64,000 nt of DNA from an uncultured Gemmatimonadales bacterium (GTDB taxonomy: Bacteria; Gemmatimonadota; Gemmatimonadetes; Gemmatimonadales; GWC2-71-9): assembly GCA_963821525.1 (NCBI GenBank), contig CAWGED010000004.1, positions 288,001 through 352,000 on the forward strand, read 5' to 3'. The notes below the pieces were generated by a model, which had not been told where the DNA came from, did not search any database, and worked only from the letters and a program-made list of their open reading frames with translations. A program made the translations under genes and the position numbers. Positions 1 through 64,000 of this stretch are shown here, piece after piece; positions within the stretch are counted from its first letter, which is position 1, and every line of letters begins with the position of its first letter.

Positions 1-1076
1 GATTTCCTGAAGATCCGCCGGCGTCCGGAGCCCGCAGCGCTACCTGGGCGAATTTCTGGCCCTCACCGACCGTCACCGCGCCTTGGTACCCGGCACCGAC
101 CGTGAAATCCGCTCGGCCCTCATCGCGATGTCGGAAACCGAGCCTGCGTGACATACTCACACCCCGTGAGTTCGACGCGCTCATGTACGGCGAGCGCGAG
201 CTGGTAACTGATCTTGACCTTCCCCATATCAGAGATCTCCCGCAGGTACTCCCCGAGGTCTTTGCCGCCGCCGCGCGCCGGGCCGAGCGGGCCGGATTCG
301 ACGGCGTTGAGCTGCACTACGCCCATGCCTACACCCTCGCCTCATTTCTCTCGGCACTTAACGACCGCGACGACGGTTATGGTGGTGCGCGAGCGAACCG
401 GGTGCGGCTTCCGATCGAGGTCTATCAGGCGGTGCGCGGTGCGGTCACCAGCCGTTTCGTGGTCGGCTGCCGGTTTCTGACGGAAGAGTGCATTCCCGGC
501 GGCAACTCGGCGGAAGATTCGGCATGGTTCGGAGCGGAATTCGCCCGGGCCGGGATGGACTACCTTTCGCTCTCACGGGGTGGAAAGTTCGAGGATGCGA
601 AACAGCCCCGAATCGGCTGGGCGCGCTACCCCTACACCGGACTCAGTGGCTACGAATGCATGCCCACGGTGCGGTCCGATGCAGCGGGACCCTTCGGGCG
701 TAACGTCGCGGCCACCGCACTGGTACGGCAGGCGGTACGTGCGGCAGGCCTCGGCACTCCCGTGGTTCTGTGCGGGGGGATTTCCACCTTCGAGCAAGCC
801 GAAGCGATTCTCCTCCGGGGTGATGCCGACATCGTGGCCTCGGCCCGGCAATCGCTGGCGGATCCCGATTGGTTCCGGAAGGTCCGGTTGGGGCAGGGGA
901 CGCTGGTCCGGCGATGCGTGTTCACCAACTACTGCGAGGGACTGGATCAGGTGCACAAGCCGGTGACCTGCAAACTCTGGGATCACAAGGGACTCGATGA
1001 AGCCGGTCTGGCGCTCACCGCCGACGGCCGTCGCCGTCTGGTGGCGCCTCCGTGGGAACCGGGAGATCCGGCGTGA
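1..1076 (+). CDS. NADH:flavin oxidoreductase (Old Yellow Enzyme family), 5' partial
   Basis: ORF 102..1076 contains AGFDGVELHYAHAYTLASFLS, NDRDDGYGG and GDADIVASARQSLADPDW; N-terminus lies upstream or is frameshifted. Confidence 0.85.
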   Translation, partial: FPEDPPASGARSATWANFWPSPTVTAPWYPAPTVKSARPSSRCRKPSLRDILTPREFDALMYGERELVTDLDLPHIRDLPQVLPEVFAAAARRAERAGFDGVELHYAHAYTLASFLSALNDRDDGYGGARANRVRLPIEVYQAVRGAVTSRFVVGCRFLTEECIPGGNSAEDSAWFGAEFARAGMDYLSLSRGGKFEDAKQPRIGWARYPYTGLSGYECMPTVRSDAAGPFGRNVAATALVRQAVRAAGLGTPVVLCGGISTFEQAEAILLRGDADIVASARQSLADPDWFRKVRLGQGTLVRRCVFTNYCEGLDQVHKPVTCKLWDHKGLDEAGLALTADGRRRLVAPPWEPGDPA

Positions 1077-3329
1077 AGGTTCACATCGTCGGTGGCGGAC
1101 CGGCGGGTCTCTACCTCGGCATCCTGATGAAGCGGGCCGACCCGAGCCACGAGGTGCTCGTCGTCGAGCGGAACCGAGTCGATGACACCTTCGGTTTCGG
1201 CGTGGTTTTTTCGGAGGCTACCCAGGAGAATCTGGCCCAGGCCGATCCCGAGACGGCTGGGGAAATGACCCGCTCCCTGGCCCGGTGGGACGACATCGAC
1301 ATCCACTATCGCGGTTCGGTCATCACCTCAACCGGGCATGGCTTCGCGGGAATCGAACGACGAGCCCTGCTCGGACATCCTGGCTCGCCGAGCCCGTGAG
1401 CTGGAGGTGGATCTCCGCTTCGGCGTCGGAGATGACCGATCCCGCCGCGCTCGGCTCGGCGGATGTGGTCGTCGCCGCGGACGGCATGAGCAGCATCCTG
1501 CGGGACAGGTACGCCGCGCAGTTCGCTCCTCGCCTCGAGTGGCGGGCCAATCGGTTCGTCTGGCTCGGTACCACCCGGCCCTTTCCGGCCTTCACGTTCT
1601 TCTTCAAGCATTCGCCGCACGGGCTCTGGCGGATTCACGCCTACCAGTATGCTCCCGGCAGCTCCACGTTCATCGTCGAGACTACCGATGCCGCCTGGCG
1701 CGCGACCGGCCTCGCGGAGAGCGACGAAGACGCCACCCTGGCCTTCTGTGAGGCACTCTTCGCGGAGGAGCTGCAGGGGCACCGTCTGCTCAAGAACCGC
1801 TCGCTGTGGCGCCGGTTTCCCACCGTCCGAAATGCGCGGTGGCACGCGGAGAACGTTGTGCTCCTGGGGGACGCCGCGCATACCGCGCACTTTTCAGTCG
1901 GCTCCGGAACCAAGCTCGCCATGGAGGACGCGATCGCGTTGGCGGGGGCGTTGCACCGGCACCGGGGCGTACCTGAGGCCCTCGCCGCTTATGAGGCTGA
2001 GCGGCGCCCCGCCGTCGAGAGTCTCCAGCGCGCGGCCCAGGTGAGCCTGCAATGGTTCGAGGACACCGAGCGCTACATGGACCTGGAGCCGATCCAGTTC
2101 GCCTTCAATCTCCTGACCCGAAGCCTGCGGATTACCCACGACAATCTCAGGGTACGAGATCCCGCCTTCGTGGCTAAGGTGGACCGCTGGTTCGCACAGG
2201 GCGCAGAGCAGCAGAGTGGCCAGCCGGTGCCGCTCGACCCGCCACCGCCACCCCTGTTCACCCCGTTCCGCCTGCGCGACCTCGTCCTGCCCAATCGCGT
2301 CGTGGTCTCGCCGATGTCCATGTACAGCGCGGCCGACGGGATGCCGAACGACTGGCACCTGGTGCATATCGGCAGCCGTGCCATCGGGGGCGCCGGACTG
2401 GTGATGACGGAGATGACCGACGTGAGTCCCGAGGGCCGGATTACACCAGGGTGCGCCGGCCTGTATTCCCCGGCGCATGTAGCGGCCTGGAAGCGGATCG
2501 TGGAGTTCGTCCATACCCACAGCGAAGCGAAGATCGGCATGCAACTGGGCCACGCGGGCCGGAAGGCTTCAACCCGCCTGGCATGGGAGGGGATGGACGA
2601 ACCGCTTGAGGCGGGCAATTGGCCGATCATGGCACCTTCGCCGTTGCCCTATCATCCCTACGGCCAGGTGCCGAGGGAGATGAACCGGGCCGACATGGAT
2701 CGGGTCAGAGACGCAGTTTGTCCGCGCCACCGAGGGCGCCGAAGCCGCCGGGTTTGACCTGCTTGAACTGCACTTCGCCCACGGCTATCTGCTCGCCAGC
2801 TTCATCTCCCCGCTCACCAACCGGCGGACCGATGAGTACGGCGCCGGTTTGCCGGGCCGCATGCGGTTTCCGCTCGAGGTGGTGGAGGCGGTCCGCGCGC
2901 GCGTGGCCGGCCCATAAGCCGCTCTCGGTCCGAATCAGCGCGGTAGATTGGGCACCGGGTGGACTGGAGCCCGACGCCGCGGTTGAGGTGGCTCGACTGC
3001 TCGCCGCGCACGGGGCCGATGTGGTGGATGTCTCGGCCGGACAGACCGTACCCGACGCCAAACCGGTCTACGGCCGCCAGTTCCAGACGCCGTTCAGCGA
3101 CCGGATTCGCCACGAGGCGGGCATCGCGACGATGGCGGTGGGAAACATCTCCTCCTACGCCGACGTGAATACCATCCTGGCCGCGGGGCGGGCAGATCTG
3201 GTCGTGCTGGCCCGGGCTCATCTGTGGGATCCATATTGGACCCGCCACGCCGCTTCCGAGCTGGAGTACCCGGTTCGCTGGCCCAAGCAATACGAATCGT
3301 TGGATCGCTATGCGCCGCGATTGAAGTAG
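1073..3329 (+). CDS. Bifunctional salicylyl-CoA 5-hydroxylase/anthraniloyl-CoA monooxygenase-reductase (FAD monooxygenase + OYE domain), frameshifted
   Basis: GTG at 1073 overlaps the previous stop; [68 protein letters not shown] are spread over ORFs 1052..1399, 1285..2757 and 2619..3329. Confidence 0.9.
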
Positions 3330-3350
3330 TCCCCCGAAGACCGAGCCGGT

Positions 3351-4130
3351 ATGCCTACCTATTCCGAATACCTCAAGCTCGAAGAGCTTCTGGCGCTGCA
3401 GCGCCCGCTTTCGCGCGGCCCCGAACATGACGAGATGCTCTTCATCGTCATCCATCAGGTCTACGAGCTCTGGTTCAAGGAGATACTGCACGAGATCTCG
3501 TACCTCGAGCAGCAGCTCGACCGGCACGACGCCGCCAGGGCGCAACACACCCTCAAGCGGATCCTGACGATCCTCAAGGTCCTGGTGGCCCAGCTGGACA
3601 TCCTGGAAACGATGACCCCGCTCGAGTTCCTCTCATTCCGGGACCGCCTCGACTCCGGCAGCGGATTCCAGTCATACCAGTTCCGCGAGCTCGAGTTCGC
3701 GCTGGGCCGCAAGGATCCGCGGGCCCTGGAACGCTACCCTTCCGGTTCCGGCGCGCGACTCGCACTCGAGCGGCGCTTGGGATCTCCTACCCTTTGGGAT
3801 GCGTTCCTCCGTTTCCTCGCCGCGAGCGGGGCCGCGGTTCCAGTCTCACTTCTGAAGCGCGACGTGAGCGGGCCGATCGAGCCTTCTCCCGACCTGCAAG
3901 CCATCCTGATCGAGATCTATCGCAATAACCCGGCTTTGACCGAGCTCTGCGAGCGTCTCGTCGATCTGGACGAAGGCGTGATGGAATGGCGATACCGCCA
4001 TGTGAAAATGGTGCAGCGCACTATCGGCACTCGGCGCGGCACCGGCGGGAGCGCCGGCGCGGAGTACCTGGCCACCACGCTCAACCAGCCGCTCTTCCCC
4101 GATCTCTGGGCCATTCGGACCGAGTTGTGA
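3351..4130 (+). CDS. kynA: Tryptophan 2,3-dioxygenase
   Basis: TYSEYLKLEELL, HDEMLFIVIHQVYELWFK, SGFQSYQFRELEF, WRYRH, GTGGSAG. Confidence 0.96.
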   Translation: MPTYSEYLKLEELLALQRPLSRGPEHDEMLFIVIHQVYELWFKEILHEISYLEQQLDRHDAARAQHTLKRILTILKVLVAQLDILETMTPLEFLSFRDRLDSGSGFQSYQFRELEFALGRKDPRALERYPSGSGARLALERRLGSPTLWDAFLRFLAASGAAVPVSLLKRDVSGPIEPSPDLQAILIEIYRNNPALTELCERLVDLDEGVMEWRYRHVKMVQRTIGTRRGTGGSAGAEYLATTLNQPLFPDLWAIRTEL

Positions 4131-5328
4131 ATCCGGCTTCGCTGTACGCCTCACCCAATGCCCTCGCAGACCACTACCGCCGCTTCGGCGTGGCGGAACG
4201 GCTGCTGCTGACCGGGCACTCGCATCAGGCCTGGCCCGATCGCGGCTTCGACGCCCAAGCCCAGGCCTGGCTGGATGCCGCGCGGTTCGTGGACGACAAA
4301 TGGGAGCATGCCTTCGCCCGGGCCGAACGAGTCCGCCTCGGCTTCCGTCGGCTGCTGGATGACCGGGACGGCCACATCGCGCTGGCTCCCAATACTCACG
4401 AGCTGGTGGTCCGCTTCCTGTCCGCGCTTCCCCTGCGCGAGCGCCCGCGCCTGGTAACCACCGACGGCGAATTTCACACGATCCGCCGTCAGCTCGATCG
4501 CCTGGCCGAGGAAGGCATCGAGTTGGTCCGGGTGCCGGAGGCTCCGCTCGGAGGATTGGTGGAGCGACTGCGCCGCGCGGTGGATGACAGAACCGCTGCG
4601 GTGCTCGTCTCCGCGGTGTTCTTCGACAGCGGTCGCATTGCGCCCAGCCTTGCCGATGTCGCCGAGCAGTGCCGGCGGCATGGGGTATCGCTGCTGGTTG
4701 ATGTGTATCACGCGCTCAACGTGGTGCCATTCTCACTGCTGAAGGAAGGGCTGCTCGACGCGTTCGTGGTCGGTGGCGGTTACAAGTACTGCCAGCTGGG
4801 TGAGGGAAACTGTTTTCTCCGATTCCCCGCCGCCTCGACGCTGCGACCGGTGATTACCGGCTGGTTCAGCGAGTTCTCCGCGTTGACCGAAAAGCAGCGA
4901 GCGGGGCAGGTGCCCTATGGAGAGGGGGGAGATCGTTTCGCAGGCGCGACCTACGACCCGGCAAGTCACTACCGGGCGGCGGCGGTCTTCGACTTTCACG
5001 AGGAGGTAGGACTCACACCGGAATTGTTGCGGGAAGTGAGCCAGCACCAGATCGGTGTGCTGGCCCGAAGCTTCGATGCCCTCGATGCTGACCCCGCGGT
5101 GATCCGTCGCGATCAGACTGTGCCGCTGGACCAGATCGGGGGCTTTCTCGCCCTTGAAGCTCCAGCGGCGGGCGTCCTCGCCGCCGCGTTACATCGTGAG
5201 GGGGTGTTCACCGACTACCGGGGCAACATGCTCCGGCTCGGGCCTGCCCCGTACCTGTCCGACCGTCAGCTCACCGATGCGGTGACCATCCTCGGAAAAA
5301 CGGCACGGGGCGCCCTGCCGGCTATCTC

Positions 5329-5332
<4 letters not shown>
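4127..5332 (+). CDS. kynU: Kynureninase (PLP, class V)
   Basis: GTGA overlap with kyn[42 protein letters not shown]. Confidence 0.85.
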
Positions 5333-6846
<1,514 letters not shown>

Positions 6847-6854
6847 TGGGTCCT

Positions 6855-6967
6855 GTCTTGGGTCTAAGGTCTTGAGTCTAAGGTCTAGAATCCAAATCGC
6901 TCGGACGTCTCATGTCGCATCTCACGTCTCACGTCTCACGTCTCACGTCTCACGTCTCACGTCTCAC
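6855..6967. repeat. Two heptamer arrays: GTCTWRR x5 (6855-6889) and TCTCACG x6-7 (6920-6967)
   Basis: Read directly; the second array contains the stop codon of the ArsR gene. Confidence 0.95.
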
Positions 6968-7903
6968 AGCCGCCGCCACAAACAATCCCGGTCCTTTGGC
7001 CTTCGGATCAGACGGAATCGGTGCATAGCGGCACGACTCGAACCCTGCTTCCTCCATCCAGGGAACGATCTGCTTCGCCGCGAAGCCTTGCCACAGGTGC
7101 CCCATCGTCTGGCGGTACTCAGCGTGATCGTGGGGCTGCATGTCTACCACGATAAGCCGCCCGCCCGGACGAATGACTCGCGCGGCTTCCGCGAAGACCG
7201 CGATCGGCTCCGCCACGTAGGGGAGCACCAGCGCCAGCACCGCGAGATCCAGCTCGCCGTCCTGAATCGGCAATGCCTCGAGCTCGCCGCGCCGCAACTC
7301 TACGTTGGGCAGGTCCGCCACTCGGGCCTTGGCCGCTTTGAGCATCGCCGGCGACCCGTCCACCGCGATCACTCGGGAGACGAAAGGGGCTAGCGTCTGG
7401 CTGAGCTGGCCGGTTCCTGCGCCCAAGTCTCCCACGAGCCACGTCGGATCCAGCAGGCCGAGGGGCGCCAGCAACTCGGTGCGGCTGCCAAAGAGCTCTT
7501 CCCGCATCCGGTCCCACTGGCCCGCTGCGCTGGCGAAGAACTCATCCGATTGGATTCGCCGCTGCGCCAGCACCCTCCGAAGGCGATCCCCATCGCGCAG
7601 CGCAGCCGGTGTAACCGCGACCTGCTCCTTCACCAACTGCCACAACCGCCGGGCTGCAGGATCCAGATCCTGCCCCGGCATCCGGTAGTACCGGCTGGCC
7701 CCGTCCGCCCTGGAAACCACCCACCCTTCGTCGCTCAGGGTCTTCAGATGGCGGCTGACGGTGGACTGGGGCATTTGAAGGGCGCCGCACAGGTCCGTTA
7801 CCGAGAGCTCGTGGCGCTCCAGTACCAGCAACAGCCGGCACCGGGTGGCGTCGGCCAGCGACTGCAAGCGATCGAGAATCGGTGTACCCACGCCAGGCCT
7901 CAT
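6950..7903 (-). CDS. sahR: ArsR-HTH + SAM-methyltransferase-like regulator (SahR family)
   Basis: LADATRCRLL..ELSVTDL..QSTVSRHLKTL HTH; VGDLGAGTG SAM motif; directly upstream of ahcY. Confidence 0.85.
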   Translation of the reverse strand: MRPGVGTPILDRLQSLADATRCRLLLVLERHELSVTDLCGALQMPQSTVSRHLKTLSDEGWVVSRADGASRYYRMPGQDLDPAARRLWQLVKEQVAVTPAALRDGDRLRRVLAQRRIQSDEFFASAAGQWDRMREELFGSRTELLAPLGLLDPTWLVGDLGAGTGQLSQTLAPFVSRVIAVDGSPAMLKAAKARVADLPNVELRRGELEALPIQDGELDLAVLALVLPYVAEPIAVFAEAARVIRPGGRLIVVDMQPHDHAEYRQTMGHLWQGFAAKQIVPWMEEAGFESCRYAPIPSDPKAKGPGLFVAAAVRRET

Positions 7904-7920
7904 ATCCTAGTATCCGGATA
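7903..7920. promoter_or_regulatory. Imperfect palindrome TATCC-N8-GGATA at the sahR start, candidate auto-operator
   Basis: TATCCTAGTATCCGGATA abuts the ATG; TTGACG lies upstream on the minus strand. Confidence 0.4.
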
Positions 7921-7928
7921 ATCAAATA

Positions 7929-8462
7929 TTAAGGCCGGGAATCGTCAAGAGGCAGGGGGGAGTGGCGGGTTATGAGGCAGGTGGTCGTTCCGTGGGCGTA
8001 CAGCCGGCCTTCCCGGTCGGTGACGCGACCCTCCGCCGTCGCGACCCGGCCGCCAGCGTGAACCACCTTCCCTTCGGCTTCTACCGGGCCGGCGGCTGTG
8101 GTGAGGGGCCTGACCAGATTCACCTTCAATTCAAGCGTGTTGTAGCCGTCGCCCGAGGCCAGCAAGGTGGCGACGGCGCAGCCCATCGCTGCGTCGAGGA
8201 GTGCTGTAATCAGCCCACCCTGCACTACCCCGACCGGGTTGTAGAGATGCTCTCCAGGCTCGAGAACCATCACCACCCGGCCGCGTTCGGCGACTTGAGG
8301 GCGCATCCCCAGGAGGGCGCTCGACGGAGGCGCCGGAATGTCTCCGCGAATGATGGCTTGGATGAACTCAAGGCCACTCAAAGACCGGCCAAGCTCCAGG
8401 GCGGCCAGCGGATCGTACCAGGTGACGGTGCGATTCCGCGGTGGTAGTCCGTGGTCAGTCAT
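7929..8462 (-). CDS. PaaI family hotdog thioesterase
   Basis: NPVGVVQGGLITALLDAAMGCA, TLELKVNLVRP. Confidence 0.9.
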   Translation of the reverse strand: MTDHGLPPRNRTVTWYDPLAALELGRSLSGLEFIQAIIRGDIPAPPSSALLGMRPQVAERGRVVMVLEPGEHLYNPVGVVQGGLITALLDAAMGCAVATLLASGDGYNTLELKVNLVRPLTTAAGPVEAEGKVVHAGGRVATAEGRVTDREGRLYAHGTTTCLITRHSPLPLDDSRP

Positions 8463-8947
8463 GGACGCTTCATGGAGTCCTGCCGGGTCGCTGCCGGAGC
8501 GCCGCGGATGAACGCGATGTAGTCGGTCGGGTTGGGTTCCTGTCCCGAGATTCGGAGCGCCCGCGCGATCTGCCCGCGATGATAGGCTCCGTGCAGGAAA
8601 ATCTGAAGCAGGATGTCGTCCGCTCTGGAAGTGAACTGCTTCCCCGCGCTGTTCACGTAAGTGACTTCCTCGCCCATGTCCTGCTCATCCGTCGTGCCGA
8701 CATAGTCGGTAAGCTCCCGCCGATTCCGTTCGGCAAGGCGAGCGCACTCGGCCTTGCTCAGCGTCGGCCAGGTCGGCAACTCGGCAGGCCTTCTCAGAAG
8801 CCGGGAAATCCAGACATGCTCTGCGGCAAGGATATGCGCCAGCAGCTGGAGACTGTCGGGGTTCGGTTCGGATGAGCGTTCGAGTGACTCGAGTACCAGT
8901 TGGTCGGCCCAGGCCAGGTGGGCAATCAGGCGTGCCATCGATGTCAT
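8459..8947 (-). CDS. DinB family protein
   Basis: HLAWAD, HILAAE..W, HGAYHRGQI. Confidence 0.85.
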   Translation of the reverse strand: MTSMARLIAHLAWADQLVLESLERSSEPNPDSLQLLAHILAAEHVWISRLLRRPAELPTWPTLSKAECARLAERNRRELTDYVGTTDEQDMGEEVTYVNSAGKQFTSRADDILLQIFLHGAYHRGQIARALRISGQEPNPTDYIAFIRGAPAATRQDSMKRP

Positions 8948-9405
8948 AGCGATCCCATCGCGTGGAGAATCAGTCCTGCCAGCTTCACCGTCACCCAGAT
9001 ACCGGCACCAAGCAGGACGAGCAGTGCGAGGAAGAGGCCCAGCAACAGGAGCCGGCTTTCCCTCTTTGTGGGAGCCGGGCGATCCAGATACTGCTCCAGG
9101 AGACGATAATTTCGGGTGTTGGACTTGAATCCGAAGTCGAAGAGGTCCCCGAGGAAGGGGACTTCACCGACCAGAGTATCGATGCCGATGTTGAGCATCA
9201 TTCGCATGAGGACCGATCCGGGCGCTCCCGCTCGCCAGCCGACGAGGAGGCCGTAGGCGGCCAGCAGTCCGCCGGCCAGGTCTCCCACACCGGGGATCAG
9301 ACCCATCAAAGGATCGAGGCCGATACGAGTCCCAATGATGGGAACTCGTATGGCCTCGTCCGCGAGTCGAGTGAGCGCGCGGTAGCGCTCCAGGTCCTTC
9401 GCCAC
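8944..9405 (-). CDS. DUF4112-type membrane protein
   Basis: RIGLDPLMGLIPGVGD, GDLFDFGFKSN. Confidence 0.85.
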   Translation of the reverse strand: MAKDLERYRALTRLADEAIRVPIIGTRIGLDPLMGLIPGVGDLAGGLLAAYGLLVGWRAGAPGSVLMRMMLNIGIDTLVGEVPFLGDLFDFGFKSNTRNYRLLEQYLDRPAPTKRESRLLLLGLFLALLVLLGAGIWVTVKLAGLILHAMGSL

Positions 9406-9425
9406 TTGTTGGGACCGGCCCGGGA

Positions 9426-9808
9426 TCAGCCTCCCTTGATCGCCGTGATGGCTTTCTTGGCCATCGCCGCTACGTCGTCGTTGCGGTCATCGAGAGCCTC
9501 TTCCAGCGCGGGGAGTGCGGCGCTGGCGGCGGGTCCGATCTCGCGCAGCGCGACGCAGACCGGGAACCGGACCGAGGCTTCCTGTTCATGTGCAGGGCTT
9601 CGATCAGGGCCGGGACGGCGGGTGCTGCGGCGGGCCCGATTCCCGCGATGGAGTACGCGGCCGCGTTGCGAGTCATCGGCGCAGCCGCCTTGAGATCCGC
9701 GATGAGCTCGTGGAGCGGGTGGCCCTGGAAATCGGGCTCCTTCTGGGCGCGTGCCGAACTGACCCAAAAGAGGGGGATCGTCAACAGGAGCAAGGACCGG
9801 CGAAGCAT
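9426..9808 (-). CDS. Small exported HEAT-repeat protein, frameshifted near 9590
   Basis: Signal peptide, then RNAAAYSIAGIGPAAAPAVPALIEAL and ALREIGPAASAALPALEEALDD in two frames; GGAGG RBS. Confidence 0.7.
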
Positions 9809-9868
9809 TGCCAACCTCCAAAAACTTGAGTCGTCTACCGAGACAAGTATAACCCCGAAAGCCGACGC

Positions 9869-11141
9869 TCAGGCCATGCCCTTTCTGATCGCGTCGAGTA
9901 CCCGGTCGGCGAACAGATCTACCTCGTCAACCGTGGTGTACACGTTCGGCGTGATGCGGAGTCCGTCGAACTCGGGGTGTACGATCGGTGTCGTCACTAT
10001 GTGGTGCTTGTCCAGGAGCCACGCCCCCAGCTTGCCCGGATCCATCCCATCGATGTGCAGCAGCCCGATGCCTCCGGTGTAGGGAGAGTCGAGCTGGGTG
10101 AGCAGTTTCACCCGATCGCTCTCGGACCGGAGCCGGGTGGCCCAGCGGTCCCGCAGATAGCGGAGGCGCGCGATCTTCCGCTCCGCCCCGATCCCGCGAT
10201 GGAACGCCAAGGCAGCCGCGATGGCATTGTGGTTCGCCGCCGGGTGGGTGCCGATCTCCTCGTACTTGCGGATGTTCCCATCCATGGAAGTCGGTGCCGC
10301 CATCAGCGGCCACAGCGCTTTCTGTTTCTCCTGACGGACGTAGAGAAACCCGGTGCCAATCGGAGCCAGCAGCCACTTGTGCAGGCTGGTGCCGTAGTAA
10401 TCGCAGCGCAGGTCGTCGCGCTTGAAGGGGAACTGGCCGAAGGCGTGAGCGCCATCGACGAAGACCTCGATGCCGCGTGACCGGGCAAAGTCCACCAGCT
10501 CCCGTACCGGCATGATCTGTCCGGACAGGTTGGTGATGTGGGTGACCTCGATGACCCGAGTCCTCGCGGTCACCGCCTCCTTGAAGCGATCGACGATGTA
10601 CTGAGGTGAGGGTGGCGGGAGCTTGAAGGAGACCTGCTTCAGGACCACTCCATCGCGCCGGACCCGCTGGTCCCAGCTGGTGAGCATTCGGGGGTAGTTC
10701 TGATTGGTGACGACTATCTCGTCTCCCGGCTTTAGATCGAGACCGAAGATCATGATCTCGTTGGCTTCGGAGGCATTCCGGGTGATGGCCATTTCCTCAG
10801 GGTCGCAGCCGAACTCCCGGGCCAGATCCCGCCGGACGCTTTCGATCCGGGGCTCCAGCGTCTGCCACATGTGGATCACCGGTAGCTCGTTGCTGAACCG
10901 GAGGTCCCGGATCATCTGGTCCAGGACGTGGGTGGGGCAGGGGCTGCATCCCCCATTGTTGAGGTTGACCATCGTGCGGTCGGCGTCGAAGGCGCGCTGG
11001 ATCTCGACCCAGAAGTCCTCGTCGTCCGGCCCGCCGACCCCGGATCGGGGCAGGTCCCACACTCGGCGCAGCGCCTCCGGACGGAAGGTCGGGAGGGCGG
11101 CCACGGCCAGATGCACCGATAAATCCCCGGCGTGATGACAT
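9869..11141 (-). CDS. Class V PLP enzyme (isopenicillin N epimerase/cysteine lyase-like) with Tat signal, frameshift near 11120
   Basis: NLNNGGCSP, VDGAHAFG, TSLHKWLLAPIGTGFL; N-terminal MSSRRGFI in another frame. Confidence 0.85.
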
Positions 11142-11240
11142 GGAAGCTCCTACGGGAGAAAGACTTCCCCAATCTAGGCCGACCAGCCCCTACCGCCAGA
11201 GCGGGCCCTCCCTTTATAGTTGTGCGCGATTTAACTGGTC

Positions 11241-11312
11241 AGCGGTGAGCGGTGAGTGGTAAGCGGGACACGGTTCCCCCGGCCCGCTCACTGCTTACCG
11301 CTCACCGCTCAC
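11241..11312. repeat. Inverted heptamer arrays (AGCGGTG / CACCGCT) in the efp leader
   Basis: AGCGGTG AGCGGTG AGTGGTA AGCGGG ... CCCGCT CACTGCT TACCGCT CACCGCT. Confidence 0.9.
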
Positions 11313-11329
11313 GTTTTCAGGAAGTAGCC

Positions 11330-11892
11330 ATGGGTATCATCGCCAGCGAAATCCGCCGCGGTATGACGCTCCTCTTCGACGGGGAGCCGGTCCGGGTCCT
11401 CGATTTCCATCACCATACCCCCGGCAACCTGCGGGCGATGGTGCAGACCAAGCTGCGGAAGCTTCGCACCGGAACCCAGTTCGAGCATCGCTTCCGGTCA
11501 ACCGATACGGTCGATACCGCCAATCTCGAGACGCATGAGCTGGAGTTCATGTACGCGGGCGGCGACTCTACCACTTCATGAATACAGAGAATTTCGACCA
11601 GCTCGAGATGAATGAAGAGGACTTGGGCGACGCGGCGAAATGGATGACCGGCGGGATGAAGCTGATCGCCGAGTATTTCAACGGTCGGCCGATCGGCATT
11701 CAGCTTCCCAACGCCCTGGTCTATGAAGTGACGGAGACCGCTCCGGTGATGAAGACCGCGACCAAGAACGCCTCGACCAAGCCAGCCATGCTGGAGAACG
11801 GGGTGTCGGTCAACGTTCCCGAATTCGTTCAGACCGGCGAGAAGGTCCGGGTCAACCCCAATACCGGCGAGTATCTCGATCGTGTGAAGTAG
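11330..11892 (+). CDS. efp: Elongation factor P, frameshift near 11565
   Basis: [44 protein letters not shown] in two frames. Confidence 0.93.
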
Positions 11893-12026
11893 TGGGTCCG
11901 CCCTCTACCACGATCTCCCAGCCCCCCATTAGGTTAGGAAGCACGGCACAAGGAGCATGTGCCGGGCCCCGCCCGCCCCGACGTCCCGCTGACCATGGAA
12001 GGTGGTCGCATGATGTCGAGCCTGAT

Positions 12027-14082
12027 GTGACCTCCACTCGTACCGGGCAGCAACGCGCCGCGCTCTCGCGCGACCTTTCGGTATTTCTGGTCCAATTCGC
12101 CATCGCGCTGCACAAGAACAGCGCCTATCCCGAGGGTCACCCCCTGCTGGGATCGGCGGTAGATGCGGTTACCCTCCGGCTCCACTCGCTGCTTAATCAG
12201 CGTCCCACTCTGCTGCTTGGTGTTGCCCGAAATCAACTGCTGATCGAAGGTGTCGCGACCGATCCGGAGAACCCGGTGCTCCGCGACCTCGCGAACCGGT
12301 TGCATCGTCATCAGCTGGGAGCGCTCAAGTTCTCCCAGGGCGCGGCCCCGACCGAGATCGCCGACGTCATGCGGACGCTGAGCGCCGACTCCCGAACCGA
12401 GCCGCTCGGCACCCAGCCGCTTGAGCAGCTGCAGCGCTGGCCCCATGTCAGGCTGTTTCCCCAGGCCTATGATCAACTCGAATTGAACGAGGACGGCGTC
12501 TCCCAGGCTGGGCCATCTCAGCAGCACCACGAGTCTGGCGGGGCGTCTGTGGCTCGGACTCGCGTCCGCGGCGTTGATGCGGGAGAGCGGCGAAGAACTG
12601 CCTCAGGATCCAAAGGAAATCGCTCGCGCCATAAATGGCCGCCGGCGCGACGCCACCTACGACCAAGTCATCGTCAACTATCTGATGCAGCTCAGCCAGG
12701 AGCTGCGGATGAGTCACGGCGCCGAGGCGGCAGAGCTCAAGGATCGACTGGGCTCTCTCCTCGGCGAGCTGGATCAGCAGACCCTCAGCCACCTCCTCGC
12801 ATTGGGTGGCAACCTTGGCCAGCGGCGTCAGCTGATCGGCGATGCAGTGCAGTCGATGCCGATCCAAGCGGTCCTCACCCTGCTCAAAGCCACCGCCGCC
12901 AGCAGCAAGCAGACCATTTCAAATTCGATGGTCCGGCTTCTCACCAAACTCGCGCTTCATGCAGAGCAGGGGAGCCAGCAGATCCGCCAGGACGCCGACC
13001 TCGCCCTGCGTGACACGATCAGGGAACTGGTTTCCAACTGGACACTGGATGATCCCAATCCCGGTTCCTATGGCAAGGTGCTGGAGCGTCTGGCTGGTCC
13101 GGTGCCAGCGGGCACTCCCTCAAGCGGGGCCACCCAATTCGAGGCGCGGCGCATTGTCGAAATGAGCCTCGAAATCGGCACCATGGGCGCCAGCGTGAAG
13201 CGGGCAGTGGATCAGATGCTGGAAGAAGGGCACGCCATGGAGTTGCTTCAGCTGCTCGATGGACCGCAGGCGCCGCCCGATCTTGTCGATGACATCTGGG
13301 GGTATCTGGCCACCCCCCAGAGCATTCGGCAACTCCTTATGAACGAGCCGCGAGACACCGAGGTGGTGGAGCGGCTGGTGGCACGGATGGGCCTGGACGC
13401 GGCGGAGCCCCTGCTGGATGCGCTGGAAATTGCCGATTCCCGCACCTCCCGGCGGCGCCTCCTGACCCGGCTGGGAAAGCTGGGCACCGATATCGGGCAG
13501 TCGGTGGTGGATCGGCTCCCGGGCTCACCTTGGTTCGTGCAGCGTAACCTGCTGGCACTCATGGGCTCCATGCCCTCGTGGCCCCGGAGTTTTTCGCCCG
13601 CCACCTATGCCGCCAACACCGATCCCCGGGTCCGCCGGGAGGCACTGAAATTGATGTTGCGGCTACCCGATTATCGGGACGAGGCGATCGGTGCCACCTT
13701 CGCGGATGATGACGAACAGGTTATCCGGCTCGGTCTTACGGCCGCGGCGGAGGGGTGTCCGGCGCCTGCGGTGCCCCGCCTCATGACCATGCTAAGAGCC
13801 CATGGCAACGACGTTGAGCTCCGGGCTCTGGGCATCAGGGTGCTGGGGACCGTGCGCACTCCGGCGACCCGCGATTGGCTGGTGGACCACGCGTTGACCA
13901 AGAAGAAGCTGTTTCGGGGGCGTCGGCTGATGGCGAAATCGCCGGAGATACTCGCCATCGTCGCGGCACTGGCGCGGGGCTGGCGCGAGGACAAGGCCGC
14001 GGCGGAAGTGCTCCGTCTGGCGCAGTCGAGCGGTGACGCCGAAATCCGGGCGGTGGCACAGTTGGGCCGGGAGCCTGCATGA
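12027..14082 (+). CDS. Large HEAT-repeat protein with an uncharacterised N-terminal domain, frameshift near 12530
   Basis: ORFs 11892..13013 and 12574..14082; YPEGHP motif; PWFVQRNLLALM, DPRVRREAL HEAT repeats. Confidence 0.75.
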
Positions 14083-15251
14083 ACGATCCGGTCCGCTTCC
14101 TCAACGCCCTGGGTCAGGCGCTTTCCGCGATGGGGTTGTACGGGCCTAAGCATCCGGCGAGAGAACGGGCGGTTGATGCCGCTTACGACCAGTTGTTGAG
14201 CGTCGGCAAGACCGACCAGCAGCCCAACTTTTCGTTCCTCGACGAAGAGGTGCTCTACCGGCAGCAGGTGCTGCGGGAGCTCAGAGGCTGGGACTGGGGC
14301 CGCAAGCTTTCCAAGGTCGGCGTCCAGCGGATGGAATTCGACGAGGATGTGACCCGGGAGGATTTCGAAGGATTTCTCTCCCAGGTGCATCAGCAGGTGC
14401 AGACCGGAAATCCGGACACCAGCGAGGCTCGCCAGCTGCGGCGGCCCAGCATCCGATTTGGCGCGGTCAGTGTCCGCGGTACTACCGCAGAGAGCGCGGC
14501 GGAAGCGGTGGCTACCGCGACGATCGCATACACGCTGGGTGAGGAAGTGGGCGCGGTTCAGTGGGTGCACGAGCAGGTCCGGGCGGGCTCCCTCCTGGAC
14601 ATGGCGGAGGCGGAAGGTGTGGTCCGGTCGCTCTCTCTCGCGATGCACTCGGAGAGCCACATCATCCTTCCGTTGCTGCAGCTCAAGTCCTTCGACCAGT
14701 ACACCACGACCCACGCCACCAATGTGGCCGTGCTGTCGATGGCCCTCGCCGAGTTCATCGGACTGGGACCCAGAGAGGTGCGGGAATTCGGGACGGCAGG
14801 TCTGCTCCACGACCTGGGAAAGGTGCGGATTCCCAAGGAAATCCTCACCAAGCCGGGCGCCTTTACCGAGCAGGAAGTCGCCATCATGCGGCGGCATCCA
14901 GTGGATGGCGCGCGGCTGATTCTGGAGCGGGAGAAGGGGCTGGACCTCGCGGCGGTGGTGGCTTACGAACATCACCTCATGCTCAACGGCGAGGGGTACC
15001 CGCCGCTGCGCTACAAGCGGGAGTGCCATAACGCGAGCAAACTGGTCCACGTCTGCGACGTGTACGATGCCCTGTGCACCAATCGGCCTTACCGCGACGC
15101 CTGGATGGCTGAAGCGGCACTCGCGTACCTCGAGGAACGGGCCGGCCTGGAGTTCGAGCCTGAGCTGGTGATCTCTTTCGTCTCGATGATGCGAGACTGG
15201 AGCCAACAGAGGGTTCTATTTCCCCCGCTCGAGGAAGAGAAAACCAACTGA
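14079..15251 (+). CDS. HD-GYP cyclic-dinucleotide phosphodiesterase
   Basis: [26 protein letters not shown]. Confidence 0.92.
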
Positions 15252-15253
15252 TC

Positions 15254-18197
15254 ATGGGAACATCCCTGCGCTCGGCGATGCATGCGGTGCGTCATCTGCT
15301 GGGCTTCGACCCAGAAACGCTCCAGAGACCGCCCGTCCGTCCGGTTCGTCCGTCTCCCACTCGGGAGCCCGCCATTCCGGTGTACCAGGACCTCGGGGCG
15401 GGCGCGGAGTCGGAGCGGGTCCAACGCGCCCTCTATCGCATCTCCGAGGCGGCCCACGCCTCCCCCACACTGCAGGCGCTCTTCAGCGAGCTGCACGCGA
15501 TCGTGGGCGACCTGATGCCGGCCCGCAACTTCTACATCGCGCTGCACGACCCGGCGACCGACACGCTGAGCTTTCCCTACTTCGTCGACGAGAAGGATCC
15601 GCCTCCAGCTCCCCGACGGCTCCGCAAGGGCCTGACCGAATACGTTCTGCGGTCCGGCCAGGCGCTGCTCGATCGGCCCGGCGTGTACGCCGATCTGGTG
15701 ACTCGCGGTGAAGTCGAATCCATCGGTGCGGCGTCGTCCGACTGGCTCGGTGTTCCGCTCAAGACCGGCGACCGGACCATCGGGGTGCTTACCGCGCAGA
15801 GTTACGACGAGGGGGTCCGCTACACCGAGCGCGATCGGGACATCCTCCAGTTCGTCTCGACCCAGGTGGCGATGGCGATCGAGCGCAAACGGGGCGAGGA
15901 GGCTTTGCGTGCCTCGGAGGGTGAGCTGCGCGCGGTGTTCTCCGCGATGCGGGACGTCATCCTGGTGCTGGACGCGACGGGCCGGTACCGGAAAGTTGCT
16001 CCCACCAATCCGGGTCTGCTCTATCGCTCGGCTGATGTGCTCCTCGGGCGCACCCTTCACGATGTGTTCCCGCCGCGCCAGGCCGACGAGTTTCTCAGGC
16101 ATATCACCCGGGCCCTGCACACCGGAGAAGTGGTACACGCGGACTACGCGCTGACCATCGAAGACAAAAGGGTCTGGTTCACGGCTACGGTTTCACCCAT
16201 GACGTACGACTCGGTCGTCTGGGTCGCCCGGGACATCACCGACCAGAAGCTCGCGCTCGAGGCGCTGGCCGAGAGCGAAAGCCGCTACCGCGCGCTCTAC
16301 AACCGGTCGCCGGTGATGGCACACTCGATCGACCTGGAAGGTCGCATCGTCGCGGTGAGCGACTTCTGGCTTGCCACCCTGGGATACCAGCGCGATGAGG
16401 TGCTGGGACGGCCGGTTACCGATTTCCTCACGCCCGAATCCGCCCGTCTGGCGCGGGAGACCGTCCTTCAGGCCCTGATGCGGGACGGGTCCTGCACCGA
16501 CGTCGAGCACCAGATGGTCACCAGCGGCGGACAGGTCCTGGACGTTCTCCTTTCCGCGATCTCCGAGAAAGACGCCGACGGCAAGGCGACTCAGTCATTG
16601 GCGATCCTGACCGACGTCACCGAGCGCAAGCGGATCGCGCGACAGCTGCAGCACAGCCAGGAGCGGGTCGAACAGTTCGTCCAGACCACCAACGACGTGT
16701 TGTGGGACTGGGAGCTCGAGAAGCAGGAGATCTGGTGGGCGCCCACCCTGCGGAACCTGGTGGGATTCCAGCCCCACGAATTCCAGGGCGACTCGTGGAC
16801 CCGCGCGCTGCATCCCGAGGATCGCGAACGGGTTTGGGCGGGGCTTCGTGAGGCGGTCTCTGGCACGGGGCGCCTCTGGTCGGCGGAATACCGGATGCGT
16901 AAACGAGACGGCGAGTACTGCCACCTGCTCGATCGTGCCACCATCCTCCGCGATGCAGACGGCCGGGCGGTGCGCATGGTCGGAGCGATGATGGATGTCA
17001 GCGAACGGAAAGAGGCCGAAGCGGCATTGCGGCACAGCGAAGATCAACTGCGACAGGCTATGAAGATGGAAGCAGTGGGCCGGCTGGCCGGAGGAGTCGC
17101 TCACGACTTCAACAATCTTCTCACCGCGGTACTCGGCCACGCCGATCTGGCGCTGACTCAGGTGGATCCCGGCAAGCCGTTCCACGAGGATCTGCAGGAG
17201 ATCAAGCAGGCGGCCCTTCGCGCGGCGGCCTTGACCCAACAGCTGCTCGCTTTCAGCAGGAAGCAGGTGCTGGAGCGCCGCGTCGTTGACCTCAACCAGA
17301 TTGTGGCCGGAATTACCCGAATGCTGGACCGAACCATCGGCGAAGACATCGAGCTGGTCACCGATCTGGCTCCCGAGCTGGGCCGGGTGCATGCCGATGC
17401 CATCCAGCTCGAACAGGTGCTGCTCAACCTGGCGGTGAACGCCCGGGACGCGATGCCCGAAGGAGGCCGGCTCACCATCGAGACGATGAACGTCCAGTCC
17501 GAGGCAGGAGCGGTGGTGCGGATCCGCGTCGCGGACACCGGAGTCGGCATGACTCCAGAAGTGCTGGCCCACATCTTCGAACCCTTCTTCACCACCAAGG
17601 AGCTCGGCAAGGGCACCGGGCTCGGCCTCGCCACGGTCTACGGCATCGTGAAGCAATCGGGTGGTCACATCTCCGTGACCAGCAGCCGGGGCCACGGGAC
17701 GACGTTCCTCATCGACTTTCCCCGGTCTCCTGATGAGCCACGGATCGACGTCGTGGTCCCCGCCCGTGGAACGGCGTTCCGGCGGTACCGAAACGATCCT
17801 GCTCGTAGAGGATGAGGCGACCGTACGTACGCTGGCCCGCCGGGTGCTGGAGCAGCGGGGGTACAAGGTGCTCGAGGCGCAGCACCCTGAGCAGGCCTTG
17901 ATCGTGAGCAGGGGTTTTCAGGAGCAGATCGATCTGTTGCTGACGGACGTAGTGATGCCGGGAATGAGCGGGATCAAACTGGCGGAGCACCTGACCGCCG
18001 AGCGGCGCTCCATGAGCGTGGTCTACATGTCGGGGTACGCGGCAACCTCGGTGGAACAGCGGCTGTTGCTGGACGACAGCGTGCCGTTCATCCAGAAGCC
18101 CTTCACACCCGATATTCTGGCGCGGCGGGTTCGCGAGGTTCTGGATGAGGCTGCCCGCCGGGTGGGAATTGCGACGGCTAAGGTCCGGAGGTCTTGA
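15254..18197 (+). CDS. GAF-PAS(x3) hybrid histidine kinase with REC, frameshift near 17760
   Basis: [58 protein letters not shown]. Confidence 0.93.
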
Positions 18198-19064
18198 TCA
18201 GGGCAGGGAGGGGATCCCGGGCTCCAGTCCACCAGGAAGGAGTCTCCCTCCCGCACTACGATGTGCCCGTGTCCCACGACGCTCCCCGACCGGCTGAACT
18301 GCAGGAAGCCTTCCTCGTCGTACAGAGCCAACTCCATCCGATAGCTGTGTAGCCCGGCTCCGAACTGGTTGAGCGGCGAGGGACCAGGGGATCCGCATGT
18401 TCGAAATGCGGCCCACGTTGAGTCCGTCTACCCAGAGCTGGGCTTCGCGCCCGCGCTCGGTCTGGGCCAGCGCAGCCATGTTCACGTTGAAGGTGATCCG
18501 CTCCACGTCGCCGCTGACCGGCCCCACCTCGACTCCCGTCTCACCAATCCCGACCTTCTGCTCCGGCTCGTCTGGCAAAGCCGGCATGCAGTCCCTGATC
18601 ATCGCGGCGCGTTGCGACCCGGTCGGATGGACTGCGTCGAAACGGAAGGGCCCCAGTCGGGTGAAGAAGCGGATTGCGGCCTCGCTCGCCGCCCTGGCCC
18701 GAGGGTCTGCTCGGCGCGCCGCGTAGCAATCGGCCTCAAGCTCCTGTGCCTGGAGCGCTGAATCACGCACCTCATCCGGCAGGACGCTCAAGCCGGCACG
18801 GGTGTGGTGCAGCGCGATGTGGCCGTACTCGTGCGCCAGAAAGAATTCGGTGAGCTGCGGTCCGTACCGCCGGGCGCGAATCGGATTGTAGTAGATGGCG
18901 GGCTGGGGTACATCCACGGTCGCAATCGCGATATCGTCGATCGTATCGGTTGCGATCTCCGGGACCCCGGGGATCAGGTGCAACCCCTGAGCGTCTGCCG
19001 AGCCGGCGTTCCAGGAGAGGAAGACAGCAACGCACAACGCCCCGAGACGAGACTCCATCCTCAT
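18198..19064 (-). CDS. Exported HExxH zinc-peptidase-like protein with a C-terminal beta domain (C-terminus probably frameshifted)
   Basis: Signal peptide; FFLAHEYGH..ELEADC..HPTGSQR. Confidence 0.65.
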   Translation of the reverse strand: MRMESRLGALCVAVFLSWNAGSADAQGLHLIPGVPEIATDTIDDIAIATVDVPQPAIYYNPIRARRYGPQLTEFFLAHEYGHIALHHTRAGLSVLPDEVRDSALQAQELEADCYAARRADPRARAASEAAIRFFTRLGPFRFDAVHPTGSQRAAMIRDCMPALPDEPEQKVGIGETGVEVGPVSGDVERITFNVNMAALAQTERGREAQLWVDGLNVGRISNMRIPWSLAAQPVRSRATQLSDGVGSVRRGRLPAVQPVGERRGTRAHRSAGGRLLPGGLEPGIPSLP

Positions 19065-19221
19065 GTCAGGAATGTTGGGCTGACGCCTCTCTGGGGCAAG
19101 TTGAGCCTGAGGACTACGATGTTGCAGAGCCGCACATGCAGTGCGGCTAGCCCATCCACATCTGAGGACTAGCCAAACAACCTCGGCGTGATCCGCGTCT
19201 TCCACGGTTCGCAGTTACGGG

Positions 19222-19722
19222 TTACTCCGAAGGAGCCTGCTCCGCAGGCAGGCACGCGAGAATCCGCGCCGCGCGCTGGCTGCCGGAGGGATGATCCCGG
19301 TCAAACCGGTAGGGACCCAGTTGGCCGAAGAACCGCGCCGCTTCCAGCACCGCCCGCCGGTCGCTCCGACCCAGGGTAGCCGCGGCGTAGCAATCGGCCT
19401 CCAGCTCCCGGCTCTGCATCAGCGCGTCGCGCTTCTGGCGGTCTGCGTTAAGGGCGTTGGCCCTGGTGTGATGGAAATGAATGTGCCCGAACTCATGGGC
19501 GAGGAAGAAATCGCCGAGCTGCTGGCCGAAGCGCTGCATCCGGGTGGGATTCACGTAGATCATCGGGTGCTGCCGATCGTAGACCGCCACCGCCACGTCG
19601 CGCAGTGTATCGGTCGCTATGATCGTGACCGCGGCCTCGGGGTCCGGATATTCAGCCGGATCCACGCTGCCCGCGTACGCGAGCGAGAACAATCCTGTAA
19701 GAGCCAACCCGATGAGCTTCAT
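19222..19722 (-). CDS. Exported HExxH zinc-peptidase-like protein, paralog of the neighbour
   Basis: MKLIGLAL signal; FFLAHEFGH..ELEADC..HPSGSQR. Confidence 0.7.
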   Translation of the reverse strand: MKLIGLALTGLFSLAYAGSVDPAEYPDPEAAVTIIATDTLRDVAVAVYDRQHPMIYVNPTRMQRFGQQLGDFFLAHEFGHIHFHHTRANALNADRQKRDALMQSRELEADCYAAATLGRSDRRAVLEAARFFGQLGPYRFDRDHPSGSQRAARILACLPAEQAPSE

Positions 19723-19985
19723 TTCTGTCACCTGCTTGCTGCTGCCTGAAAACGAATCCGCCCCCGCGTCCACTCGGATCGCGGGGGCGGTGCTGCGGCG
19801 CTGTTGCGCGTCTGCCTTACCCTCGCGTTCCCTCGGGGGTGTAGACGATGCCCCGGCCATTCCGCCGATTAGCATGCCCGCCCCCGCAGCCCATAAGGCT
19901 CAGTACTCTGCCGTTCAGAGAAACCTCCAACACGAAGTCGTGTGATTCAGCCCACTATGACGGCCCTGCCTGGTCGAGAATATTG

Positions 19986-20000
19986 GCAATCCCTGTGCCG
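19986..20000 (-). promoter_or_regulatory. Candidate sigma54 -24/-12 promoter
   Basis: Minus strand CGGCAC-AGGGA-TTGC, facing the HExxH pair. Confidence 0.5.
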
Positions 20001-20113
20001 TTTCGTCTGTCAGCTTTTCACCAGCCCCGGCCCAGCCGGAATCCCTACAGCCAGAACGGGTTCCGCCATCCCGCGGGATTGACCGCGTCAGGTGTCAGAA
20101 TACCATTCACCTA

Positions 20114-20250
20114 ACCGCCAGGGGCATCGGGCCCCTCGGAATAGCACATCCCTCTAGTAAACGCGCGGGATGTCCGCGGGTTCCGACTTGCCCGATTGAG
20201 ATCGCACCCTTGGAACCTGATCCGGTTCAAACCGGCGTAGGGAGCGCGGT
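20114..20250 (+). ncRNA. TPP riboswitch
   Basis: CAGGGG..TGAGA..ACCCTTGGAACCTGATCCGG..ACCGGCGTAGGGA; P1 ACCGC/GCGGT; directly upstream of thiC. Confidence 0.93.
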
Positions 20251-20294
20251 GCAGGCGCTCCTTCCGTTTCCGGAATTTGGGAAGGAGTCCTTCC

Positions 20295-21966
<1,672 letters not shown>

Positions 21967-22032
21967 CGCGTGACAGCGCCCGCATCGCGCGGTATGGTAG
22001 AGCAGCAAGACCCACTTTAGCTGGAGGCAACT

Positions 22033-23933
22033 CTGGACCTGCTGCCTGGCCGCGTTTCGCGTCTCGCCTCCCCGGAGCGTCAGGCGCTTCTCGGCCTCCT
22101 GATTCTCGGCGTGATCGTCGCCTCCCTGCTCGGCCTCACCTATTTCGGATTCGAAACGCTGTCTTCAGCCCGCGCCTACGTGGGCGGCGAGGGCTTCTGG
22201 TCCAAGGCGCAGAAGGATGCGGTCTATCACCTGATGCGGTACGCCCGCAATTCCGATCCAGCAGAGTACGCCTTGTTCAGGAAGTGCCTGACGGTCCCAC
22301 TGGGTGATCGCGAAGCCAGGTTGCAGCTGGAAGGCCCCGATCCCGACCCGTGGCGCGTGAAGGTGGGATTTCTCCTGGGGCGCAATCACCCTCAGGATAT
22401 CGAGCGAATGGCCACGTTCTACCGGCGTTTTCGCAACGTCAGCTTCGTGGACCACGCAGTCGGCATCTGGACTCAGGCCGATTCCCTGATCGGCGAGCTG
22501 GCTTCGGTTGGCTCCCAGGTCAACGCGGAAATCACTTCCGGGCGGCCCGACCCTGTCCGCCTCGAGAGTTTGTTGAACGATGTCGACAAGCTGAGCGGAG
22601 AGCTGACCCAGCTGGAAGACGCTTTCTCGAGAACCATGGGAGATGGCGCGCGATGGGCTGCGCGGGTCGTGTTCGTTGCGATCGTCACCGCCGCCGCCCT
22701 GCTGGTGGCGCTTGCAGTCTTCGTGACCTGGCGCATGAACCAGCGGGTGCGGGAGTCGGAGGAGTCTCTGCGGGCCAGCGAGGCCCAGCTCCGGCAGGCG
22801 CAGAAGATGGAGGCTGTGGGTCAGCTGACGGGCGGCATTGCGCACGACTTCAACAATCTGCTCACCGTGATCCTCTCAACCGCCGAGCTGATCGACGCCG
22901 AGTTGCCGCCGCATGCGACGGAGGCGCGAACTGACCTCAGTGACTTGAAGCACGCCGCCGAGCGTGGCGCGGAGATGATTCGCAAGCTGCTGGCGTTCAG
23001 CCGGAGCGGGCAGCTGCAATTCCGGTCGTACGATCTCTCCCAGCTCGTGACCGAATCAGTGCAGATGCTGCGCCGGGTGCTCCCCTCGCATGTCGAGGTG
23101 CTGGTGGACGCCGATCACACCGTCCACCCGATAAGCACAGACCCCGCGGTACTCGAGCAGATCCTCCTCAATCTTGCGACCAACGCGCGTGACGCGATGC
23201 CCGAAGGAGGGAAGCTGCGCCTGTCGATCGACCAGGTCCGGCTGGACCAGCGCAACATCAGCCGACTGGGATGGGGGCGGGCCGGCAGCTACACCGCACT
23301 GCGGCTCAGCGACACGGGGTTGGGAATGGAGCAGGGGGTGCGGGAGCGAATCTTCGAGCCCTTCTTCACTACGAAGCCTCCCGGTCAGGGCACCGGCCTG
23401 GGGATGGCGATGGTGTACGGGCTGATGAAGCAGCACGGCGGGTTCATCGAAGTGCAGAGCACGCTGGGTATTGGGACGCGGTGACGCTGTACTTCCCTCC
23501 GGCGCTGGAACAGCCCACACCGGCGCCGCTCCTCCCGGTCCCGGCACCGGCGGGTACGGAGACCATTCTTCTGGTCGAGGACGAAACCGCCTTACGCCGC
23601 TCGGCGACTCGAATCCTGGAACGCAAGGGATATCGGGTGTTGACTGCCGCGGATGGCGAGGAAGCGCTACACATGTTTCGAATGCACCGGGACCGAGTCG
23701 CCCTGGTGCTGTCGGACGTCGTCATGCCAAGACTCAGCGGTCCCGGGCTCTACTCCGCTCTGCGGAGAGAAGGGGTTCAGGTGCCCTTCCTCTTCATGAG
23801 CGGTTACACCGAGCGCGAGGGGTCGAGAGGCATGCAGATCCCGCCGGGAGTTCGGCTGGTGCAGAAGCCGTGGGATGCGGGGGATCTGTTGCTTTGCATT
23901 CAGGAGCTGCTCAGCCACCGTGCTCCGAGCTGA
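22033..23933 (+). CDS. Membrane hybrid histidine kinase with REC, frameshift near 23470; start uncertain (CTG 22033 or GTG 22111)
   Basis: Two TM segments around [43 protein letters not shown]. Confidence 0.88.
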
Positions 23934-24823
23934 ACCGCCTCGGCCCTTCCGTAGAGCCAGCGGAGCATTTCCGGGAGAGCGCCGCGCCAAGTGGGGAGAT
24001 CGTGACCACCTGGCATCGTCACATGAATCACGTCCCGCCCGGCCCGGTAGCCCTTCCGCAGAATTTCCTCCACCAGTTCTTCGGTGTCCTGAATGGAGTC
24101 GATCACGCCGTCGCCATCCCGGTCGGCGGCTTCGTCGCGGACCCCGGTTTCGAGCCACATACGGAGAGCCGGGCGACCAGGAGTCTCCCGCACCCGGCGA
24201 TGCATGATCCGGGAGGCCTGCTTCAGCTCGGGCGAACGATCGTTGGTGCGCCACCAGAACGATCCGGACATGACTCCTACCGCGCCGATGCGATCCGGAT
24301 TGCGCCAGGCCAGGTCGAATGCCGACAGGCCGCCCAGCGACAGTCCCGCGATCGCTGTGGCGGGAGGACCGGTCAGCACCCGGTAGCGGCTCTGGATGAA
24401 GGGCATCAATTCGGTCAGCATGAATTGCTCGTACTGGCTCGCGCGGTCCCCGTAGCCCTGGGCGTTAGGCACTCCGGCGGTTCCGTACTCACGGATCCGG
24501 TCACCGGTCGCGTGGATCGCCACAACTACGATTGGCGCCGCCGAACCATCCTGCTGCGAGCGCTCGAGAGCGGCCGCCAGGTCGAGGCTCTCGGAATCCT
24601 GTCCATCGTTGAGGTAGAGCACCGGGTATCGCTCCCTGCCGGGGCCGTAGTATCCGATGGGAAGGAACACCTCTACTGTCCGCCGAGCCTTCAGGAACCG
24701 CGAACGAGTGTCCTCCAGACGCTCAATCGCAATCTCTCCCCGCCGCGTGCCCGTGACGTTTGCGGTCAGGGGCGCGTCGAGGCCACGGCGGGCTCGCTGC
24801 CAGATGTCGCGCCAAATAGTCAT
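23900..24823 (-). CDS. Putative esterase (alpha/beta hydrolase, Fes-like)
   Basis: RYPVLYLNDGQ, GLSLGG nucleophile elbow, SGSFWW, GGHD. Confidence 0.88.
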   Translation of the reverse strand: MTIWRDIWQRARRGLDAPLTANVTGTRRGEIAIERLEDTRSRFLKARRTVEVFLPIGYYGPGRERYPVLYLNDGQDSESLDLAAALERSQQDGSAAPIVVVAIHATGDRIREYGTAGVPNAQGYGDRASQYEQFMLTELMPFIQSRYRVLTGPPATAIAGLSLGGLSAFDLAWRNPDRIGAVGVMSGSFWWRTNDRSPELKQASRIMHRRVRETPGRPALRMWLETGVRDEAADRDGDGVIDSIQDTEELVEEILRKGYRAGRDVIHVTMPGGHDLPTWRGALPEMLRWLYGRAEAVQLGARWLSSS

Positions 24824-24904
24824 GGCAGAAGTATACTTCCGCGGCGTATTCGTCCGGCTTTTCGCGGCCTTTCTCCTATTCGTCGGTAGCAGTATTCTCT
24901 TGCG

Positions 24905-26335
24905 ATGATTTTCCTTCGATTCTACCAGGAGCAGCTCGCGCAAGTGAGCTATCTCATCGGCTGCGGGCAGACCGGTGAGGCGCTGGTCGTGGACCCCACC
25001 CGGGACGTCGAGCAGTACATCAAGGCCGCAGATCGGTCGGGGCTCAAGATCACCGCGGTGACCGAGACCCACATTCACGCCGATTTTGTCTCCGGGGTGC
25101 GGGAACTGGCACAACGCACCGGCGCCAAGCCGTATCTGTCCGACGCCGGTGACCGGGACTGGAAATACACCTGGGCCGGTCCCGCAAACGCCGGACTGCT
25201 GAACGAAGGAAGCCAGCTCCGAATCGGCAACATCAAGATCGAGGCGTTGCACACTCCAGGTCATACGCCGGAGCACATGAGTTTCATGGTCACCGACGGT
25301 GCCGTGGCGGACTCGCCGATGGGCGTCGTTACCGGTGATTTCCTCTTTGTGGGAGACGTGGGCCGTCCCGACCTGCTGGAAAAGGCGGCCCGAGTGAGCG
25401 GTGCGTCGGAGCGTTCCGCCAAGGACCAGTTCGCCAGCGTCCAGCGTTTCCGCTCGATGCCGGATCACCTCCAGGTCTGGCCCGGTCACGGTGCGGGCTC
25501 GGCGTGCGGCAAGGCCATGAGCGCCGTCCCGCAGTCCACGATCGGCTATGAGAAGCGTTTCAACTGGGCTTTTCAGATTCCGGAAGAGGCGGAGTTCATT
25601 CGGCAGGTTCTCTCGGGCCAGCCCGATCCACCGCGATATTTCGGCGAGATGAAGCGACTGAACAAGCTGGGCCCCGCAATTCTGGGTGGTCTTCGCCGAC
25701 CGGCGAGGCTGCCGGAAACCCGGTTGCGTCCCTTGCTCCGCGATGGGGCCTTGGTCGTGGATCTCCGAACCGCGGCCGACTTCGCCGGCGGCCACGCACC
25801 CGGTTCCATCAATATCCCACTCAACCGCAGCTTCACCGGATGGGCCGGGTGGCTCCTCCCGTATGACCGCGACTTCTATCTCATCGTCGACGAGAGCACC
25901 ACGGCGGCAGTGGACGCCGCCGTCCGGGACCTCGCCTTGATCGGGCTCGACCGGATCGGAGGCTATTTCGGCAGCGAAGCCCTGGTCGCGTGGAAGGAGA
26001 CCGAGGGAGCGCTGGAGACAGTTCCCCAGGTTGAAATCGCGGCGCTGGCGGCTTCCCGGGATCGTCGTGTCGTCCTCGACGTTCGGGACGACTCGGAGTG
26101 GGCCGGCGGCCACCTTCCCGGAGCCCGACACATCCCACTGGGTCGGCTCCCCGACCGGCTGGGTGAGATCCCGCGGGACGGGGATCTCGTGGTCCACTGC
26201 CAGAGCGGATCCCGCTCCTCGATCGCCGCGAGCCTGCTGCTCGCCGGCGGGTTCACCCGTTTGGCCAATCTTACCCCTGGATTCGCTGGATGGATGTCGG
26301 CGGGGATGCCGGTCGAGCGCAGCTCGACTCCCTGA
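24905..26335 (+). CDS. MBL-fold persulfide dioxygenase-rhodanese fusion (CstB-like)
   Basis: ETHIHADF, TPGHTPEH, GDVGRPDL, PGHGAGSACGK; two rhodanese domains, active HCQSGSRS. Confidence 0.9.
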   Translation: MIFLRFYQEQLAQVSYLIGCGQTGEALVVDPTRDVEQYIKAADRSGLKITAVTETHIHADFVSGVRELAQRTGAKPYLSDAGDRDWKYTWAGPANAGLLNEGSQLRIGNIKIEALHTPGHTPEHMSFMVTDGAVADSPMGVVTGDFLFVGDVGRPDLLEKAARVSGASERSAKDQFASVQRFRSMPDHLQVWPGHGAGSACGKAMSAVPQSTIGYEKRFNWAFQIPEEAEFIRQVLSGQPDPPRYFGEMKRLNKLGPAILGGLRRPARLPETRLRPLLRDGALVVDLRTAADFAGGHAPGSINIPLNRSFTGWAGWLLPYDRDFYLIVDESTTAAVDAAVRDLALIGLDRIGGYFGSEALVAWKETEGALETVPQVEIAALAASRDRRVVLDVRDDSEWAGGHLPGARHIPLGRLPDRLGEIPRDGDLVVHCQSGSRSSIAASLLLAGGFTRLANLTPGFAGWMSAGMPVERSSTP

Positions 26336-27108
26336 CCCCGTTCGAACGCGCGGCGTTCCGTCTGGTTCGCCGGATGAATCAGGGTCGCTGGAAGCGACTC
26401 TGGTGCTGGTGTGGCCGGCAGATCGGCGCGCGTTGGATAGACGCCTTCATCGGGTCACGGCTCGAGATCCACGGCCTCGAACGAATCGCCACTGCCAGCC
26501 GCGAACGACCTCTCCTCCTCGCGGCCAATCATCGCAGCTTCTTCGACATGTATGTCGTGATGTCCCTGCTCTTCCGACGGACGAGCGGGTGGCGGGACAT
26601 CTACTTTCCGGTGCGCGGCCGGTTTTTCTATCAGTCCCCCCTCGGCGTCCTGGTCAACTTCGTCGGTGCCTGGTGGGCGATGTACCCGCCCTTCTTTCAC
26701 ACCGCCGGGAGACGCCGTTTCGATCAGTATGCCTTTCGGATTCTTGCTGACCTGTGCCGAGAAGGAGGAGGCCGGCTGATTGGCTTCCACCCTGAAGGGA
26801 CTCGCAACAAGAGCGAGGATCCCTACTCCTTCCTCGATGCCCAGCCCGGCATTGGCCGCCTCATCCTCGAGGCTCGGCCCCAGCTCGTGCCGGTCTTCAT
26901 TGCGGGACTCTCCAACAGCCTGGGCCATGAGCTGGGACATGGACGGCGAGAGGGTTCCCGAGTCCGGGTTCATTTCGGAGAACTGGTGGATTACAGCGCA
27001 TCGCCGGACCTGACTGAGCGGCTTCCGGCTCGGGCAGTTGCCGAGGACGTGATGCGAAGGATTCGAGCCCTGGCCGAGGAGGATCGCGCTCGCGATTCGG
27101 TCATCTGA
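26290..27108 (+). CDS. Lysophospholipid acyltransferase
   Basis: ANHRSFFD, FHPEGTRN. Confidence 0.88.
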   Translation: MDVGGDAGRAQLDSLTPFERAAFRLVRRMNQGRWKRLWCWCGRQIGARWIDAFIGSRLEIHGLERIATASRERPLLLAANHRSFFDMYVVMSLLFRRTSGWRDIYFPVRGRFFYQSPLGVLVNFVGAWWAMYPPFFHTAGRRRFDQYAFRILADLCREGGGRLIGFHPEGTRNKSEDPYSFLDAQPGIGRLILEARPQLVPVFIAGLSNSLGHELGHGRREGSRVRVHFGELVDYSASPDLTERLPARAVAEDVMRRIRALAEEDRARDSVI

Positions 27109-27156
27109 CCGTTCGCGTCCCCCCCTATTAGGTTGCAACACCCTTTCCCCGTCCTG

Positions 27157-29459
27157 ATGACCAACGCCGCAGGTCTGATTTCATACCTCGGAACCTGGGT
27201 GCAGCTGGGCGGAATTCTCCTCCTGCTCACGCTGTTCCGGCTGCTATCCCGCCACGCGGGAACCCGCTCCTATTTCGTCATCTGGGCCCAAGCCTGGCTG
27301 GTGCTGCTGCTCGCCGTCACGGCGATTCTGCTCCGCTACTTCCTGGCTCCGGGGCTCACTCCGGTGCTTCTCGCGGAAAAGAGTCCTCTGGCGACTCTGC
27401 TTTATCTGGTCTACCAGTCCGCGAAGCTGCTGCATCTCGGGCTCCTGTTTTCCGGGACGATCGAATTCGCCCAAGGCCGGCACGTCCCGCGTAACTGGCT
27501 GCCGTGGGCAGCGGCAATCGGTATCTATGCGGCCCGACAGTAGTCCAATCGCCGGACCTCAACCGGATCGTTTTCTGGCAGGGATTCGTTGGAGTGGCCG
27601 TCTACGCTACGTGCGCGTGGCTCATGCTGGCGCTGCCCGGGGAGCGGAAGACTCCAGGCACCCGGGTTACCGGAGTCACCTTCACCCTGCTCGCCGCGCT
27701 TTGGGTGGTTTACCTCCTGGTCTTCGGCGGATTACAGAAGGCAGGACTGCAGGTCATAGCTTCACCGCTTTCCACCTTCGCTCAGTTCAACTCCTATTTC
27801 GATATTGTCCTGGCGCTGCTGCTGGGCTACGGGATGGTTGTCATTCTTCTGGAGGACTCGCGGCGCGACGTCGACCACGCCAGGATAGCTCGATTGCAGG
27901 ATGTCGCGGCCTCGGAAGCGCGGATGGTTGGATTGGTCGGTGCGGCGACCGAGGCCATCGTAACACTCGACGAGTCCTACTGCGTGGCGATCTTCAATCC
28001 TGCCGCGGAACGGATGTTCCACCTCACGGCTTCGGACGCAACCGGCAAACCCTTCAGCGAACTCATTGCTCCTCGCGCGCGCGCCCAGGTCGAAGCGCTG
28101 CTCGCCCAGAGCGACGACCCCCTCAACCGGCCGGGCCCGCCCTCTCTTTTTCCGGGATTGCGTCCCGACGGCAGCGAGTTGCCGCTGGAATGCTCGGTTT
28201 CTACCCGACGGCTGGCAGACTCGCTCATGCGAATAGTCGTGCTGAATGACGTGTCGGAGCGGTTGGCCGCCGAGGCCGAGCGGGAGGAGCTGACCAGCAG
28301 ACTTGCCCAGTCGTTACGGATGGAGGCGGTCGGGCGACTCGTCTCCGGTGTGGCCCATGAGCTCAACAACCCGCTGGCGGCGATCCTCACTTTCAGTGAA
28401 GACCTTCTGCGCGAGCCTGCACCAGGACTCCCCACCGAGCCACTCGTGGTCATTCGGGATCAAGCTCAGCGAGCCCGTGCCATTGTGCGTGACCTCCTCG
28501 CCTTTGTTCGGCGGCGCGAGGAGCGCCGGGAACACATTGCGACGAATGATCTGGTCGAGCGAGTGACCAAGGCCATGGGGAGGGAGATCGAACGGCTGGA
28601 GCTTCGGATGGAGGTGGAAGTCGGGTCGGAGCTGCCGGGGATCATCGGGGATTCGGTCGGCCTGGAGCAGGTTCTGACCAACCTGCTCGACAATGCCATG
28701 CGAGCGGCCGGCAAGCGCGGCTGGGTTGCACTTCGCGCTGAGACGGTCCGTGAGGGGCTGCAGATCGTGGTCGAGGATAGTGGAGAGGGGATCCGGCCCG
28801 AATTGCTGCCTCGGATATTCGAACCGTTCTTCACTACCCGAAAAGCGGGCCAGGGCACCGGTCTGGGGCTCTCCGTTTCCCTCGGCATTGTGGAACAACA
28901 TGGTGGCCGGCTCACGGTGGAGAACCGGCCGGGCCCTGAGCACGGAGCCCGTTTCAGCGTCCTGCTTCCGTTCGGAGTTGCCGCCACCGACCGTCGCCTC
29001 ACCCCGAGGGTGCCGTCGGTTCCCGTGGAGGACCCACTCTCCTCCCTGCCGAAGGCAGAGCCTGGGCGAAGCCCGCGAGTGCTGATCATTGACGACGAAG
29101 CACCGGTGCGAGCCGCGATGCGCCGGTTCTTCGAGCGGCGCGGGTGGACGGTCGAGGAGGCTGAAGACGGACAACCCGGTCTCGCGGCGGTTCTCGCCGC
29201 CCCGGACGACGAGCTGTATGACCTGGTGATTTCAGATCTAAAGATGCCCGGGATGTCGGGCATTGATGTGCATAACGGACTCGCCGCAACCAAACCCGCC
29301 TTGTTACGTCGCCTGGTAATTGCGACGGGAGATACCGCTTCGCCGGATGCCGTCGTTTTCCTCAGCAAGACCCGCTGTCCGATTCTCGAAAAGCCGTTTG
29401 CCCTCGATGACTTGGCCCGCATTGCCGATCAGGTGATGGGTCACACCTCGCAGGGGTAA
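27157..29459 (+). CDS. Multi-TM PAS hybrid histidine kinase with REC, frameshift near 27535
   Basis: Hydrophobic N-terminus; PAS IFNPAAERMF; GVAHELNNPL; GQGTGLGL; REC IIDDE..SDLKMP..KPF. Confidence 0.88.
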
Positions 29460-29633
29460 CGATCTGTCGGTGTGACCGCGTTGCGTTCGATTGGTGAGCA
29501 TCGCGCGTTTCTGGTTAGGTCGCCTGCCTTTCAACCACGGAAATTCTTTTTGGGGGGGGCCCCCGAAGGCTGCCGGTTTGGTCTCCATCCTGCCGTCTCC
29601 GCTCTTCGACCTGTCAAAGTGGCCAGCCCGAGG

Positions 29634-29649
29634 CGGCACACCTGGTGCA
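29634..29649 (+). promoter_or_regulatory. Candidate sigma54 promoter of hsp20
   Basis: CGGCAC-ACCTG-GTGCA (GG-N10-GC) about 70 nt before the ATG. Confidence 0.4.
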
Positions 29650-29720
29650 ATAGCACTAGTTGCTGCCCGATCGAGATACGCGGGCCTGAACTCACACTTA
29701 CAGATTTTTCGGAGGTAAGT

Positions 29721-30179
29721 ATGTCCCTGATGTTGCGCCGTTTCGCTCCTGCCAACGATCTGCTTGGCGTGCGCCGGCTGAATGCGCTGCTGGACGAGGC
29801 CTTTACTGGTTGGCCGGTTGGTAATGGAGTCGCGCCGTCCGCGTGGCTGCCGTCGGTTGACGTCTTCGAGGACAAGGAGAGCCTTAAGATCGTGGCCGAG
29901 TTGCCTGGCCTGAAGCCCGAAGATGTGAAGATCACCCTGGAGAACAGCACCCTCACCCTGCGTGGCGAAAAGAAGCAGGTCGCAGAAGAGAAGACCGAGC
30001 GGGTGCACCGCTATGAGCGGAGCTATGGCAGCTTCGAGCGGTCGTTCTCCCTGCCCAACACCGTCGATGTCGAGAAGGTGGAGGCCGGGTTCGAGAACGG
30101 GGTGCTGACGATCACCCTGCCGAAGGCGGAGAAGGCGAAGCCGCGGGAGATTGCGGTGAAGCCGGCCGTCAGCCGCTAG
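29721..30179 (+). CDS. Hsp20/alpha-crystallin small heat-shock protein
   Basis: GGAGG RBS; PSVDVFE, AELPG, ERSYGSFERSFSLP, NGVLTITLPK. Confidence 0.95.
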   Translation: MSLMLRRFAPANDLLGVRRLNALLDEAFTGWPVGNGVAPSAWLPSVDVFEDKESLKIVAELPGLKPEDVKITLENSTLTLRGEKKQVAEEKTERVHRYERSYGSFERSFSLPNTVDVEKVEAGFENGVLTITLPKAEKAKPREIAVKPAVSR

Positions 30180-30309
30180 CCGTCAGCCGTCTAGCTATTA
30201 GCTGTTAGCTGTACCTCAAATAGAAACCCTCCGTGCCATTCACCGGAGGGTTTCGTTTGTTCCGGAACCGCTAACCGCTAACCGCTAACCGCTAACGGCT
30301 GACGGCTAA
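30165..30309. repeat. Inverted heptamer arrays (GCYGTYA / AACCGCT) around a terminator
   Basis: Left 30165-30213, right 30266-30309; both flanking stop codons lie within the units. Confidence 0.92.
30223..30260. terminator. Intrinsic terminator between hsp20 and the convergent ALDH gene
   Basis: GAAACCCTCCG..CGGAGGGTTTC followed by GTTTGT. Confidence 0.8.
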
Positions 30310-31759
30310 TACCACCCGATCGGCGCCTCATCCAAATTGATGTACACCTGCTTCGTCTCCATGTACTCCTCTACACCCCAGTGGCCGAGTTCGCGGCCGA
30401 AGCCCGACATCTTGTAGCCGCCCCACGGCGCCTCCAGCATGGTGGGCTGCATGTGATTGACCCAGACCACTCCGGCCTCGAGGCTCTTCACCACCCGGAA
30501 TGCCTTGAAGATGTCACGGGTCCACACCGCCGCCGCGAGCCCGTAAGGCGTGGCGTTGGCGATCTCGATCGCTTCCGCCTCGTCTTTGAACGGGATCACG
30601 CTCATCACCGGTCCGAAGATTTCTTCCTGCGCGATCTTGGCGTTGTTGTCCACGTCGTAGAAAATGGTAGGCTCGACGTACCAGCCCTTGTCGAATTGTC
30701 GGGCACACCGCCGCCCGCGGCGACCTTCGCCTCCTTCCGACCGATGGCCTGGTACTTCACCACGCGGTCTCGCTGTTCCGCGCTGACCAGCGGCCCCATC
30801 TTGGTGTCCCGCTCGATGCCCGGTCCCAGCTTGATCGTCTTGGCCTTCGCGGCGCAGGCCTCGACGAACTTCTTGTAGATGTCCTTCTGGACCAGCACGC
30901 GGCTCCCCGCTGAACAGACCTCGCCCTGGTTGATGAAGGTCCCGAACAGGGCTCCGTCCACCGCGGCTTCGAAGTCCGCATCGGAGAAGAAGATGTTGGG
31001 AGACTTGCCGCCCAGCTCCAGCGAGACTCGCTTCAGCTGATCCGAAGCGTTCCTCATGATCAGCTTGCCGACCTCGGCCGAGCCGGTGAAGGCGATCTTC
31101 CGGATGTCGGGATGGACCACGATGGGCCCGCCGGCGTCGGGGCCGAGTCCGGTAACGATGTTCACGACACCCGGTGGAAGCCCGATCGCCTCGAAATCCT
31201 TGGCAAGGTCGAGCAGGGAGAGCGGCGTCTGCTCGGCGGGCTTGATGACCACCGTGCAGCCGGCCGCCAGGGCGGGTCCGAGCTTCCAGGCGGCCATCGC
31301 GAGCGGGTAGTTCCAGGGGATGATCTGCCCGGCGACACCCATCGGCTCCTTCACCGCGAGCACCATGGCGTTGGTCGGAACCGGAATCACTTCGCCGTTG
31401 ATCTTGGTGGCGAGCCCGCCGTAGTACTCGAAGCAGGTCGCCGAATCATCCATGTCGTATTCGGACTCGACGATCGGTTTGCCGGAGTTGAGGGTTTCGA
31501 TCTTGGCCAGCTCGTCCCGTCGGGCCCGGACCCGTTCGGCGAGCCGGATCAGGATTCGGCCTCGCTCCTGGGCGGAGGTGTTCTTCCATCCTCCATAGAA
31601 CGCCTTCTTGGCCGCCTGAGCCGCCTTGTCGATGTCCTTTGCGTCTCCGGCGGGGCAGGTGGCGATCACTTCCTCGGTGGCGGGATCGTAGACGTTGAAG
31701 GTCTTGCGGCTGGTCGCGTCGACGAATTTTCCGTTGATGAACATTTGGTACTTGCTCAC
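30306..31759 (-). CDS. Aldehyde dehydrogenase (betaine/aminobutyraldehyde type), frameshifts near 30660-30700
   Basis: IIPWNYP, KPAEQTP, FTGS, LELGGKSP, QGEVCSAG, EEIFGP, PWGGYKMSG. Confidence 0.93.
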
Positions 31760-31769
31760 GATGGGCTCC

Positions 31770-31817
31770 GAGTCGGAGAGTCTGAAGTCTGAAGTCTGGA
31801 GTCTGGAGTCTGGAGTC
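31770..31817. repeat. RAGTCTG x5-6, left flank of the four-helix-bundle gene
   Basis: Read directly; ends at the ALDH RBS on the minus strand. Confidence 0.95.
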
Positions 31818-31915
31818 AAAGACAGCTCGCCATCCATCATTGGAGGCCGCGTATTTATGCCTACCGGTGCAATCGAAGGATTAGCTCCATCAATACTCCA
31901 GGGGCAGCTTCAGAG

Positions 31916-32296
31916 ATGGGCGATTTCAAGAGCCTTCGCGTCTGGAAACGATCCTATGCTCTGAGTCTCGGCGTCTACAGAGCAACGAAAGACTTCCCGG
32001 CCTCAGAATTGTACGGCATGACTTCCCAGCTTCGACGCGCGGCCGTCTCTATCGTATCCAACATTGCCGAGGGATGCGGCCGAGCCGGAGACCCGGATTT
32101 GAGACGATTCCTGAAGATTGCGCGCGGGTCGCTTTTCGAGGTGCAATGTCAGCTCTTGCTCGCCGTAGATCTAGGGTACGGTAATAAAGACTTGCTCGCT
32201 CAACTCGAACTCGAAACACGCGAGATCAGCCTGATGCTCCACTGTCTGATTCGGTCTCTGAAGTCGGGAGTAGGGGGTCGGGGCTCGGGAGTCTGA
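31916..32296 (+). CDS. Four helix bundle protein (23S rRNA intervening-sequence protein/Avd-like family)
   Basis: FKSLRVWKRS..VYRATKDFP..ELYGMTSQLRRAAVSIVSNIAEGCGR..FLKIARGSLFEVQCQL. Confidence 0.95.
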   Translation: MGDFKSLRVWKRSYALSLGVYRATKDFPASELYGMTSQLRRAAVSIVSNIAEGCGRAGDPDLRRFLKIARGSLFEVQCQLLLAVDLGYGNKDLLAQLELETREISLMLHCLIRSLKSGVGGRGSGV

Positions 32297-32345
32297 AGTC
32301 GGGGAGTCTCCAGACCCCAGACTCCAGACTCCAGACTCCAGACTA
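32255..32345. repeat. Right flank: degenerate RRGTCGG x6-7 followed by inverted CCAGACT x5
   Basis: Read directly; CCAGACT is the reverse complement of the left-flank AGTCTGG. Confidence 0.95.
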
Positions 32346-33933
32346 GCTGTCCCTCAAAATCTCCCTTGCCGCATTGTATCCACACGCTCCCATGACCCCG
32401 CCGCCGGGATGGGTCGCGGCGCCGCACATGTATAGCCCCTTGATCGGAGTACGGTAATCGGCGTAGCCGGGAACCGGCCGCATGAACGAAAGACTGGACA
32501 GCGACATCGTTCCCTGCATGATATTTCCGCCGGTCAGTCCGAAGCGGGTCTCGAGATCGGCCGGGGCGAGCACCTGGTAGTTGATCACCGCTTTCCGGAA
32601 GTTCGGCGCGTACTCCGTCATGATGTCGATGCAGCGCTCGGCATAACGCTTCTTGTTTTCCTCCAGAGTTCCCGCATCCGGCGCGAGCTTGTAGGGGAAA
32701 TACTGGGTGAACATCGACATCACGTGCTGCCCCTTGGGAGCCACCGTGTCGTCCAGCGAACTGGGGATCGTAGCCTCGACGATCGGATTCTCCGAGATGT
32801 AGCCGTACTTGGCGCGATCGAATGCCTTCTCGATGTAGTCCCGGGTGGGGCAGAGGTGGATCGTGCCGCGGTGCTGAGGTCCCGCGGTATTCCCGGGCAG
32901 ACAGGTGAAATTCGGCACCTCGGACAGCGCCAGGTTCACCTTGCAGCTCGCGCTGGCGTAGTCGAGATGGCGGACCGAATCCGCAAAGTCGGTCGGCAGC
33001 TCCTTGGGATCCATCAGCTGCAGGAAGGTGACGTGCGCGTCGACTGAAGACACGACCTTTGCGGCCCGATACTCGGTGCCATCCTTCATCGCTACTCCGA
33101 CAGCGCGCCCACCGTTGGTGAGAATTCTGGCGACCGGGGCATTCACCTTGATCTCGGCGCCTTTTTCCTTCGCGGCGGACGCGATCGCGTTACTGAGTCC
33201 ACCCATCCCGCCGCGCACGTATCCCCAGACTCCGCGTACCCCGTCGCACTCACCCATCACGTGGTGGAACAGCACATAGGCCGTTCCCGGCATCGAAGGA
33301 GTGGCGAAAGCGCCGATGATCGCATCGGTGGCGATCGTCGCCTTGACCTCTTCCGATTCGAACCAGCGATCGAGGATCGGATTGGCGGCGCCGGTAAGAA
33401 TCTCGACCGCCTTCTGTCCGTCGGTGCCGAGTTTCTTGAAGGCGAGTCCCAGCTTGAGCAATTGAAGCAGGTTGCCCGGCGCCATGGACCAGGGATTGGG
33501 CGGGGTCTGGACCAGCGTCGGCTCCAGGAAGTCGGCGACTCGCTCCAGCATCGCCTCATACTTGGGAAGCGCCTCGGCATCCTTCTTCGAAAACTTGGAT
33601 ACCTCCCGGTGAGTCATCTCCTTGTCGGGACCCATCAGGAGATACCGGCCGTCGGGGAACGGGCGTGAAGCTCGACGGGCTCCGGGGCAACATGGCGAAG
33701 CCGTGCCGCTTGAGCTCCAGGTCTCGAATGATCTCGGGACGGAAGAGGCTGTTGACGTAGCTGGCAGTCGAGACCTTGAAGCCGGGCCAGAGCTCCTCGG
33801 TCACGGCGCAGCCGCCGACCAACTCGCGCCGCTCGAGAACCAGCACCTTGCGTCCGGCGCGGGCGAGATATGCGGCGGTGACCAAGCCGTTATGGCCACC
33901 GCCGATGATGATGGCATCGTATTGGTTGGACAT
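32343..33933 (-). CDS. Phytoene dehydrogenase-like FAD oxidoreductase, frameshift near 33660
   Basis: YDAIIIGGGHNGLVTAAYLA, VRGGMG, LTGGNI, LYMCGAATHPGGGVMG. Confidence 0.9.
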
Positions 33934-33976
33934 CGGAGTCTTCAACATTTGAATGGTGATGGGGTGACAACCAGGA

Positions 33977-34057
33977 GCCGCAGGCCGTACGCCATAAGCC
34001 TTAAGCCGTTGCCCAAGCGTCAAGAGCTTAAGGCTTTACGGTGTAAGGATTATGGCT
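33977..34057. repeat. Degenerate inverted heptamer arrays (GCCNTAA / TTANGGC)
   Basis: GCCGCAG GCCGTAC GCCATAA GCCTTAA ... TTAAGGC TTTACGG TGTAAGG ATTATGGC. Confidence 0.75.
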
Positions 34058-34176
34058 TCACCTCACCATTCATCCTTATCGAGCCGGAGACCGATCCCAC
34101 GGTTGCAGAGAGTCACCCAGGTCATCGGTGGGAGAAGCTAACTCGGGGGCGGATTGGCGCAATGGAGTGTGGAATG

Positions 34177-34259
34177 AATTGCAGATTGAAGATTTCAGAT
34201 TGAAGATTTAAGGAACTTCTGCCTGCAAATCTTCAATCTGAAATCCTCAATCTTCAATC
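34177..34259. repeat. Inverted heptamer arrays (GATTGAA/GATTTCA vs TTCAATC/TGAAATC)
   Basis: Near-perfect ~30 bp stem; contains the potC stop. Confidence 0.93.
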
Positions 34260-35087
34260 GCTTGTCTTGTCTCTCATCAGTCTCGCCCACACCCAAATCA
34301 CCACGACCGAGACCAGGAAGATCACGGTGCCGATTGCATTCACTTCTGGTGTGATCCCGCGGCGGAGCTGACCCCAGATCTGGAGCGGCAGCGTATTCTG
34401 GCGGCCGATGAGGAAGAATGTCACCGCGATCTCATCGAGACTCAGGGTGAACACCAGGAGCCCGGCCCCCAGCACCGCAGAGCGGATGTTAGGCAGGGTG
34501 ACAAGCCAGAACGTCTTCCATTCGCTGGCGTAGAGGTCCTGACTCGCTTCCTCAAGCGCGCGGTCGAATCGCTGCAACCGGGCGTACACCTGGGTCACTA
34601 CCACCGAGGTGAGCGCCGCGCCGTGACCCAATACCACGGGCCAGCCTGGGATGATGGGGAATCCGCTCGAAAGGCTCAGCCCGATAAACGAGAAATAAGT
34701 AAGGAGAGCGACTCCAGTGATGATGCCGGGGAGAATCAGCGGCAGAAGGACCAGGCGGCGAAAGGCGGCCTTTCCCGGAAACTCGAGCCGGTCAAGCGCG
34801 AACGCGCCGGGCACCCCCACCAGGAGCGCAATCACCACCGCCAGCAGCGCGAGTTTTGCGCTGGCCAGCGTCGCCGCGATCATGCCGCGATCGTGCGCCA
34901 GGTCCACGAACCAATGGAGCGTGAAAGGCCGGAACGGCCAGGCCACGATGCTCGAGTCGTGGAAGGCGTAGAGCACCACGACCACGAGCGGGAGATAGAT
35001 GAACGCAAAGACCGCGGCTCCCGCGGTCCAGAGCGCGCTGGACCACCAGTCAGTGCCGGGAGCCTCGGCGACCCGGGTCGCGCTCAC
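34254..35087 (-). CDS. potC: Polyamine ABC permease
   Basis: [33 protein letters not shown]. Confidence 0.88.
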   Translation of the reverse strand: MSATRVAEAPGTDWWSSALWTAGAAVFAFIYLPLVVVVLYAFHDSSIVAWPFRPFTLHWFVDLAHDRGMIAATLASAKLALLAVVIALLVGVPGAFALDRLEFPGKAAFRRLVLLPLILPGIITGVALLTYFSFIGLSLSSGFPIIPGWPVVLGHGAALTSVVVTQVYARLQRFDRALEEASQDLYASEWKTFWLVTLPNIRSAVLGAGLLVFTLSLDEIAVTFFLIGRQNTLPLQIWGQLRRGITPEVNAIGTVIFLVSVVVIWVWARLMRDKTSD

Positions 35088-36064
35088 TTGGTCGGGCCTG
35101 CCGTGCCCACCGCGGCGGCTGCGGCAGCCTGGACCTTGCCGGTCGAACCGGTGTAGTTCATCGCGGTCTCGATCTTGTTCGCCAGCCAGAGCAGGGTGAA
35201 GGTCAGCACCAGCATCACCACCGAGACAGCGGCCCCGAGCGGCCAGTTGTATGCCACGCCGAAGAGACTCACCACCAGATTCGACACCATGAGGGCGCTG
35301 TCATTGCCGCCCAGCAGCCCCGGCGCGATGAAATCACCCATGCTGAGGACAAAGCTGAACGTGCAGCCCGCGACTACACCGGGGAGTGAGAGCGGGAGCA
35401 CCACGTGCCGAAAGGTCTGCCAGCGACTGGCGTAGAGATCCTGGCTCGCTTCCTTCAACGCCGGAGGTATGGATTCGAGCACCGCATAGATCGGCATCAG
35501 GGTGAATGGCGTGTAGATGTGAATCAGCGCGATGATCACCGCCCACTTGCTGTAGAGCAGGAAGGTGACCGGCTGATCTATCAGGTGCGCCCACTGCAGA
35601 AAACCGTTCAGGATCCCTTCCTGCCCCAGGATGATCTTCCAGGCATAGGCCCGGACGAGGTAACTGACCCAGAGCGGAATGATCACCGCCATGTACATCA
35701 GGTTCCGATGTCGCTTGACCTTGAACGCCAACAGGTAGGCCAGCGGGTAGGCGAGCAGCAGGGCCACGATGGTGACCCGTGCCGCGATACCGGCGGAGAA
35801 GAGGATCGTGTTGGGATAGAGGGCCGTGCCGAAGAGCCGGCGGTAGTTCTCCAGCGTCAGCTCATGGGTGAGCTTGCCGTTGGTGAGCCGGAAGAACGAG
35901 TGGGCGAACAGGAACAAATACGGCAGCAGGAGCAGGACGGTCACAAAACCAACTGGCAGTCCCGCGCCGATGAGGGTGCGAATGCGGGGCCGGGCCCGAA
36001 TCCAGTCGAGCCAGTCGGGCTTGGCGGCGGGGAGACTAGTCGCCGACACAGCGTCCTCGCTCAA
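35084..36064 (-). CDS. potB: Polyamine ABC permease
   Basis: [32 protein letters not shown]. Confidence 0.88.
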
Positions 36065-37196
36065 CCGGCCATGTGATGGTCAGAGTAGCATCCCGTTCGG
36101 GCGGCGGCTGTTCCGCGGGCCAATGCAGCACCAGGGAACCGGCACCCTCCACCGTCGTGTGTACCCGGGTTATCACACCGGTAAAAATCACATCTACCAC
36201 CCGAACCGGCAGCCAATGGGAACCATCGCCCGAGGTGACCGCATAAACGTGCTCCGGGCGTACGGCCAGCCAGGCCGGCTTACCCTCTTCCCACGACTTG
36301 GTCGCGGTGGCATCGAACTCGCGCCCCCCAATCGTGAGCCGGGCGGCCGAGCCGCCCAACCGCCGAGCCGCGGTCGTCTGCAGGAGATTGGTCTCACCAA
36401 TGAAATCAGCGACGTAACGGGAAACCGGCTCCTCGTACATCTCGCGTGGTCCACTCAACTGCTCGATCCGTCCGTTCCGCATCAGGGCGATGCGGTCGGA
36501 CATCGTAAGCGCCTCTTCCTGATCGTGGGTCACGTAAATGAAGGTGATCCCCAACCGCTTGTTGAGCTGTTTCAATTCGAGCTGCATCTCCTTGCGCAGC
36601 TTCAAATCGAGTGCGCCGAGCGGCTCGTCCAGCAGTAGGACCCGGGGGCGATTGACCAGGGCTCGGGCGAGCGCGACACGTTGCTGTTGCCCTCCGGAGA
36701 GTTGGCGGGGGGCCCGCTCTCCCAGATGACCGAGCTGGACCATCTGCAGCGCCTCTTCCACCCGCTTCCCGATTTCCGCTTTGGGGACTCCCCGCATGCG
36801 CAGGCCGTATCCCACGTTGTCCCGCACACTCATGTGAGGGAACAGCGCATAGGACTGGAACACGGTATTGATGTCCCGCTTGAAGGGAGGGAGCGGCGTG
36901 ATCGACGTGCCCTCCATCAGAATTTCGCCGGACGTCGGCCGCTCGAATCCGGCGATCATGCGCAGCGTCGTGGTCTTTCCCGAACCCGAAGCGCCGAGGA
37001 AGGTCAGGAACTCTCCGGCCGCGATATCGAGCGAGAGATCATCGACGGCGGTGAACGCGTCGAAGCGCTTGATGAGGTGGCGGAGCTCGAGAATGGACGG
37101 GATGATGCGGCTCAGAGCTGAAGGTTGTGGGTAGTGGGTGGTGGGTGGTGAGGGTGAAGGCCAAGGTTCCAGGACCCCACCACCTGCCACCCACAA
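36036..37196 (-). CDS. potA: Polyamine ABC ATPase (start uncertain, conserved part begins near 37100)
   Basis: [47 protein letters not shown]. Confidence 0.92.
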
Positions 37197-37207
37197 CCGA
37201 CTACCTA
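37123..37207. repeat. Inverted heptamer arrays (GGTDGTG / CACHACC)
   Basis: Read directly; starts at the stop of the binding-protein gene on the minus strand. Confidence 0.88.
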
Positions 37208-38383
37208 TTTCGCAGCCTTAACCTCGTTCCACACTTCCTGATACTTGTCGCGCCGAGGGCTCCACTGCCAGAAATTCACCTTGGTGCCGTACTCGGCGAT
37301 GTCGCGCTGTGTTGCCACCTGCTGGGGTGACATGTACCCCTTGGCCCCCGGGCTCGCCACGATGTAGTTGGTCACGTCGGCCATCAGCTTCTGGGTGAAG
37401 GGCTGCGAGGCGTACTCCAGCCAGGCGTATGCCGCATTGAGATTGGCGGCGCCGGAAGTGAGGACCCAGTGGTCGGCCCAGGCGGTGGTCCCCTCCTTGG
37501 GAATCACCTCTCCAGCCGGGAAGCCGGCCGCGCGCAGCTGAGCCGTCATGAGCGGCCAGCCTTCTCCCGCCACGATTTCTCCGCTCTGGAAGAGCTGCGT
37601 CATATCGCCGGCGGTGGCCCAATACTTCCGGACGTTGGGCTTGAGCTCGAGTGCCTTCGCCTTGACCTTGGCCAGGTCCTCGTCGGAGAGATTGTACAGT
37701 TTGCTCCGATCGTTCGGATCATCGAGGCCCAGTGTCTGGGCAACCATCCAAAGCGTCGCGATATCATCCTGCAGCGACAGCTTGCCGCGATACTTCTTGT
37801 CCCACAGGTCGGACCAGGAAGCCGGAGCGGATTTGACCTTCGCAGTGTCGTAGATCAACGGGTTGGGGCCGAACGCCCAGGGCAGACCGTAGACCAGCGA
37901 GTCCTTGCGCGCCATGGTCAGGCCACGGAAGCTGGCCATGAGGTCGCTGTAGCTGGGGAGCCGCTTCATATCGAGCGGCTGGGCGAGGTTCGCCTCGATG
38001 ATCTGGGTGATCGCGTCGCTCGAAGGAGAGACGAGGTCGATGGTCTGCGCCCCGCCGGCCCGAAGCTTGGCGACCAACTCGTCGCTCGACTGCATGTAGG
38101 TGGCATTCACTTTGACGCCGCAGGCATCTTCGAACGGCTTGGCGAACAGCGTGTCGGTGTAGCCTTCCCACACCATGAAGTTGAGCTCGCCGCCGATCGG
38201 CTTGGGACACAACTTGGCAAGATAGGTCTTCGCGTCGGCGCGCGCGTCCGAGGTGGGCGTGATGGTGATCTTCTCGACGGCCCCGCTGGCCCCGCCGCCG
38301 GCCTTTTCGCCGCCGCACGCCAGTCCGGCTGCAACGGCGCCGAGCAGCAAGGAGCGAAGCACGCTCGAACGGACTCCTCTCAT
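37205..38383 (-). CDS. PotD/PotF-like periplasmic binding lipoprotein
   Basis: GLAC lipobox; [14 protein letters not shown]; first gene of the ABC operon. Confidence 0.85.
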
Positions 38384-38552
38384 GATATGACCTCGAAGTG
38401 CATAGGTGGGACCGCTGAAGCGATGGTGGTAACGCAGAGAACCTACAGTGCAGCACTTGAATGGGAAGGCCGGGATCGCCCCTACCCTCGACATTTCACA
38501 GGGCGACGGCTAAGCTCGGCGTTCCAGCCTCTCGCAGCGTGCGGAGCCTCCG

Positions 38553-39905
38553 ATGCCCCCCGTGATTGATCTCAAGACGGCCATTCCCGGCCCCAAGAGC
38601 CAGGCCCTGAACGCCCGCCGTGCCAAGGCAGTTCCCCGCGGCGTGCCTTCAACTACACCGCTTGCCGTAGTCCACGCAGAGAACGCCGTTTTAACCGACG
38701 CGGACGGGAACCGGCTGATCGACTTCGGTGGCGGCATCGGTGTGGTGAACGCCGGCCACCGGAATCCCCGGGTGGTCGAAGCGGTCCGGCAGCAGCTGGA
38801 TCACTTTACTCACGTCTGCTTTCCGGTCTCCACCTACGAGCCTTACGTGGAGCTGGCCGAGAAGCTCAACGCGCTCACCCCCGGGGGACACGAGAAGCGC
38901 ACCTTCTTCGTGAACAGCGGGGCGGAGGCGGTGGAGAATGCCGTGAAGGCGGCCCGCCATTTCACCGGCCGCCAGGCGATCGTCTGTTTCGAGCACGCCT
39001 TCCATGGGCGCACCTATCTCGCCATGGCACTCACTTCGAAGGTGATGCCGTACAAGAAGGGCTTCGGGCCGTTCGCGCCCGAGGTTTACCGGATGCCGTT
39101 TCCCTACTGCTACCGCTGTGCACAGGGCGGACAGGGCGGGAAGGGTGGAGGTGGCTCGTGCTGCATGGCGAGCCGCGAATACCTGGAGCAACAGTTCGCG
39201 GCGATGGTGGACCCGCAGTCGGTCGCGGCGATCATCATGGAGCTGGAGCTGGGCGAAGGCGGCTTCGTTCCGGCACCGCCCGAATTCGTAAAGACCCTCG
39301 CGGCTTTCGCGAAGGATCACGGAATCCTGTTTATCGCCGACGAGATTCAGACCGGATTCGGGCGCACTGGGAAGATGTTCGCCAGCGAACACTACGGTCT
39401 GGTGCCCGATCTGATGACGACGGCCAAGTCATTGGCGGGCGGGTTGCCGCTCGCCGCGGTCACCGGCCGGGCCGACGTTCTTGAGTCGGCGCAGCCGGGT
39501 GGGCTGGGCGGTACCTATGGTGGGAACCCGCTGGCCTGCGCGGCAGCGCTCGCGGTACTCGACGCCATGAAGGAAGATCGGCTGGCCGAGCGCGGGGCGA
39601 AGATCGGAGAGCGAATTCGTGTCCGCTTCCAGAAATGGGCAGATCGCTTCCCCCAGGTAGGCGACGTCCGGGGACTCGGCGGAATGATCGCGGTGGAGCT
39701 GGTCACCGACCGGACAACCAAGGCCCCCGCCAAGGAGTTGACCGGCAAGCTCCTCGCGGAGGCACTCAAGCGCGGTGTGATCCTGCTCTCCGCCGGCACG
39801 CTGGGGAACGTGGTGCGAGTGCTGGTCCCGCTCACGGTAGAGGACGCGGTACTGGATGAAGGGCTGGATGCGATGGAGCGGGCGCTCGAGGTGGTGGTGG
39901 GGTGA
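38553..39905 (+). CDS. gabT: 4-aminobutyrate aminotransferase
   Basis: DFGGGIGV, NSGAEAVENAVK, FHGRT, DEIQTGFGRTG, AKSLAGG, GGLGGTYGGNP. Confidence 0.9.
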   Translation: MPPVIDLKTAIPGPKSQALNARRAKAVPRGVPSTTPLAVVHAENAVLTDADGNRLIDFGGGIGVVNAGHRNPRVVEAVRQQLDHFTHVCFPVSTYEPYVELAEKLNALTPGGHEKRTFFVNSGAEAVENAVKAARHFTGRQAIVCFEHAFHGRTYLAMALTSKVMPYKKGFGPFAPEVYRMPFPYCYRCAQGGQGGKGGGGSCCMASREYLEQQFAAMVDPQSVAAIIMELELGEGGFVPAPPEFVKTLAAFAKDHGILFIADEIQTGFGRTGKMFASEHYGLVPDLMTTAKSLAGGLPLAAVTGRADVLESAQPGGLGGTYGGNPLACAAALAVLDAMKEDRLAERGAKIGERIRVRFQKWADRFPQVGDVRGLGGMIAVELVTDRTTKAPAKELTGKLLAEALKRGVILLSAGTLGNVVRVLVPLTVEDAVLDEGLDAMERALEVVVG

Positions 39906-40025
39906 TCGTCGATGGTCGATAGTCGATGGTCGATGGCCGCGAGTCTTGAGTCGCGATTCCATTAACTCTCGGCCACCCTCCAAGCCTGACGACCCGAGAC
40001 CATCGACCATCGACCATTGACCATG
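39903..40025. repeat. Inverted heptamer arrays (CGATGGT / GACCATC) running from the gabT stop to the next ATG
   Basis: TGATCGT CGATGGT CGATAGT CGATGGT CGATGGC ... GACCATC GACCATC GACCATT GACCATG. Confidence 0.95.
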
Positions 40026-41371
40026 CTCGACCGCACCCGTCTCGTCCGCCAGTACGCTCTCGAACAGCAGCGCTTCCTCGACACTCATCCCCGTTCGAGG
40101 GCCCTCTACGATCGCGCCCAGAGATCGCTGCTCGAGGGCGTCCCGATGCACTGGATGAAGAAATGGGCGGGCGGATTCCCCGTGTTCGTGGCGTCCGCGC
40201 GAAGGCGCATATCTCACCGACGTCGATGGCCTCCGATATCTCGATCTGTGTTTGGGAGACACCGGTGCCATGACCGGTCACGCGCCGCCGGACACCCTCG
40301 AGGCGATCCGTCGCCAGGCGGCGCGCGGGATCACCACCATGCTTCCGACGGAGGACTCGCTCTGGGTGGCGGAGGAGCTGGGACGCCGCTTCGGTCTCCC
40401 CCACTGGCAGTTCGCACTCAGCGCCACGGATGCCAATCGCTTCGCGATCCGGCTCGCACGAATGATCACCGGTCGGCCCAAGATCCTGGTTTTCAATTGG
40501 TGTTATCACGGCACGGTGGACGAAACCCTGGTCATCCTGCAGGATGGCGTTCCCCAAATGCGGCCGGGCAACATCGGTCCGGCGGTCAATCCGGTGGAGA
40601 CCACCAGGGTGGTCGAGTTCAATGATCTCCCGGCGCTCGCGGAGGCGTTGTCGCACGGTGACGTAGCGTGCATTCTGGCCGAGCCCGCGATGACCAACAT
40701 CGGGATCATCCACCCCGATCCCGGATTTCTTGCCGCCATGAGCGATCTTGCCGCAAGGACCGGCACGCTGGTCGTCATCGACGAGACCCATACCCTCTGT
40801 GCCGGACCCGGTGGCTGCACGGCCGCGATGAATCTCCATCCCGATTTCGTCACGGTCGGGAAGGCGATCGGAGCCGGGGTTCCCGGCGCCGCCTACGGCT
40901 TCAGCGCGAAGGTCGCGAAGGCCCTGGAGTCGCGCATTCCAGTCTCCGACTGCGATACCGGCGGGATAGGCGGCACGCTCGCCGGCAACTCACTTTCTCT
41001 GGCGGCGATGCGCGCGACGTTGGAGCGGGTGCTTACGCCGGAGAGTTACCGGCAGACCATCCCGATGGCGGACCGGTTCCGCTCCGGAGTCGAATCAGTG
41101 ATCGCCGAGTATGCGCTGCCCTGGATCGTGAAGCAGCTGGGGTGCCGTGCGGAATATTGGTTTCGTCCGGCGCCCCCGCGGAACGGGGGCGAAGCGGCCG
41201 CGGCTGTGGATGTGGAGCTGGACCGCTACATGCACCTGGCGGCGCTCAATCGCGGCCATCCTGCTTACGCCGTTTCACAACATGGCGCTGATCGCACCGT
41301 CGGTGACCGAGGCGGACATCGACCGTCACACGGCGGTCTTCCGGGAATCGGTCGAGGCCCTGGTCGGATGA
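40023..41371 (+). CDS. Class III aminotransferase (GSA-aminomutase-like), frameshifts near 40200 and 41258
   Basis: GVPMHWM, GDTGAMTGH, SATDANRF, CYHG, IDETH, VGKAIG, GGTLAGN; C-terminus LLTPFHNMAL in another frame. Confidence 0.85.
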
Positions 41372-42621
41372 ATCTGTGGACCGCCACTACCGCCCCGCTC
41401 AACATCACGTCACTAGCGAGCCCGCCGGAACGTGCCGACGTGGCGATCGTGGGCGGCGGCTACACTGGAATGTCGGCGGCTCGCAGCCTGGCGAGCCACG
41501 GTGCGGACGTTGTCGTGCTGGAGCAGGAGACTTTGGGCTGGGGAGCCAGCTCGCGGAATGGCGGGTTCGTGTTGCCCGGCTACAAGGCCGAAGTTGCCGC
41601 TCTCGCCAGGCGGTTCGGCCTCGAGCGGGCCCGCGCGCTCTGGCGATTCTCGCTCGACGCGGTGGATTTCGTCGAGCGGGTGATCGCCCAGGAGCACATC
41701 GAGTGTGATTTCAGGCGCTGCGGCCACGTCGCACTCGCCGCGCGACCTTCGCACGTCAAGGAACTCGAACGAGAGCGCCTCCTGCTGCAGGAGCGCTTTG
41801 GCCACGATACCGTCTTGCTGGATCGCGCGCAGGTTCGCCAGGAGATCGGCTCATCCCGTTACTACGGCGGCCTGCTGGATCCCGCAGCCGGGGGGCTGCA
41901 GCCCGCTGCCTACTTCGCAGGTCTCGCTCGTGCCGCGGTACGAGCCGGTGCCAGGACGGTCGAGCGCTGTGAGGTGCGGAGAATCCGCCGGCAGGGCGAC
42001 GGGTTCGAGCTCGACACGGCGCGGGGAGTGGTGCGGTCGCGCGAGGTACTGGTCGCGACGAACGGGTATGGAGGCCGCGTGCTACCCGACTTGGCCCGCC
42101 GGGTGATTCCCATCGGCAGTTTCATCATCGCGACCGTGCCGCTGGAGGAAGAGATTGCGCTCCGCCTGGTGCCTCGTGGTCGAGTGCTGAGCGATACCAA
42201 GAACCTGCTGTACTATTTCCGGGTTTGGAACCGCCGCCTGGTGTTCGGCGGTCGCGCATCCTTCGCCGCCGATGCGGAGCGGCAGAGCCGGAACATCCTC
42301 CGGCGAGGGATCGAAGAGGTCTATCCCGAGATTGCGCACGCCCCGATCGAGTATTCCTGGGGCGGCCAACTGGGTTTCGCTCTGGACTATCTGCCGCACG
42401 CCGGCACCTTCCAAGGGGTGCACTACGCCCTGGCCTACGCCGGCCACGGCGTCGCCCTCGCCAGTTATCTAGGACATCGGATGGGGGAGCTGCTGGCGGG
42501 CAAGGGAGAACGACCTCCGATCTGGGGCCTCCCCTTTCCAGCGGTTCCGCTCTATCACGGAAGGCCCTGGTTCCTGCCGATTGCGGGGGCGTACTTCAGG
42601 TTGCGGGATTGGGTGGGGTGA
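41368..42621 (+). CDS. FAD-dependent amine oxidoreductase (PuuB/DadA family)
   Basis: ATGA overlap; DVAIVGGGYTG, GASSRNGG, LVATNGY, YAGHGV. Confidence 0.88.
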   Translation: MNLWTATTAPLNITSLASPPERADVAIVGGGYTGMSAARSLASHGADVVVLEQETLGWGASSRNGGFVLPGYKAEVAALARRFGLERARALWRFSLDAVDFVERVIAQEHIECDFRRCGHVALAARPSHVKELERERLLLQERFGHDTVLLDRAQVRQEIGSSRYYGGLLDPAAGGLQPAAYFAGLARAAVRAGARTVERCEVRRIRRQGDGFELDTARGVVRSREVLVATNGYGGRVLPDLARRVIPIGSFIIATVPLEEEIALRLVPRGRVLSDTKNLLYYFRVWNRRLVFGGRASFAADAERQSRNILRRGIEEVYPEIAHAPIEYSWGGQLGFALDYLPHAGTFQGVHYALAYAGHGVALASYLGHRMGELLAGKGERPPIWGLPFPAVPLYHGRPWFLPIAGAYFRLRDWVG

Positions 42622-42628
42622 GCGGATT

Positions 42629-42656
42629 AGCCGTCAGCCATAAGCCACAGGCCTTG
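42629..42656 (+). repeat. Single degenerate heptamer array AGCCNNN x4
   Basis: AGCCGTC AGCCATA AGCCACA GGCCTTG. Confidence 0.6.
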
Positions 42657-42685
42657 AGGGCGGATTTTTCTCCATAGGGAATTCA

Positions 42686-43821
42686 TTGAGCGCACTTCGC
42701 GACGTGAAAGACCTGATCGAAGACCTCGAGCGAGGCGGGATTTCGCGCCGCGAGTTCGTGACACGCGCCGCGGCATTTGGACTGGGTCTCGGTGCGATCG
42801 GTGGCCTGCTTACCGCTTGTCGGGGATCCGGGAAGGGAGCTCACGGCGAAAGCCCCGAATTGGGACCGATCGAGAAAGAGCTGAGCATCTACAACTGGTC
42901 CGACTACATCGCCGAGGGAGACCGTTCCCAACTTCGAGAAGGAATTCGGCGTCAAGGTCACCTACGAGCAGTACGAGAGCAACGAGGAAATGCTGGCTCG
43001 CCTCGAGAGCGGGCAAGCCGGCTACGACATCATAGTGCCGTCCGGCTATGTCGTACCCGTTCTCCTGGCCAAGGGCCTCATCGCCCCGATCAACCAGAAT
43101 TTCCTTACCAACTGGACCAACGTCGCGCCAATCTTCCTCGATCCTCCGTTCGATCCCGACAATGCCCACACCGTGCCCTGGCAATGGGGGACCACCGGTC
43201 TGGCCTATCGGACCGACAAGATCAACCCTCCTCCCGATAGCTGGGCCGCATTCCTCGATCCGAAGTTGAAGGGCAGGATGACCCAGATGGACGACGAACG
43301 CGAGGTCATCGGCGCGTGGCTCCACTACCGGGGGCATTCCCTCAATTCGACCGAACCCGGAGACCTCGCGGCGGCCAAGGCGGATGCCATCTCGGCCAGA
43401 GCCAATCTCAAGGGCTACATCTCCGCACCGGTCAAGGAGCAACTGATTTCGGGTGAGGTATGGCTCGCCCAACTGTGGAACGGCGATACAGCGCAGGCGC
43501 GGGCAAAGCAGCCCAATCTGGACTACCGGCTCCCCAAGGAAGGGGGCACGATCTGGACCGATAACCTGGCCCTTACCAGCTCTGCCCTACACAAGCGGGC
43601 GGCGCATGAGTTCATGAACTACGTCCTTCGGCCGGAAGTGGGTGCCGCCATCTCAAACTTCACCGGCTACGGAACGCCTAACCAGGGTGCCATGGAGAAG
43701 ATGACCAACCCAGTCCCGTTCCCGACGGCGGACGAGATGAAGCGCCTCGAATATCAGAAGGACCTGGGTGACGGCGGCTGCGCTCTGGGATCAGATCTGG
43801 AGTGAGATCAAGAACGCATAG
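42686..43821 (+). CDS. PotD/PotF binding protein with Tat-lipoprotein signal, frameshifts near 42920 and 43775
   Basis: SRREFV..LTAC; LSIYNWSDYI; YDIIVPSGY; WGTTG; WNGD; PKEGGTIWTD. Confidence 0.88.
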
Positions 43822-43835
43822 CAGGGGAGGATCGA

Positions 43836-45186
43836 GTGCGGTTGCCCGACAGTGAGGTCCTGAAGCAGAGCGAGCGCTACCTCCGGCTTATCGGCGGGGC
43901 GGAAATGTCATTGGAGGAAAAGCAGGCCTTCATCACCGAGACGGTGGAGGCCTACGAGCAGTACGTCAACCGCGGGTTCATCGGCTACCGCAAGTCGGTC
44001 ACCGAGGCCGGACAGTTCGCGGCGCTGGAATGGTCGGGCCAGGGTTCCTTTGCTGCGGGATCTCCTCGGCCGGGAATACATCGACTGCCTGGGCGGGTAC
44101 GGCATCTTCAGCGCGGGGATCAACCACCCGAAGATCGTGAAGGCGGTGACCGACCAGATGCAGCGGATGGCGCTCAACAGCCAGGAGCTGCTGGAGCCGT
44201 GGCGGGCCGCACTCGCCCGGTTGCTCTCGGCGGTTACTCCCGGACGACTCCAGAACTGCTTCTTCATCAACAACGGAACCGATGCCATCGAAGGCGCGAT
44301 CAAGCTGGCCCGCCTTCACACTCGGCGAAATACTTTCGTCTCCACGCTGGGCGGCTTCCACGGCAAGTCGATGGGCTCGCTGTCGCTGATGGGAAAGGCC
44401 TCATTCCGGGAGCCGTTCCTGGGCGGTCTGCAGGACGTACGCTTCGTGCCCTACGGCGACGCCGAGGCGCTCGAAGCCGAGCTGGCCAAGGCGGAGCAGG
44501 TCGGCACGCCAATCGCGGCGTTCGTGGTCGAGCCGGTGCAGGGAGAGGCAGGCGGCGTGGTTCCTCCTGACGATTACCTGCCGCGGGTGCGCGATCTCTG
44601 TACCCGCTTCGGTACTCTCATGGTCGCCGACGAGATCCAGACCGGTATGGGTCGCACCGGCCGGCTCTGGGGTGTGGACCACTGGGACGTCCAGCCCGAC
44701 ATCCTCTGCGTCGGCAAGTCGATCGGCGGCGGCGTCATGCCGCTTTCCGCGTTCATCTCGACTCCCGAGATCTGGGAGGTGCTGATCCCCAATCCGATCA
44801 TCCACTCGACGACTTTCGGAGGGAATCCGATTGCCTGTGCGGCGGGAATCGCTGCGATCCAGGTGACGTTGGAGGAAGATCTGCCCGGCCAGGCCGCGAT
44901 GAAGGGAGACTTCCTCCTCGCCGAGCTGCGCGGGCTGATGCAGCGATTCCCCCAGATTCTGAGCGACGTCCACGGCAAGGGCCTGTTGATCGGAATGGAA
45001 TTCCACAGCGATCCGATCGGCTGGAAGTGCGCCTCCGGTCTGTTCAAGCGGGGCGTGCTGGTGGCCGGCACCTACTCCAAGGCCCGCACGATCCGAATCG
45101 AACCGGCCCTGGGCATCCCGATGGATCTGCTGAAGGAGATGCTGGGGAGGTTGGAGGACACGTTGAAGGAGATGGAAAAAGCGTGA
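43836..45186 (+). CDS. patA: Putrescine aminotransferase, frameshift near 44050
   Basis: YVNRGFIGYRKSVT, IDCLGGYG, FHGKSMG, EPVQGEAG, DEIQTGMGRTG, HSTTFGGNP, TIRIEP. Confidence 0.88.
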
Positions 45187-45304
45187 GACGTGAGACGTGA
45201 GACGTAAGAAAGAGAAGGGGTGGTTGAGCCGGTGATGCCGGCCCGCCACCCCTTCTCACCTCTTACTTCTCACGTCTTACTTCTCACTTCTCACTTCTTT
45301 TCTA
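45183..45304. repeat. Inverted heptamer arrays (GTGAGAC / TTCTCAC) extending a central hairpin between convergent genes
   Basis: Runs from the patA TGA to the CTA of the opposite gene; core GAGAAGGGGTGG..CCACCCCTTCTC. Confidence 0.93.
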
Positions 45305-46156
45305 CTCCGCCGCTTCCTCGCTGCCGCCGAAATCGTGGCCCCAGCTGATAGTGGCGCCGAACCAGATTTTGGTGTCTTCCTGGTTCACGCCCGTGGGTCC
45401 ACTAGTGGTCTTCGTGATCTTGGTGAACTCGTCGTTGTTGACCACGAAGTGGAACGCTGGGTTGATTGACAGCGGCCCCGCCGAGAAAGGCAAGCTCAGC
45501 GAGAAGTCGAGGTGAGTAAGACCGCTCTCGTTGAAGTTGGCCAGCTCCGACGGGTCGCTGTCGTTGATTTCCTGTCCGGCACTGAAGCCGGCCAGCGCAC
45601 CGATGGTGAGGGGCAGCTCGGCGGACAGGGGAATGCCGTGTGAAACACTCGCCTCGATGTAGGCGCCCTTGATCTTGTCCACGTCGTAATAGATCGAGAG
45701 CTTGGGACTCAGGAAGACGTCAGCCGCAAACTTACCGTAGATTTCGACGGTGTTGTTGTCCTCAGTCAGCCCGCCATCGTTGGGATAGATGTAGCCCGTA
45801 GCACCCGGCGTGAGGGTGACTTTTCCGACCGGGATGCCCAGTTCAAGCCACCAGTCGAATTCCGTCAGATCAGGACCGGCCAAACCACCGCCCTCACTGA
45901 TGTTGTCCGGCACCTCGTCGTACTTGCTGGGCTCGATGTTGGCCCACCCGCCGCCGGTCACCCCAATCGATCCAATCGGGACAGTCAGGTATAAGTCCGG
46001 CTGGATGACGAACTTGTTGGTCAGCGACAACCCACGCCAAACGTAGGCGCTGTTGAATGCAGCGTCTGCGCCGAGCGTCACTTGGGCCGTGGCGGTACTC
46101 GCCAGCCCAAGGGCCAGGCCGAGGACGGCCCCTCCGACGATGAACGAGCGTCTCAT
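45302..46156 (-). CDS. Outer-membrane beta-barrel protein (TorF/Gcw_chp-like)
   Basis: Signal peptide; SAYVWRGLSL, EFDW, GATGYIYP, C-terminal WFGATISW. Confidence 0.7.
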   Translation of the reverse strand: MRRSFIVGGAVLGLALGLASTATAQVTLGADAAFNSAYVWRGLSLTNKFVIQPDLYLTVPIGSIGVTGGGWANIEPSKYDEVPDNISEGGGLAGPDLTEFDWWLELGIPVGKVTLTPGATGYIYPNDGGLTEDNNTVEIYGKFAADVFLSPKLSIYYDVDKIKGAYIEASVSHGIPLSAELPLTIGALAGFSAGQEINDSDPSELANFNESGLTHLDFSLSLPFSAGPLSINPAFHFVVNNDEFTKITKTTSGPTGVNQEDTKIWFGATISWGHDFGGSEEAAE

Positions 46157-46176
46157 GTGGTCTCCTCAAGGAAGTG

Positions 46177-46300
46177 AACAAAGAACCGGCCCGCCCTCAC
46201 CCGAGCGGACCGGCGTCGGACCTTGGTCCGGGACCTGACATACGCCGCCCGTCGGGTTTAGCCGAACGGATAGAGAAAGATTGCCTTTCGATTGTCAGGT
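46177..46300 (-). ncRNA. Candidate cis-regulatory leader RNA (three-way junction + terminator)
   Basis: P1 ACCTGACA/TGTCAGGT encloses two hairpins; GC-rich terminator with TTCTTTGTT tail before the RBS. Confidence 0.55.
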
Positions 46301-46407
46301 AAGGACATAGCGCTATATACCGGGGGCGCTTGAGCCTGTCAAGCAACGGGGAACGAGGCTGTTGGCAGGTTGACTAACCGAGTGCCAAACCCCACGTTGA
46401 GCCATCC

Positions 46408-47796
46408 ATGGATGATCTTCCAGCTGGGCCAACCGCAGAAACTTTCGAGCAAGATCTCGGTGACCTCGTTAGTCAGGTGAGGGCGCACCCCGGCGACCAC
46501 GCCGCCTTTGCCACGGCACTCGACAGGGTCGCGGACAGGGTAGCAAGTGCCCCGGCCATACTCGAGGCCGGCATCGAGAACAGCTGGTCTCTCGATGGGG
46601 ACGACCTCAGGGGACGGCTGCTTGCCCGCGGAGTGGACGCGATTCGGGTCGCGGCGGGAGCCAATCGGGATGATCTCTTGGCCCTGGCTCGGGCGCTGGC
46701 CGAGGACGACGGGCCCCTTCCCAGCACGCCCGGCGTCCAGGTTGATCTGATTCCGACCCTGGGCCAGATACTCGGTACCGCACAGGGAGCTGACGGCGAG
46801 TTCATTCCTGAGCGGAGTTTCCCGCGCGGTATACCCCCCTTATTCGCCAAGCGTATCCGTCGCGGCGATCGCTTGGCCGCTACCCTGGTTCAGCTGCTCG
46901 ACCTGGTTCAGGCTTCGGTGCGGCGTAGAGCCTGGCTCGACGTGCTGCACAACGCCCAGGCGGTGCTTCGTCTCCACCCCGGAATCCCGGAGGGGGAGCG
47001 GCGCGGATACATCATTGCGCTTCGTGGCATCCTGACCCGCCCGGTGCTGCAGGCGCTGATCGAGCAGGCGTATCGGGTCACTGAGGAGCAGGCGCGGACG
47101 GTCGAACTGTTGCGGTTGGCCGGTCTGGATGCCGCGGAGTTGATCCTGGAAAATCTTCGTGCGGCGGAGGCAGTCGGGCCCCGAGCATTCCTGCTCGATG
47201 CGCTGGGAGGCATGCCGGATGCCTATTCTCTTGTCGTTGCCCTGCTCTCCAATGAGCGCTGGAGCGATCTCCGGCTCGCGGCCGACGTCCTGGGTCGCAT
47301 GGGCAACGCCCGCGCGATCCCCCCGTTGGTTGCCCGGGCAAATCACCCCGACGAACGGGTTCGGCTGGCGGTCATCGACGCGCTGGCCCGATTCCGCGAC
47401 AAACGAGTAGTCGACGGACTGCGCCAGCTGCTGAACCATCCCTCCCCGCGGACCCGGGCGCACGCGGGCAAGGCGCTGGCCGGCCGCCACTCCGGCGCCA
47501 TCGCGATGCCGCTTCTCGCCGCTCTCGATCAGGAAAAGGATCACACAGTGCGGATGGAGCTGCTTCAGGCGCTCGCCGGAATCGATGCGCCGGAGGCCCG
47601 GGCCGTACTGGTCAAGGTTGCGACCGAGCGGCGTGGGCTACTGGGCCGCGGCCGCCCGACGTCGGAGCGACTCGAAGTGGTAAGTGCGCTTGCCAATGCC
47701 AGGACCGAGGCTTCGCGACAGGCCCTCTCCCGGATCGCTGCTGAGGCTGACGGGCAGGTGCGGGACGCAGCGGTTCAGGCTCTGGGCCCTCGTTAG
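46408..47796 (+). CDS. HEAT-repeat protein
   Basis: DERVRLAVIDAL, SPRTRAHAGKAL, DGQVRDAAVQAL. Confidence 0.85.
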   Translation: MDDLPAGPTAETFEQDLGDLVSQVRAHPGDHAAFATALDRVADRVASAPAILEAGIENSWSLDGDDLRGRLLARGVDAIRVAAGANRDDLLALARALAEDDGPLPSTPGVQVDLIPTLGQILGTAQGADGEFIPERSFPRGIPPLFAKRIRRGDRLAATLVQLLDLVQASVRRRAWLDVLHNAQAVLRLHPGIPEGERRGYIIALRGILTRPVLQALIEQAYRVTEEQARTVELLRLAGLDAAELILENLRAAEAVGPRAFLLDALGGMPDAYSLVVALLSNERWSDLRLAADVLGRMGNARAIPPLVARANHPDERVRLAVIDALARFRDKRVVDGLRQLLNHPSPRTRAHAGKALAGRHSGAIAMPLLAALDQEKDHTVRMELLQALAGIDAPEARAVLVKVATERRGLLGRGRPTSERLEVVSALANARTEASRQALSRIAAEADGQVRDAAVQALGPR

Positions 47797-47800
47797 CTTC

Positions 47801-47853
47801 CCCGTCCGCCCGTCCGCCCTGTCTCGCCTGTCCCGCCTTCCCGCCCTCCCCTC
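47801..47853. repeat. Degenerate 8-9 nt pyrimidine-rich array between convergent stops
   Basis: CCCGTCCG CCCGTCCG CCCTGTCTCG CCTGTCCCG CCTTCCCG. Confidence 0.6.
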
Positions 47854-48501
47854 TCACATCCTCCCAATATCCAGATTCTCCACGTGCACACTCAGGTTGT
47901 GATTCATTCTCAGTCCCACGATTCCATCGGTATCCACGCTGTCTGCGGCGACTGAGTAGACGACCTGCCCGTTGACCAGGAAACTCACCTTTCCCTTAAC
48001 AACTTGCAGGGCAAGGTTGTTGGCCACCGAACCGTCGCTCGACACCATCTTGACCACCGGACTCGGCGTCCAGCCCTTGGTGAGGTCACTGGTCTCCGCA
48101 CCATTCCGCCGCTTCACCTTGAAGGTGCCGTCGCCCCGGATCAGGAAGTAGGTGTAGCGCTCACCCTTCCCATCCAGATTCTGCCCACCGATGAACAATC
48201 CGAAGGCTTCCTCGTGCGATCCCTTGCTGGGAAACAGGTGCATCTGGGACCTCACGCTGTACTGGGTCTTGGCCTGGTCAACCGGGCGGTAGATAATGGT
48301 CGAGCTGCCGGTCGTGACGTGCCAGCCGGGAGGCATTGCCTCGAACTTCACCGTGGTGGCGGGGGCATTTTCGTCGGTGCGGACCATCCAGCCGGGAGGA
48401 AACTTCCCACCCCCGTCGATCGCCATGCTGTGATCATGTTCCTGGGCATTGAGCGTCGTGGCGAGGAAGCTGCTGATCAGGACTGCGGTCATGGCGCGCA
48501 T
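47854..48501 (-). CDS. Exported beta-sandwich (ConA-like) hypothetical protein
   Basis: Signal peptide; EAFGLFIGG, YFLIRGDG, VSFLVNG, GIVGLR. Confidence 0.65.
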   Translation of the reverse strand: MRAMTAVLISSFLATTLNAQEHDHSMAIDGGGKFPPGWMVRTDENAPATTVKFEAMPPGWHVTTGSSTIIYRPVDQAKTQYSVRSQMHLFPSKGSHEEAFGLFIGGQNLDGKGERYTYFLIRGDGTFKVKRRNGAETSDLTKGWTPSPVVKMVSSDGSVANNLALQVVKGKVSFLVNGQVVYSVAADSVDTDGIVGLRMNHNLSVHVENLDIGRM

Positions 48502-48606
48502 GGCTGGTCTCACTGAGGGCACGGTGGGTGGTGGGTCTGAATGTTGAATCCTCGCCGGGAACCGGCTAAGCTATGTCTCGGCTCAAGCCCTGATCCGGGA
48601 GTGACG

Positions 48607-48792
48607 ATGGAAATCCTCGGTCGCATTTTCGCCGCTATCGGTGCCGGTGGCGTGCTCATGGCCCTGACCTTCGTGTCGCTGCTTATCGGTGTCCTGATCC
48701 ACGGGATGATCCTGCTGATGGCGGGAAAGCCGATCGACGACTACCTACGCAAGAAGGGCCACGAGGTTTTCGAACCGGGGAACCTCAAGTAG
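48607..48792 (+). CDS. Small membrane protein (61 aa)
   Basis: GGAG RBS, long hydrophobic segment, charged tail. Confidence 0.55.
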   Translation: MEILGRIFAAIGAGGVLMALTFVSLLIGVLIHGMILLMAGKPIDDYLRKKGHEVFEPGNLK

Positions 48793-49159
48793 TCGGCTTC
48801 TCCTCCGCACTCGCGCCACCCGCGCCACCCTCCGCACTCGCCGCCTTTACCGCCGCGTCGTAGTTGATTTTCAGGCTTCCAAACAGCTCCCGGAGTCCCC
48901 GGATCTTCATCTGCTGCCCGCCGCCGCGGCGCGCCATGGTACTCATCAGGCCGGCGGTTTCGGCCAAACCATTGAGGCTCATCTGACCGGCCCCCGACTT
49001 GATTTCATCCAGGGTGCGGCCGAAGGAACGCACCACGCTCTCGTCGGCTTGCATGTTGGCCATGAGCTCGATGGTGCTGTGGATTTTCTGGAACTTCGGG
49101 GTTAGTCCCTGGAGGTAGGCGAGTTGTGCCTGCTGGCGCGCATTCAGTTTGACTCCCAT
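48785..49159 (-). CDS. Hypothetical helical protein, HPt-like without the His
   Basis: RTLDEIKSGAG..LAETAGLM. Confidence 0.7.
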   Translation of the reverse strand: MGVKLNARQQAQLAYLQGLTPKFQKIHSTIELMANMQADESVVRSFGRTLDEIKSGAGQMSLNGLAETAGLMSTMARRGGGQQMKIRGLRELFGSLKINYDAAVKAASAEGGAGGASAEEKPTT

Positions 49160-49290
49160 GGTTGAACAATAGTACGTTGATCCCCTCGCGTGAAACCTGC
49201 TGGACTCCGCAACGTCAGGCAGTCGTTCCGCGTCCCAAGTAGCTCGTTCGGCCCCCGGCCGTCTCCTCCATTACGAAGTGTGGTGATCCG

Positions 49291-52200
49291 ATGAAGCTGT
49301 CGGATGTGTCCATCAGGCGCCCGGTGCTCACCAGCATGCTGAGTGTCGGGCTGGTCGTCTTCGGTATCATCGGGTATACCCGCCTTCCGGTGCGGGACTA
49401 CCCGGACATCGATCCGCCCATCATATCGGTCACGACCGTGTTGCCCGGAGCCGATCCTCAGGTGGTGGAATCGGCGGTTACCGACGTCCTGGAAGAGGAG
49501 TTAAGCACGGTCGCCGGACTGCGGACTCTGACCAGCTCGAGCGGCGAGCAGCTCAGCAACATCACCCTCGAGTTCACCCTCGATAAGAACGTCGACGTGG
49601 TGTCCCAGGACGTCCGGGACAAGGTCTCCCGGGTCCGCGGCCGACTGCCGCGGGACATCGAAGAGCCGGTGGTCGCCAAGCAGGAAGCGGACGCCCAGCC
49701 GTTCTACTGGATGGCGCTCTCGGGGGCCAACTATGACCTCTTACAGCTTTCTGACATTGCCGATCGGCGGGTAAAGGCCCGGCTGCAGAGCCTCTCCGGC
49801 GTGGGCAGTGCCCAGATCTTCGGCGAGCGGCGTTTCTCCATGCGGGTCTGGCTCTCGGCGCCAGAAATGGCGGCCCGCGGGCTGACGGTGCAGGACGTCG
49901 AATCCGCCATTCAGAGCCGTAACGTCGAGGTCCCGGCCGGCCGGATCGAATCCGATCGTCGGGAGTTCTCGGTCCGCTCTCTCGGCGAGCTCAAGACGCC
50001 GCTCGAGTTCGAGGACCTGGTGGTCACCGACCAGGGCGGCCAGCCGGTCCGGCTCAAGGATCTGGGCCGCGTGGAGCTGGGACCTCAGGACGACCGCAGC
50101 GTGCTTCGATTCAAGGGGAACTCGGCCGTCGCCATCGGGGTGGTGCGGCAGTCCAAGGCCAACCTGATCCAGGTCGCCAAGGAAATCCGGAACGAATTGC
50201 CGGCGATCCAGGCCTCGCTGCCCCCGGGTGTCGCCATCGAGACGGCGTTCGACGGCTCGGAATTCGTAACTCGCTCGATCAGTGAGGCGCAGGACACGCT
50301 GCTGATCGCGGCGGTACTGGTGATCATCATCATCTTCGTCTTCCTGAGAAATCTCCGGGCCACGATCATCCCGGGTCTGGCGATTCCTACGTCAATCATC
50401 GCGACCTTCGCGGTGATGTATTTCCTCGGCTTCTCCATCAATAACCTGACTCTGCTGGCTCTGACCCTGGCCATCGGCATCGTGGTGGATGACGCGATCA
50501 TCGTGCTGGAGAACGCCTACCGTCACCAGGAAGAGCTGCACGAATCGCCCGAAGTGGCGGCGACCAACGGCACCCGGGAAATCGCCTTTGCGGTGATCGC
50601 GACTACGATCTCACTGGTGGCGGTCTTTACCCCGCTCGCCTTCCTGCAGGGTAACACCGGGCGATTGTTCAACGAATTCGGCATCGCGGTGGCGGGGTCG
50701 GTAATGATCTCGGGCTTCGTGGCCCTGACCCTCACCCCGATGCTGTGCGCCAAAATCCTCCGGGTGCCGGAGCGGCACGGCGTCCTGTACCAGGTGTTCG
50801 AAAATGGGTTTCGCAAGCTGTCCGAGGGTTACACCAGTTCCCTGGCGTGGGCCCTACGCTACCGCCTGGTCGTAGTCCTGGGTGCGTTCGTCATAGCGGG
50901 GATGGCCTGGGTGCTCTTCAATAGCCTCAAGCGGGAATTCATTCCGGCGGACGATCAGGGATGGTTCATGACGGCGACCATCGCCCCGGAGGGCTCGTCA
51001 CTGTCGTTCACCGACGGATACCAGAAGCAGGTAGAGCAGATCATTTCCAAGGTGCCGGAGGTCGAGAGCTACTTCGGGGTGGTGAACTTCGGCGGCGGAG
51101 TGAACAACGGTCTGGTGTTCACCAAGCTCAAGGACTACAAGGACCGCAAGCGCACCGTGGAGCAGATCATCGGCGAGGTGCAGCCCCAGTTCTTCGGCGT
51201 TGCCGGCCTTTTCGCCTTCGCCTTCAACCCCCCGGCGATCGGCGGGTTCGGGAAGCCGGTGCAGTTCGTGGTGCAGAATCCCGACTACGATGTGCTGGGC
51301 GCCACCATGGACACATTCGTCACCCGGGCGCGGCAGATTCCCGGGCTGGTCAACATCGATACCGATCTCCGGGTCAACAAGCCGCAATTAACTATCCATT
51401 TCGACCGTGACCGGGCCGAGGATCTCGGCGTGCCGGTCGAGGCGATCGCCAGCACGCTGCAGACCATGCTGGGGGGCCGCAAGGTCAGCACCTTTACCCG
51501 GGAGAACAAGTTGTACGACGTAATGGTGCAGCTCGATCCGACCGAACGCTCTACCCCGTTGGATATTTCCGGCCTCTATGTCCGGGGCCGGAATGATCAG
51601 CTGGTCCAGCTCTCCGCGGTGACTCGGGTGGACGAGGGCGTCGGGCCGAAACAGCTCAACCACTACAACCGGATCGCCAACTTCACGATGGATGCGAGCC
51701 TGGCGCCCGGCTTTACCCTGGGAGAAGCGATCGACTCACTGAACAACCTGGCCAGGGAAGTCCTGCCGCGCGGCAGCACCACCGCTCTCGCCGGCGAGTC
51801 GCGAGAGCTGGAAGAGAGCGGGGGATCGCTCTATTTCGCGTTCATGCTGGCGCTGCTGGTGGTGTTCATGGTACTGGCCTCGCAGTTCGAGTCGCTCCTG
51901 CATCCCTTCACTGTGCTCCTGGCTGTGCCGCTCGCGGTGACGGGCGCACTCATCGTGCTGAAGCTGGCGGGATCCACCATCAATCTTTACAGCCAGATCG
52001 GCATGATCCTGCTGATCGGGCTGGTCACCAAGAACTCGATTCTGCTGGTGGAATACGCCAACCAGCTCCAGGAGAAAGGGCTGACCCCGGTGGAGGCAAT
52101 GCTCGAAGCGGGCCGCATTCGGCTGCGGCCCATCCTCATGACCTCGGTGGCGACCATTACCAGCGCGGTGCCGATCGCGCTGGGTCTCGGCGCCGGCTCG

Positions 52201-52362
52201 ATCAGTCGGCGTCCGCTGGGCTACGCCATCGTCGGAGGCGTGTTCTTCTCCACCGCTCTCACACTCTACCTCGTGCCCGTCGTCTACACCCTGCTCGATC
52301 GACTCCGCCACCGGAAGGAAGCCGAGGTTCCGGCGGTGGCTCCGCTCGAGGAGGTGTCGTGA
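49291..52362 (+). CDS. RND efflux transporter (AcrB family)
   Basis: SIRRPV, GIVVDDAI, GLVTKNSILLVE, RLRPILMT. Confidence 0.97.
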   Translation: MKLSDVSIRRPVLTSMLSVGLVVFGIIGYTRLPVRDYPDIDPPIISVTTVLPGADPQVVESAVTDVLEEELSTVAGLRTLTSSSGEQLSNITLEFTLDKNVDVVSQDVRDKVSRVRGRLPRDIEEPVVAKQEADAQPFYWMALSGANYDLLQLSDIADRRVKARLQSLSGVGSAQIFGERRFSMRVWLSAPEMAARGLTVQDVESAIQSRNVEVPAGRIESDRREFSVRSLGELKTPLEFEDLVVTDQGGQPVRLKDLGRVELGPQDDRSVLRFKGNSAVAIGVVRQSKANLIQVAKEIRNELPAIQASLPPGVAIETAFDGSEFVTRSISEAQDTLLIAAVLVIIIIFVFLRNLRATIIPGLAIPTSIIATFAVMYFLGFSINNLTLLALTLAIGIVVDDAIIVLENAYRHQEELHESPEVAATNGTREIAFAVIATTISLVAVFTPLAFLQGNTGRLFNEFGIAVAGSVMISGFVALTLTPMLCAKILRVPERHGVLYQVFENGFRKLSEGYTSSLAWALRYRLVVVLGAFVIAGMAWVLFNSLKREFIPADDQGWFMTATIAPEGSSLSFTDGYQKQVEQIISKVPEVESYFGVVNFGGGVNNGLVFTKLKDYKDRKRTVEQIIGEVQPQFFGVAGLFAFAFNPPAIGGFGKPVQFVVQNPDYDVLGATMDTFVTRARQIPGLVNIDTDLRVNKPQLTIHFDRDRAEDLGVPVEAIASTLQTMLGGRKVSTFTRENKLYDVMVQLDPTERSTPLDISGLYVRGRNDQLVQLSAVTRVDEGVGPKQLNHYNRIANFTMDASLAPGFTLGEAIDSLNNLAREVLPRGSTTALAGESRELEESGGSLYFAFMLALLVVFMVLASQFESLLHPFTVLLAVPLAVTGALIVLKLAGSTINLYSQIGMILLIGLVTKNSILLVEYANQLQEKGLTPVEAMLEAGRIRLRPILMTSVATITSAVPIALGLGAGSISRRPLGYAIVGGVFFSTALTLYLVPVVYTLLDRLRHRKEAEVPAVAPLEEVS

Positions 52363-53645
52363 TCCTGCCGCTGCTGCTCCTGCTTCAGGCCGCGCCGGTA
52401 GCCCAGGATTCGATCCCCCGCGTCACTCTGCGGGAGGCCCTGCAGCGCTCCGTCCAGCTGAATCCCGACTACGTACAGGCCCTGGGCTTCGCCAATGAAG
52501 CGGAATGGGCCCGGACCGCCGCCCGGATCGCCTTCGTCCTGCCGTCGGTATCGGTGAGTCTCGACATCACCAAGTACTCGCAGCCGTTCTTCAACTTGGG
52601 CACCGGCGGACTTCAGTCGACGTCGGTCGTGTTCCAGGCCAATGCGCGTTATGAGTTGTCGGTCCGGAAATTCACCGATCTCTCCCGAACCAGCGCCGAG
52701 CTCGAATCGGCTACGGCGTCCGAGATGCAGCGCCGATTCGCTGCGGCGATGCTGACCGAGGCCGCGTACTACGACGTGCTGGCCCAGGGGGAGCTCACCC
52801 GGGTTGCCAGGGAGCGGATGGACCGAGCCAGTGAGCAGTTGGGAGTAGCCCGCGCCCGGGTAGAAACTGGTGCGGCGGTGCAGACCGACTCGCTCGAAGC
52901 GCGGCTCGAATTCACCCGCTCTCGCGTCGGAGTGCGGCTCCGGGAGACCGCCCTGACGGTGGCCCGGCTCGAGTTGGGCCGCCGCGTCGGGCTGCCTGGA
53001 CCCGCCGACGCGGAGCCGTTGGACACGTTGCGGGCACCCGACCTTCCGATCACGCTGGCCGACGCAATCAGCCGCGCCCTCGAGCAGGGGCCGGATTATC
53101 GCGTGGCCCGGGCCAATGAAAGGGCGGCGAAGGCGTTCCTCAAAGGACAGCGGGGCGCCTACCTGCCCGTCATCGCGCTGGACGCCAACCACGCCCGGTT
53201 CGACACCAAGGTGTTTCCCAGCGCGGCGAATTTCTCCTCGCTGAACCTGGGCATCAGCCTGCCGATCTGGGACAACGGACAACGCGAGCTGGCGATCAAG
53301 CAGGCTCGCACCCAGAGTGAGGTCGCCCGCGCGGTACGGAATGATCTCGAGCGGGCCGCGGCGCGGGACGTGACCTTCGCATATGAGGGATACGAAACCG
53401 CGCGCTTCACCACCGATCTTGCCGCGGAAGCCGTTGCTGTCGCCCAGGAAAACTACCGGGTGCAGGATGTCCGCTATCGTGCCGGCGCCAGCACCATTAT
53501 CGACCTGTTGAGCGCCCAGAATGGTTTGAGCGATGCCGAGGCGGTGCTGGTCCAGGCCCGCTACGCCAACCTGCTGGCGCTCGCCGGACTCGAGAGTATC
53601 CTGGGCCAGCGGTTGTTCCCGGAGCGACTTGGAGAAGGCTTGTGA
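52359..53645 (+). CDS. TolC family outer-membrane protein
   Basis: TLREAL, SLPIWDNG, RYRAGASTIIDLL; GTGA overlap. Confidence 0.9.
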   Translation: MILPLLLLLQAAPVAQDSIPRVTLREALQRSVQLNPDYVQALGFANEAEWARTAARIAFVLPSVSVSLDITKYSQPFFNLGTGGLQSTSVVFQANARYELSVRKFTDLSRTSAELESATASEMQRRFAAAMLTEAAYYDVLAQGELTRVARERMDRASEQLGVARARVETGAAVQTDSLEARLEFTRSRVGVRLRETALTVARLELGRRVGLPGPADAEPLDTLRAPDLPITLADAISRALEQGPDYRVARANERAAKAFLKGQRGAYLPVIALDANHARFDTKVFPSAANFSSLNLGISLPIWDNGQRELAIKQARTQSEVARAVRNDLERAAARDVTFAYEGYETARFTTDLAAEAVAVAQENYRVQDVRYRAGASTIIDLLSAQNGLSDAEAVLVQARYANLLALAGLESILGQRLFPERLGEGL

Positions 53646-54757
53646 TGCACCTCCTCCTGGTGCCCTTCCTGGTGCTGACCCTGCTGGCGTGCACCAAGAA
53701 GACCGACGCCGCGGGGAATGGAGGTCCTGGCGCTGGTGGCGGCGCTCCAGCGATGCCGGTGGAGACGGCCGTGGCGAAGCAGGACACGGTGGTTGATGCC
53801 ATCAGCGCCACCGGGCAAGTCGAGCCGGTACAGCAGATCGAGCTCCGCGCTGAGGCTGAGGGACGATTGGTCGAGATCCTGGTGCGGGAAGGTTCCGAAG
53901 TGGCCCAGGGACAGCCGCTATTTCGCATCGACGACCAGGAGCTGAAAGCCGAAGTCGCGCGGGCCGAAGCCGATCGTGACCTCGCGAACCAGTCCCTGGC
54001 CCGGGCCCAGCAGCTCACCGAGCAGAACGCATCATCTGCGGCCGACCTGGAACGCGCCGAGGCAACGGCTCGAATGAGCCAGGCTCAGCTCGATCTGCTG
54101 AAAGTTCGCCTCGCGCGCACCACGGTGCGGGCCCCGTTCGGCGGAATCTCGGGGCAGCGGTTTGTCAGTCTGGGCGACTATGTGACCACCAGCGACACGC
54201 TGGCGACTCTGCAAACGGTGAATCCCCAGCGCATCGCCTTTGCGGTGCCGGAGCGGTACGCCAGTCGATTGGGGCGCGGCCAGCGGGTCGTGTTCCGGGT
54301 CGCGTCGCTCTCTGGGCAGGAATTCCAGGGCACCGTGGATTTCGTGGACCCGGTGGTCAAGCTGCCTGCGCGCACCATTCTGGTCAAGGCGCTGGTCCCC
54401 AACGGGCGCCGTCAGCTCCAAGCCGGCATGTTCGTCGAAGTCCGCCTCGCGACCGACGTCCGGCCCAAGGCCGTCGTCGTTCCCGAAGACGCCATCGTCC
54501 CGCTGCAGCGCGCGTACTATGTCTGGGTCATCAGCGATGGCAAAGCCACCCGGCGCGAGGTTGAGATCGGTGTCCGCTCACCGGGTTTCGTCGAGATCAA
54601 GAGCGGCGTTCAGGCCGGTGAACAAGTGGTGGTCGGGGGACAGGAGCGTCTCGCCGAAGGCGCCCCCGTCATGGCGACGGTTGTCGAGCGCGGTCCGGTC
54701 ACTCCGGGAGATAGCGGCGGACCGGTCACCAAAGTGGACAGCAGCGGAAAGGACTGA
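53642..54757 (+). CDS. RND periplasmic adaptor (lipoprotein)
   Basis: LLAC; VRAPFGG, VPEDAIV, GEQVVVGG. Confidence 0.92.
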   Translation: MMHLLLVPFLVLTLLACTKKTDAAGNGGPGAGGGAPAMPVETAVAKQDTVVDAISATGQVEPVQQIELRAEAEGRLVEILVREGSEVAQGQPLFRIDDQELKAEVARAEADRDLANQSLARAQQLTEQNASSAADLERAEATARMSQAQLDLLKVRLARTTVRAPFGGISGQRFVSLGDYVTTSDTLATLQTVNPQRIAFAVPERYASRLGRGQRVVFRVASLSGQEFQGTVDFVDPVVKLPARTILVKALVPNGRRQLQAGMFVEVRLATDVRPKAVVVPEDAIVPLQRAYYVWVISDGKATRREVEIGVRSPGFVEIKSGVQAGEQVVVGGQERLAEGAPVMATVVERGPVTPGDSGGPVTKVDSSGKD

Positions 54758-54781
54758 CGGCTGGGCAAGTCACGAAGCGCA

Positions 54782-56353
54782 TTGAGCTGGATGGTGCTGG
54801 GGGCGGTGCTCGTCGGCTCGCCGCTCGCCGCACAGACCACGCGCCCGGAGCGCACTCAGTTCCGCGAGACCTCGACCCACGCGGATGTTCTGGCTTTTCT
54901 CGATTCGCTCCAGAGACTCGGCGCGGGCCTTCGGATCGGGACCCTGGGCTCGAGTCCCCAGGGACGGCGAATCCCCTACGTGATCGCCGCCCGGCCGATG
55001 GTGGATTCTCCCGGCTCGGCCCACCGCAGCGGCAAACCCATCCTGTACATCCAAGGCAACATCCACGCCGGTGAAGTCGAAGGAAAAGAAGCGGCGCAGA
55101 TGCTGCTGCGTGACCTCACGCTCGGTAACCTCCGTCCCCTGCTCGACAGCGTCATCCTGCTGGTGGTCCCGATCTACAATGCCGACGGCAACGATGACCT
55201 TGCCCCCGGGGAGAAGAACCGCCCGGGACAGAATGGTCCCGCCATCGTGGGCCGCAACACCAACGGCCAGGGTCTCAACCTCAACCGCGACTATGTGAAG
55301 CTCGAGGCCCCCGAGACTCGCGGGGCGCTGGCTCTCCTCGCGGAGTGGGAGCCCGATTTCTTCATCGATCTCCACACTACCAACGGCAGCTATCACGGCT
55401 ACGCCCTCACCTACGCGCCCGGTCTCAATCCCAACAGTGGCCCAGCCAACGACTACGTGCGCGATCATTTCCTCCCGCTGATCAGAGAGCGGCTGCGCAA
55501 GCGCCACCGGGAGGAGACTTTCTGGTACGGCAACTTCCGCAATCAGAATCCCGATTCCCTGGTTCAAGGCTGGGAGACATACGATCCCCGGCCCCGGTTC
55601 GGCACCAACGCCTGGGGCTTGAAGGGACGCCTGGCGATTCTCAGCGAGGGCTACAGCAACGCGCCGTTCAAGGACCGTATCGAGGCGACCTACAACTTCG
55701 TGCGGGAAGTCCTGGCTCTCGCGGCTGAAGAGCGAACCCGGGTGCGAGCGGTGGTCGAAGCGGCGGATGAGTGGCTGCCCGACTCGGTCACTCTGCACTC
55801 CGTGCTGGGGCCGCCCACCCCGCAGGATGTGATTGCGGAAATCACCCAGCCGGATGGAGAAGGAAACGACGGTTTCGCGCGGCGCAAGCGAAGCGGTGTC
55901 TTCAAGACGATCCGGATGCCGGTCTTCGACCGCTTCGTCCCGGCTTTACGCGAGGTCAGGCCCGCCGCCTACCTGGTTCCGCCGGAGCATGCCGACCTGA
56001 TCGCTATGCTTCGTGCCCAGGGCGTCATCGTCTTCCGCGCCGGCGCATGGCGAGGCCCCGCGGAGCGGTTCACCGTGGACAGCGTGAACCTGACGACCAC
56101 CGTCTTCGAAGGCCACCGGGCGGTCGGCCTGCTCGGCCGCTGGGCTTCTGGCGAGGTCACCATGCCGGAAGGCTGGTTCTATGTTCCCACGTCCCAACGT
56201 CTTGGCGTCTTCGCCAGCTACATGCTGGAACCGATGAGCGAAGATGGCTTCGTGACCTGGAACTTCCTCGACCGGGATGTTGCGGTCGGTGCCATGTTCC
56301 CAGTGGCCCGACTCCGGCAACCGCTGGTGGCCCCGATGGAGCTGGTGCCATAG
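54782..56353 (+). CDS. M14 zinc carboxypeptidase family, exported
   Basis: NIHAGEVEG, NADG, NLNRD, DLHTTNG. Confidence 0.9.
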   Translation: MSWMVLGAVLVGSPLAAQTTRPERTQFRETSTHADVLAFLDSLQRLGAGLRIGTLGSSPQGRRIPYVIAARPMVDSPGSAHRSGKPILYIQGNIHAGEVEGKEAAQMLLRDLTLGNLRPLLDSVILLVVPIYNADGNDDLAPGEKNRPGQNGPAIVGRNTNGQGLNLNRDYVKLEAPETRGALALLAEWEPDFFIDLHTTNGSYHGYALTYAPGLNPNSGPANDYVRDHFLPLIRERLRKRHREETFWYGNFRNQNPDSLVQGWETYDPRPRFGTNAWGLKGRLAILSEGYSNAPFKDRIEATYNFVREVLALAAEERTRVRAVVEAADEWLPDSVTLHSVLGPPTPQDVIAEITQPDGEGNDGFARRKRSGVFKTIRMPVFDRFVPALREVRPAAYLVPPEHADLIAMLRAQGVIVFRAGAWRGPAERFTVDSVNLTTTVFEGHRAVGLLGRWASGEVTMPEGWFYVPTSQRLGVFASYMLEPMSEDGFVTWNFLDRDVAVGAMFPVARLRQPLVAPMELVP

Positions 56354-56417
56354 CTTGGAGCCGTCAGCCCCAACTCGGAACTCGGACTCGGTACTAGGTA
56401 CTAGGTACTAGGTACTC
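56352..56417 (+). repeat. Heptamer arrays AGCYNNN x3, AACTCGG x2-3, TACTAGG x3
   Basis: Begins at the M14 TAG; the unit drifts along the array. Confidence 0.88.
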
Positions 56418-56447
56418 CCCACTCAGTCCTTTCTCCCTCGTCACTTT

Positions 56448-56933
56448 ATGCTCAAGCCCGGCTCTCCCGCCCCCGACTTTTCCCTCCCCAATGACGCCGG
56501 TGGGACCGTGTCCCTCAAGGGCCTCCGGGGCAAGCCAGTCGTGCTGTACTTCTATCCCAAGGACGATACCAGCGGTTGCACGGTCGAAGCCTGCGAGTTC
56601 CGCGATAGCTGGAAGGCGGTGGAGGGACTCGGTGCCGTCGTCCTCGGCGTGTCGCCTGATAGCGCCGCCTCGCACCAGAAATTCAAGAAGAAATACACCC
56701 TGCCATTTCCCCTGCTGGCCGACGAGGACCACGCGGTCGCGGAGGCGTATGGAGCCTGGGGAGAGAAGTCCATGTACGGCAGGAAGTACAAGGGGATCCT
56801 GCGGACTACCTATCTGATCGATGAGAAGGGGAGCATCGCCAGGGTTTTCGAGAAAGTGAAGCCCAAAGGCCACGCGAGGGAGGTCCTGGAGGCTCTGGAG
56901 ACCCTGGCGCTGATGGCCTCCAAGGTGATGTAA
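56448..56933 (+). CDS. bcp: Thioredoxin-dependent peroxiredoxin
   Basis: YFYPKDDTSGCTVEACEFRD. Confidence 0.95.
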   Translation: MLKPGSPAPDFSLPNDAGGTVSLKGLRGKPVVLYFYPKDDTSGCTVEACEFRDSWKAVEGLGAVVLGVSPDSAASHQKFKKKYTLPFPLLADEDHAVAEAYGAWGEKSMYGRKYKGILRTTYLIDEKGSIARVFEKVKPKGHAREVLEALETLALMASKVM

Positions 56934-57088
56934 ATCACCTCTCTACGTCTAAAGGGCAGTTGACTGGGCGCGAGAGAGGGAGATATTAGCCACGTTCGGC
57001 CGCCTCAAGGCCGGGTGCGGACCGTTCGTGCTGGACCGGCCCCGTTTTCGTGACGGGGCTACGCTCAATTTACGGATGGGGGGGTTGC

Positions 57089-58576
57089 ATGCGACTATTA
57101 CGTCCTGCCATGGCGGGCCTGCTGCTTCTTGCCGGCGCCGCACCGCTTGCCGCGCAAAAGCCCGGCGCTGTTGAAATCGGCGTTTTTGGCCGGTTCAACA
57201 GCACAGATCCACAGCTTAATTTCGACAACCGAACCGGTATCGGCGGACGGCTCGGCGTCTTCTTTGCACAAAACCTCGCGGTTGAAATTGATGGGTCCTA
57301 CAATCCGCTGTATACAGCCGAGGGCGATTTCGTTCGGTATATCCCGTGGCATGCCGGGCTGGTCTACAACATTGGGGTCGGGTCGACTTCCGCGTTTCTG
57401 ATTGGAGCCCGCTACACCGACAACTGGTTCCGTGAGGCCTATCGGGAGACCGAACACGGCATCGGCGGACTTCTCGGTTTCCGACTGGGCACCGGGGGGA
57501 CGCTCTCCATCAGAGTCGATGGTACGATCGACTACATCTTCAATCCCGAGAGCCGCTTCAGTCAGGGTCCTCCGATTGGTGTCCAGGGAATCCCCAGCAT
57601 CGAACAGGACGACAAGAACCTTCACTACGGCGTCCAGGCCGGACTTAGCCTCATGTTCGGGGGGTACAACAAGGACTCCGACAAGGACGGCGTACTGGAC
57701 AAGGCGGATCAGTGTCCCAATACGCCGACCGGTGACAAGGTCGACGCCAACGGGTGTTCGCTTGACTCCGACGGCGACGGCGTGAAGGACGGTCTCGACC
57801 AGTGTCCCAGCAGCCCGCCGGGAGACAAGGTCGACGCTAACGGCTGCTCGCTCGATACCGACAAGGACACCGTTCGCGACGCGATCGACAAGTGCGCGGA
57901 CACTCCTGCCGGTGATAAGGTGGACGCCAACGGCTGCTCGCTGCCGAAGGATGCCGACGCTGACGGTGTGACTGACGATGTCGATCAGTGCCCGAGCAGC
58001 GCGCCCGGAGACAAGGTCGATGCCACTGGCTGCTCGCTGGATACCGACAAGGACGGCGTACGTGATGCAATAGATCAGTGCCCCGACACGCCGGCGGGTG
58101 ACCAAGTCGATGCCAACGGCTGCTCGGCGGACAGCGACAAGGATGGCGTAAGCGATGCTAAGGATCGCTGCCCCAACACCCGTCCGGGTGCCAAGGTAGA
58201 CGAAACGGGCTGCGAGTTGTTGTTTGAGCAGACCGAACGCGGATTGGTGCTCGAAGGGGCAACCTTCGCCACCGGTAAGACCACACTGACCGCGGCCGGC
58301 AAGGCATCGCTCGACAAGGTCGCCGTGGGCTTGGTGGATAATCCCGGAGTTCGGGTGGAGGTCCACGGTTACACCGACAACACTGGCTCGAAGGCCGCCA
58401 ACGACAGGGTGTCCAAGCAGCGGGCCGAGTCAGTGAAGAAGTACCTGGTTACGAAGGGTGTCACCGCCGACCGTATCGATACCTATGGCCATGGCCCTGA
58501 AGAGCCCATCGCGGACAACAAGACCGCGGCGGGACGGGCCCAGAACCGGCGGGTCGAGTTGCGGAAGGCGCCGTAA
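57089..58576 (+). CDS. OmpA family protein: beta-barrel + 6 TSP3-like repeats + OmpA C-domain
   Basis: DxDxDGVxDxxDxCPxxPxGxxVDxxGC x6; GYTDNTG, NRRVE. Confidence 0.93.
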   Translation: MRLLRPAMAGLLLLAGAAPLAAQKPGAVEIGVFGRFNSTDPQLNFDNRTGIGGRLGVFFAQNLAVEIDGSYNPLYTAEGDFVRYIPWHAGLVYNIGVGSTSAFLIGARYTDNWFREAYRETEHGIGGLLGFRLGTGGTLSIRVDGTIDYIFNPESRFSQGPPIGVQGIPSIEQDDKNLHYGVQAGLSLMFGGYNKDSDKDGVLDKADQCPNTPTGDKVDANGCSLDSDGDGVKDGLDQCPSSPPGDKVDANGCSLDTDKDTVRDAIDKCADTPAGDKVDANGCSLPKDADADGVTDDVDQCPSSAPGDKVDATGCSLDTDKDGVRDAIDQCPDTPAGDQVDANGCSADSDKDGVSDAKDRCPNTRPGAKVDETGCELLFEQTERGLVLEGATFATGKTTLTAAGKASLDKVAVGLVDNPGVRVEVHGYTDNTGSKAANDRVSKQRAESVKKYLVTKGVTADRIDTYGHGPEEPIADNKTAAGRAQNRRVELRKAP

Positions 58577-58594
58577 TCGCAGTTCCGGCAGGAC

Positions 58595-58645
58595 GTCGGG
58601 GGGCCGGGACCCTGCTGGATCGGGTTCCGGCCCCCCGATGCTTTG
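58595..58645 (+). terminator. Strong hairpin after the ompA-like gene
   Basis: GTCGGGGGGCCGGGACCC..GGGTTCCGGCCCCCCGAT, then GCTTT. Confidence 0.7.
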
Positions 58646-58719
58646 CCCTCCTTGCCGGGTCGGGTGGGCGATTATTCTTCCCCGCTCGGTTTTTGGCGTG
58701 ACTTTTTCAGGAGGGGATC

Positions 58720-59778
58720 ATTCGTCGCACGGCTTTGTTGGCGGTCGCCGCTCTCCTGGCGGCATGCGGTCACAATTCGACAAGCGCAGCCCAATCGGCG
58801 ACTTTCCTTCCGCCGGCGCCTGGTGAGCGCCATCTGCGAAACATCCGGCAGCTCACGTCGGCGGGGAACAATGCCGAAGCGTATTTCTCCCGCTCCGGCA
58901 AGCAGTTGATCTTCCAGCGGCAGGAGAAGGTCGATTCCGCCTGCGATCAGCAGTACATCATGAACATCGATGGGTCTGGTATGCGGCGCATTTCCAACGG
59001 CCTGGGCCGGACGACGTGCGGCTACTTCTACGACAACGACCGCAGGGTGCTCTACAGCTCCACGTTCAAGAATTCTCCCGCCTGCCCCCCGGTGCCCGAC
59101 AAGTCCCATGGCTACGTCTGGCCGATCGGCCACCTGGAGATCTTCACTTCGCGTCCCGACGGGTCGGACTTGAAACAGTTGACCGACAACGGCGCGTACA
59201 ATGCTGAGAGCACGGTTTCGCCGGACGGCTCGCGGATCATCTTTACCAGCACCCGGGATGGCGACATCGAGCTCTACACGATGAAAACCGATGGCACCGA
59301 TGTGCACCGGCTGACCAACCGGGTGGGATATGATGGGGGTGCCTTCTACTCACCAGATGGTAAGCAGATCATCTGGCGGGCCGGATATCCGGCGACCGCG
59401 GCGGATACGGCGGATTATGAAGGACTCCTGGCCCAGCGTCTGGTTCGTCCCGGCAAGGTCGAGCTCTGGATCGCCAATGCGGACGGAAGCGGCCCGCATC
59501 AGATCACCCATCTGGGGGGAGCCAACTTCGCGCCGTTCTTCCATCCCGATGGCAAGCGGATCATCTTCTCATCGAACTACGAGAACCCTCGGAGCGGAAA
59601 GTTCGACTTGTTCCTGATCAACGTGGACGGCAGCAGTCTCGAAAAGGTCACGACCGACACGTCGTTCGACAGTTTTCCCATGTTCAGCCCCGACGGCCGT
59701 AAGCTGGTGTGGGCATCGAACCGCCACGGCGCGACCGAGGGCGAGACCGACCTCTTCATCGCGGATTGGGTCGAGTGA
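58720..59778 (+). CDS. TolB-like PD40 beta-propeller lipoprotein
   Basis: LAAC lipobox; repeated SPDG..IIF, FPMFSPDG. Confidence 0.88.
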   Translation: MRRTALLAVAALLAACGHNSTSAAQSATFLPPAPGERHLRNIRQLTSAGNNAEAYFSRSGKQLIFQRQEKVDSACDQQYIMNIDGSGMRRISNGLGRTTCGYFYDNDRRVLYSSTFKNSPACPPVPDKSHGYVWPIGHLEIFTSRPDGSDLKQLTDNGAYNAESTVSPDGSRIIFTSTRDGDIELYTMKTDGTDVHRLTNRVGYDGGAFYSPDGKQIIWRAGYPATAADTADYEGLLAQRLVRPGKVELWIANADGSGPHQITHLGGANFAPFFHPDGKRIIFSSNYENPRSGKFDLFLINVDGSSLEKVTTDTSFDSFPMFSPDGRKLVWASNRHGATEGETDLFIADWVE

Positions 59779-60491
59779 CGGAGCACGCCGCCTCCCAGAA
59801 CCTCTCCCGCTCGCTCTGGGAGTGGGTGAAGTCGATCTTCGTCGCGCTGATCGTCTGGTTTCTGCTGCGCACCTTCCTCGTCGAGGCCTTCCGGATCCCG
59901 TCGGGCAGCATGGAGAACACACTGCTGGTGGGAGATTTCCTCTTCGTCAACAAGGCGGTCTACGGCGCCGAAGTTCCCCTGGTGCACAAGCGACTCCCCG
60001 CTTTCCGGGAGCCCAAGCGGGGCGACGTGCTGGTCTTCGATTCGGTGGAGGACGAAGGACTCAAGGTTGTAAAGCGGCTGATCGGGATGCCGGGGGATAC
60101 GCTGAGCATGGACCACGGCGAGCTCTCACGAAACGGCAAGGCAATTGAGGAGCCGTACGTGAAGCACGAGGATCCGACCAAGTCCGAGGACCCGATGCTG
60201 CGGGCCAAGATGCGACAGTGGCAGGTCCATCACCTGGTAGGGCGCGACCCGAACACCTACGATCCCGATCTTCAGGACTGGGGACCGATCGTGGTTCCCC
60301 GGGATTCACTCTTCATGATGGGCGACAACCGGGATAACTCCTACGACGGCCGCTACTGGGGATTCCTCCCGCGAACCAGCGTTCGGGGTACTCCCCTCAT
60401 TGTGTACTTCAGTTACGATGCCAAGAGCTGGCGCCCCATGCCGTTCTTCACCGCCGTCCGCTGGAAGCGCATCTTCGCCCTGCCCCGCTAG
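59775..60491 (+). CDS. lepB: Signal peptidase I
   Basis: IPSGSMENTL, VKRLIGMPGD, GDNRDNSYDGRYWG. Confidence 0.95.
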   Translation: MTEHAASQNLSRSLWEWVKSIFVALIVWFLLRTFLVEAFRIPSGSMENTLLVGDFLFVNKAVYGAEVPLVHKRLPAFREPKRGDVLVFDSVEDEGLKVVKRLIGMPGDTLSMDHGELSRNGKAIEEPYVKHEDPTKSEDPMLRAKMRQWQVHHLVGRDPNTYDPDLQDWGPIVVPRDSLFMMGDNRDNSYDGRYWGFLPRTSVRGTPLIVYFSYDAKSWRPMPFFTAVRWKRIFALPR

Positions 60492-61648
60492 CGTCGCGGG
60501 CTCCATGCCCGCGCCGCGACCGGCACGCCGGCCGCAATACCTCCCATTCCCGCCGCCACCCAAAAAGCTGTTCGCGGACTCCAATGACTGGTCAGCAGCC
60601 CGGCCAGGAGTGGACCAACGACGCGGGCCACCGACGCCACTCCCTGCAGCATCCCCAACGCCCGGCCCTGTTCCTCGACGGGCGTCACTCGTGACACGAG
60701 GCCGGTAGCGCTGGGGGCAACCAGCCCCGAGCCGAGTGCCACGAAACACAGGCTGGCCAGCAAGGCAGGAAGTGGTCGATCGGAGATCACCCCACCCAGC
60801 GCGACTCCAAGTCCAGTAAACCCCATCGCGAGGAGCACACCGCCGACCACCATCAGTGGCCGTTCCCCCGAACGGGGCACCAGTTTCCCGATCAGCCCAC
60901 CCTGTACCAGCGCGTTTACGATTCCAATCATCACGAACAGGTAGGCCACGTGGTGCCGGTCATATCCCAGTTCCCGCTCGACCTGGAGCGGGAAGACGAC
61001 GTACAACACGGTGAACGCCACGGTGGTCAGTCCGATCACTACGAAAGGTTCCCAGAGCAGCGCCCAGTGGACCGGCACCTTCGCGACCTTCGTGGATACG
61101 TGGACCCTGGATTCCGGCAAGCGCCACGCGGCGAGCAGGAAGTTGGCTCCGGTGAGAGCCGAAGCTACCAGGCCGGGTGCAGAGTCTCCCCAGCGACTGC
61201 TGATTCCACCGAGCGCCGGACCCACCACGAATCCCAGCCCGAATGCCGCACCGATGAGGCCCATCGCCTTGGTACGCCGTTCGAGCGGAGTGACGTCGGC
61301 GAGGTAGGCCTGGGCCACGTTCACCGTGGCTCCCATTCCTCCAGCGACAACTCGGGAAAGCAGCAGCGTCCAGAACCCGCCGGCAAAGGCGAAGATGAGA
61401 TAGGAGACTGCGCTTCCTGCCAGGCCGACGAGCAGGATCGGCCGGCGCCCGACCCGGTCGCTCCAACGCCCCCAGATCGGAGCGAAGATGAATTGCATCA
61501 GGGAAAAGCTGGCGACCAGGGCGCCCACCGCGGCGTCGCTGACCTGGTGTTGTGCGGCGTAACTCGGCAGCAGGGGGAGAACGATGCCGAACCCGATGAG
61601 ATCAAGAAAGACGGTGAAGAAGATGATCGCGGCTGCGGGATTCATCAC
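60488..61648 (-). CDS. MFS transporter (TetA/DHA1-like)
   Basis: DLIGFGIVLP, GRWSDRVGRRP, GAAFGLGFVVGP. Confidence 0.92.
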   Translation of the reverse strand: MMNPAAAIIFFTVFLDLIGFGIVLPLLPSYAAQHQVSDAAVGALVASFSLMQFIFAPIWGRWSDRVGRRPILLVGLAGSAVSYLIFAFAGGFWTLLLSRVVAGGMGATVNVAQAYLADVTPLERRTKAMGLIGAAFGLGFVVGPALGGISSRWGDSAPGLVASALTGANFLLAAWRLPESRVHVSTKVAKVPVHWALLWEPFVVIGLTTVAFTVLYVVFPLQVERELGYDRHHVAYLFVMIGIVNALVQGGLIGKLVPRSGERPLMVVGGVLLAMGFTGLGVALGGVISDRPLPALLASLCFVALGSGLVAPSATGLVSRVTPVEEQGRALGMLQGVASVARVVGPLLAGLLTSHWSPRTAFWVAAGMGGIAAGVPVAARAWSPRR

Positions 61649-61890
61649 TTCATCATCTTCCGGGGCTCCTCCGGAGAAGGCGGGGCACCGCGCGCCAGGT
61701 AGACCGCGCAGCGGCTACAGCTTTTGCAGGTGAGGGTGATTCGGCCCGACGACAGGTCGCCACGCTTCGGGTTCCGTTCGATGGTCGCCGAGCTACAGGT
61801 GGGACAAACCAAGACTTTGTGGTCGCGGTCGGCCGCGATCAGCGCCAGTGCCTCGGCTGCTCGGAACTCTTTGACTCCGCGACGACCCAC
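61645..61890 (-). CDS. Small zinc-ribbon-like protein
   Basis: GAAGGA RBS + GTG; CPTC..CKSC; overlaps the MFS start. Confidence 0.55.
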   Translation of the reverse strand: MGRRGVKEFRAAEALALIAADRDHKVLVCPTCSSATIERNPKRGDLSSGRITLTCKSCSRCAVYLARGAPPSPEEPRKMMK

Positions 61891-62077
61891 GGAAGGTCCT
61901 TCCAGCGGGTGGTAAACCGCCGGATGTACGGCACCCGCCTTGCTCAATTTACCGGTCGGCCTCGCGGGGCGCAAAGCGAAGGGCCATAAGGCCAAGGACC
62001 CCCGGGCCCTTCCCGCCCCAAGGGGGTCCCCATACATTGGAATTGCTCCCCATACATGCTCAGGACCCTAGGACAGT

Positions 62078-63412
62078 ATGCGCCCCAGACTGCCGGCCTA
62101 CGTTCTTGTTCTCGGCCTAGCCTCAGGCTGCGCCGGCGGCCCGCCGCCGGCAGTGACACCCCAGGACGTCCCCGCCCTCGAGAGCCAGAGCCAGCGCAAT
62201 CCCACCGACCCTGAGTTGATGACTCGGCTGGGTGTCGCCTACTACGAAACCAGGAATTACGACCGGGCTCGCGACGTCCTGCAGAGCAGTCTCGCGCTCG
62301 ACAAGAACAGCTACAGCACGCTGGTCTATCTCGGGCTGACTTATGAGGAGCTGGGACAGCTGGATTCGGCCCGGGCGTCATACAACAAGGCGTCCGCGCT
62401 CACCAAGAGCCAGGATCAGCGCAACGAGATCAGCAACCGCCTGGCCCTCCTTACCCGCAAGGAACTGCATCAGGCTGCGCGCAATGCGCTGGCCCAGGAG
62501 GCGACGCTGTCGCAGCAAGCCCCGACGGCGAATGCCATCGCGGTTCTTCCAGTCCGTTATTTCGGAAGTGATACCGCGTTGCGCCCGCTCGAGCGGGGGG
62601 TGACTCACCTCATGATCACCGACTTGAGCAAGGTCGGCCGATTGCGGCTGCTCGAGCGGGAGCGGGTGCAGGCCCTGGTAGACGAGATGAAGCTCTCCGA
62701 CGAGGGGAGAACGGATCCGGCGACGGGCGCACGCTCAGGACGGCTGCTCCGGGCGGAACGCGTGGTTCAGGGCTCGCTGCAGGAAGTCCCCGCCAGCGGT
62801 CAGCTCAAGCTCGACGCCGATGTGGTTAACACGGAGACCGCAGGAGTGCAGGCCACTGGTTCGGCCTCGGACAGGCTCCAGCAGCTGTTCGATATCGAGA
62901 AACAGGTGGTGATGCAGTTGTTGCAGCGGCTGAACATCATCCTTTCTCCCGCCGAGCAGCGCGCTCTCAGCGAGCGCCCGACAGCTGATCTTCAGGCCTT
63001 CCTCGCCTTCAGCCGAGGGCTCGAGGCGGAAGACCGTGGTGACTACCAAGCCGCCGAAGCTGCTTATAACGAGGCGATTGCCAGAGATCCCAACTTCCGC
63101 GCCGCGAAGGAGCGGAGAGACGAGATGGTTCGGGTCTCCAGCGCGGCCAGTCTCCCGCCCCAGCAGTTTGCCGGCCTCGAGCGCCCCGGCCCTGGCACGG
63201 TGCCGGGTCCAGGACTGGGCCGCGAGGCGACGACGCTCGAGACCGCCGTAACCATCACGGTCCCGAGCACAGGCGGCGGACTCATCAATCGGATCGGTCC
63301 GATCTCGACGCCTCCCCCAGCGAATCGGCCGTCGTTGCCAGAGGCAAGCGGAACCGATGCCCCGGGCGGTGGCCTCTTCGGAATCATCACCATCATCGTG
63401 ACCCGGCCGTGA
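62078..63412 (+). CDS. TPR + CsgG/TolB-N-like lipoprotein
   Basis: ASGC lipobox; TPRs; LMITDLSKV..LRLLERERVQAL..E. Confidence 0.75.
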   Translation: MRPRLPAYVLVLGLASGCAGGPPPAVTPQDVPALESQSQRNPTDPELMTRLGVAYYETRNYDRARDVLQSSLALDKNSYSTLVYLGLTYEELGQLDSARASYNKASALTKSQDQRNEISNRLALLTRKELHQAARNALAQEATLSQQAPTANAIAVLPVRYFGSDTALRPLERGVTHLMITDLSKVGRLRLLERERVQALVDEMKLSDEGRTDPATGARSGRLLRAERVVQGSLQEVPASGQLKLDADVVNTETAGVQATGSASDRLQQLFDIEKQVVMQLLQRLNIILSPAEQRALSERPTADLQAFLAFSRGLEAEDRGDYQAAEAAYNEAIARDPNFRAAKERRDEMVRVSSAASLPPQQFAGLERPGPGTVPGPGLGREATTLETAVTITVPSTGGGLINRIGPISTPPPANRPSLPEASGTDAPGGGLFGIITIIVTRP

Positions 63413-64000
63413 GGGCGCCTCTCCGGGCGGGACTGCTCGTTGCCACGCTCCTCGGCCCCGCCGCAAGGTCGGGACAGGCTCAGAGCTTGTTCGGTCCGGC
63501 GAGCATTGGAGGAGGAGCCGAGGGTCGGAGATACGAGTTCGAAGAAGGCTACGTCGTTCACGCGATTCGGCAGTTCGCTTACCCCGTGGCGGTGCTGATC
63601 CCCTTCGGGAAGCGATTCTCGGTGGACATTGGGACCGCTTACGCCACGACGACGGTAGCCGATGCCATCGGCAGGGAAGCATCCTTCTCCGGTTTTACCG
63701 ATACCCAGCTCCGCGGCTCCTACGTTTTCGGGAATGATCGGGTAGTCACCTCCCTGATGGTAAATATTCCGACGGGTCAGGAGACCCAGTCGCTGAAGGA
63801 GTTCAACGTCACTTCGAACGTGGCCTCGAACTTCCTGCTCTTCCCAGTCAATTCCTATGGCAACGGCTTCTCGGCCACGGGTGGTCTCGCGGTAGCGATT
63901 CCGGCGGGAAGCTGGAATGTCGGAGTCGCAGGAAGTCTCCGGCTGAATTCAGAGTACCAGCCCTTCAGCGAGGCGGGATCGACTTCGGTTCGCTACCAGC
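63409..64000 (+). CDS. Outer-membrane beta-barrel-like protein, 3' partial, probable frameshifts
   Basis: GTGA overlap; open frame FSVDIGTAYA..SGFTDTQLRGSY..LMVNIPTG. Confidence 0.55.
   Translation, partial: MRAPLRAGLLVATLLGPAARSGQAQSLFGPASIGGGAEGRRYEFEEGYVVHAIRQFAYPVAVLIPFGKRFSVDIGTAYATTTVADAIGREASFSGFTDTQLRGSYVFGNDRVVTSLMVNIPTGQETQSLKEFNVTSNVASNFLLFPVNSYGNGFSATGGLAVAIPAGSWNVGVAGSLRLNSEYQPFSEAGSTSVRYQ

What the first reader, a model, noticed from the sequence alone, without database searches (positions are those of the whole stretch)
6855..56417. Window-wide family of heptamer tandem arrays forming intergenic hairpins, with units that vary between loci
Seen: about 12 intergenic arrays have 7-nt periodicity but different units: GTGAGAC (6920, 45183), GTCTAAG (6855), AGCGGTG (11241), AGCCGTC/AGCGGTT (30165), AGTCTGG (31778/32310), GCCATAA (33977), AGATTGA (34177), GGTGGTG (37123), CGATGGT (39903), AGCCNNN (42629), TACTAGG (56392). 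Eight loci are inverted pairs able to form 25-45 bp stems. Period and architecture are conserved while sequence is not; some units recur at distant loci. Known: heptameric repeats such as cyanobacterial STRRs exist, with unresolved origin and function. Inference: a dedicated process builds or deposits 7-nt-period inverted arms at gene junctions. The four-helix-bundle cassette would be a loaded member and the others empty or derived sites.
Basis: partly seen in the sequence, partly recalled or inferred. Interest (0 to 1): 0.85.

Follow-up and report, generated by a model that had tools for sequence, protein, structure and literature searches.

The report
Swappable heptamer hairpins at gene ends
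Hundreds of gene junctions in this soil bacterium carry facing runs of about four 7-base words that get swapped between close relatives and that also bracket a family of small four-helix-bundle genes, so these proteins likely recognise and spread them, which would give a testable origin for a long-unexplained class of bacterial repeats.

Summary
The arrays are real and genome-wide in a Gemmatimonadales-like genome: 618 period-7 arrays against 25 at period 6 and none per Mb in a Markov control. 535 of 618 are non-coding, 385 have an inverted partner (control 8), polarity is fixed, and outer ends abut stop codons. The same arms bracket PF05635/TIGR02436 four-helix-bundle (FHB) genes, mostly one word per paralogue. 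In two relatives with a single FHB hit, that gene's word is dispersed genome-wide (118 and 109 matches) and is absent from 40 and 38 of the other 40 genomes. Between 94%-identical genomes whole arm pairs are swapped, once around a conserved terminator. Empty loops hold no cassette remnants. Best reading: a REPIN/RAYT-like family whose partner is an Avd-like binding protein with no known catalytic motif. Against: 9 of 20 further FHB loci had no arms, one prediction failed, gene-count correlation is weak, no RNA-pairing signal. The repeat anatomy is already published (Xanthomonas); I found the FHB link in print only for the Coxiella rRNA insert. The scan has noted this before, in this genome and in over 70 others.

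The parts
6855..6887 (+). left (inward G-rich strand) arm, GTCTAAG/GTCTTGA words, beside the ahcY start codon
6905..6967 (-). right arm of a different family (GTGAGAC on minus), about 9 copies, overlapping the stop of the ArsR-methyltransferase gene; does not pair with the 6855 arm
11237..11312 (.). empty matched pair, GTGAGCG family, upstream of efp; same word brackets the FHB gene at C7:55994
30165..30309 (.). matched pair (AGCCGTC/AGCTGTT/AGCGGTT words) around a terminator-like hairpin conserved in four congeners, between convergent genes
31778..32344 (.). loaded cassette: AGTCTGG arms on both sides of the four-helix-bundle gene
31916..32296 (+). four-helix-bundle gene (PF05635, TIGR02436; homolog of PDB 2GSC), 126 aa, antisense to both host neighbours
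33977..34057 (.). degenerate empty pair, GCCATAA/GCCTTAA words
34178..34260 (.). empty pair, GATTGAA/GATTTCA family; right arm matches the arm of the FHB cassette at C19:291962; another family in G001, no pair in G002-G004
37123..37197 (.). empty pair, GGTGGTG/GGTAGTG words; replaced by the GGTGTCA family in G002
39903..40024 (.). empty pair, GTCGATG family, starting at the aminotransferase stop codon; bridged by short-read contigs
42629..42651 (+). single left arm, AGCCGTC family, copy number varies by 7 bases among strains
45182..45298 (.). matched pair (GTGAGAC/GTGAGAA words) around a conserved terminator-like hairpin; different arm families around the homologous core in G003 and G001
56373..56417 (-). 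single right arm, AGTACCG/AGTACCT family; its cognate FHB is seen in G001 and G002, not found in this 81%-complete genome

Best explanation
The facing runs of about four 7-base (sometimes 8-9-base) words sit at gene 3' ends, bracket the four-helix-bundle genes and are swapped between relatives, and they are likely the recognition ends of a family of small selfish elements whose four-helix-bundle protein would bind its own word and, with host repair enzymes, would write or replace arm pairs elsewhere in the genome. Shown: fixed polarity (G-rich strand pointing inward), anchoring at stop codons, length cap near 4-5 words, word-to-paralogue matching, loaded/empty and family swaps at orthologous sites, one cassette allele shared across species beyond its flanks. 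Inferred: that the protein binds the word (by homology to the XCC0516 pentamer and to Avd; a five-subunit ring could take about one word per subunit), that it acts in trans as RAYTs do on REPINs, and that host recombination or repair supplies the chemistry. Slippage then varies copy number secondarily.
For: Polarity 301 of 302 in 22 families; outer ends median 4 nt from a stop codon, 274 of 400 within 10 nt, against 45 nt from starts. Arrays on both flanks of 54 of 77 FHB rows (one is a duplicate), control 4 of 400. Single-FHB genomes: word of G036's gene 118 matches there, 0 in 40 others; G029's 109 matches; G040's word 9 matches only there. 15 of the 19 rows with 8-11-base words fall in one supported protein clade with no 7-mers. 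G000 vs G003: of 148 armed orthologous gaps 12 carry different families and 16 have arms in one genome only; two are loaded in one and empty with another word in the other. Three arm families around one homologous terminator core at 45186. Loops inside same-family pairs diverge faster than unarmed gaps (median 0.76, n=17, vs 0.94, n=186). None of 97 loops matches an FHB cassette interior beyond arm words and one 14-base GC-rich match. Variation confined to 1-3 of 7 positions in 12 families; most arms have a distinct word order, e.g. 109 of 124; 3, 4, 5, 6, >=7 words occur 263, 267, 88, 18, 18 times. Window cassette 94.9% identical to G001 (flanks 88-90%) but 75% to G003 (flanks 94-95%).
Against: No binding or mobility was measured. 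The protein has no HUH motif and no tyrosine conserved at 80%; no reverse transcriptase was found in this 81%-complete genome. Of 20 further FHB loci only 8 had arrays on both sides and 9 had none, six of them in G022 (two loci end at a contig edge). A prediction failed: none of G015's five FHB loci seen carries the GAAGCGG word it holds 23 times (85% complete), and G012 has 4 matches with no FHB hit. FHB count versus array density is weak (rho 0.41, p 0.06, 22 genomes, 18-60 kb samples for most; G031 with 8 genes had 0 in 60 kb). Protein identity predicts word similarity only weakly (rho 0.13, 24 of 500 shuffles reach it). 263 of 459 armed gaps show one arm only, 44 of 166 facing pairs mix families, and uniform arrays exceed random draws in several families, so slippage and decay contribute.
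Confidence: 0.45

Rival explanations
1. Footprint model: only the whole cassette (arm, gene, arm) moves, and empty pairs are what remains after the gene is deleted.
For: Same words and polarity in loaded and empty sites; the same junction is loaded in five genomes and empty in G002; the cassette allele appears exchanged between species.
Against: About 14 loaded versus 459 armed gaps with no intermediate remnants; loops are unrelated to cassette interiors and some hold a native terminator conserved under different arms; the empty G002 and G003 sites carry a different word from the loaded ortholog. Cassette interiors evolve fast, so old remnants could be missed.
Confidence: 0.25
2. Domesticated regulation: the arrays are binding or RNase III processing sites in mRNA that tune termination, stability or translation at gene junctions, as the stem of 23S rRNA intervening sequences does.
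For: Placement at stop codons and operon junctions; motif-like degeneracy; RNase III cuts the stem of the Coxiella insert that carries this gene family (PMC4990558, passages); Xanthomonas repeats are mostly transcribed (PMC4692102, passages).
Against: In 80 co-directional pairs G-U oppositions on the transcribed strand (54) do not exceed A-C (64); families are swapped freely at the same junction; many sites have one arm only.
Confidence: 0.15
3. No dedicated system: polymerase slippage makes 7-mer runs in tolerant gaps, template switching mirrors them into hairpins, and FHB genes merely share those gaps.
For: 7-base indels among strains; some uniform long arrays; slippage is the published hypothesis for heptamer excess (as cited in PMC4692102); FHB genes without arms exist.
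Against: It does not explain fixed polarity per word, G-rich inward strand in 52 of 62 FHB-arm words, a few words recurring at dozens of sites with the same variable positions, the mode at 3-4 words, identical neighbours no more frequent than within-array shuffles in 7 of 9 families, or single-gene genomes dominated by that gene's word.
Confidence: 0.1

Closest known systems
Intergenic heptamer repeats of Xanthomonas (GGGAATC) and Nostoc (Rehm et al. 2015, PMC4692102; passages seen); Beggiatoaceae TAACTGA repeats (PMC4679880; passages); cyanobacterial STRR (as cited there and recalled)
   Same: Heptamer words, preference for 4 units, G-rich strand just after stop codons, convergent inverted pairs, rare between divergent genes, length variation between relatives, origin unknown.
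   Different: One or two words per genome there, about 20 families here; those texts have no hit for 'four helix', 'S23', 'xcc0516' or 'intervening' in the term searches I ran, so no partner gene is named; family swapping at one site is not in the passages I saw.
ORF-bearing 23S rRNA intervening sequences (S23p / PF05635; Coxiella, PMC4990558, passages)
   Same: Same protein family inside terminal inverted repeats; tandem heptamers are reported just upstream of the Coxiella ORF; mobility by the ORF was proposed there.
   Different: Here the cassettes lie between protein-coding genes, mostly antisense, with hundreds of gene-less counterparts; RNase III excision untested.
REPIN/RAYT systems (Bertels and Rainey, PMC3337134, passages)
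   Same: Few-copy gene flanked by its own repeat group; hundreds of inverted doublets with unique spacers; singlets as decay products; several groups per genome.
   Different: Arms are tandem word arrays, not palindromes; partner is a four-helix bundle with no HUH/Y motif; hybrid pairs occur here (44 of 166) but not in SBW25; the genome's own Y1 transposase genes carry other repeats.
Avd of diversity-generating retroelements (homology to PF05635 stated in PMC10053308, passages)
   Same: Protein fold; pentameric nucleic-acid binding of Avd is recalled, not from a call.
   Different: No reverse transcriptase found in the genome; invariant adenines in the words argue against DGR-type mutagenesis.

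Membership tests
PF05635 / TIGR02436 four-helix-bundle (S23p) proteins | profile match above curated cut-off; homology to XCC0516 | tested here: met
   123.7 bits vs 33.8; 120.7 vs 24; 2GSC E 8e-23, five chains
Long heptamer intergenic repeats (Xanthomonas/STRR type) | period-7 excess in intergenic DNA, about 4 units, near stop codons, convergent pairs | tested here: met
   against passages of PMC4692102
Long heptamer intergenic repeats (Xanthomonas/STRR type) | G-quadruplex-forming G tracts | tested here: not met
   most words (e.g. AGCCGTC, GATTGAA, AGTACCG) lack a GGG run; only some families have one
REPIN/RAYT | partner gene is a HUH/Y1 tyrosine transposase | tested here: not met
   no HUH or conserved tyrosine in 74 aligned proteins; the 4 Y1_Tnp genes are not bracketed by heptamer arms
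REPIN/RAYT | inverted doublets with unique spacers, many copies, same repeat group flanking the partner gene | tested here: met
REPIN/RAYT | observed excision or transposition of doublets | tested here: inconclusive
   joints have 20-27 base sides and fit other copies of the family; presence/absence seen only between species
23S rRNA intervening sequence | located inside an rRNA gene | tested here: not met
   the 14 loci checked lie among called protein-coding genes
23S rRNA intervening sequence | excised from RNA by RNase III | not testable with these tools
   no raw RNA reads; RNA runs held only 5-10% of the words; no G-U bias
Diversity-generating retroelement | reverse transcriptase with template and variable repeats, adenine-specific change | tested here: not met
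   no PF00078 hit in the 81%-complete genome; invariant adenines in words
MITE / insertion sequence | target-site duplication and conserved internal sequence | tested here: inconclusive
   loops are unique; too few clean empty-site comparisons to judge duplications

The most novel reading that the evidence does not exclude
PF05635 proteins are the specificity factors of an undescribed kind of selfish element: each ring-shaped paralogue dictates a 7-9-base word and drives unit-wise building or replacement of inward-facing four-word arms at gene ends without being a known transposase, and this is the source of the heptamer repeats of Xanthomonas, cyanobacteria and many other bacteria.
Probability: 0.3. 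Interest if true: 0.9.

Novelty: new variant of a known kind. Interest (0 to 1): 0.7.

Why it matters
Heptamer repeats have been known to be over-represented in bacterial intergenic DNA without an accepted origin, and PF05635 is a widespread family without a function. Linking them gives each a direct experiment: a defined protein, a defined word and a defined arm length. If the protein does direct arm placement, it is a new route of sequence-programmed genome change at gene ends, with rapid turnover of stop-codon and terminator context between close relatives.

Tried and rejected
Assembly artefact: rejected. RNA-level pairing selection: no signal. Stop-codon supply as a design feature: arms carry 7.5 stop triplets per 100 nt on the inward strand against 3.5 on the other and 4.7 shuffled, but counted by distinct word it is 21 vs 14 of 62, so not claimed. 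DGR or retron-type synthesis: no RT found. RAYT as the mover: Y1 genes have their own palindromes. FHB remnants in empty loops: none; extra tblastn hits were one frameshifted cassette (C4:415357), translated arm words, and one hit inside a host gene. The reversed-genome control is not clean (reversed real arrays match short cores) and is not used. Gene-count correlation inconclusive. RNA runs held too little of the stretch to use. Ku is present but nothing ties it to the arms. Literature: no paper joining the repeats and the protein family (open-licence PMC and bioRxiv only; supplements not read). No structure or complex prediction was run: a solved homolog exists and the complex tool does not take nucleic acid partners. 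Gene boundaries come from my own hexamer gene caller, which is imperfect in this frameshift-rich assembly.
Full report
Source. The window is contig C4 of a 4.33 Mb, 81%-complete assembly. Its AhcY is 78-82% identical to Gemmatimonadales records; matching runs are soil and rhizosphere metagenomes. Several genes are split by frameshifts, which looks like long-read error (inference).

Observation. Period 7 is the only period from 4 to 13 with hits in the window at score 12 or more (10 arrays). Genome-wide there are 618 at period 7, 120 at 8, 59 at 9 and 25 at 6; 1 Mb of Markov sequence gives 0 at period 7. 535 of 618 are mostly non-coding although called genes cover 83% of the genome. 385 of 618 have an inverted partner within 700 bases, against 8 of 618 at random places. 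Eight window loci are matched pairs, one is a facing pair of two families, and three are single arms. Congeneric assemblies hold arrays at the same junctions and short-read contigs from three studies bridge the 39903 pair.

Anatomy. Each word has a fixed direction: 301 of 302 paired arms in the 22 larger families agree, and the inward strand is G-rich in 52 of 62 words at FHB genes. Where the outer neighbour ends, the arm starts a median 4 bases from its stop codon (274 of 400 within 10); where it starts, the median is 45 (46 of 277 within 10). Arms are in 121 of 444 convergent, 297 of 1750 co-directional and 41 of 524 divergent gaps. Of 459 armed gaps 263 show one arm; of 166 facing pairs 122 share a family and 44 do not. 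Arms hold 3, 4, 5, 6 or more words 263, 267, 88, 18 and 18 times (three is the detection floor). Within 12 families variation is confined to one to three positions; word order differs between most arms, and identical neighbours are no more common than after shuffling within the arm in 7 of 9 families, though uniform arms exceed random draws in several.

The partner gene. The 126-aa gene at 31916 is PF05635/TIGR02436 and homologous to the five-chain structure 2GSC. The genome has 13 hits; by eye all 13 have inverted word arrays on both sides, by fixed score 9 of 13. Their words match empty sites in the window, for example C19:291962 with 34178, C7 with 11237, C12 with 39903. 35 of 41 related genomes have the family. 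Across 77 rows with both flanks (one duplicate) 54 have arrays on both sides, control 4 of 400; these rows were weighted to the own genus and best hits. In a further 20 loci only 8 had both and 9 had none. The downstream host gene is antisense to the FHB gene in 12 of 13 cases. On a tree of 74 of 83 proteins (9 dropped for weak arrays or short length) 15 of the 19 rows with 8-11-base words form one supported clade; overall protein-to-word correlation is weak (rho 0.13 within genomes, 24 of 500 shuffles; 0.07 across genera, 18 of 500).

Gene-to-word test in other genomes. I took the word flanking an FHB gene and counted three-word patterns in 41 genomes (overlapping matches counted). G036, one FHB hit: 118 matches, 0 in the other 40. 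G029, one hit: 109, with 23 in G015, 4 in G012 and 0 in 38. G040: 9, only there. The AGTACC family: 38-110 in all five of the genus, 1 in G022, 0 in 35; its gene is seen in G001 and G002, not in this genome. Randomly sampled arrays matched an FHB word in G019, G023, G025, G026 and G029, and the main word did not match in G022 or G038. The prediction that G015 would hold a GAAGCGG-armed gene failed for the five loci seen. Gene number against array density gave rho 0.41, p 0.06 over 22 genomes; genomes without a hit had 3 arrays in 225 kb, those with hits 38 in 850 kb excluding G003. Kin are not independent.

Turnover. The window's FHB site is loaded in G000, G001, G003, G004 and G011, and empty with another word in G002. 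The cassette interior is 94.9% identical to G001, whose flanking genes are 88-90% identical, and 75% to G003, whose flanks are 94-95%, which suggests exchange between species. At 45186 a homologous terminator-like core is wrapped by three different families in five genomes. Over 880 kb of G003, 533 orthologous gaps gave 385 unarmed, 75 same family, 24 weakly same, 12 different, 16 armed in one genome only and 21 with a weak trace in the other; several of the 16 are by eye further swaps. Two sites are loaded in G000 and empty with another word in G003. Loops diverge faster than unarmed gaps (arm-edge calling adds noise). None of 97 loops resembles the interior of 82 cassette loci beyond arm words and one 14-base match.

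Mechanism. Shown: the anatomy, the word-gene association and the turnover. Inferred: that the protein binds its word, acts in trans, and relies on host repair. The lack of gene remnants and the conserved cores under swapped arms favour writing or replacing arms over insertion followed by gene loss, but fast decay of interiors keeps the footprint model alive. A regulatory RNA role has no pairing signal (54 G-U vs 64 A-C). The protein lacks HUH and conserved tyrosine; no RT was found; Y1 transposase genes have their own repeats. I put 0.45 on the trans-acting model, 0.25 on footprints, 0.15 on regulation, 0.10 on slippage alone.

Comparison. Rehm et al. (PMC4692102, passages) describe the same anatomy in Xanthomonas without a partner gene; MacGregor's Beggiatoaceae paper (author name recalled; PMC4679880, passages) finds heptamers with no evident mechanism of spread. 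The Coxiella 23S insert (PMC4990558, passages) has this gene family, terminal inverted repeats and tandem heptamers before the ORF. REPIN/RAYT (PMC3337134, passages) is the working analogy but membership fails on the transposase. Homology to Avd is stated in PMC10053308 (passages). Searches found no paper joining dispersed heptamer arrays to this family; subscription papers and supplements were not seen.

Verdict. Real, non-random and tied to a protein family of unknown function. The repeats are a known kind; the gene link and the swapping make it a new variant with a sharp experiment. The scan's earlier notes report the same link many times; they are not counted as support.

Noticed in passing
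genome C5:948723, C4:251119, C8:120644; G001 ortholog of window 42621-42700: GxxExxY (PF13366) genes are flanked by their own inverted roughly 9-base word arrays, and an empty pair of that type sits inside heptamer arms in G001: a parallel gene-plus-arm family with a nuclease-fold partner.
   Followed up: partly
genome, loops of about 12 heptamer pairs (e.g. C18:14832, C5:661258): A non-tandem palindrome family of about 45 bases is nested inside heptamer pairs; one G003 ortholog holds what looks like a small nuclease gene at such a site (family link recalled, not tested).
   Followed up: no
genome C4:375055-375220: One heptamer pair nested inside another family's pair, replaced by a third family in G003.
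   Followed up: partly
window 11330-11892, 30306-31744, 32343-34023: EF-P, aldehyde dehydrogenase and amine oxidase genes are split by frameshifts, probably sequencing errors.
   Followed up: no
genome C9:151 and C4:415167: Two similar copies of one 8-mer-armed FHB cassette with similar flanks, one at a contig end; strain duplicate or real second copy.
   Followed up: no
window 57711-58195: OmpA-family gene with thrombospondin type 3 repeats gives the 90-base tandem repeat; ordinary coding repeat.
   Followed up: yes
genome C12:7145, C1:35924, C12:49440, C19:590173: Four Y1 (RAYT/IS200-like) transposase genes, each with its own REP-like palindromes.
   Followed up: partly

Follow-up and report, generated by a model that had tools for sequence, protein, structure and literature searches.

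A four-helix-bundle gene cassette bounded by inverted heptamer arms: evidence from related genomes for its movement as DNA

A gene of the PF05635 four-helix-bundle family, enclosed by inverted arms of tandem heptamers, was analysed in a 64,000-nt stretch (the window) of the genome of an uncultured Gemmatimonadales bacterium (G000). As far as can be read from sequence, comparison with related genomes has shown that this cassette moves as DNA, by arm-bounded exchange and by duplication, and that its slots are conserved across congeners while the occupants change. The reading favoured here, at a probability of roughly 0.55, is that of a selfish DNA cassette lacking a transposase, the ring protein of which would recognise its own arms and aid break repair from a donor cassette through a chemistry that we infer. 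All the genomes compared are metagenome assemblies, so that the comparison is one of assemblies and chimeric contigs are possible.

Anatomy of the locus and its protein

The cassette gene is sandwiched in antisense between two co-oriented minus-strand genes (Table 1), as the original prediction had described and as both open reading frames and profile matches indicate. The two genes lie in a neighbourhood of polyamine-uptake genes. The inverted heptamer arms expected around the gene were recovered as well: both have a period of 7, and over 37 nt they are 92% complementary and 492 nt apart. The downstream arm covers the final two bases of the stop codon of the oxidoreductase, and a 16-nt spacer lies between the upstream arm and the ALDH start. 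The sole gene between these terminal repeats is the PF05635 gene, with no transposase gene there, and the G+C content of the cassette is 56% against 64% for the window. The leader yielded 0 matches to the sigma-70 consensus. The GGAG motif proposed as the ribosome-binding site of ALDH is present here but is not kept in G001, G003 and G004.

Table 1. Features of the cassette and its two neighbours (window coordinates)
Feature	Position	Strand	Remarks
ALDH gene, PF00171	30605..31762	-	start GTG 31760-31762; downstream in operon
Spacer, 16 nt, GGAG 6 nt ahead of ALDH GTG	31763..31778	-	folds as small hairpin
Upstream arm, 5.7 tandem 7-nt copies, AGTCTGR family	31779..31817	+	inverted-arm match spans 31779-31815
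Leader of cassette gene, ~100 nt, presumed own promoter	31818..31915	+	
Four-helix-bundle gene PF05635/TIGR02436, 126 aa	31916..32296	+	
Third, degenerate array, same orientation as upstream arm	about 32257..32304	+	encodes tail and stop
Downstream arm, 5.3 copies, reverse complement of upstream arm	32308..32344	+	
FAD-dependent oxidoreductase, CrtO/phytoene-desaturase-like	32343..33933	-	stop 32343-32345; upstream in operon

The third array does encode the tail and stop codon of the protein, as had been noticed at the outset. Since this repeat-encoded tail occurs in just two of five same-site genes, those of G000 and G001, its distribution identifies it as a read-through into the repeats. Taken with the downstream arm, the third array is shaped like a nested hairpin without a gene.

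Both operon genes carry a frameshift. The one in ALDH lies near 30696, with the C-terminal part in an ORF at 30306-30653, and is found in 0/5 relatives covering the site; that in the oxidoreductase lies near 33664, giving ORFs at 33556-33933 and 32343-33635, and is found in 0/3 relatives covering the site. Because they are absent from relatives, and because G003 and G004 carry private indels of their own, these frameshifts are probably indel errors of assembly. Elsewhere in the window, a coding repeat of period 90 with D-x-D-x-D-G-V motifs (57711-58195) presumably resembles the thrombospondin type-3 repeats of OmpA-family proteins.

The predicted four-helix-bundle (23S-IVP/Avd-like) identity of the product is upheld by matches above cut-off to PF05635 (123.7 bits against 33.8) and TIGR02436 (120.7 against 24), and its closest named homologs come from Gemmatimonadales. 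Its AlphaFold2 model has a pLDDT of 96.6, with helices at residues 8-26, 29-54, 58-86 and 91-114, and superposes on Xcc0516 (2GSC) with a TM-score of 0.95 at 42% identity. The anticipated likeness to Avd of diversity-generating retroelements (DGRs) is likewise apparent from the model, with TM-scores of 0.77-0.79 at 10% identity. Six polar residues (E31, Q38, R41, S45, E52 and E75) are invariant across 43 sequences. To our knowledge, no catalytic activity is known for the PF05635 family, which counts against the favoured reading. Comparison with same-site genes gave dN/dS of 0.14-0.18, and 21 of 24 pairs fell within 0.02-0.33, the remaining 3 being saturated; purifying selection on the gene is shown by these substitution ratios. 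By analogy with the five chains of 2GSC, with Avd and with the S23p family, described as a toroidal homopentamer in passages of PMC4990558, the cassette protein may form a homopentameric ring.

Movement at conserved gene junctions

At the same junction, the gene is 93% identical to that of G000 in G001, 74% in both G003 and G004, and 48% in G011, where the unit is another one. The empty site sought at the oxidoreductase-ALDH junction of relatives did not turn up in clean form: G002 holds a 128-nt gene-less hairpin of a different heptamer between flanks that are 93-94% identical. In G016 the junction is filled by an unrelated insert without arms.

Informative sites were counted as grouping G000 with G001 or, alternatively, with G003. 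The ratio is 27:127 for ALDH and 17:32 for the oxidoreductase, hence 44:159 outside the arms, against 121:20 for the cassette inside them (Fisher p 8e-34). Between G000 and G001 the dS of the cassette gene is 0.17 and that of the flanks 0.56-0.68, while between G000 and G003 the values are 1.15 and 0.18-0.30, respectively. The leader over 31800-31899 is 98% identical to that of G001 and 71% identical to that of G003, although the latter is the closer genome. The breakpoints lie within about 50 nt of the arms; a co-conversion of ~50 nt into the ALDH start is possible (5:1 sites, in a window chosen post hoc). The first codons of ALDH vary with the junction allele (VSKY, MATY, VQRY and MREY; window 31751-31762, orthologs L002-L006), so that an exchanged element brings a changed downstream start with it.

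Among the slots common to G000 and G003, a replaced gene (63-77% identity) was found in 4 of the 8 that were measurable, with flanks 89-96% identical. G003 itself carries two copies of a cassette 7 kb apart, which are 92% identical with homology running exactly from arm to arm; both lie directly behind a TAG, and G004 has no cassette at one of these slots. Eight distinct slots (from 13 rows, after dropping one low-identity mapping and one degraded copy) are filled in relatives but gene-less in G000, where they hold mostly a gene-less hairpin or a remnant, one being clean. Over about 800 kb, the elements of G000 faced in G003 a similar unit (26), another unit (18), a clean site (2) or no called element (13), with 6 left unmapped, and new units are sometimes nested inside old arms. 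Inspection by eye of 4 clean-site rows revealed no evident target-site duplication. The arm-bounded swap between species and the arm-to-arm duplication substantiate the transposase-less insertion unit that had been proposed.

In the favoured model, the unit would consist of (heptamer)n, leader, four-helix-bundle gene and (inverted heptamer)n, settling just behind host stop codons and being copied or exchanged arm to arm. A pentameric ring could bind its own heptamer arrays, at about five units per arm, and thereby mark the junctions that bear hairpins. Host recombination might then use a donor cassette to mend a break at the hairpin or cruciform, the arms serving as primer and homology. The gene-less hairpins would represent a non-autonomous or collapsed state, standing to the cassette as REPINs do to RAYT.

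Arms, gene-less hairpins and protein lineages

G000 contains 13 PF05635 matches. Its tandem arrays comprise 459 of period 7 and 93 of period 8, while the other periods between 4 and 12 have 3-25 each, and 42 inverted elements were counted in real DNA against 0 in 600 kb of shuffled DNA; the inverted heptamer layout is far above chance. Gene-less inverted hairpins number 286 in 87 unit classes, and 13 other arrays belong to the unit family of this cassette. Further period-7 arrays in the window (6855-6967, 11237-11312, 30165-30309, 34178-34253, 37123-37150, 39904-40024, 45182-45298 and 56373-56417) are mostly gene-less inverted hairpins, each with a different unit. The long-loop inverted pairs of G000 enclose either cassette genes or host genes that, on inspection by eye, lie between two hairpins separate from each other, and other cargo inside heptamer arms was rejected on this ground.

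Heptamer arms, the presence of which on paralogs had been put forward as a check, flank essentially all of them: G000-G004 and G011 contain 67 PF05635 matches, of which 59 had flanks long enough for the arm test; 56 of these carry inverted arms, against 3/150 random controls. Across phyla, 74 of 80 sampled homolog loci had enough flank, and arms were found at 62 of them (59 of period 7) against 0/70 shifted controls. Within the bacterial family of G000, arms occur at 27/28 testable loci from 15 further genera, and 13/61 genomes show no PF05635 gene. It is scarcely credible, therefore, that the gene is a passive passenger that merely tends to land in microsatellite hairpins made by slippage: intergenic heptamers are indeed common in several bacteria, as passages of PMC4692102 report, but arms accompany about 85-95% of homologs in many phyla, including genera nearly without gene-less hairpins, and the tracking of protein lineage by the unit contradicts such a role.

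In a tree of 62 proteins over 105 columns, many forks of which are weak, clades share a unit type across loci, and one clade (support 100/99) has 8-9-nt units at several loci. Furthermore, the similarity of arm 4-mers rises with protein identity in Mantel tests dereplicated at 70% identity, both within the family (rho 0.14, p 0.015, n=33) and across phyla (rho 0.25, p 0.0005, n=38), values that kinship inflates. The suggestion that the protein is tied to its repeat is thus sustained indirectly, and coupling of the repeat unit to the protein lineage is shown at the level of sequence, which co-inheritance can also bring about. The 13 cassette units of G000 cover 45% of its gene-less hairpins with one mismatch allowed, whereas random sets from other lineages cover 20% on average and 40% at most; base composition and ancestry confound this overlap.

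The loops of gene-less hairpins have a median score of 6 for same-unit and different-unit pairs alike. Unrelated same-unit loops are not what plain copying from a master element would lead one to expect, and this point counts against the selfish-cassette reading. MITE-like copying of hairpins was rejected on the unrelated loops, with the exception of a REP-like family nested in 16/226 of them. Local spreading was rejected as well, neighbouring hairpins having the same unit in 14/268 cases against 16.5 in shuffles.

An alternative that we consider unlikely would have the repeat written de novo, in which the protein and a host polymerase or transferase act in a telomerase- or terminal-transferase-like manner on both ends of a break; the joined ends would form inverted same-unit arrays around whatever lies between, and the cassette would only benefit. 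This agrees with 286 gene-less hairpins that share units and not loops and show no spatial clustering, with arms nested as new unit within old, and with a loop that stays homologous while the unit changes in 5/17 different-unit site pairs. A new hairpin of this cassette's unit family at a site clean in G003 also speaks for it. The coverage of gene-less hairpins by cassette units (45% versus a mean of 20%) points the same way but has the confounders named above, and slippage with hairpin-templated correction could homogenise arms too. Passages of PMC10053308 describe PF05635 as homologous to, or resembling, Avd and describe Avd, the structural relative, as a polymerase cofactor; against this, no reverse transcriptase (RVT_1, PF00078) was found in G000 (81% complete), G001 (98%), G011 (100%) or G066 (99%), each of which has 12-13 PF05635 genes. 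A DGR or reverse-transcriptase partner was rejected, as no RVT_1 accompanies the genes. Partial matches to SbcD were obtained in 4/5 genus genomes, above cut-off in 1.

Gene-less hairpins mostly adjoin stop codons, and convergent junctions, as called with the author's own codon model, are enriched for them (60/215 versus a background of 11.8%, p 2e-10). Such placement would suit a domesticated regulatory role, an improbable reading in which the hairpins act as bidirectional terminators or RNA stabilisers, a ring binding heptamer RNA in a TRAP-like manner tunes them and its own expression, and congeners exchange alleles through homologous recombination of the ordinary kind. The slots kept across congeners and the purifying selection on the gene accord with it, but recombination of that kind sits poorly with breakpoints that keep to about 50 nt from the arms instead of falling far inside the neighbouring genes, and with duplication to a new site. 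The G-U pairs of hairpins show no bias to the transcribed strand (108 versus 107), 13/61 family genomes do without the gene, and a bloom of hairpins occurs in only 1/9 genera sampled, all of which weigh against regulation.

The bloom itself was sampled as inverted elements: four genomes with 7-13 genes yielded 1 in 400 kb, four gene-less ones, taken at contig starts, 0 in 389 kb, and G003 together with G004 83 in 800 kb; the sample includes no genomes with 1-3 genes. Because hairpins number 0-1 per 100 kb in genomes of other genera that have 7-13 genes, a PF05635 gene alone is insufficient for a bloom, a further point against the selfish-cassette reading; gene count was rejected as a predictor of hairpin density outside the genus of the cassette.

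Genes of other families in G000, namely GxxExxY, GIY-YIG and Y1, mostly have inverted arms of their own, likewise. GxxExxY genes (PF13366, PD-(D/E)XK-like predicted nucleases; G000:C5:948723, C4:251119 and C8:120644) have arms of periodic units of about 9 nt, and stand-alone GIY-YIG genes (G000:C12:227017, C8:283051 and C5:845162) have REP-like palindromes on their flanks. Gene-less copies of this GIY-YIG REP-like element are found inside 16 heptamer-hairpin loops of many unit types. Two Y1 transposase loci with REP palindromes (RAYT-like; G000:C12:7145 and C1:35924) are near-identical, reflecting a recent copy or a duplicated contig region. A cassette with 8-mer arms is also present in two near-identical copies (G000:C4:415161-415727 and C9:23-625), one with many indels, and is possibly one locus assembled twice.

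RNase III, stem pairing and known systems

The outer arms had been proposed to pair and to loop out about 490 nt, and a predicted 37-bp stem with 492 nt between its arms would allow this. RNA of the operon strand folds this stem (z -3.8; 0/20 shuffles equally stable), with 32-36 expected pairs on either strand, the 36 being those of the operon strand, and the geometry permits relief of polarity by looping-out as a possibility. The alternative local hairpin envisaged from the third array fell away: on both strands it has ~0 expected pairs, compared with 32-36 in the outer stem. All three arm mismatches read as G-U on the operon strand. Across 139 hairpins between co-directional genes, however, G-U pairs numbered 108 on the sense and 107 on the antisense strand; selection on the stems as RNA of one strand was rejected, and without a genome-wide strand bias the G-U mismatches at the cassette locus are not evidence. 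In the RNA sequencing runs screened, at most 0.13 of the words were present.

An RNase III domain was not found in G000, in any of 5 genomes of the genus or in any of 61 of the family (47 of them at least 90% complete), by a search positive in 8-9/14 controls. Across the phylum sample, it was found in 0/104 genomes of families f1-f8 (besides G000) and in 15/16 of f9-f12, so that its loss is apparently lineage-wide in f1-f8; the freely accessible main texts searched contained no report of RNase III loss in this phylum. As RNase III was not found in the family, excision from mRNA as for 23S intervening sequences (IVSs) is unlikely in the lineage of G000, and processing of an mRNA intervening sequence by RNase III in G000, as first supposed, is not supported, on this count and on the lack of G-U strand bias. 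The wider version of that idea, in which the stem is cut by RNase III or looped out so that stop meets ribosome-binding site and polarity is avoided, is very unlikely. It can draw on the 36 expected pairs and three G-U mismatches of the operon strand, on the heptamers (GACAGAT) that passages of PMC4990558 place in tandem in the RNase III-cut stem of the Coxiella burnetii 23S IVS, and on RNase III-positive relatives with co-oriented, short-leader cassettes. Apart from the missing enzyme (0/61 in the family, 0/5 in the genus) and the even strand usage genome-wide, it leaves DNA-level swapping unexplained, and an excised piece of the operon strand could not express a gene that is antisense to it.

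The downstream neighbour lies on the opposite strand in 12/12 G000 copies with a neighbour, in 44/49 called in the genus and G011, and in 16/24 from 15 other genera of the family, whereas it lies on the same strand in 54/65 across phyla and in 10/12 in a family of this phylum that possesses RNase III; these calls are crude and composition-based, undecided rows being excluded. Antisense placement inside an operon therefore holds here as predicted, but it is specific to the lineage and no family-wide rule. The median leader from arm to start measures 105 and 93 nt in the bacterial family of G000, versus 37 nt across phyla and 26 nt (n=7) in the RNase III-positive family. The data fit a contrast between sense, promoter-less cassettes with RNase III and antisense, self-promoted ones without it, which amounts to one evolutionary contrast. 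Under the selfish-cassette model, the unit would ride sense and promoter-less in RNase III-positive hosts, where it could be cut from RNA like a 23S IVS, and in the lineage without detected RNase III it would have its own leader and mostly face against the operon. Internal stops were seen in 7/15 cassette-gene matches of the RNase III-positive family (L292, L297, L299, L301 and L302; G087 and G089), more than in the family of G000.

The Coxiella IVS offers a close layout in having a PF05635-family protein in the loop of a long terminal stem with heptamers (428 nt versus about 570 here). Unlike it, the cassette lies at an mRNA gene junction, in antisense and with a long leader; purifying selection acts on its gene, and its swapping at the DNA level is seen in a host without detected RNase III. 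The long terminal stem of 23S IVSs is thus shared, whereas their rRNA location, an ORF on the transcript strand and RNase III excision are not; an Rfam scan at 20 of the 80 sampled homolog loci found no rRNA or other family nearby. The cassette generalises the ORF-bearing intervening sequence of rRNA to a form that is free and mobile. Insertions in CPR rRNA also contain the PF05635 domain, according to passages of bioRxiv 10.1101/2024.02.27.582315. The same PF05635/TIGR02436 family includes Xcc0516 (2GSC) and BT_0352 (2RLD), for which the literature searched gave neither a function nor a tie to repeat arms. DGRs share the fold through Avd (4DWL, 8UB7), but G000 is without a reverse transcriptase and no template or variable repeat was seen.

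In REPIN/RAYT systems and REP-type elements, a small gene lies inside its own inverted repeats and many gene-less hairpin derivatives occur at gene ends. This resembles the cassette gene within its inverted repeats and its many gene-less hairpins. As to a protein that binds or cleaves its own repeats, the cassette offers the indirect coupling of unit and protein. The cassette differs in lacking a Y1/HUH transposase, in arms of tandem 7-9-mers that are not palindromes and in unrelated loops, while 4/4 Y1 genes of G000 have palindromic, non-heptamer arms. Insertion sequences and MITEs are comparable in DNA mobility bounded by terminal repeats, but the cassette has no transposase, its same-unit loops are unrelated and no target-site duplication is evident. 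A survey of 2007 reportedly noted an excess of heptamers. Passages of PMC4692102 describe intergenic heptamers, often in convergent inverted pairs, in Xanthomonas (GGGAATC) and Nostoc (GGGGA(T/C)T), with one unit per genome and, in those passages, no mention of a 'helix bundle', unlike the 87 gene-tied unit classes of G000. Passages of PMC4679880 show no link to arm-flanked PF05635 genes, and no description of arm-flanked PF05635 cassettes outside rRNA was found in the freely accessible main texts searched.

A broader proposal, tentative and on the doubtful side, is that PF05635 rings are specificity subunits of an undescribed repeat-writing and homing system, each protein lineage specifying a 7-9-nt unit that is laid symmetrically at gene junctions. 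Such a system would make and refresh the intergenic heptamer hairpins of bacteria and move its own gene between them without transposase or reverse transcriptase. It would include the 23S rRNA IVSs as one particular instance, and a rider that was sense and promoter-less would have turned antisense and self-promoted when RNase III was lost.

The present findings tie a very large protein family without an assigned function to the excess of intergenic heptamer repeats in bacteria. What is new is that alleles of sister species reveal, in their assemblies, movement of the unit as DNA, the breakpoints lying at the arms; RNase III is no longer a requirement for such units. Furthermore, the apparent absence of RNase III in most of the phylum sample, the flipped orientation and the leader length together constitute a natural experiment on the tolerance of such elements, and the question of whether the protein binds, or writes, its own heptamer has become directly testable.
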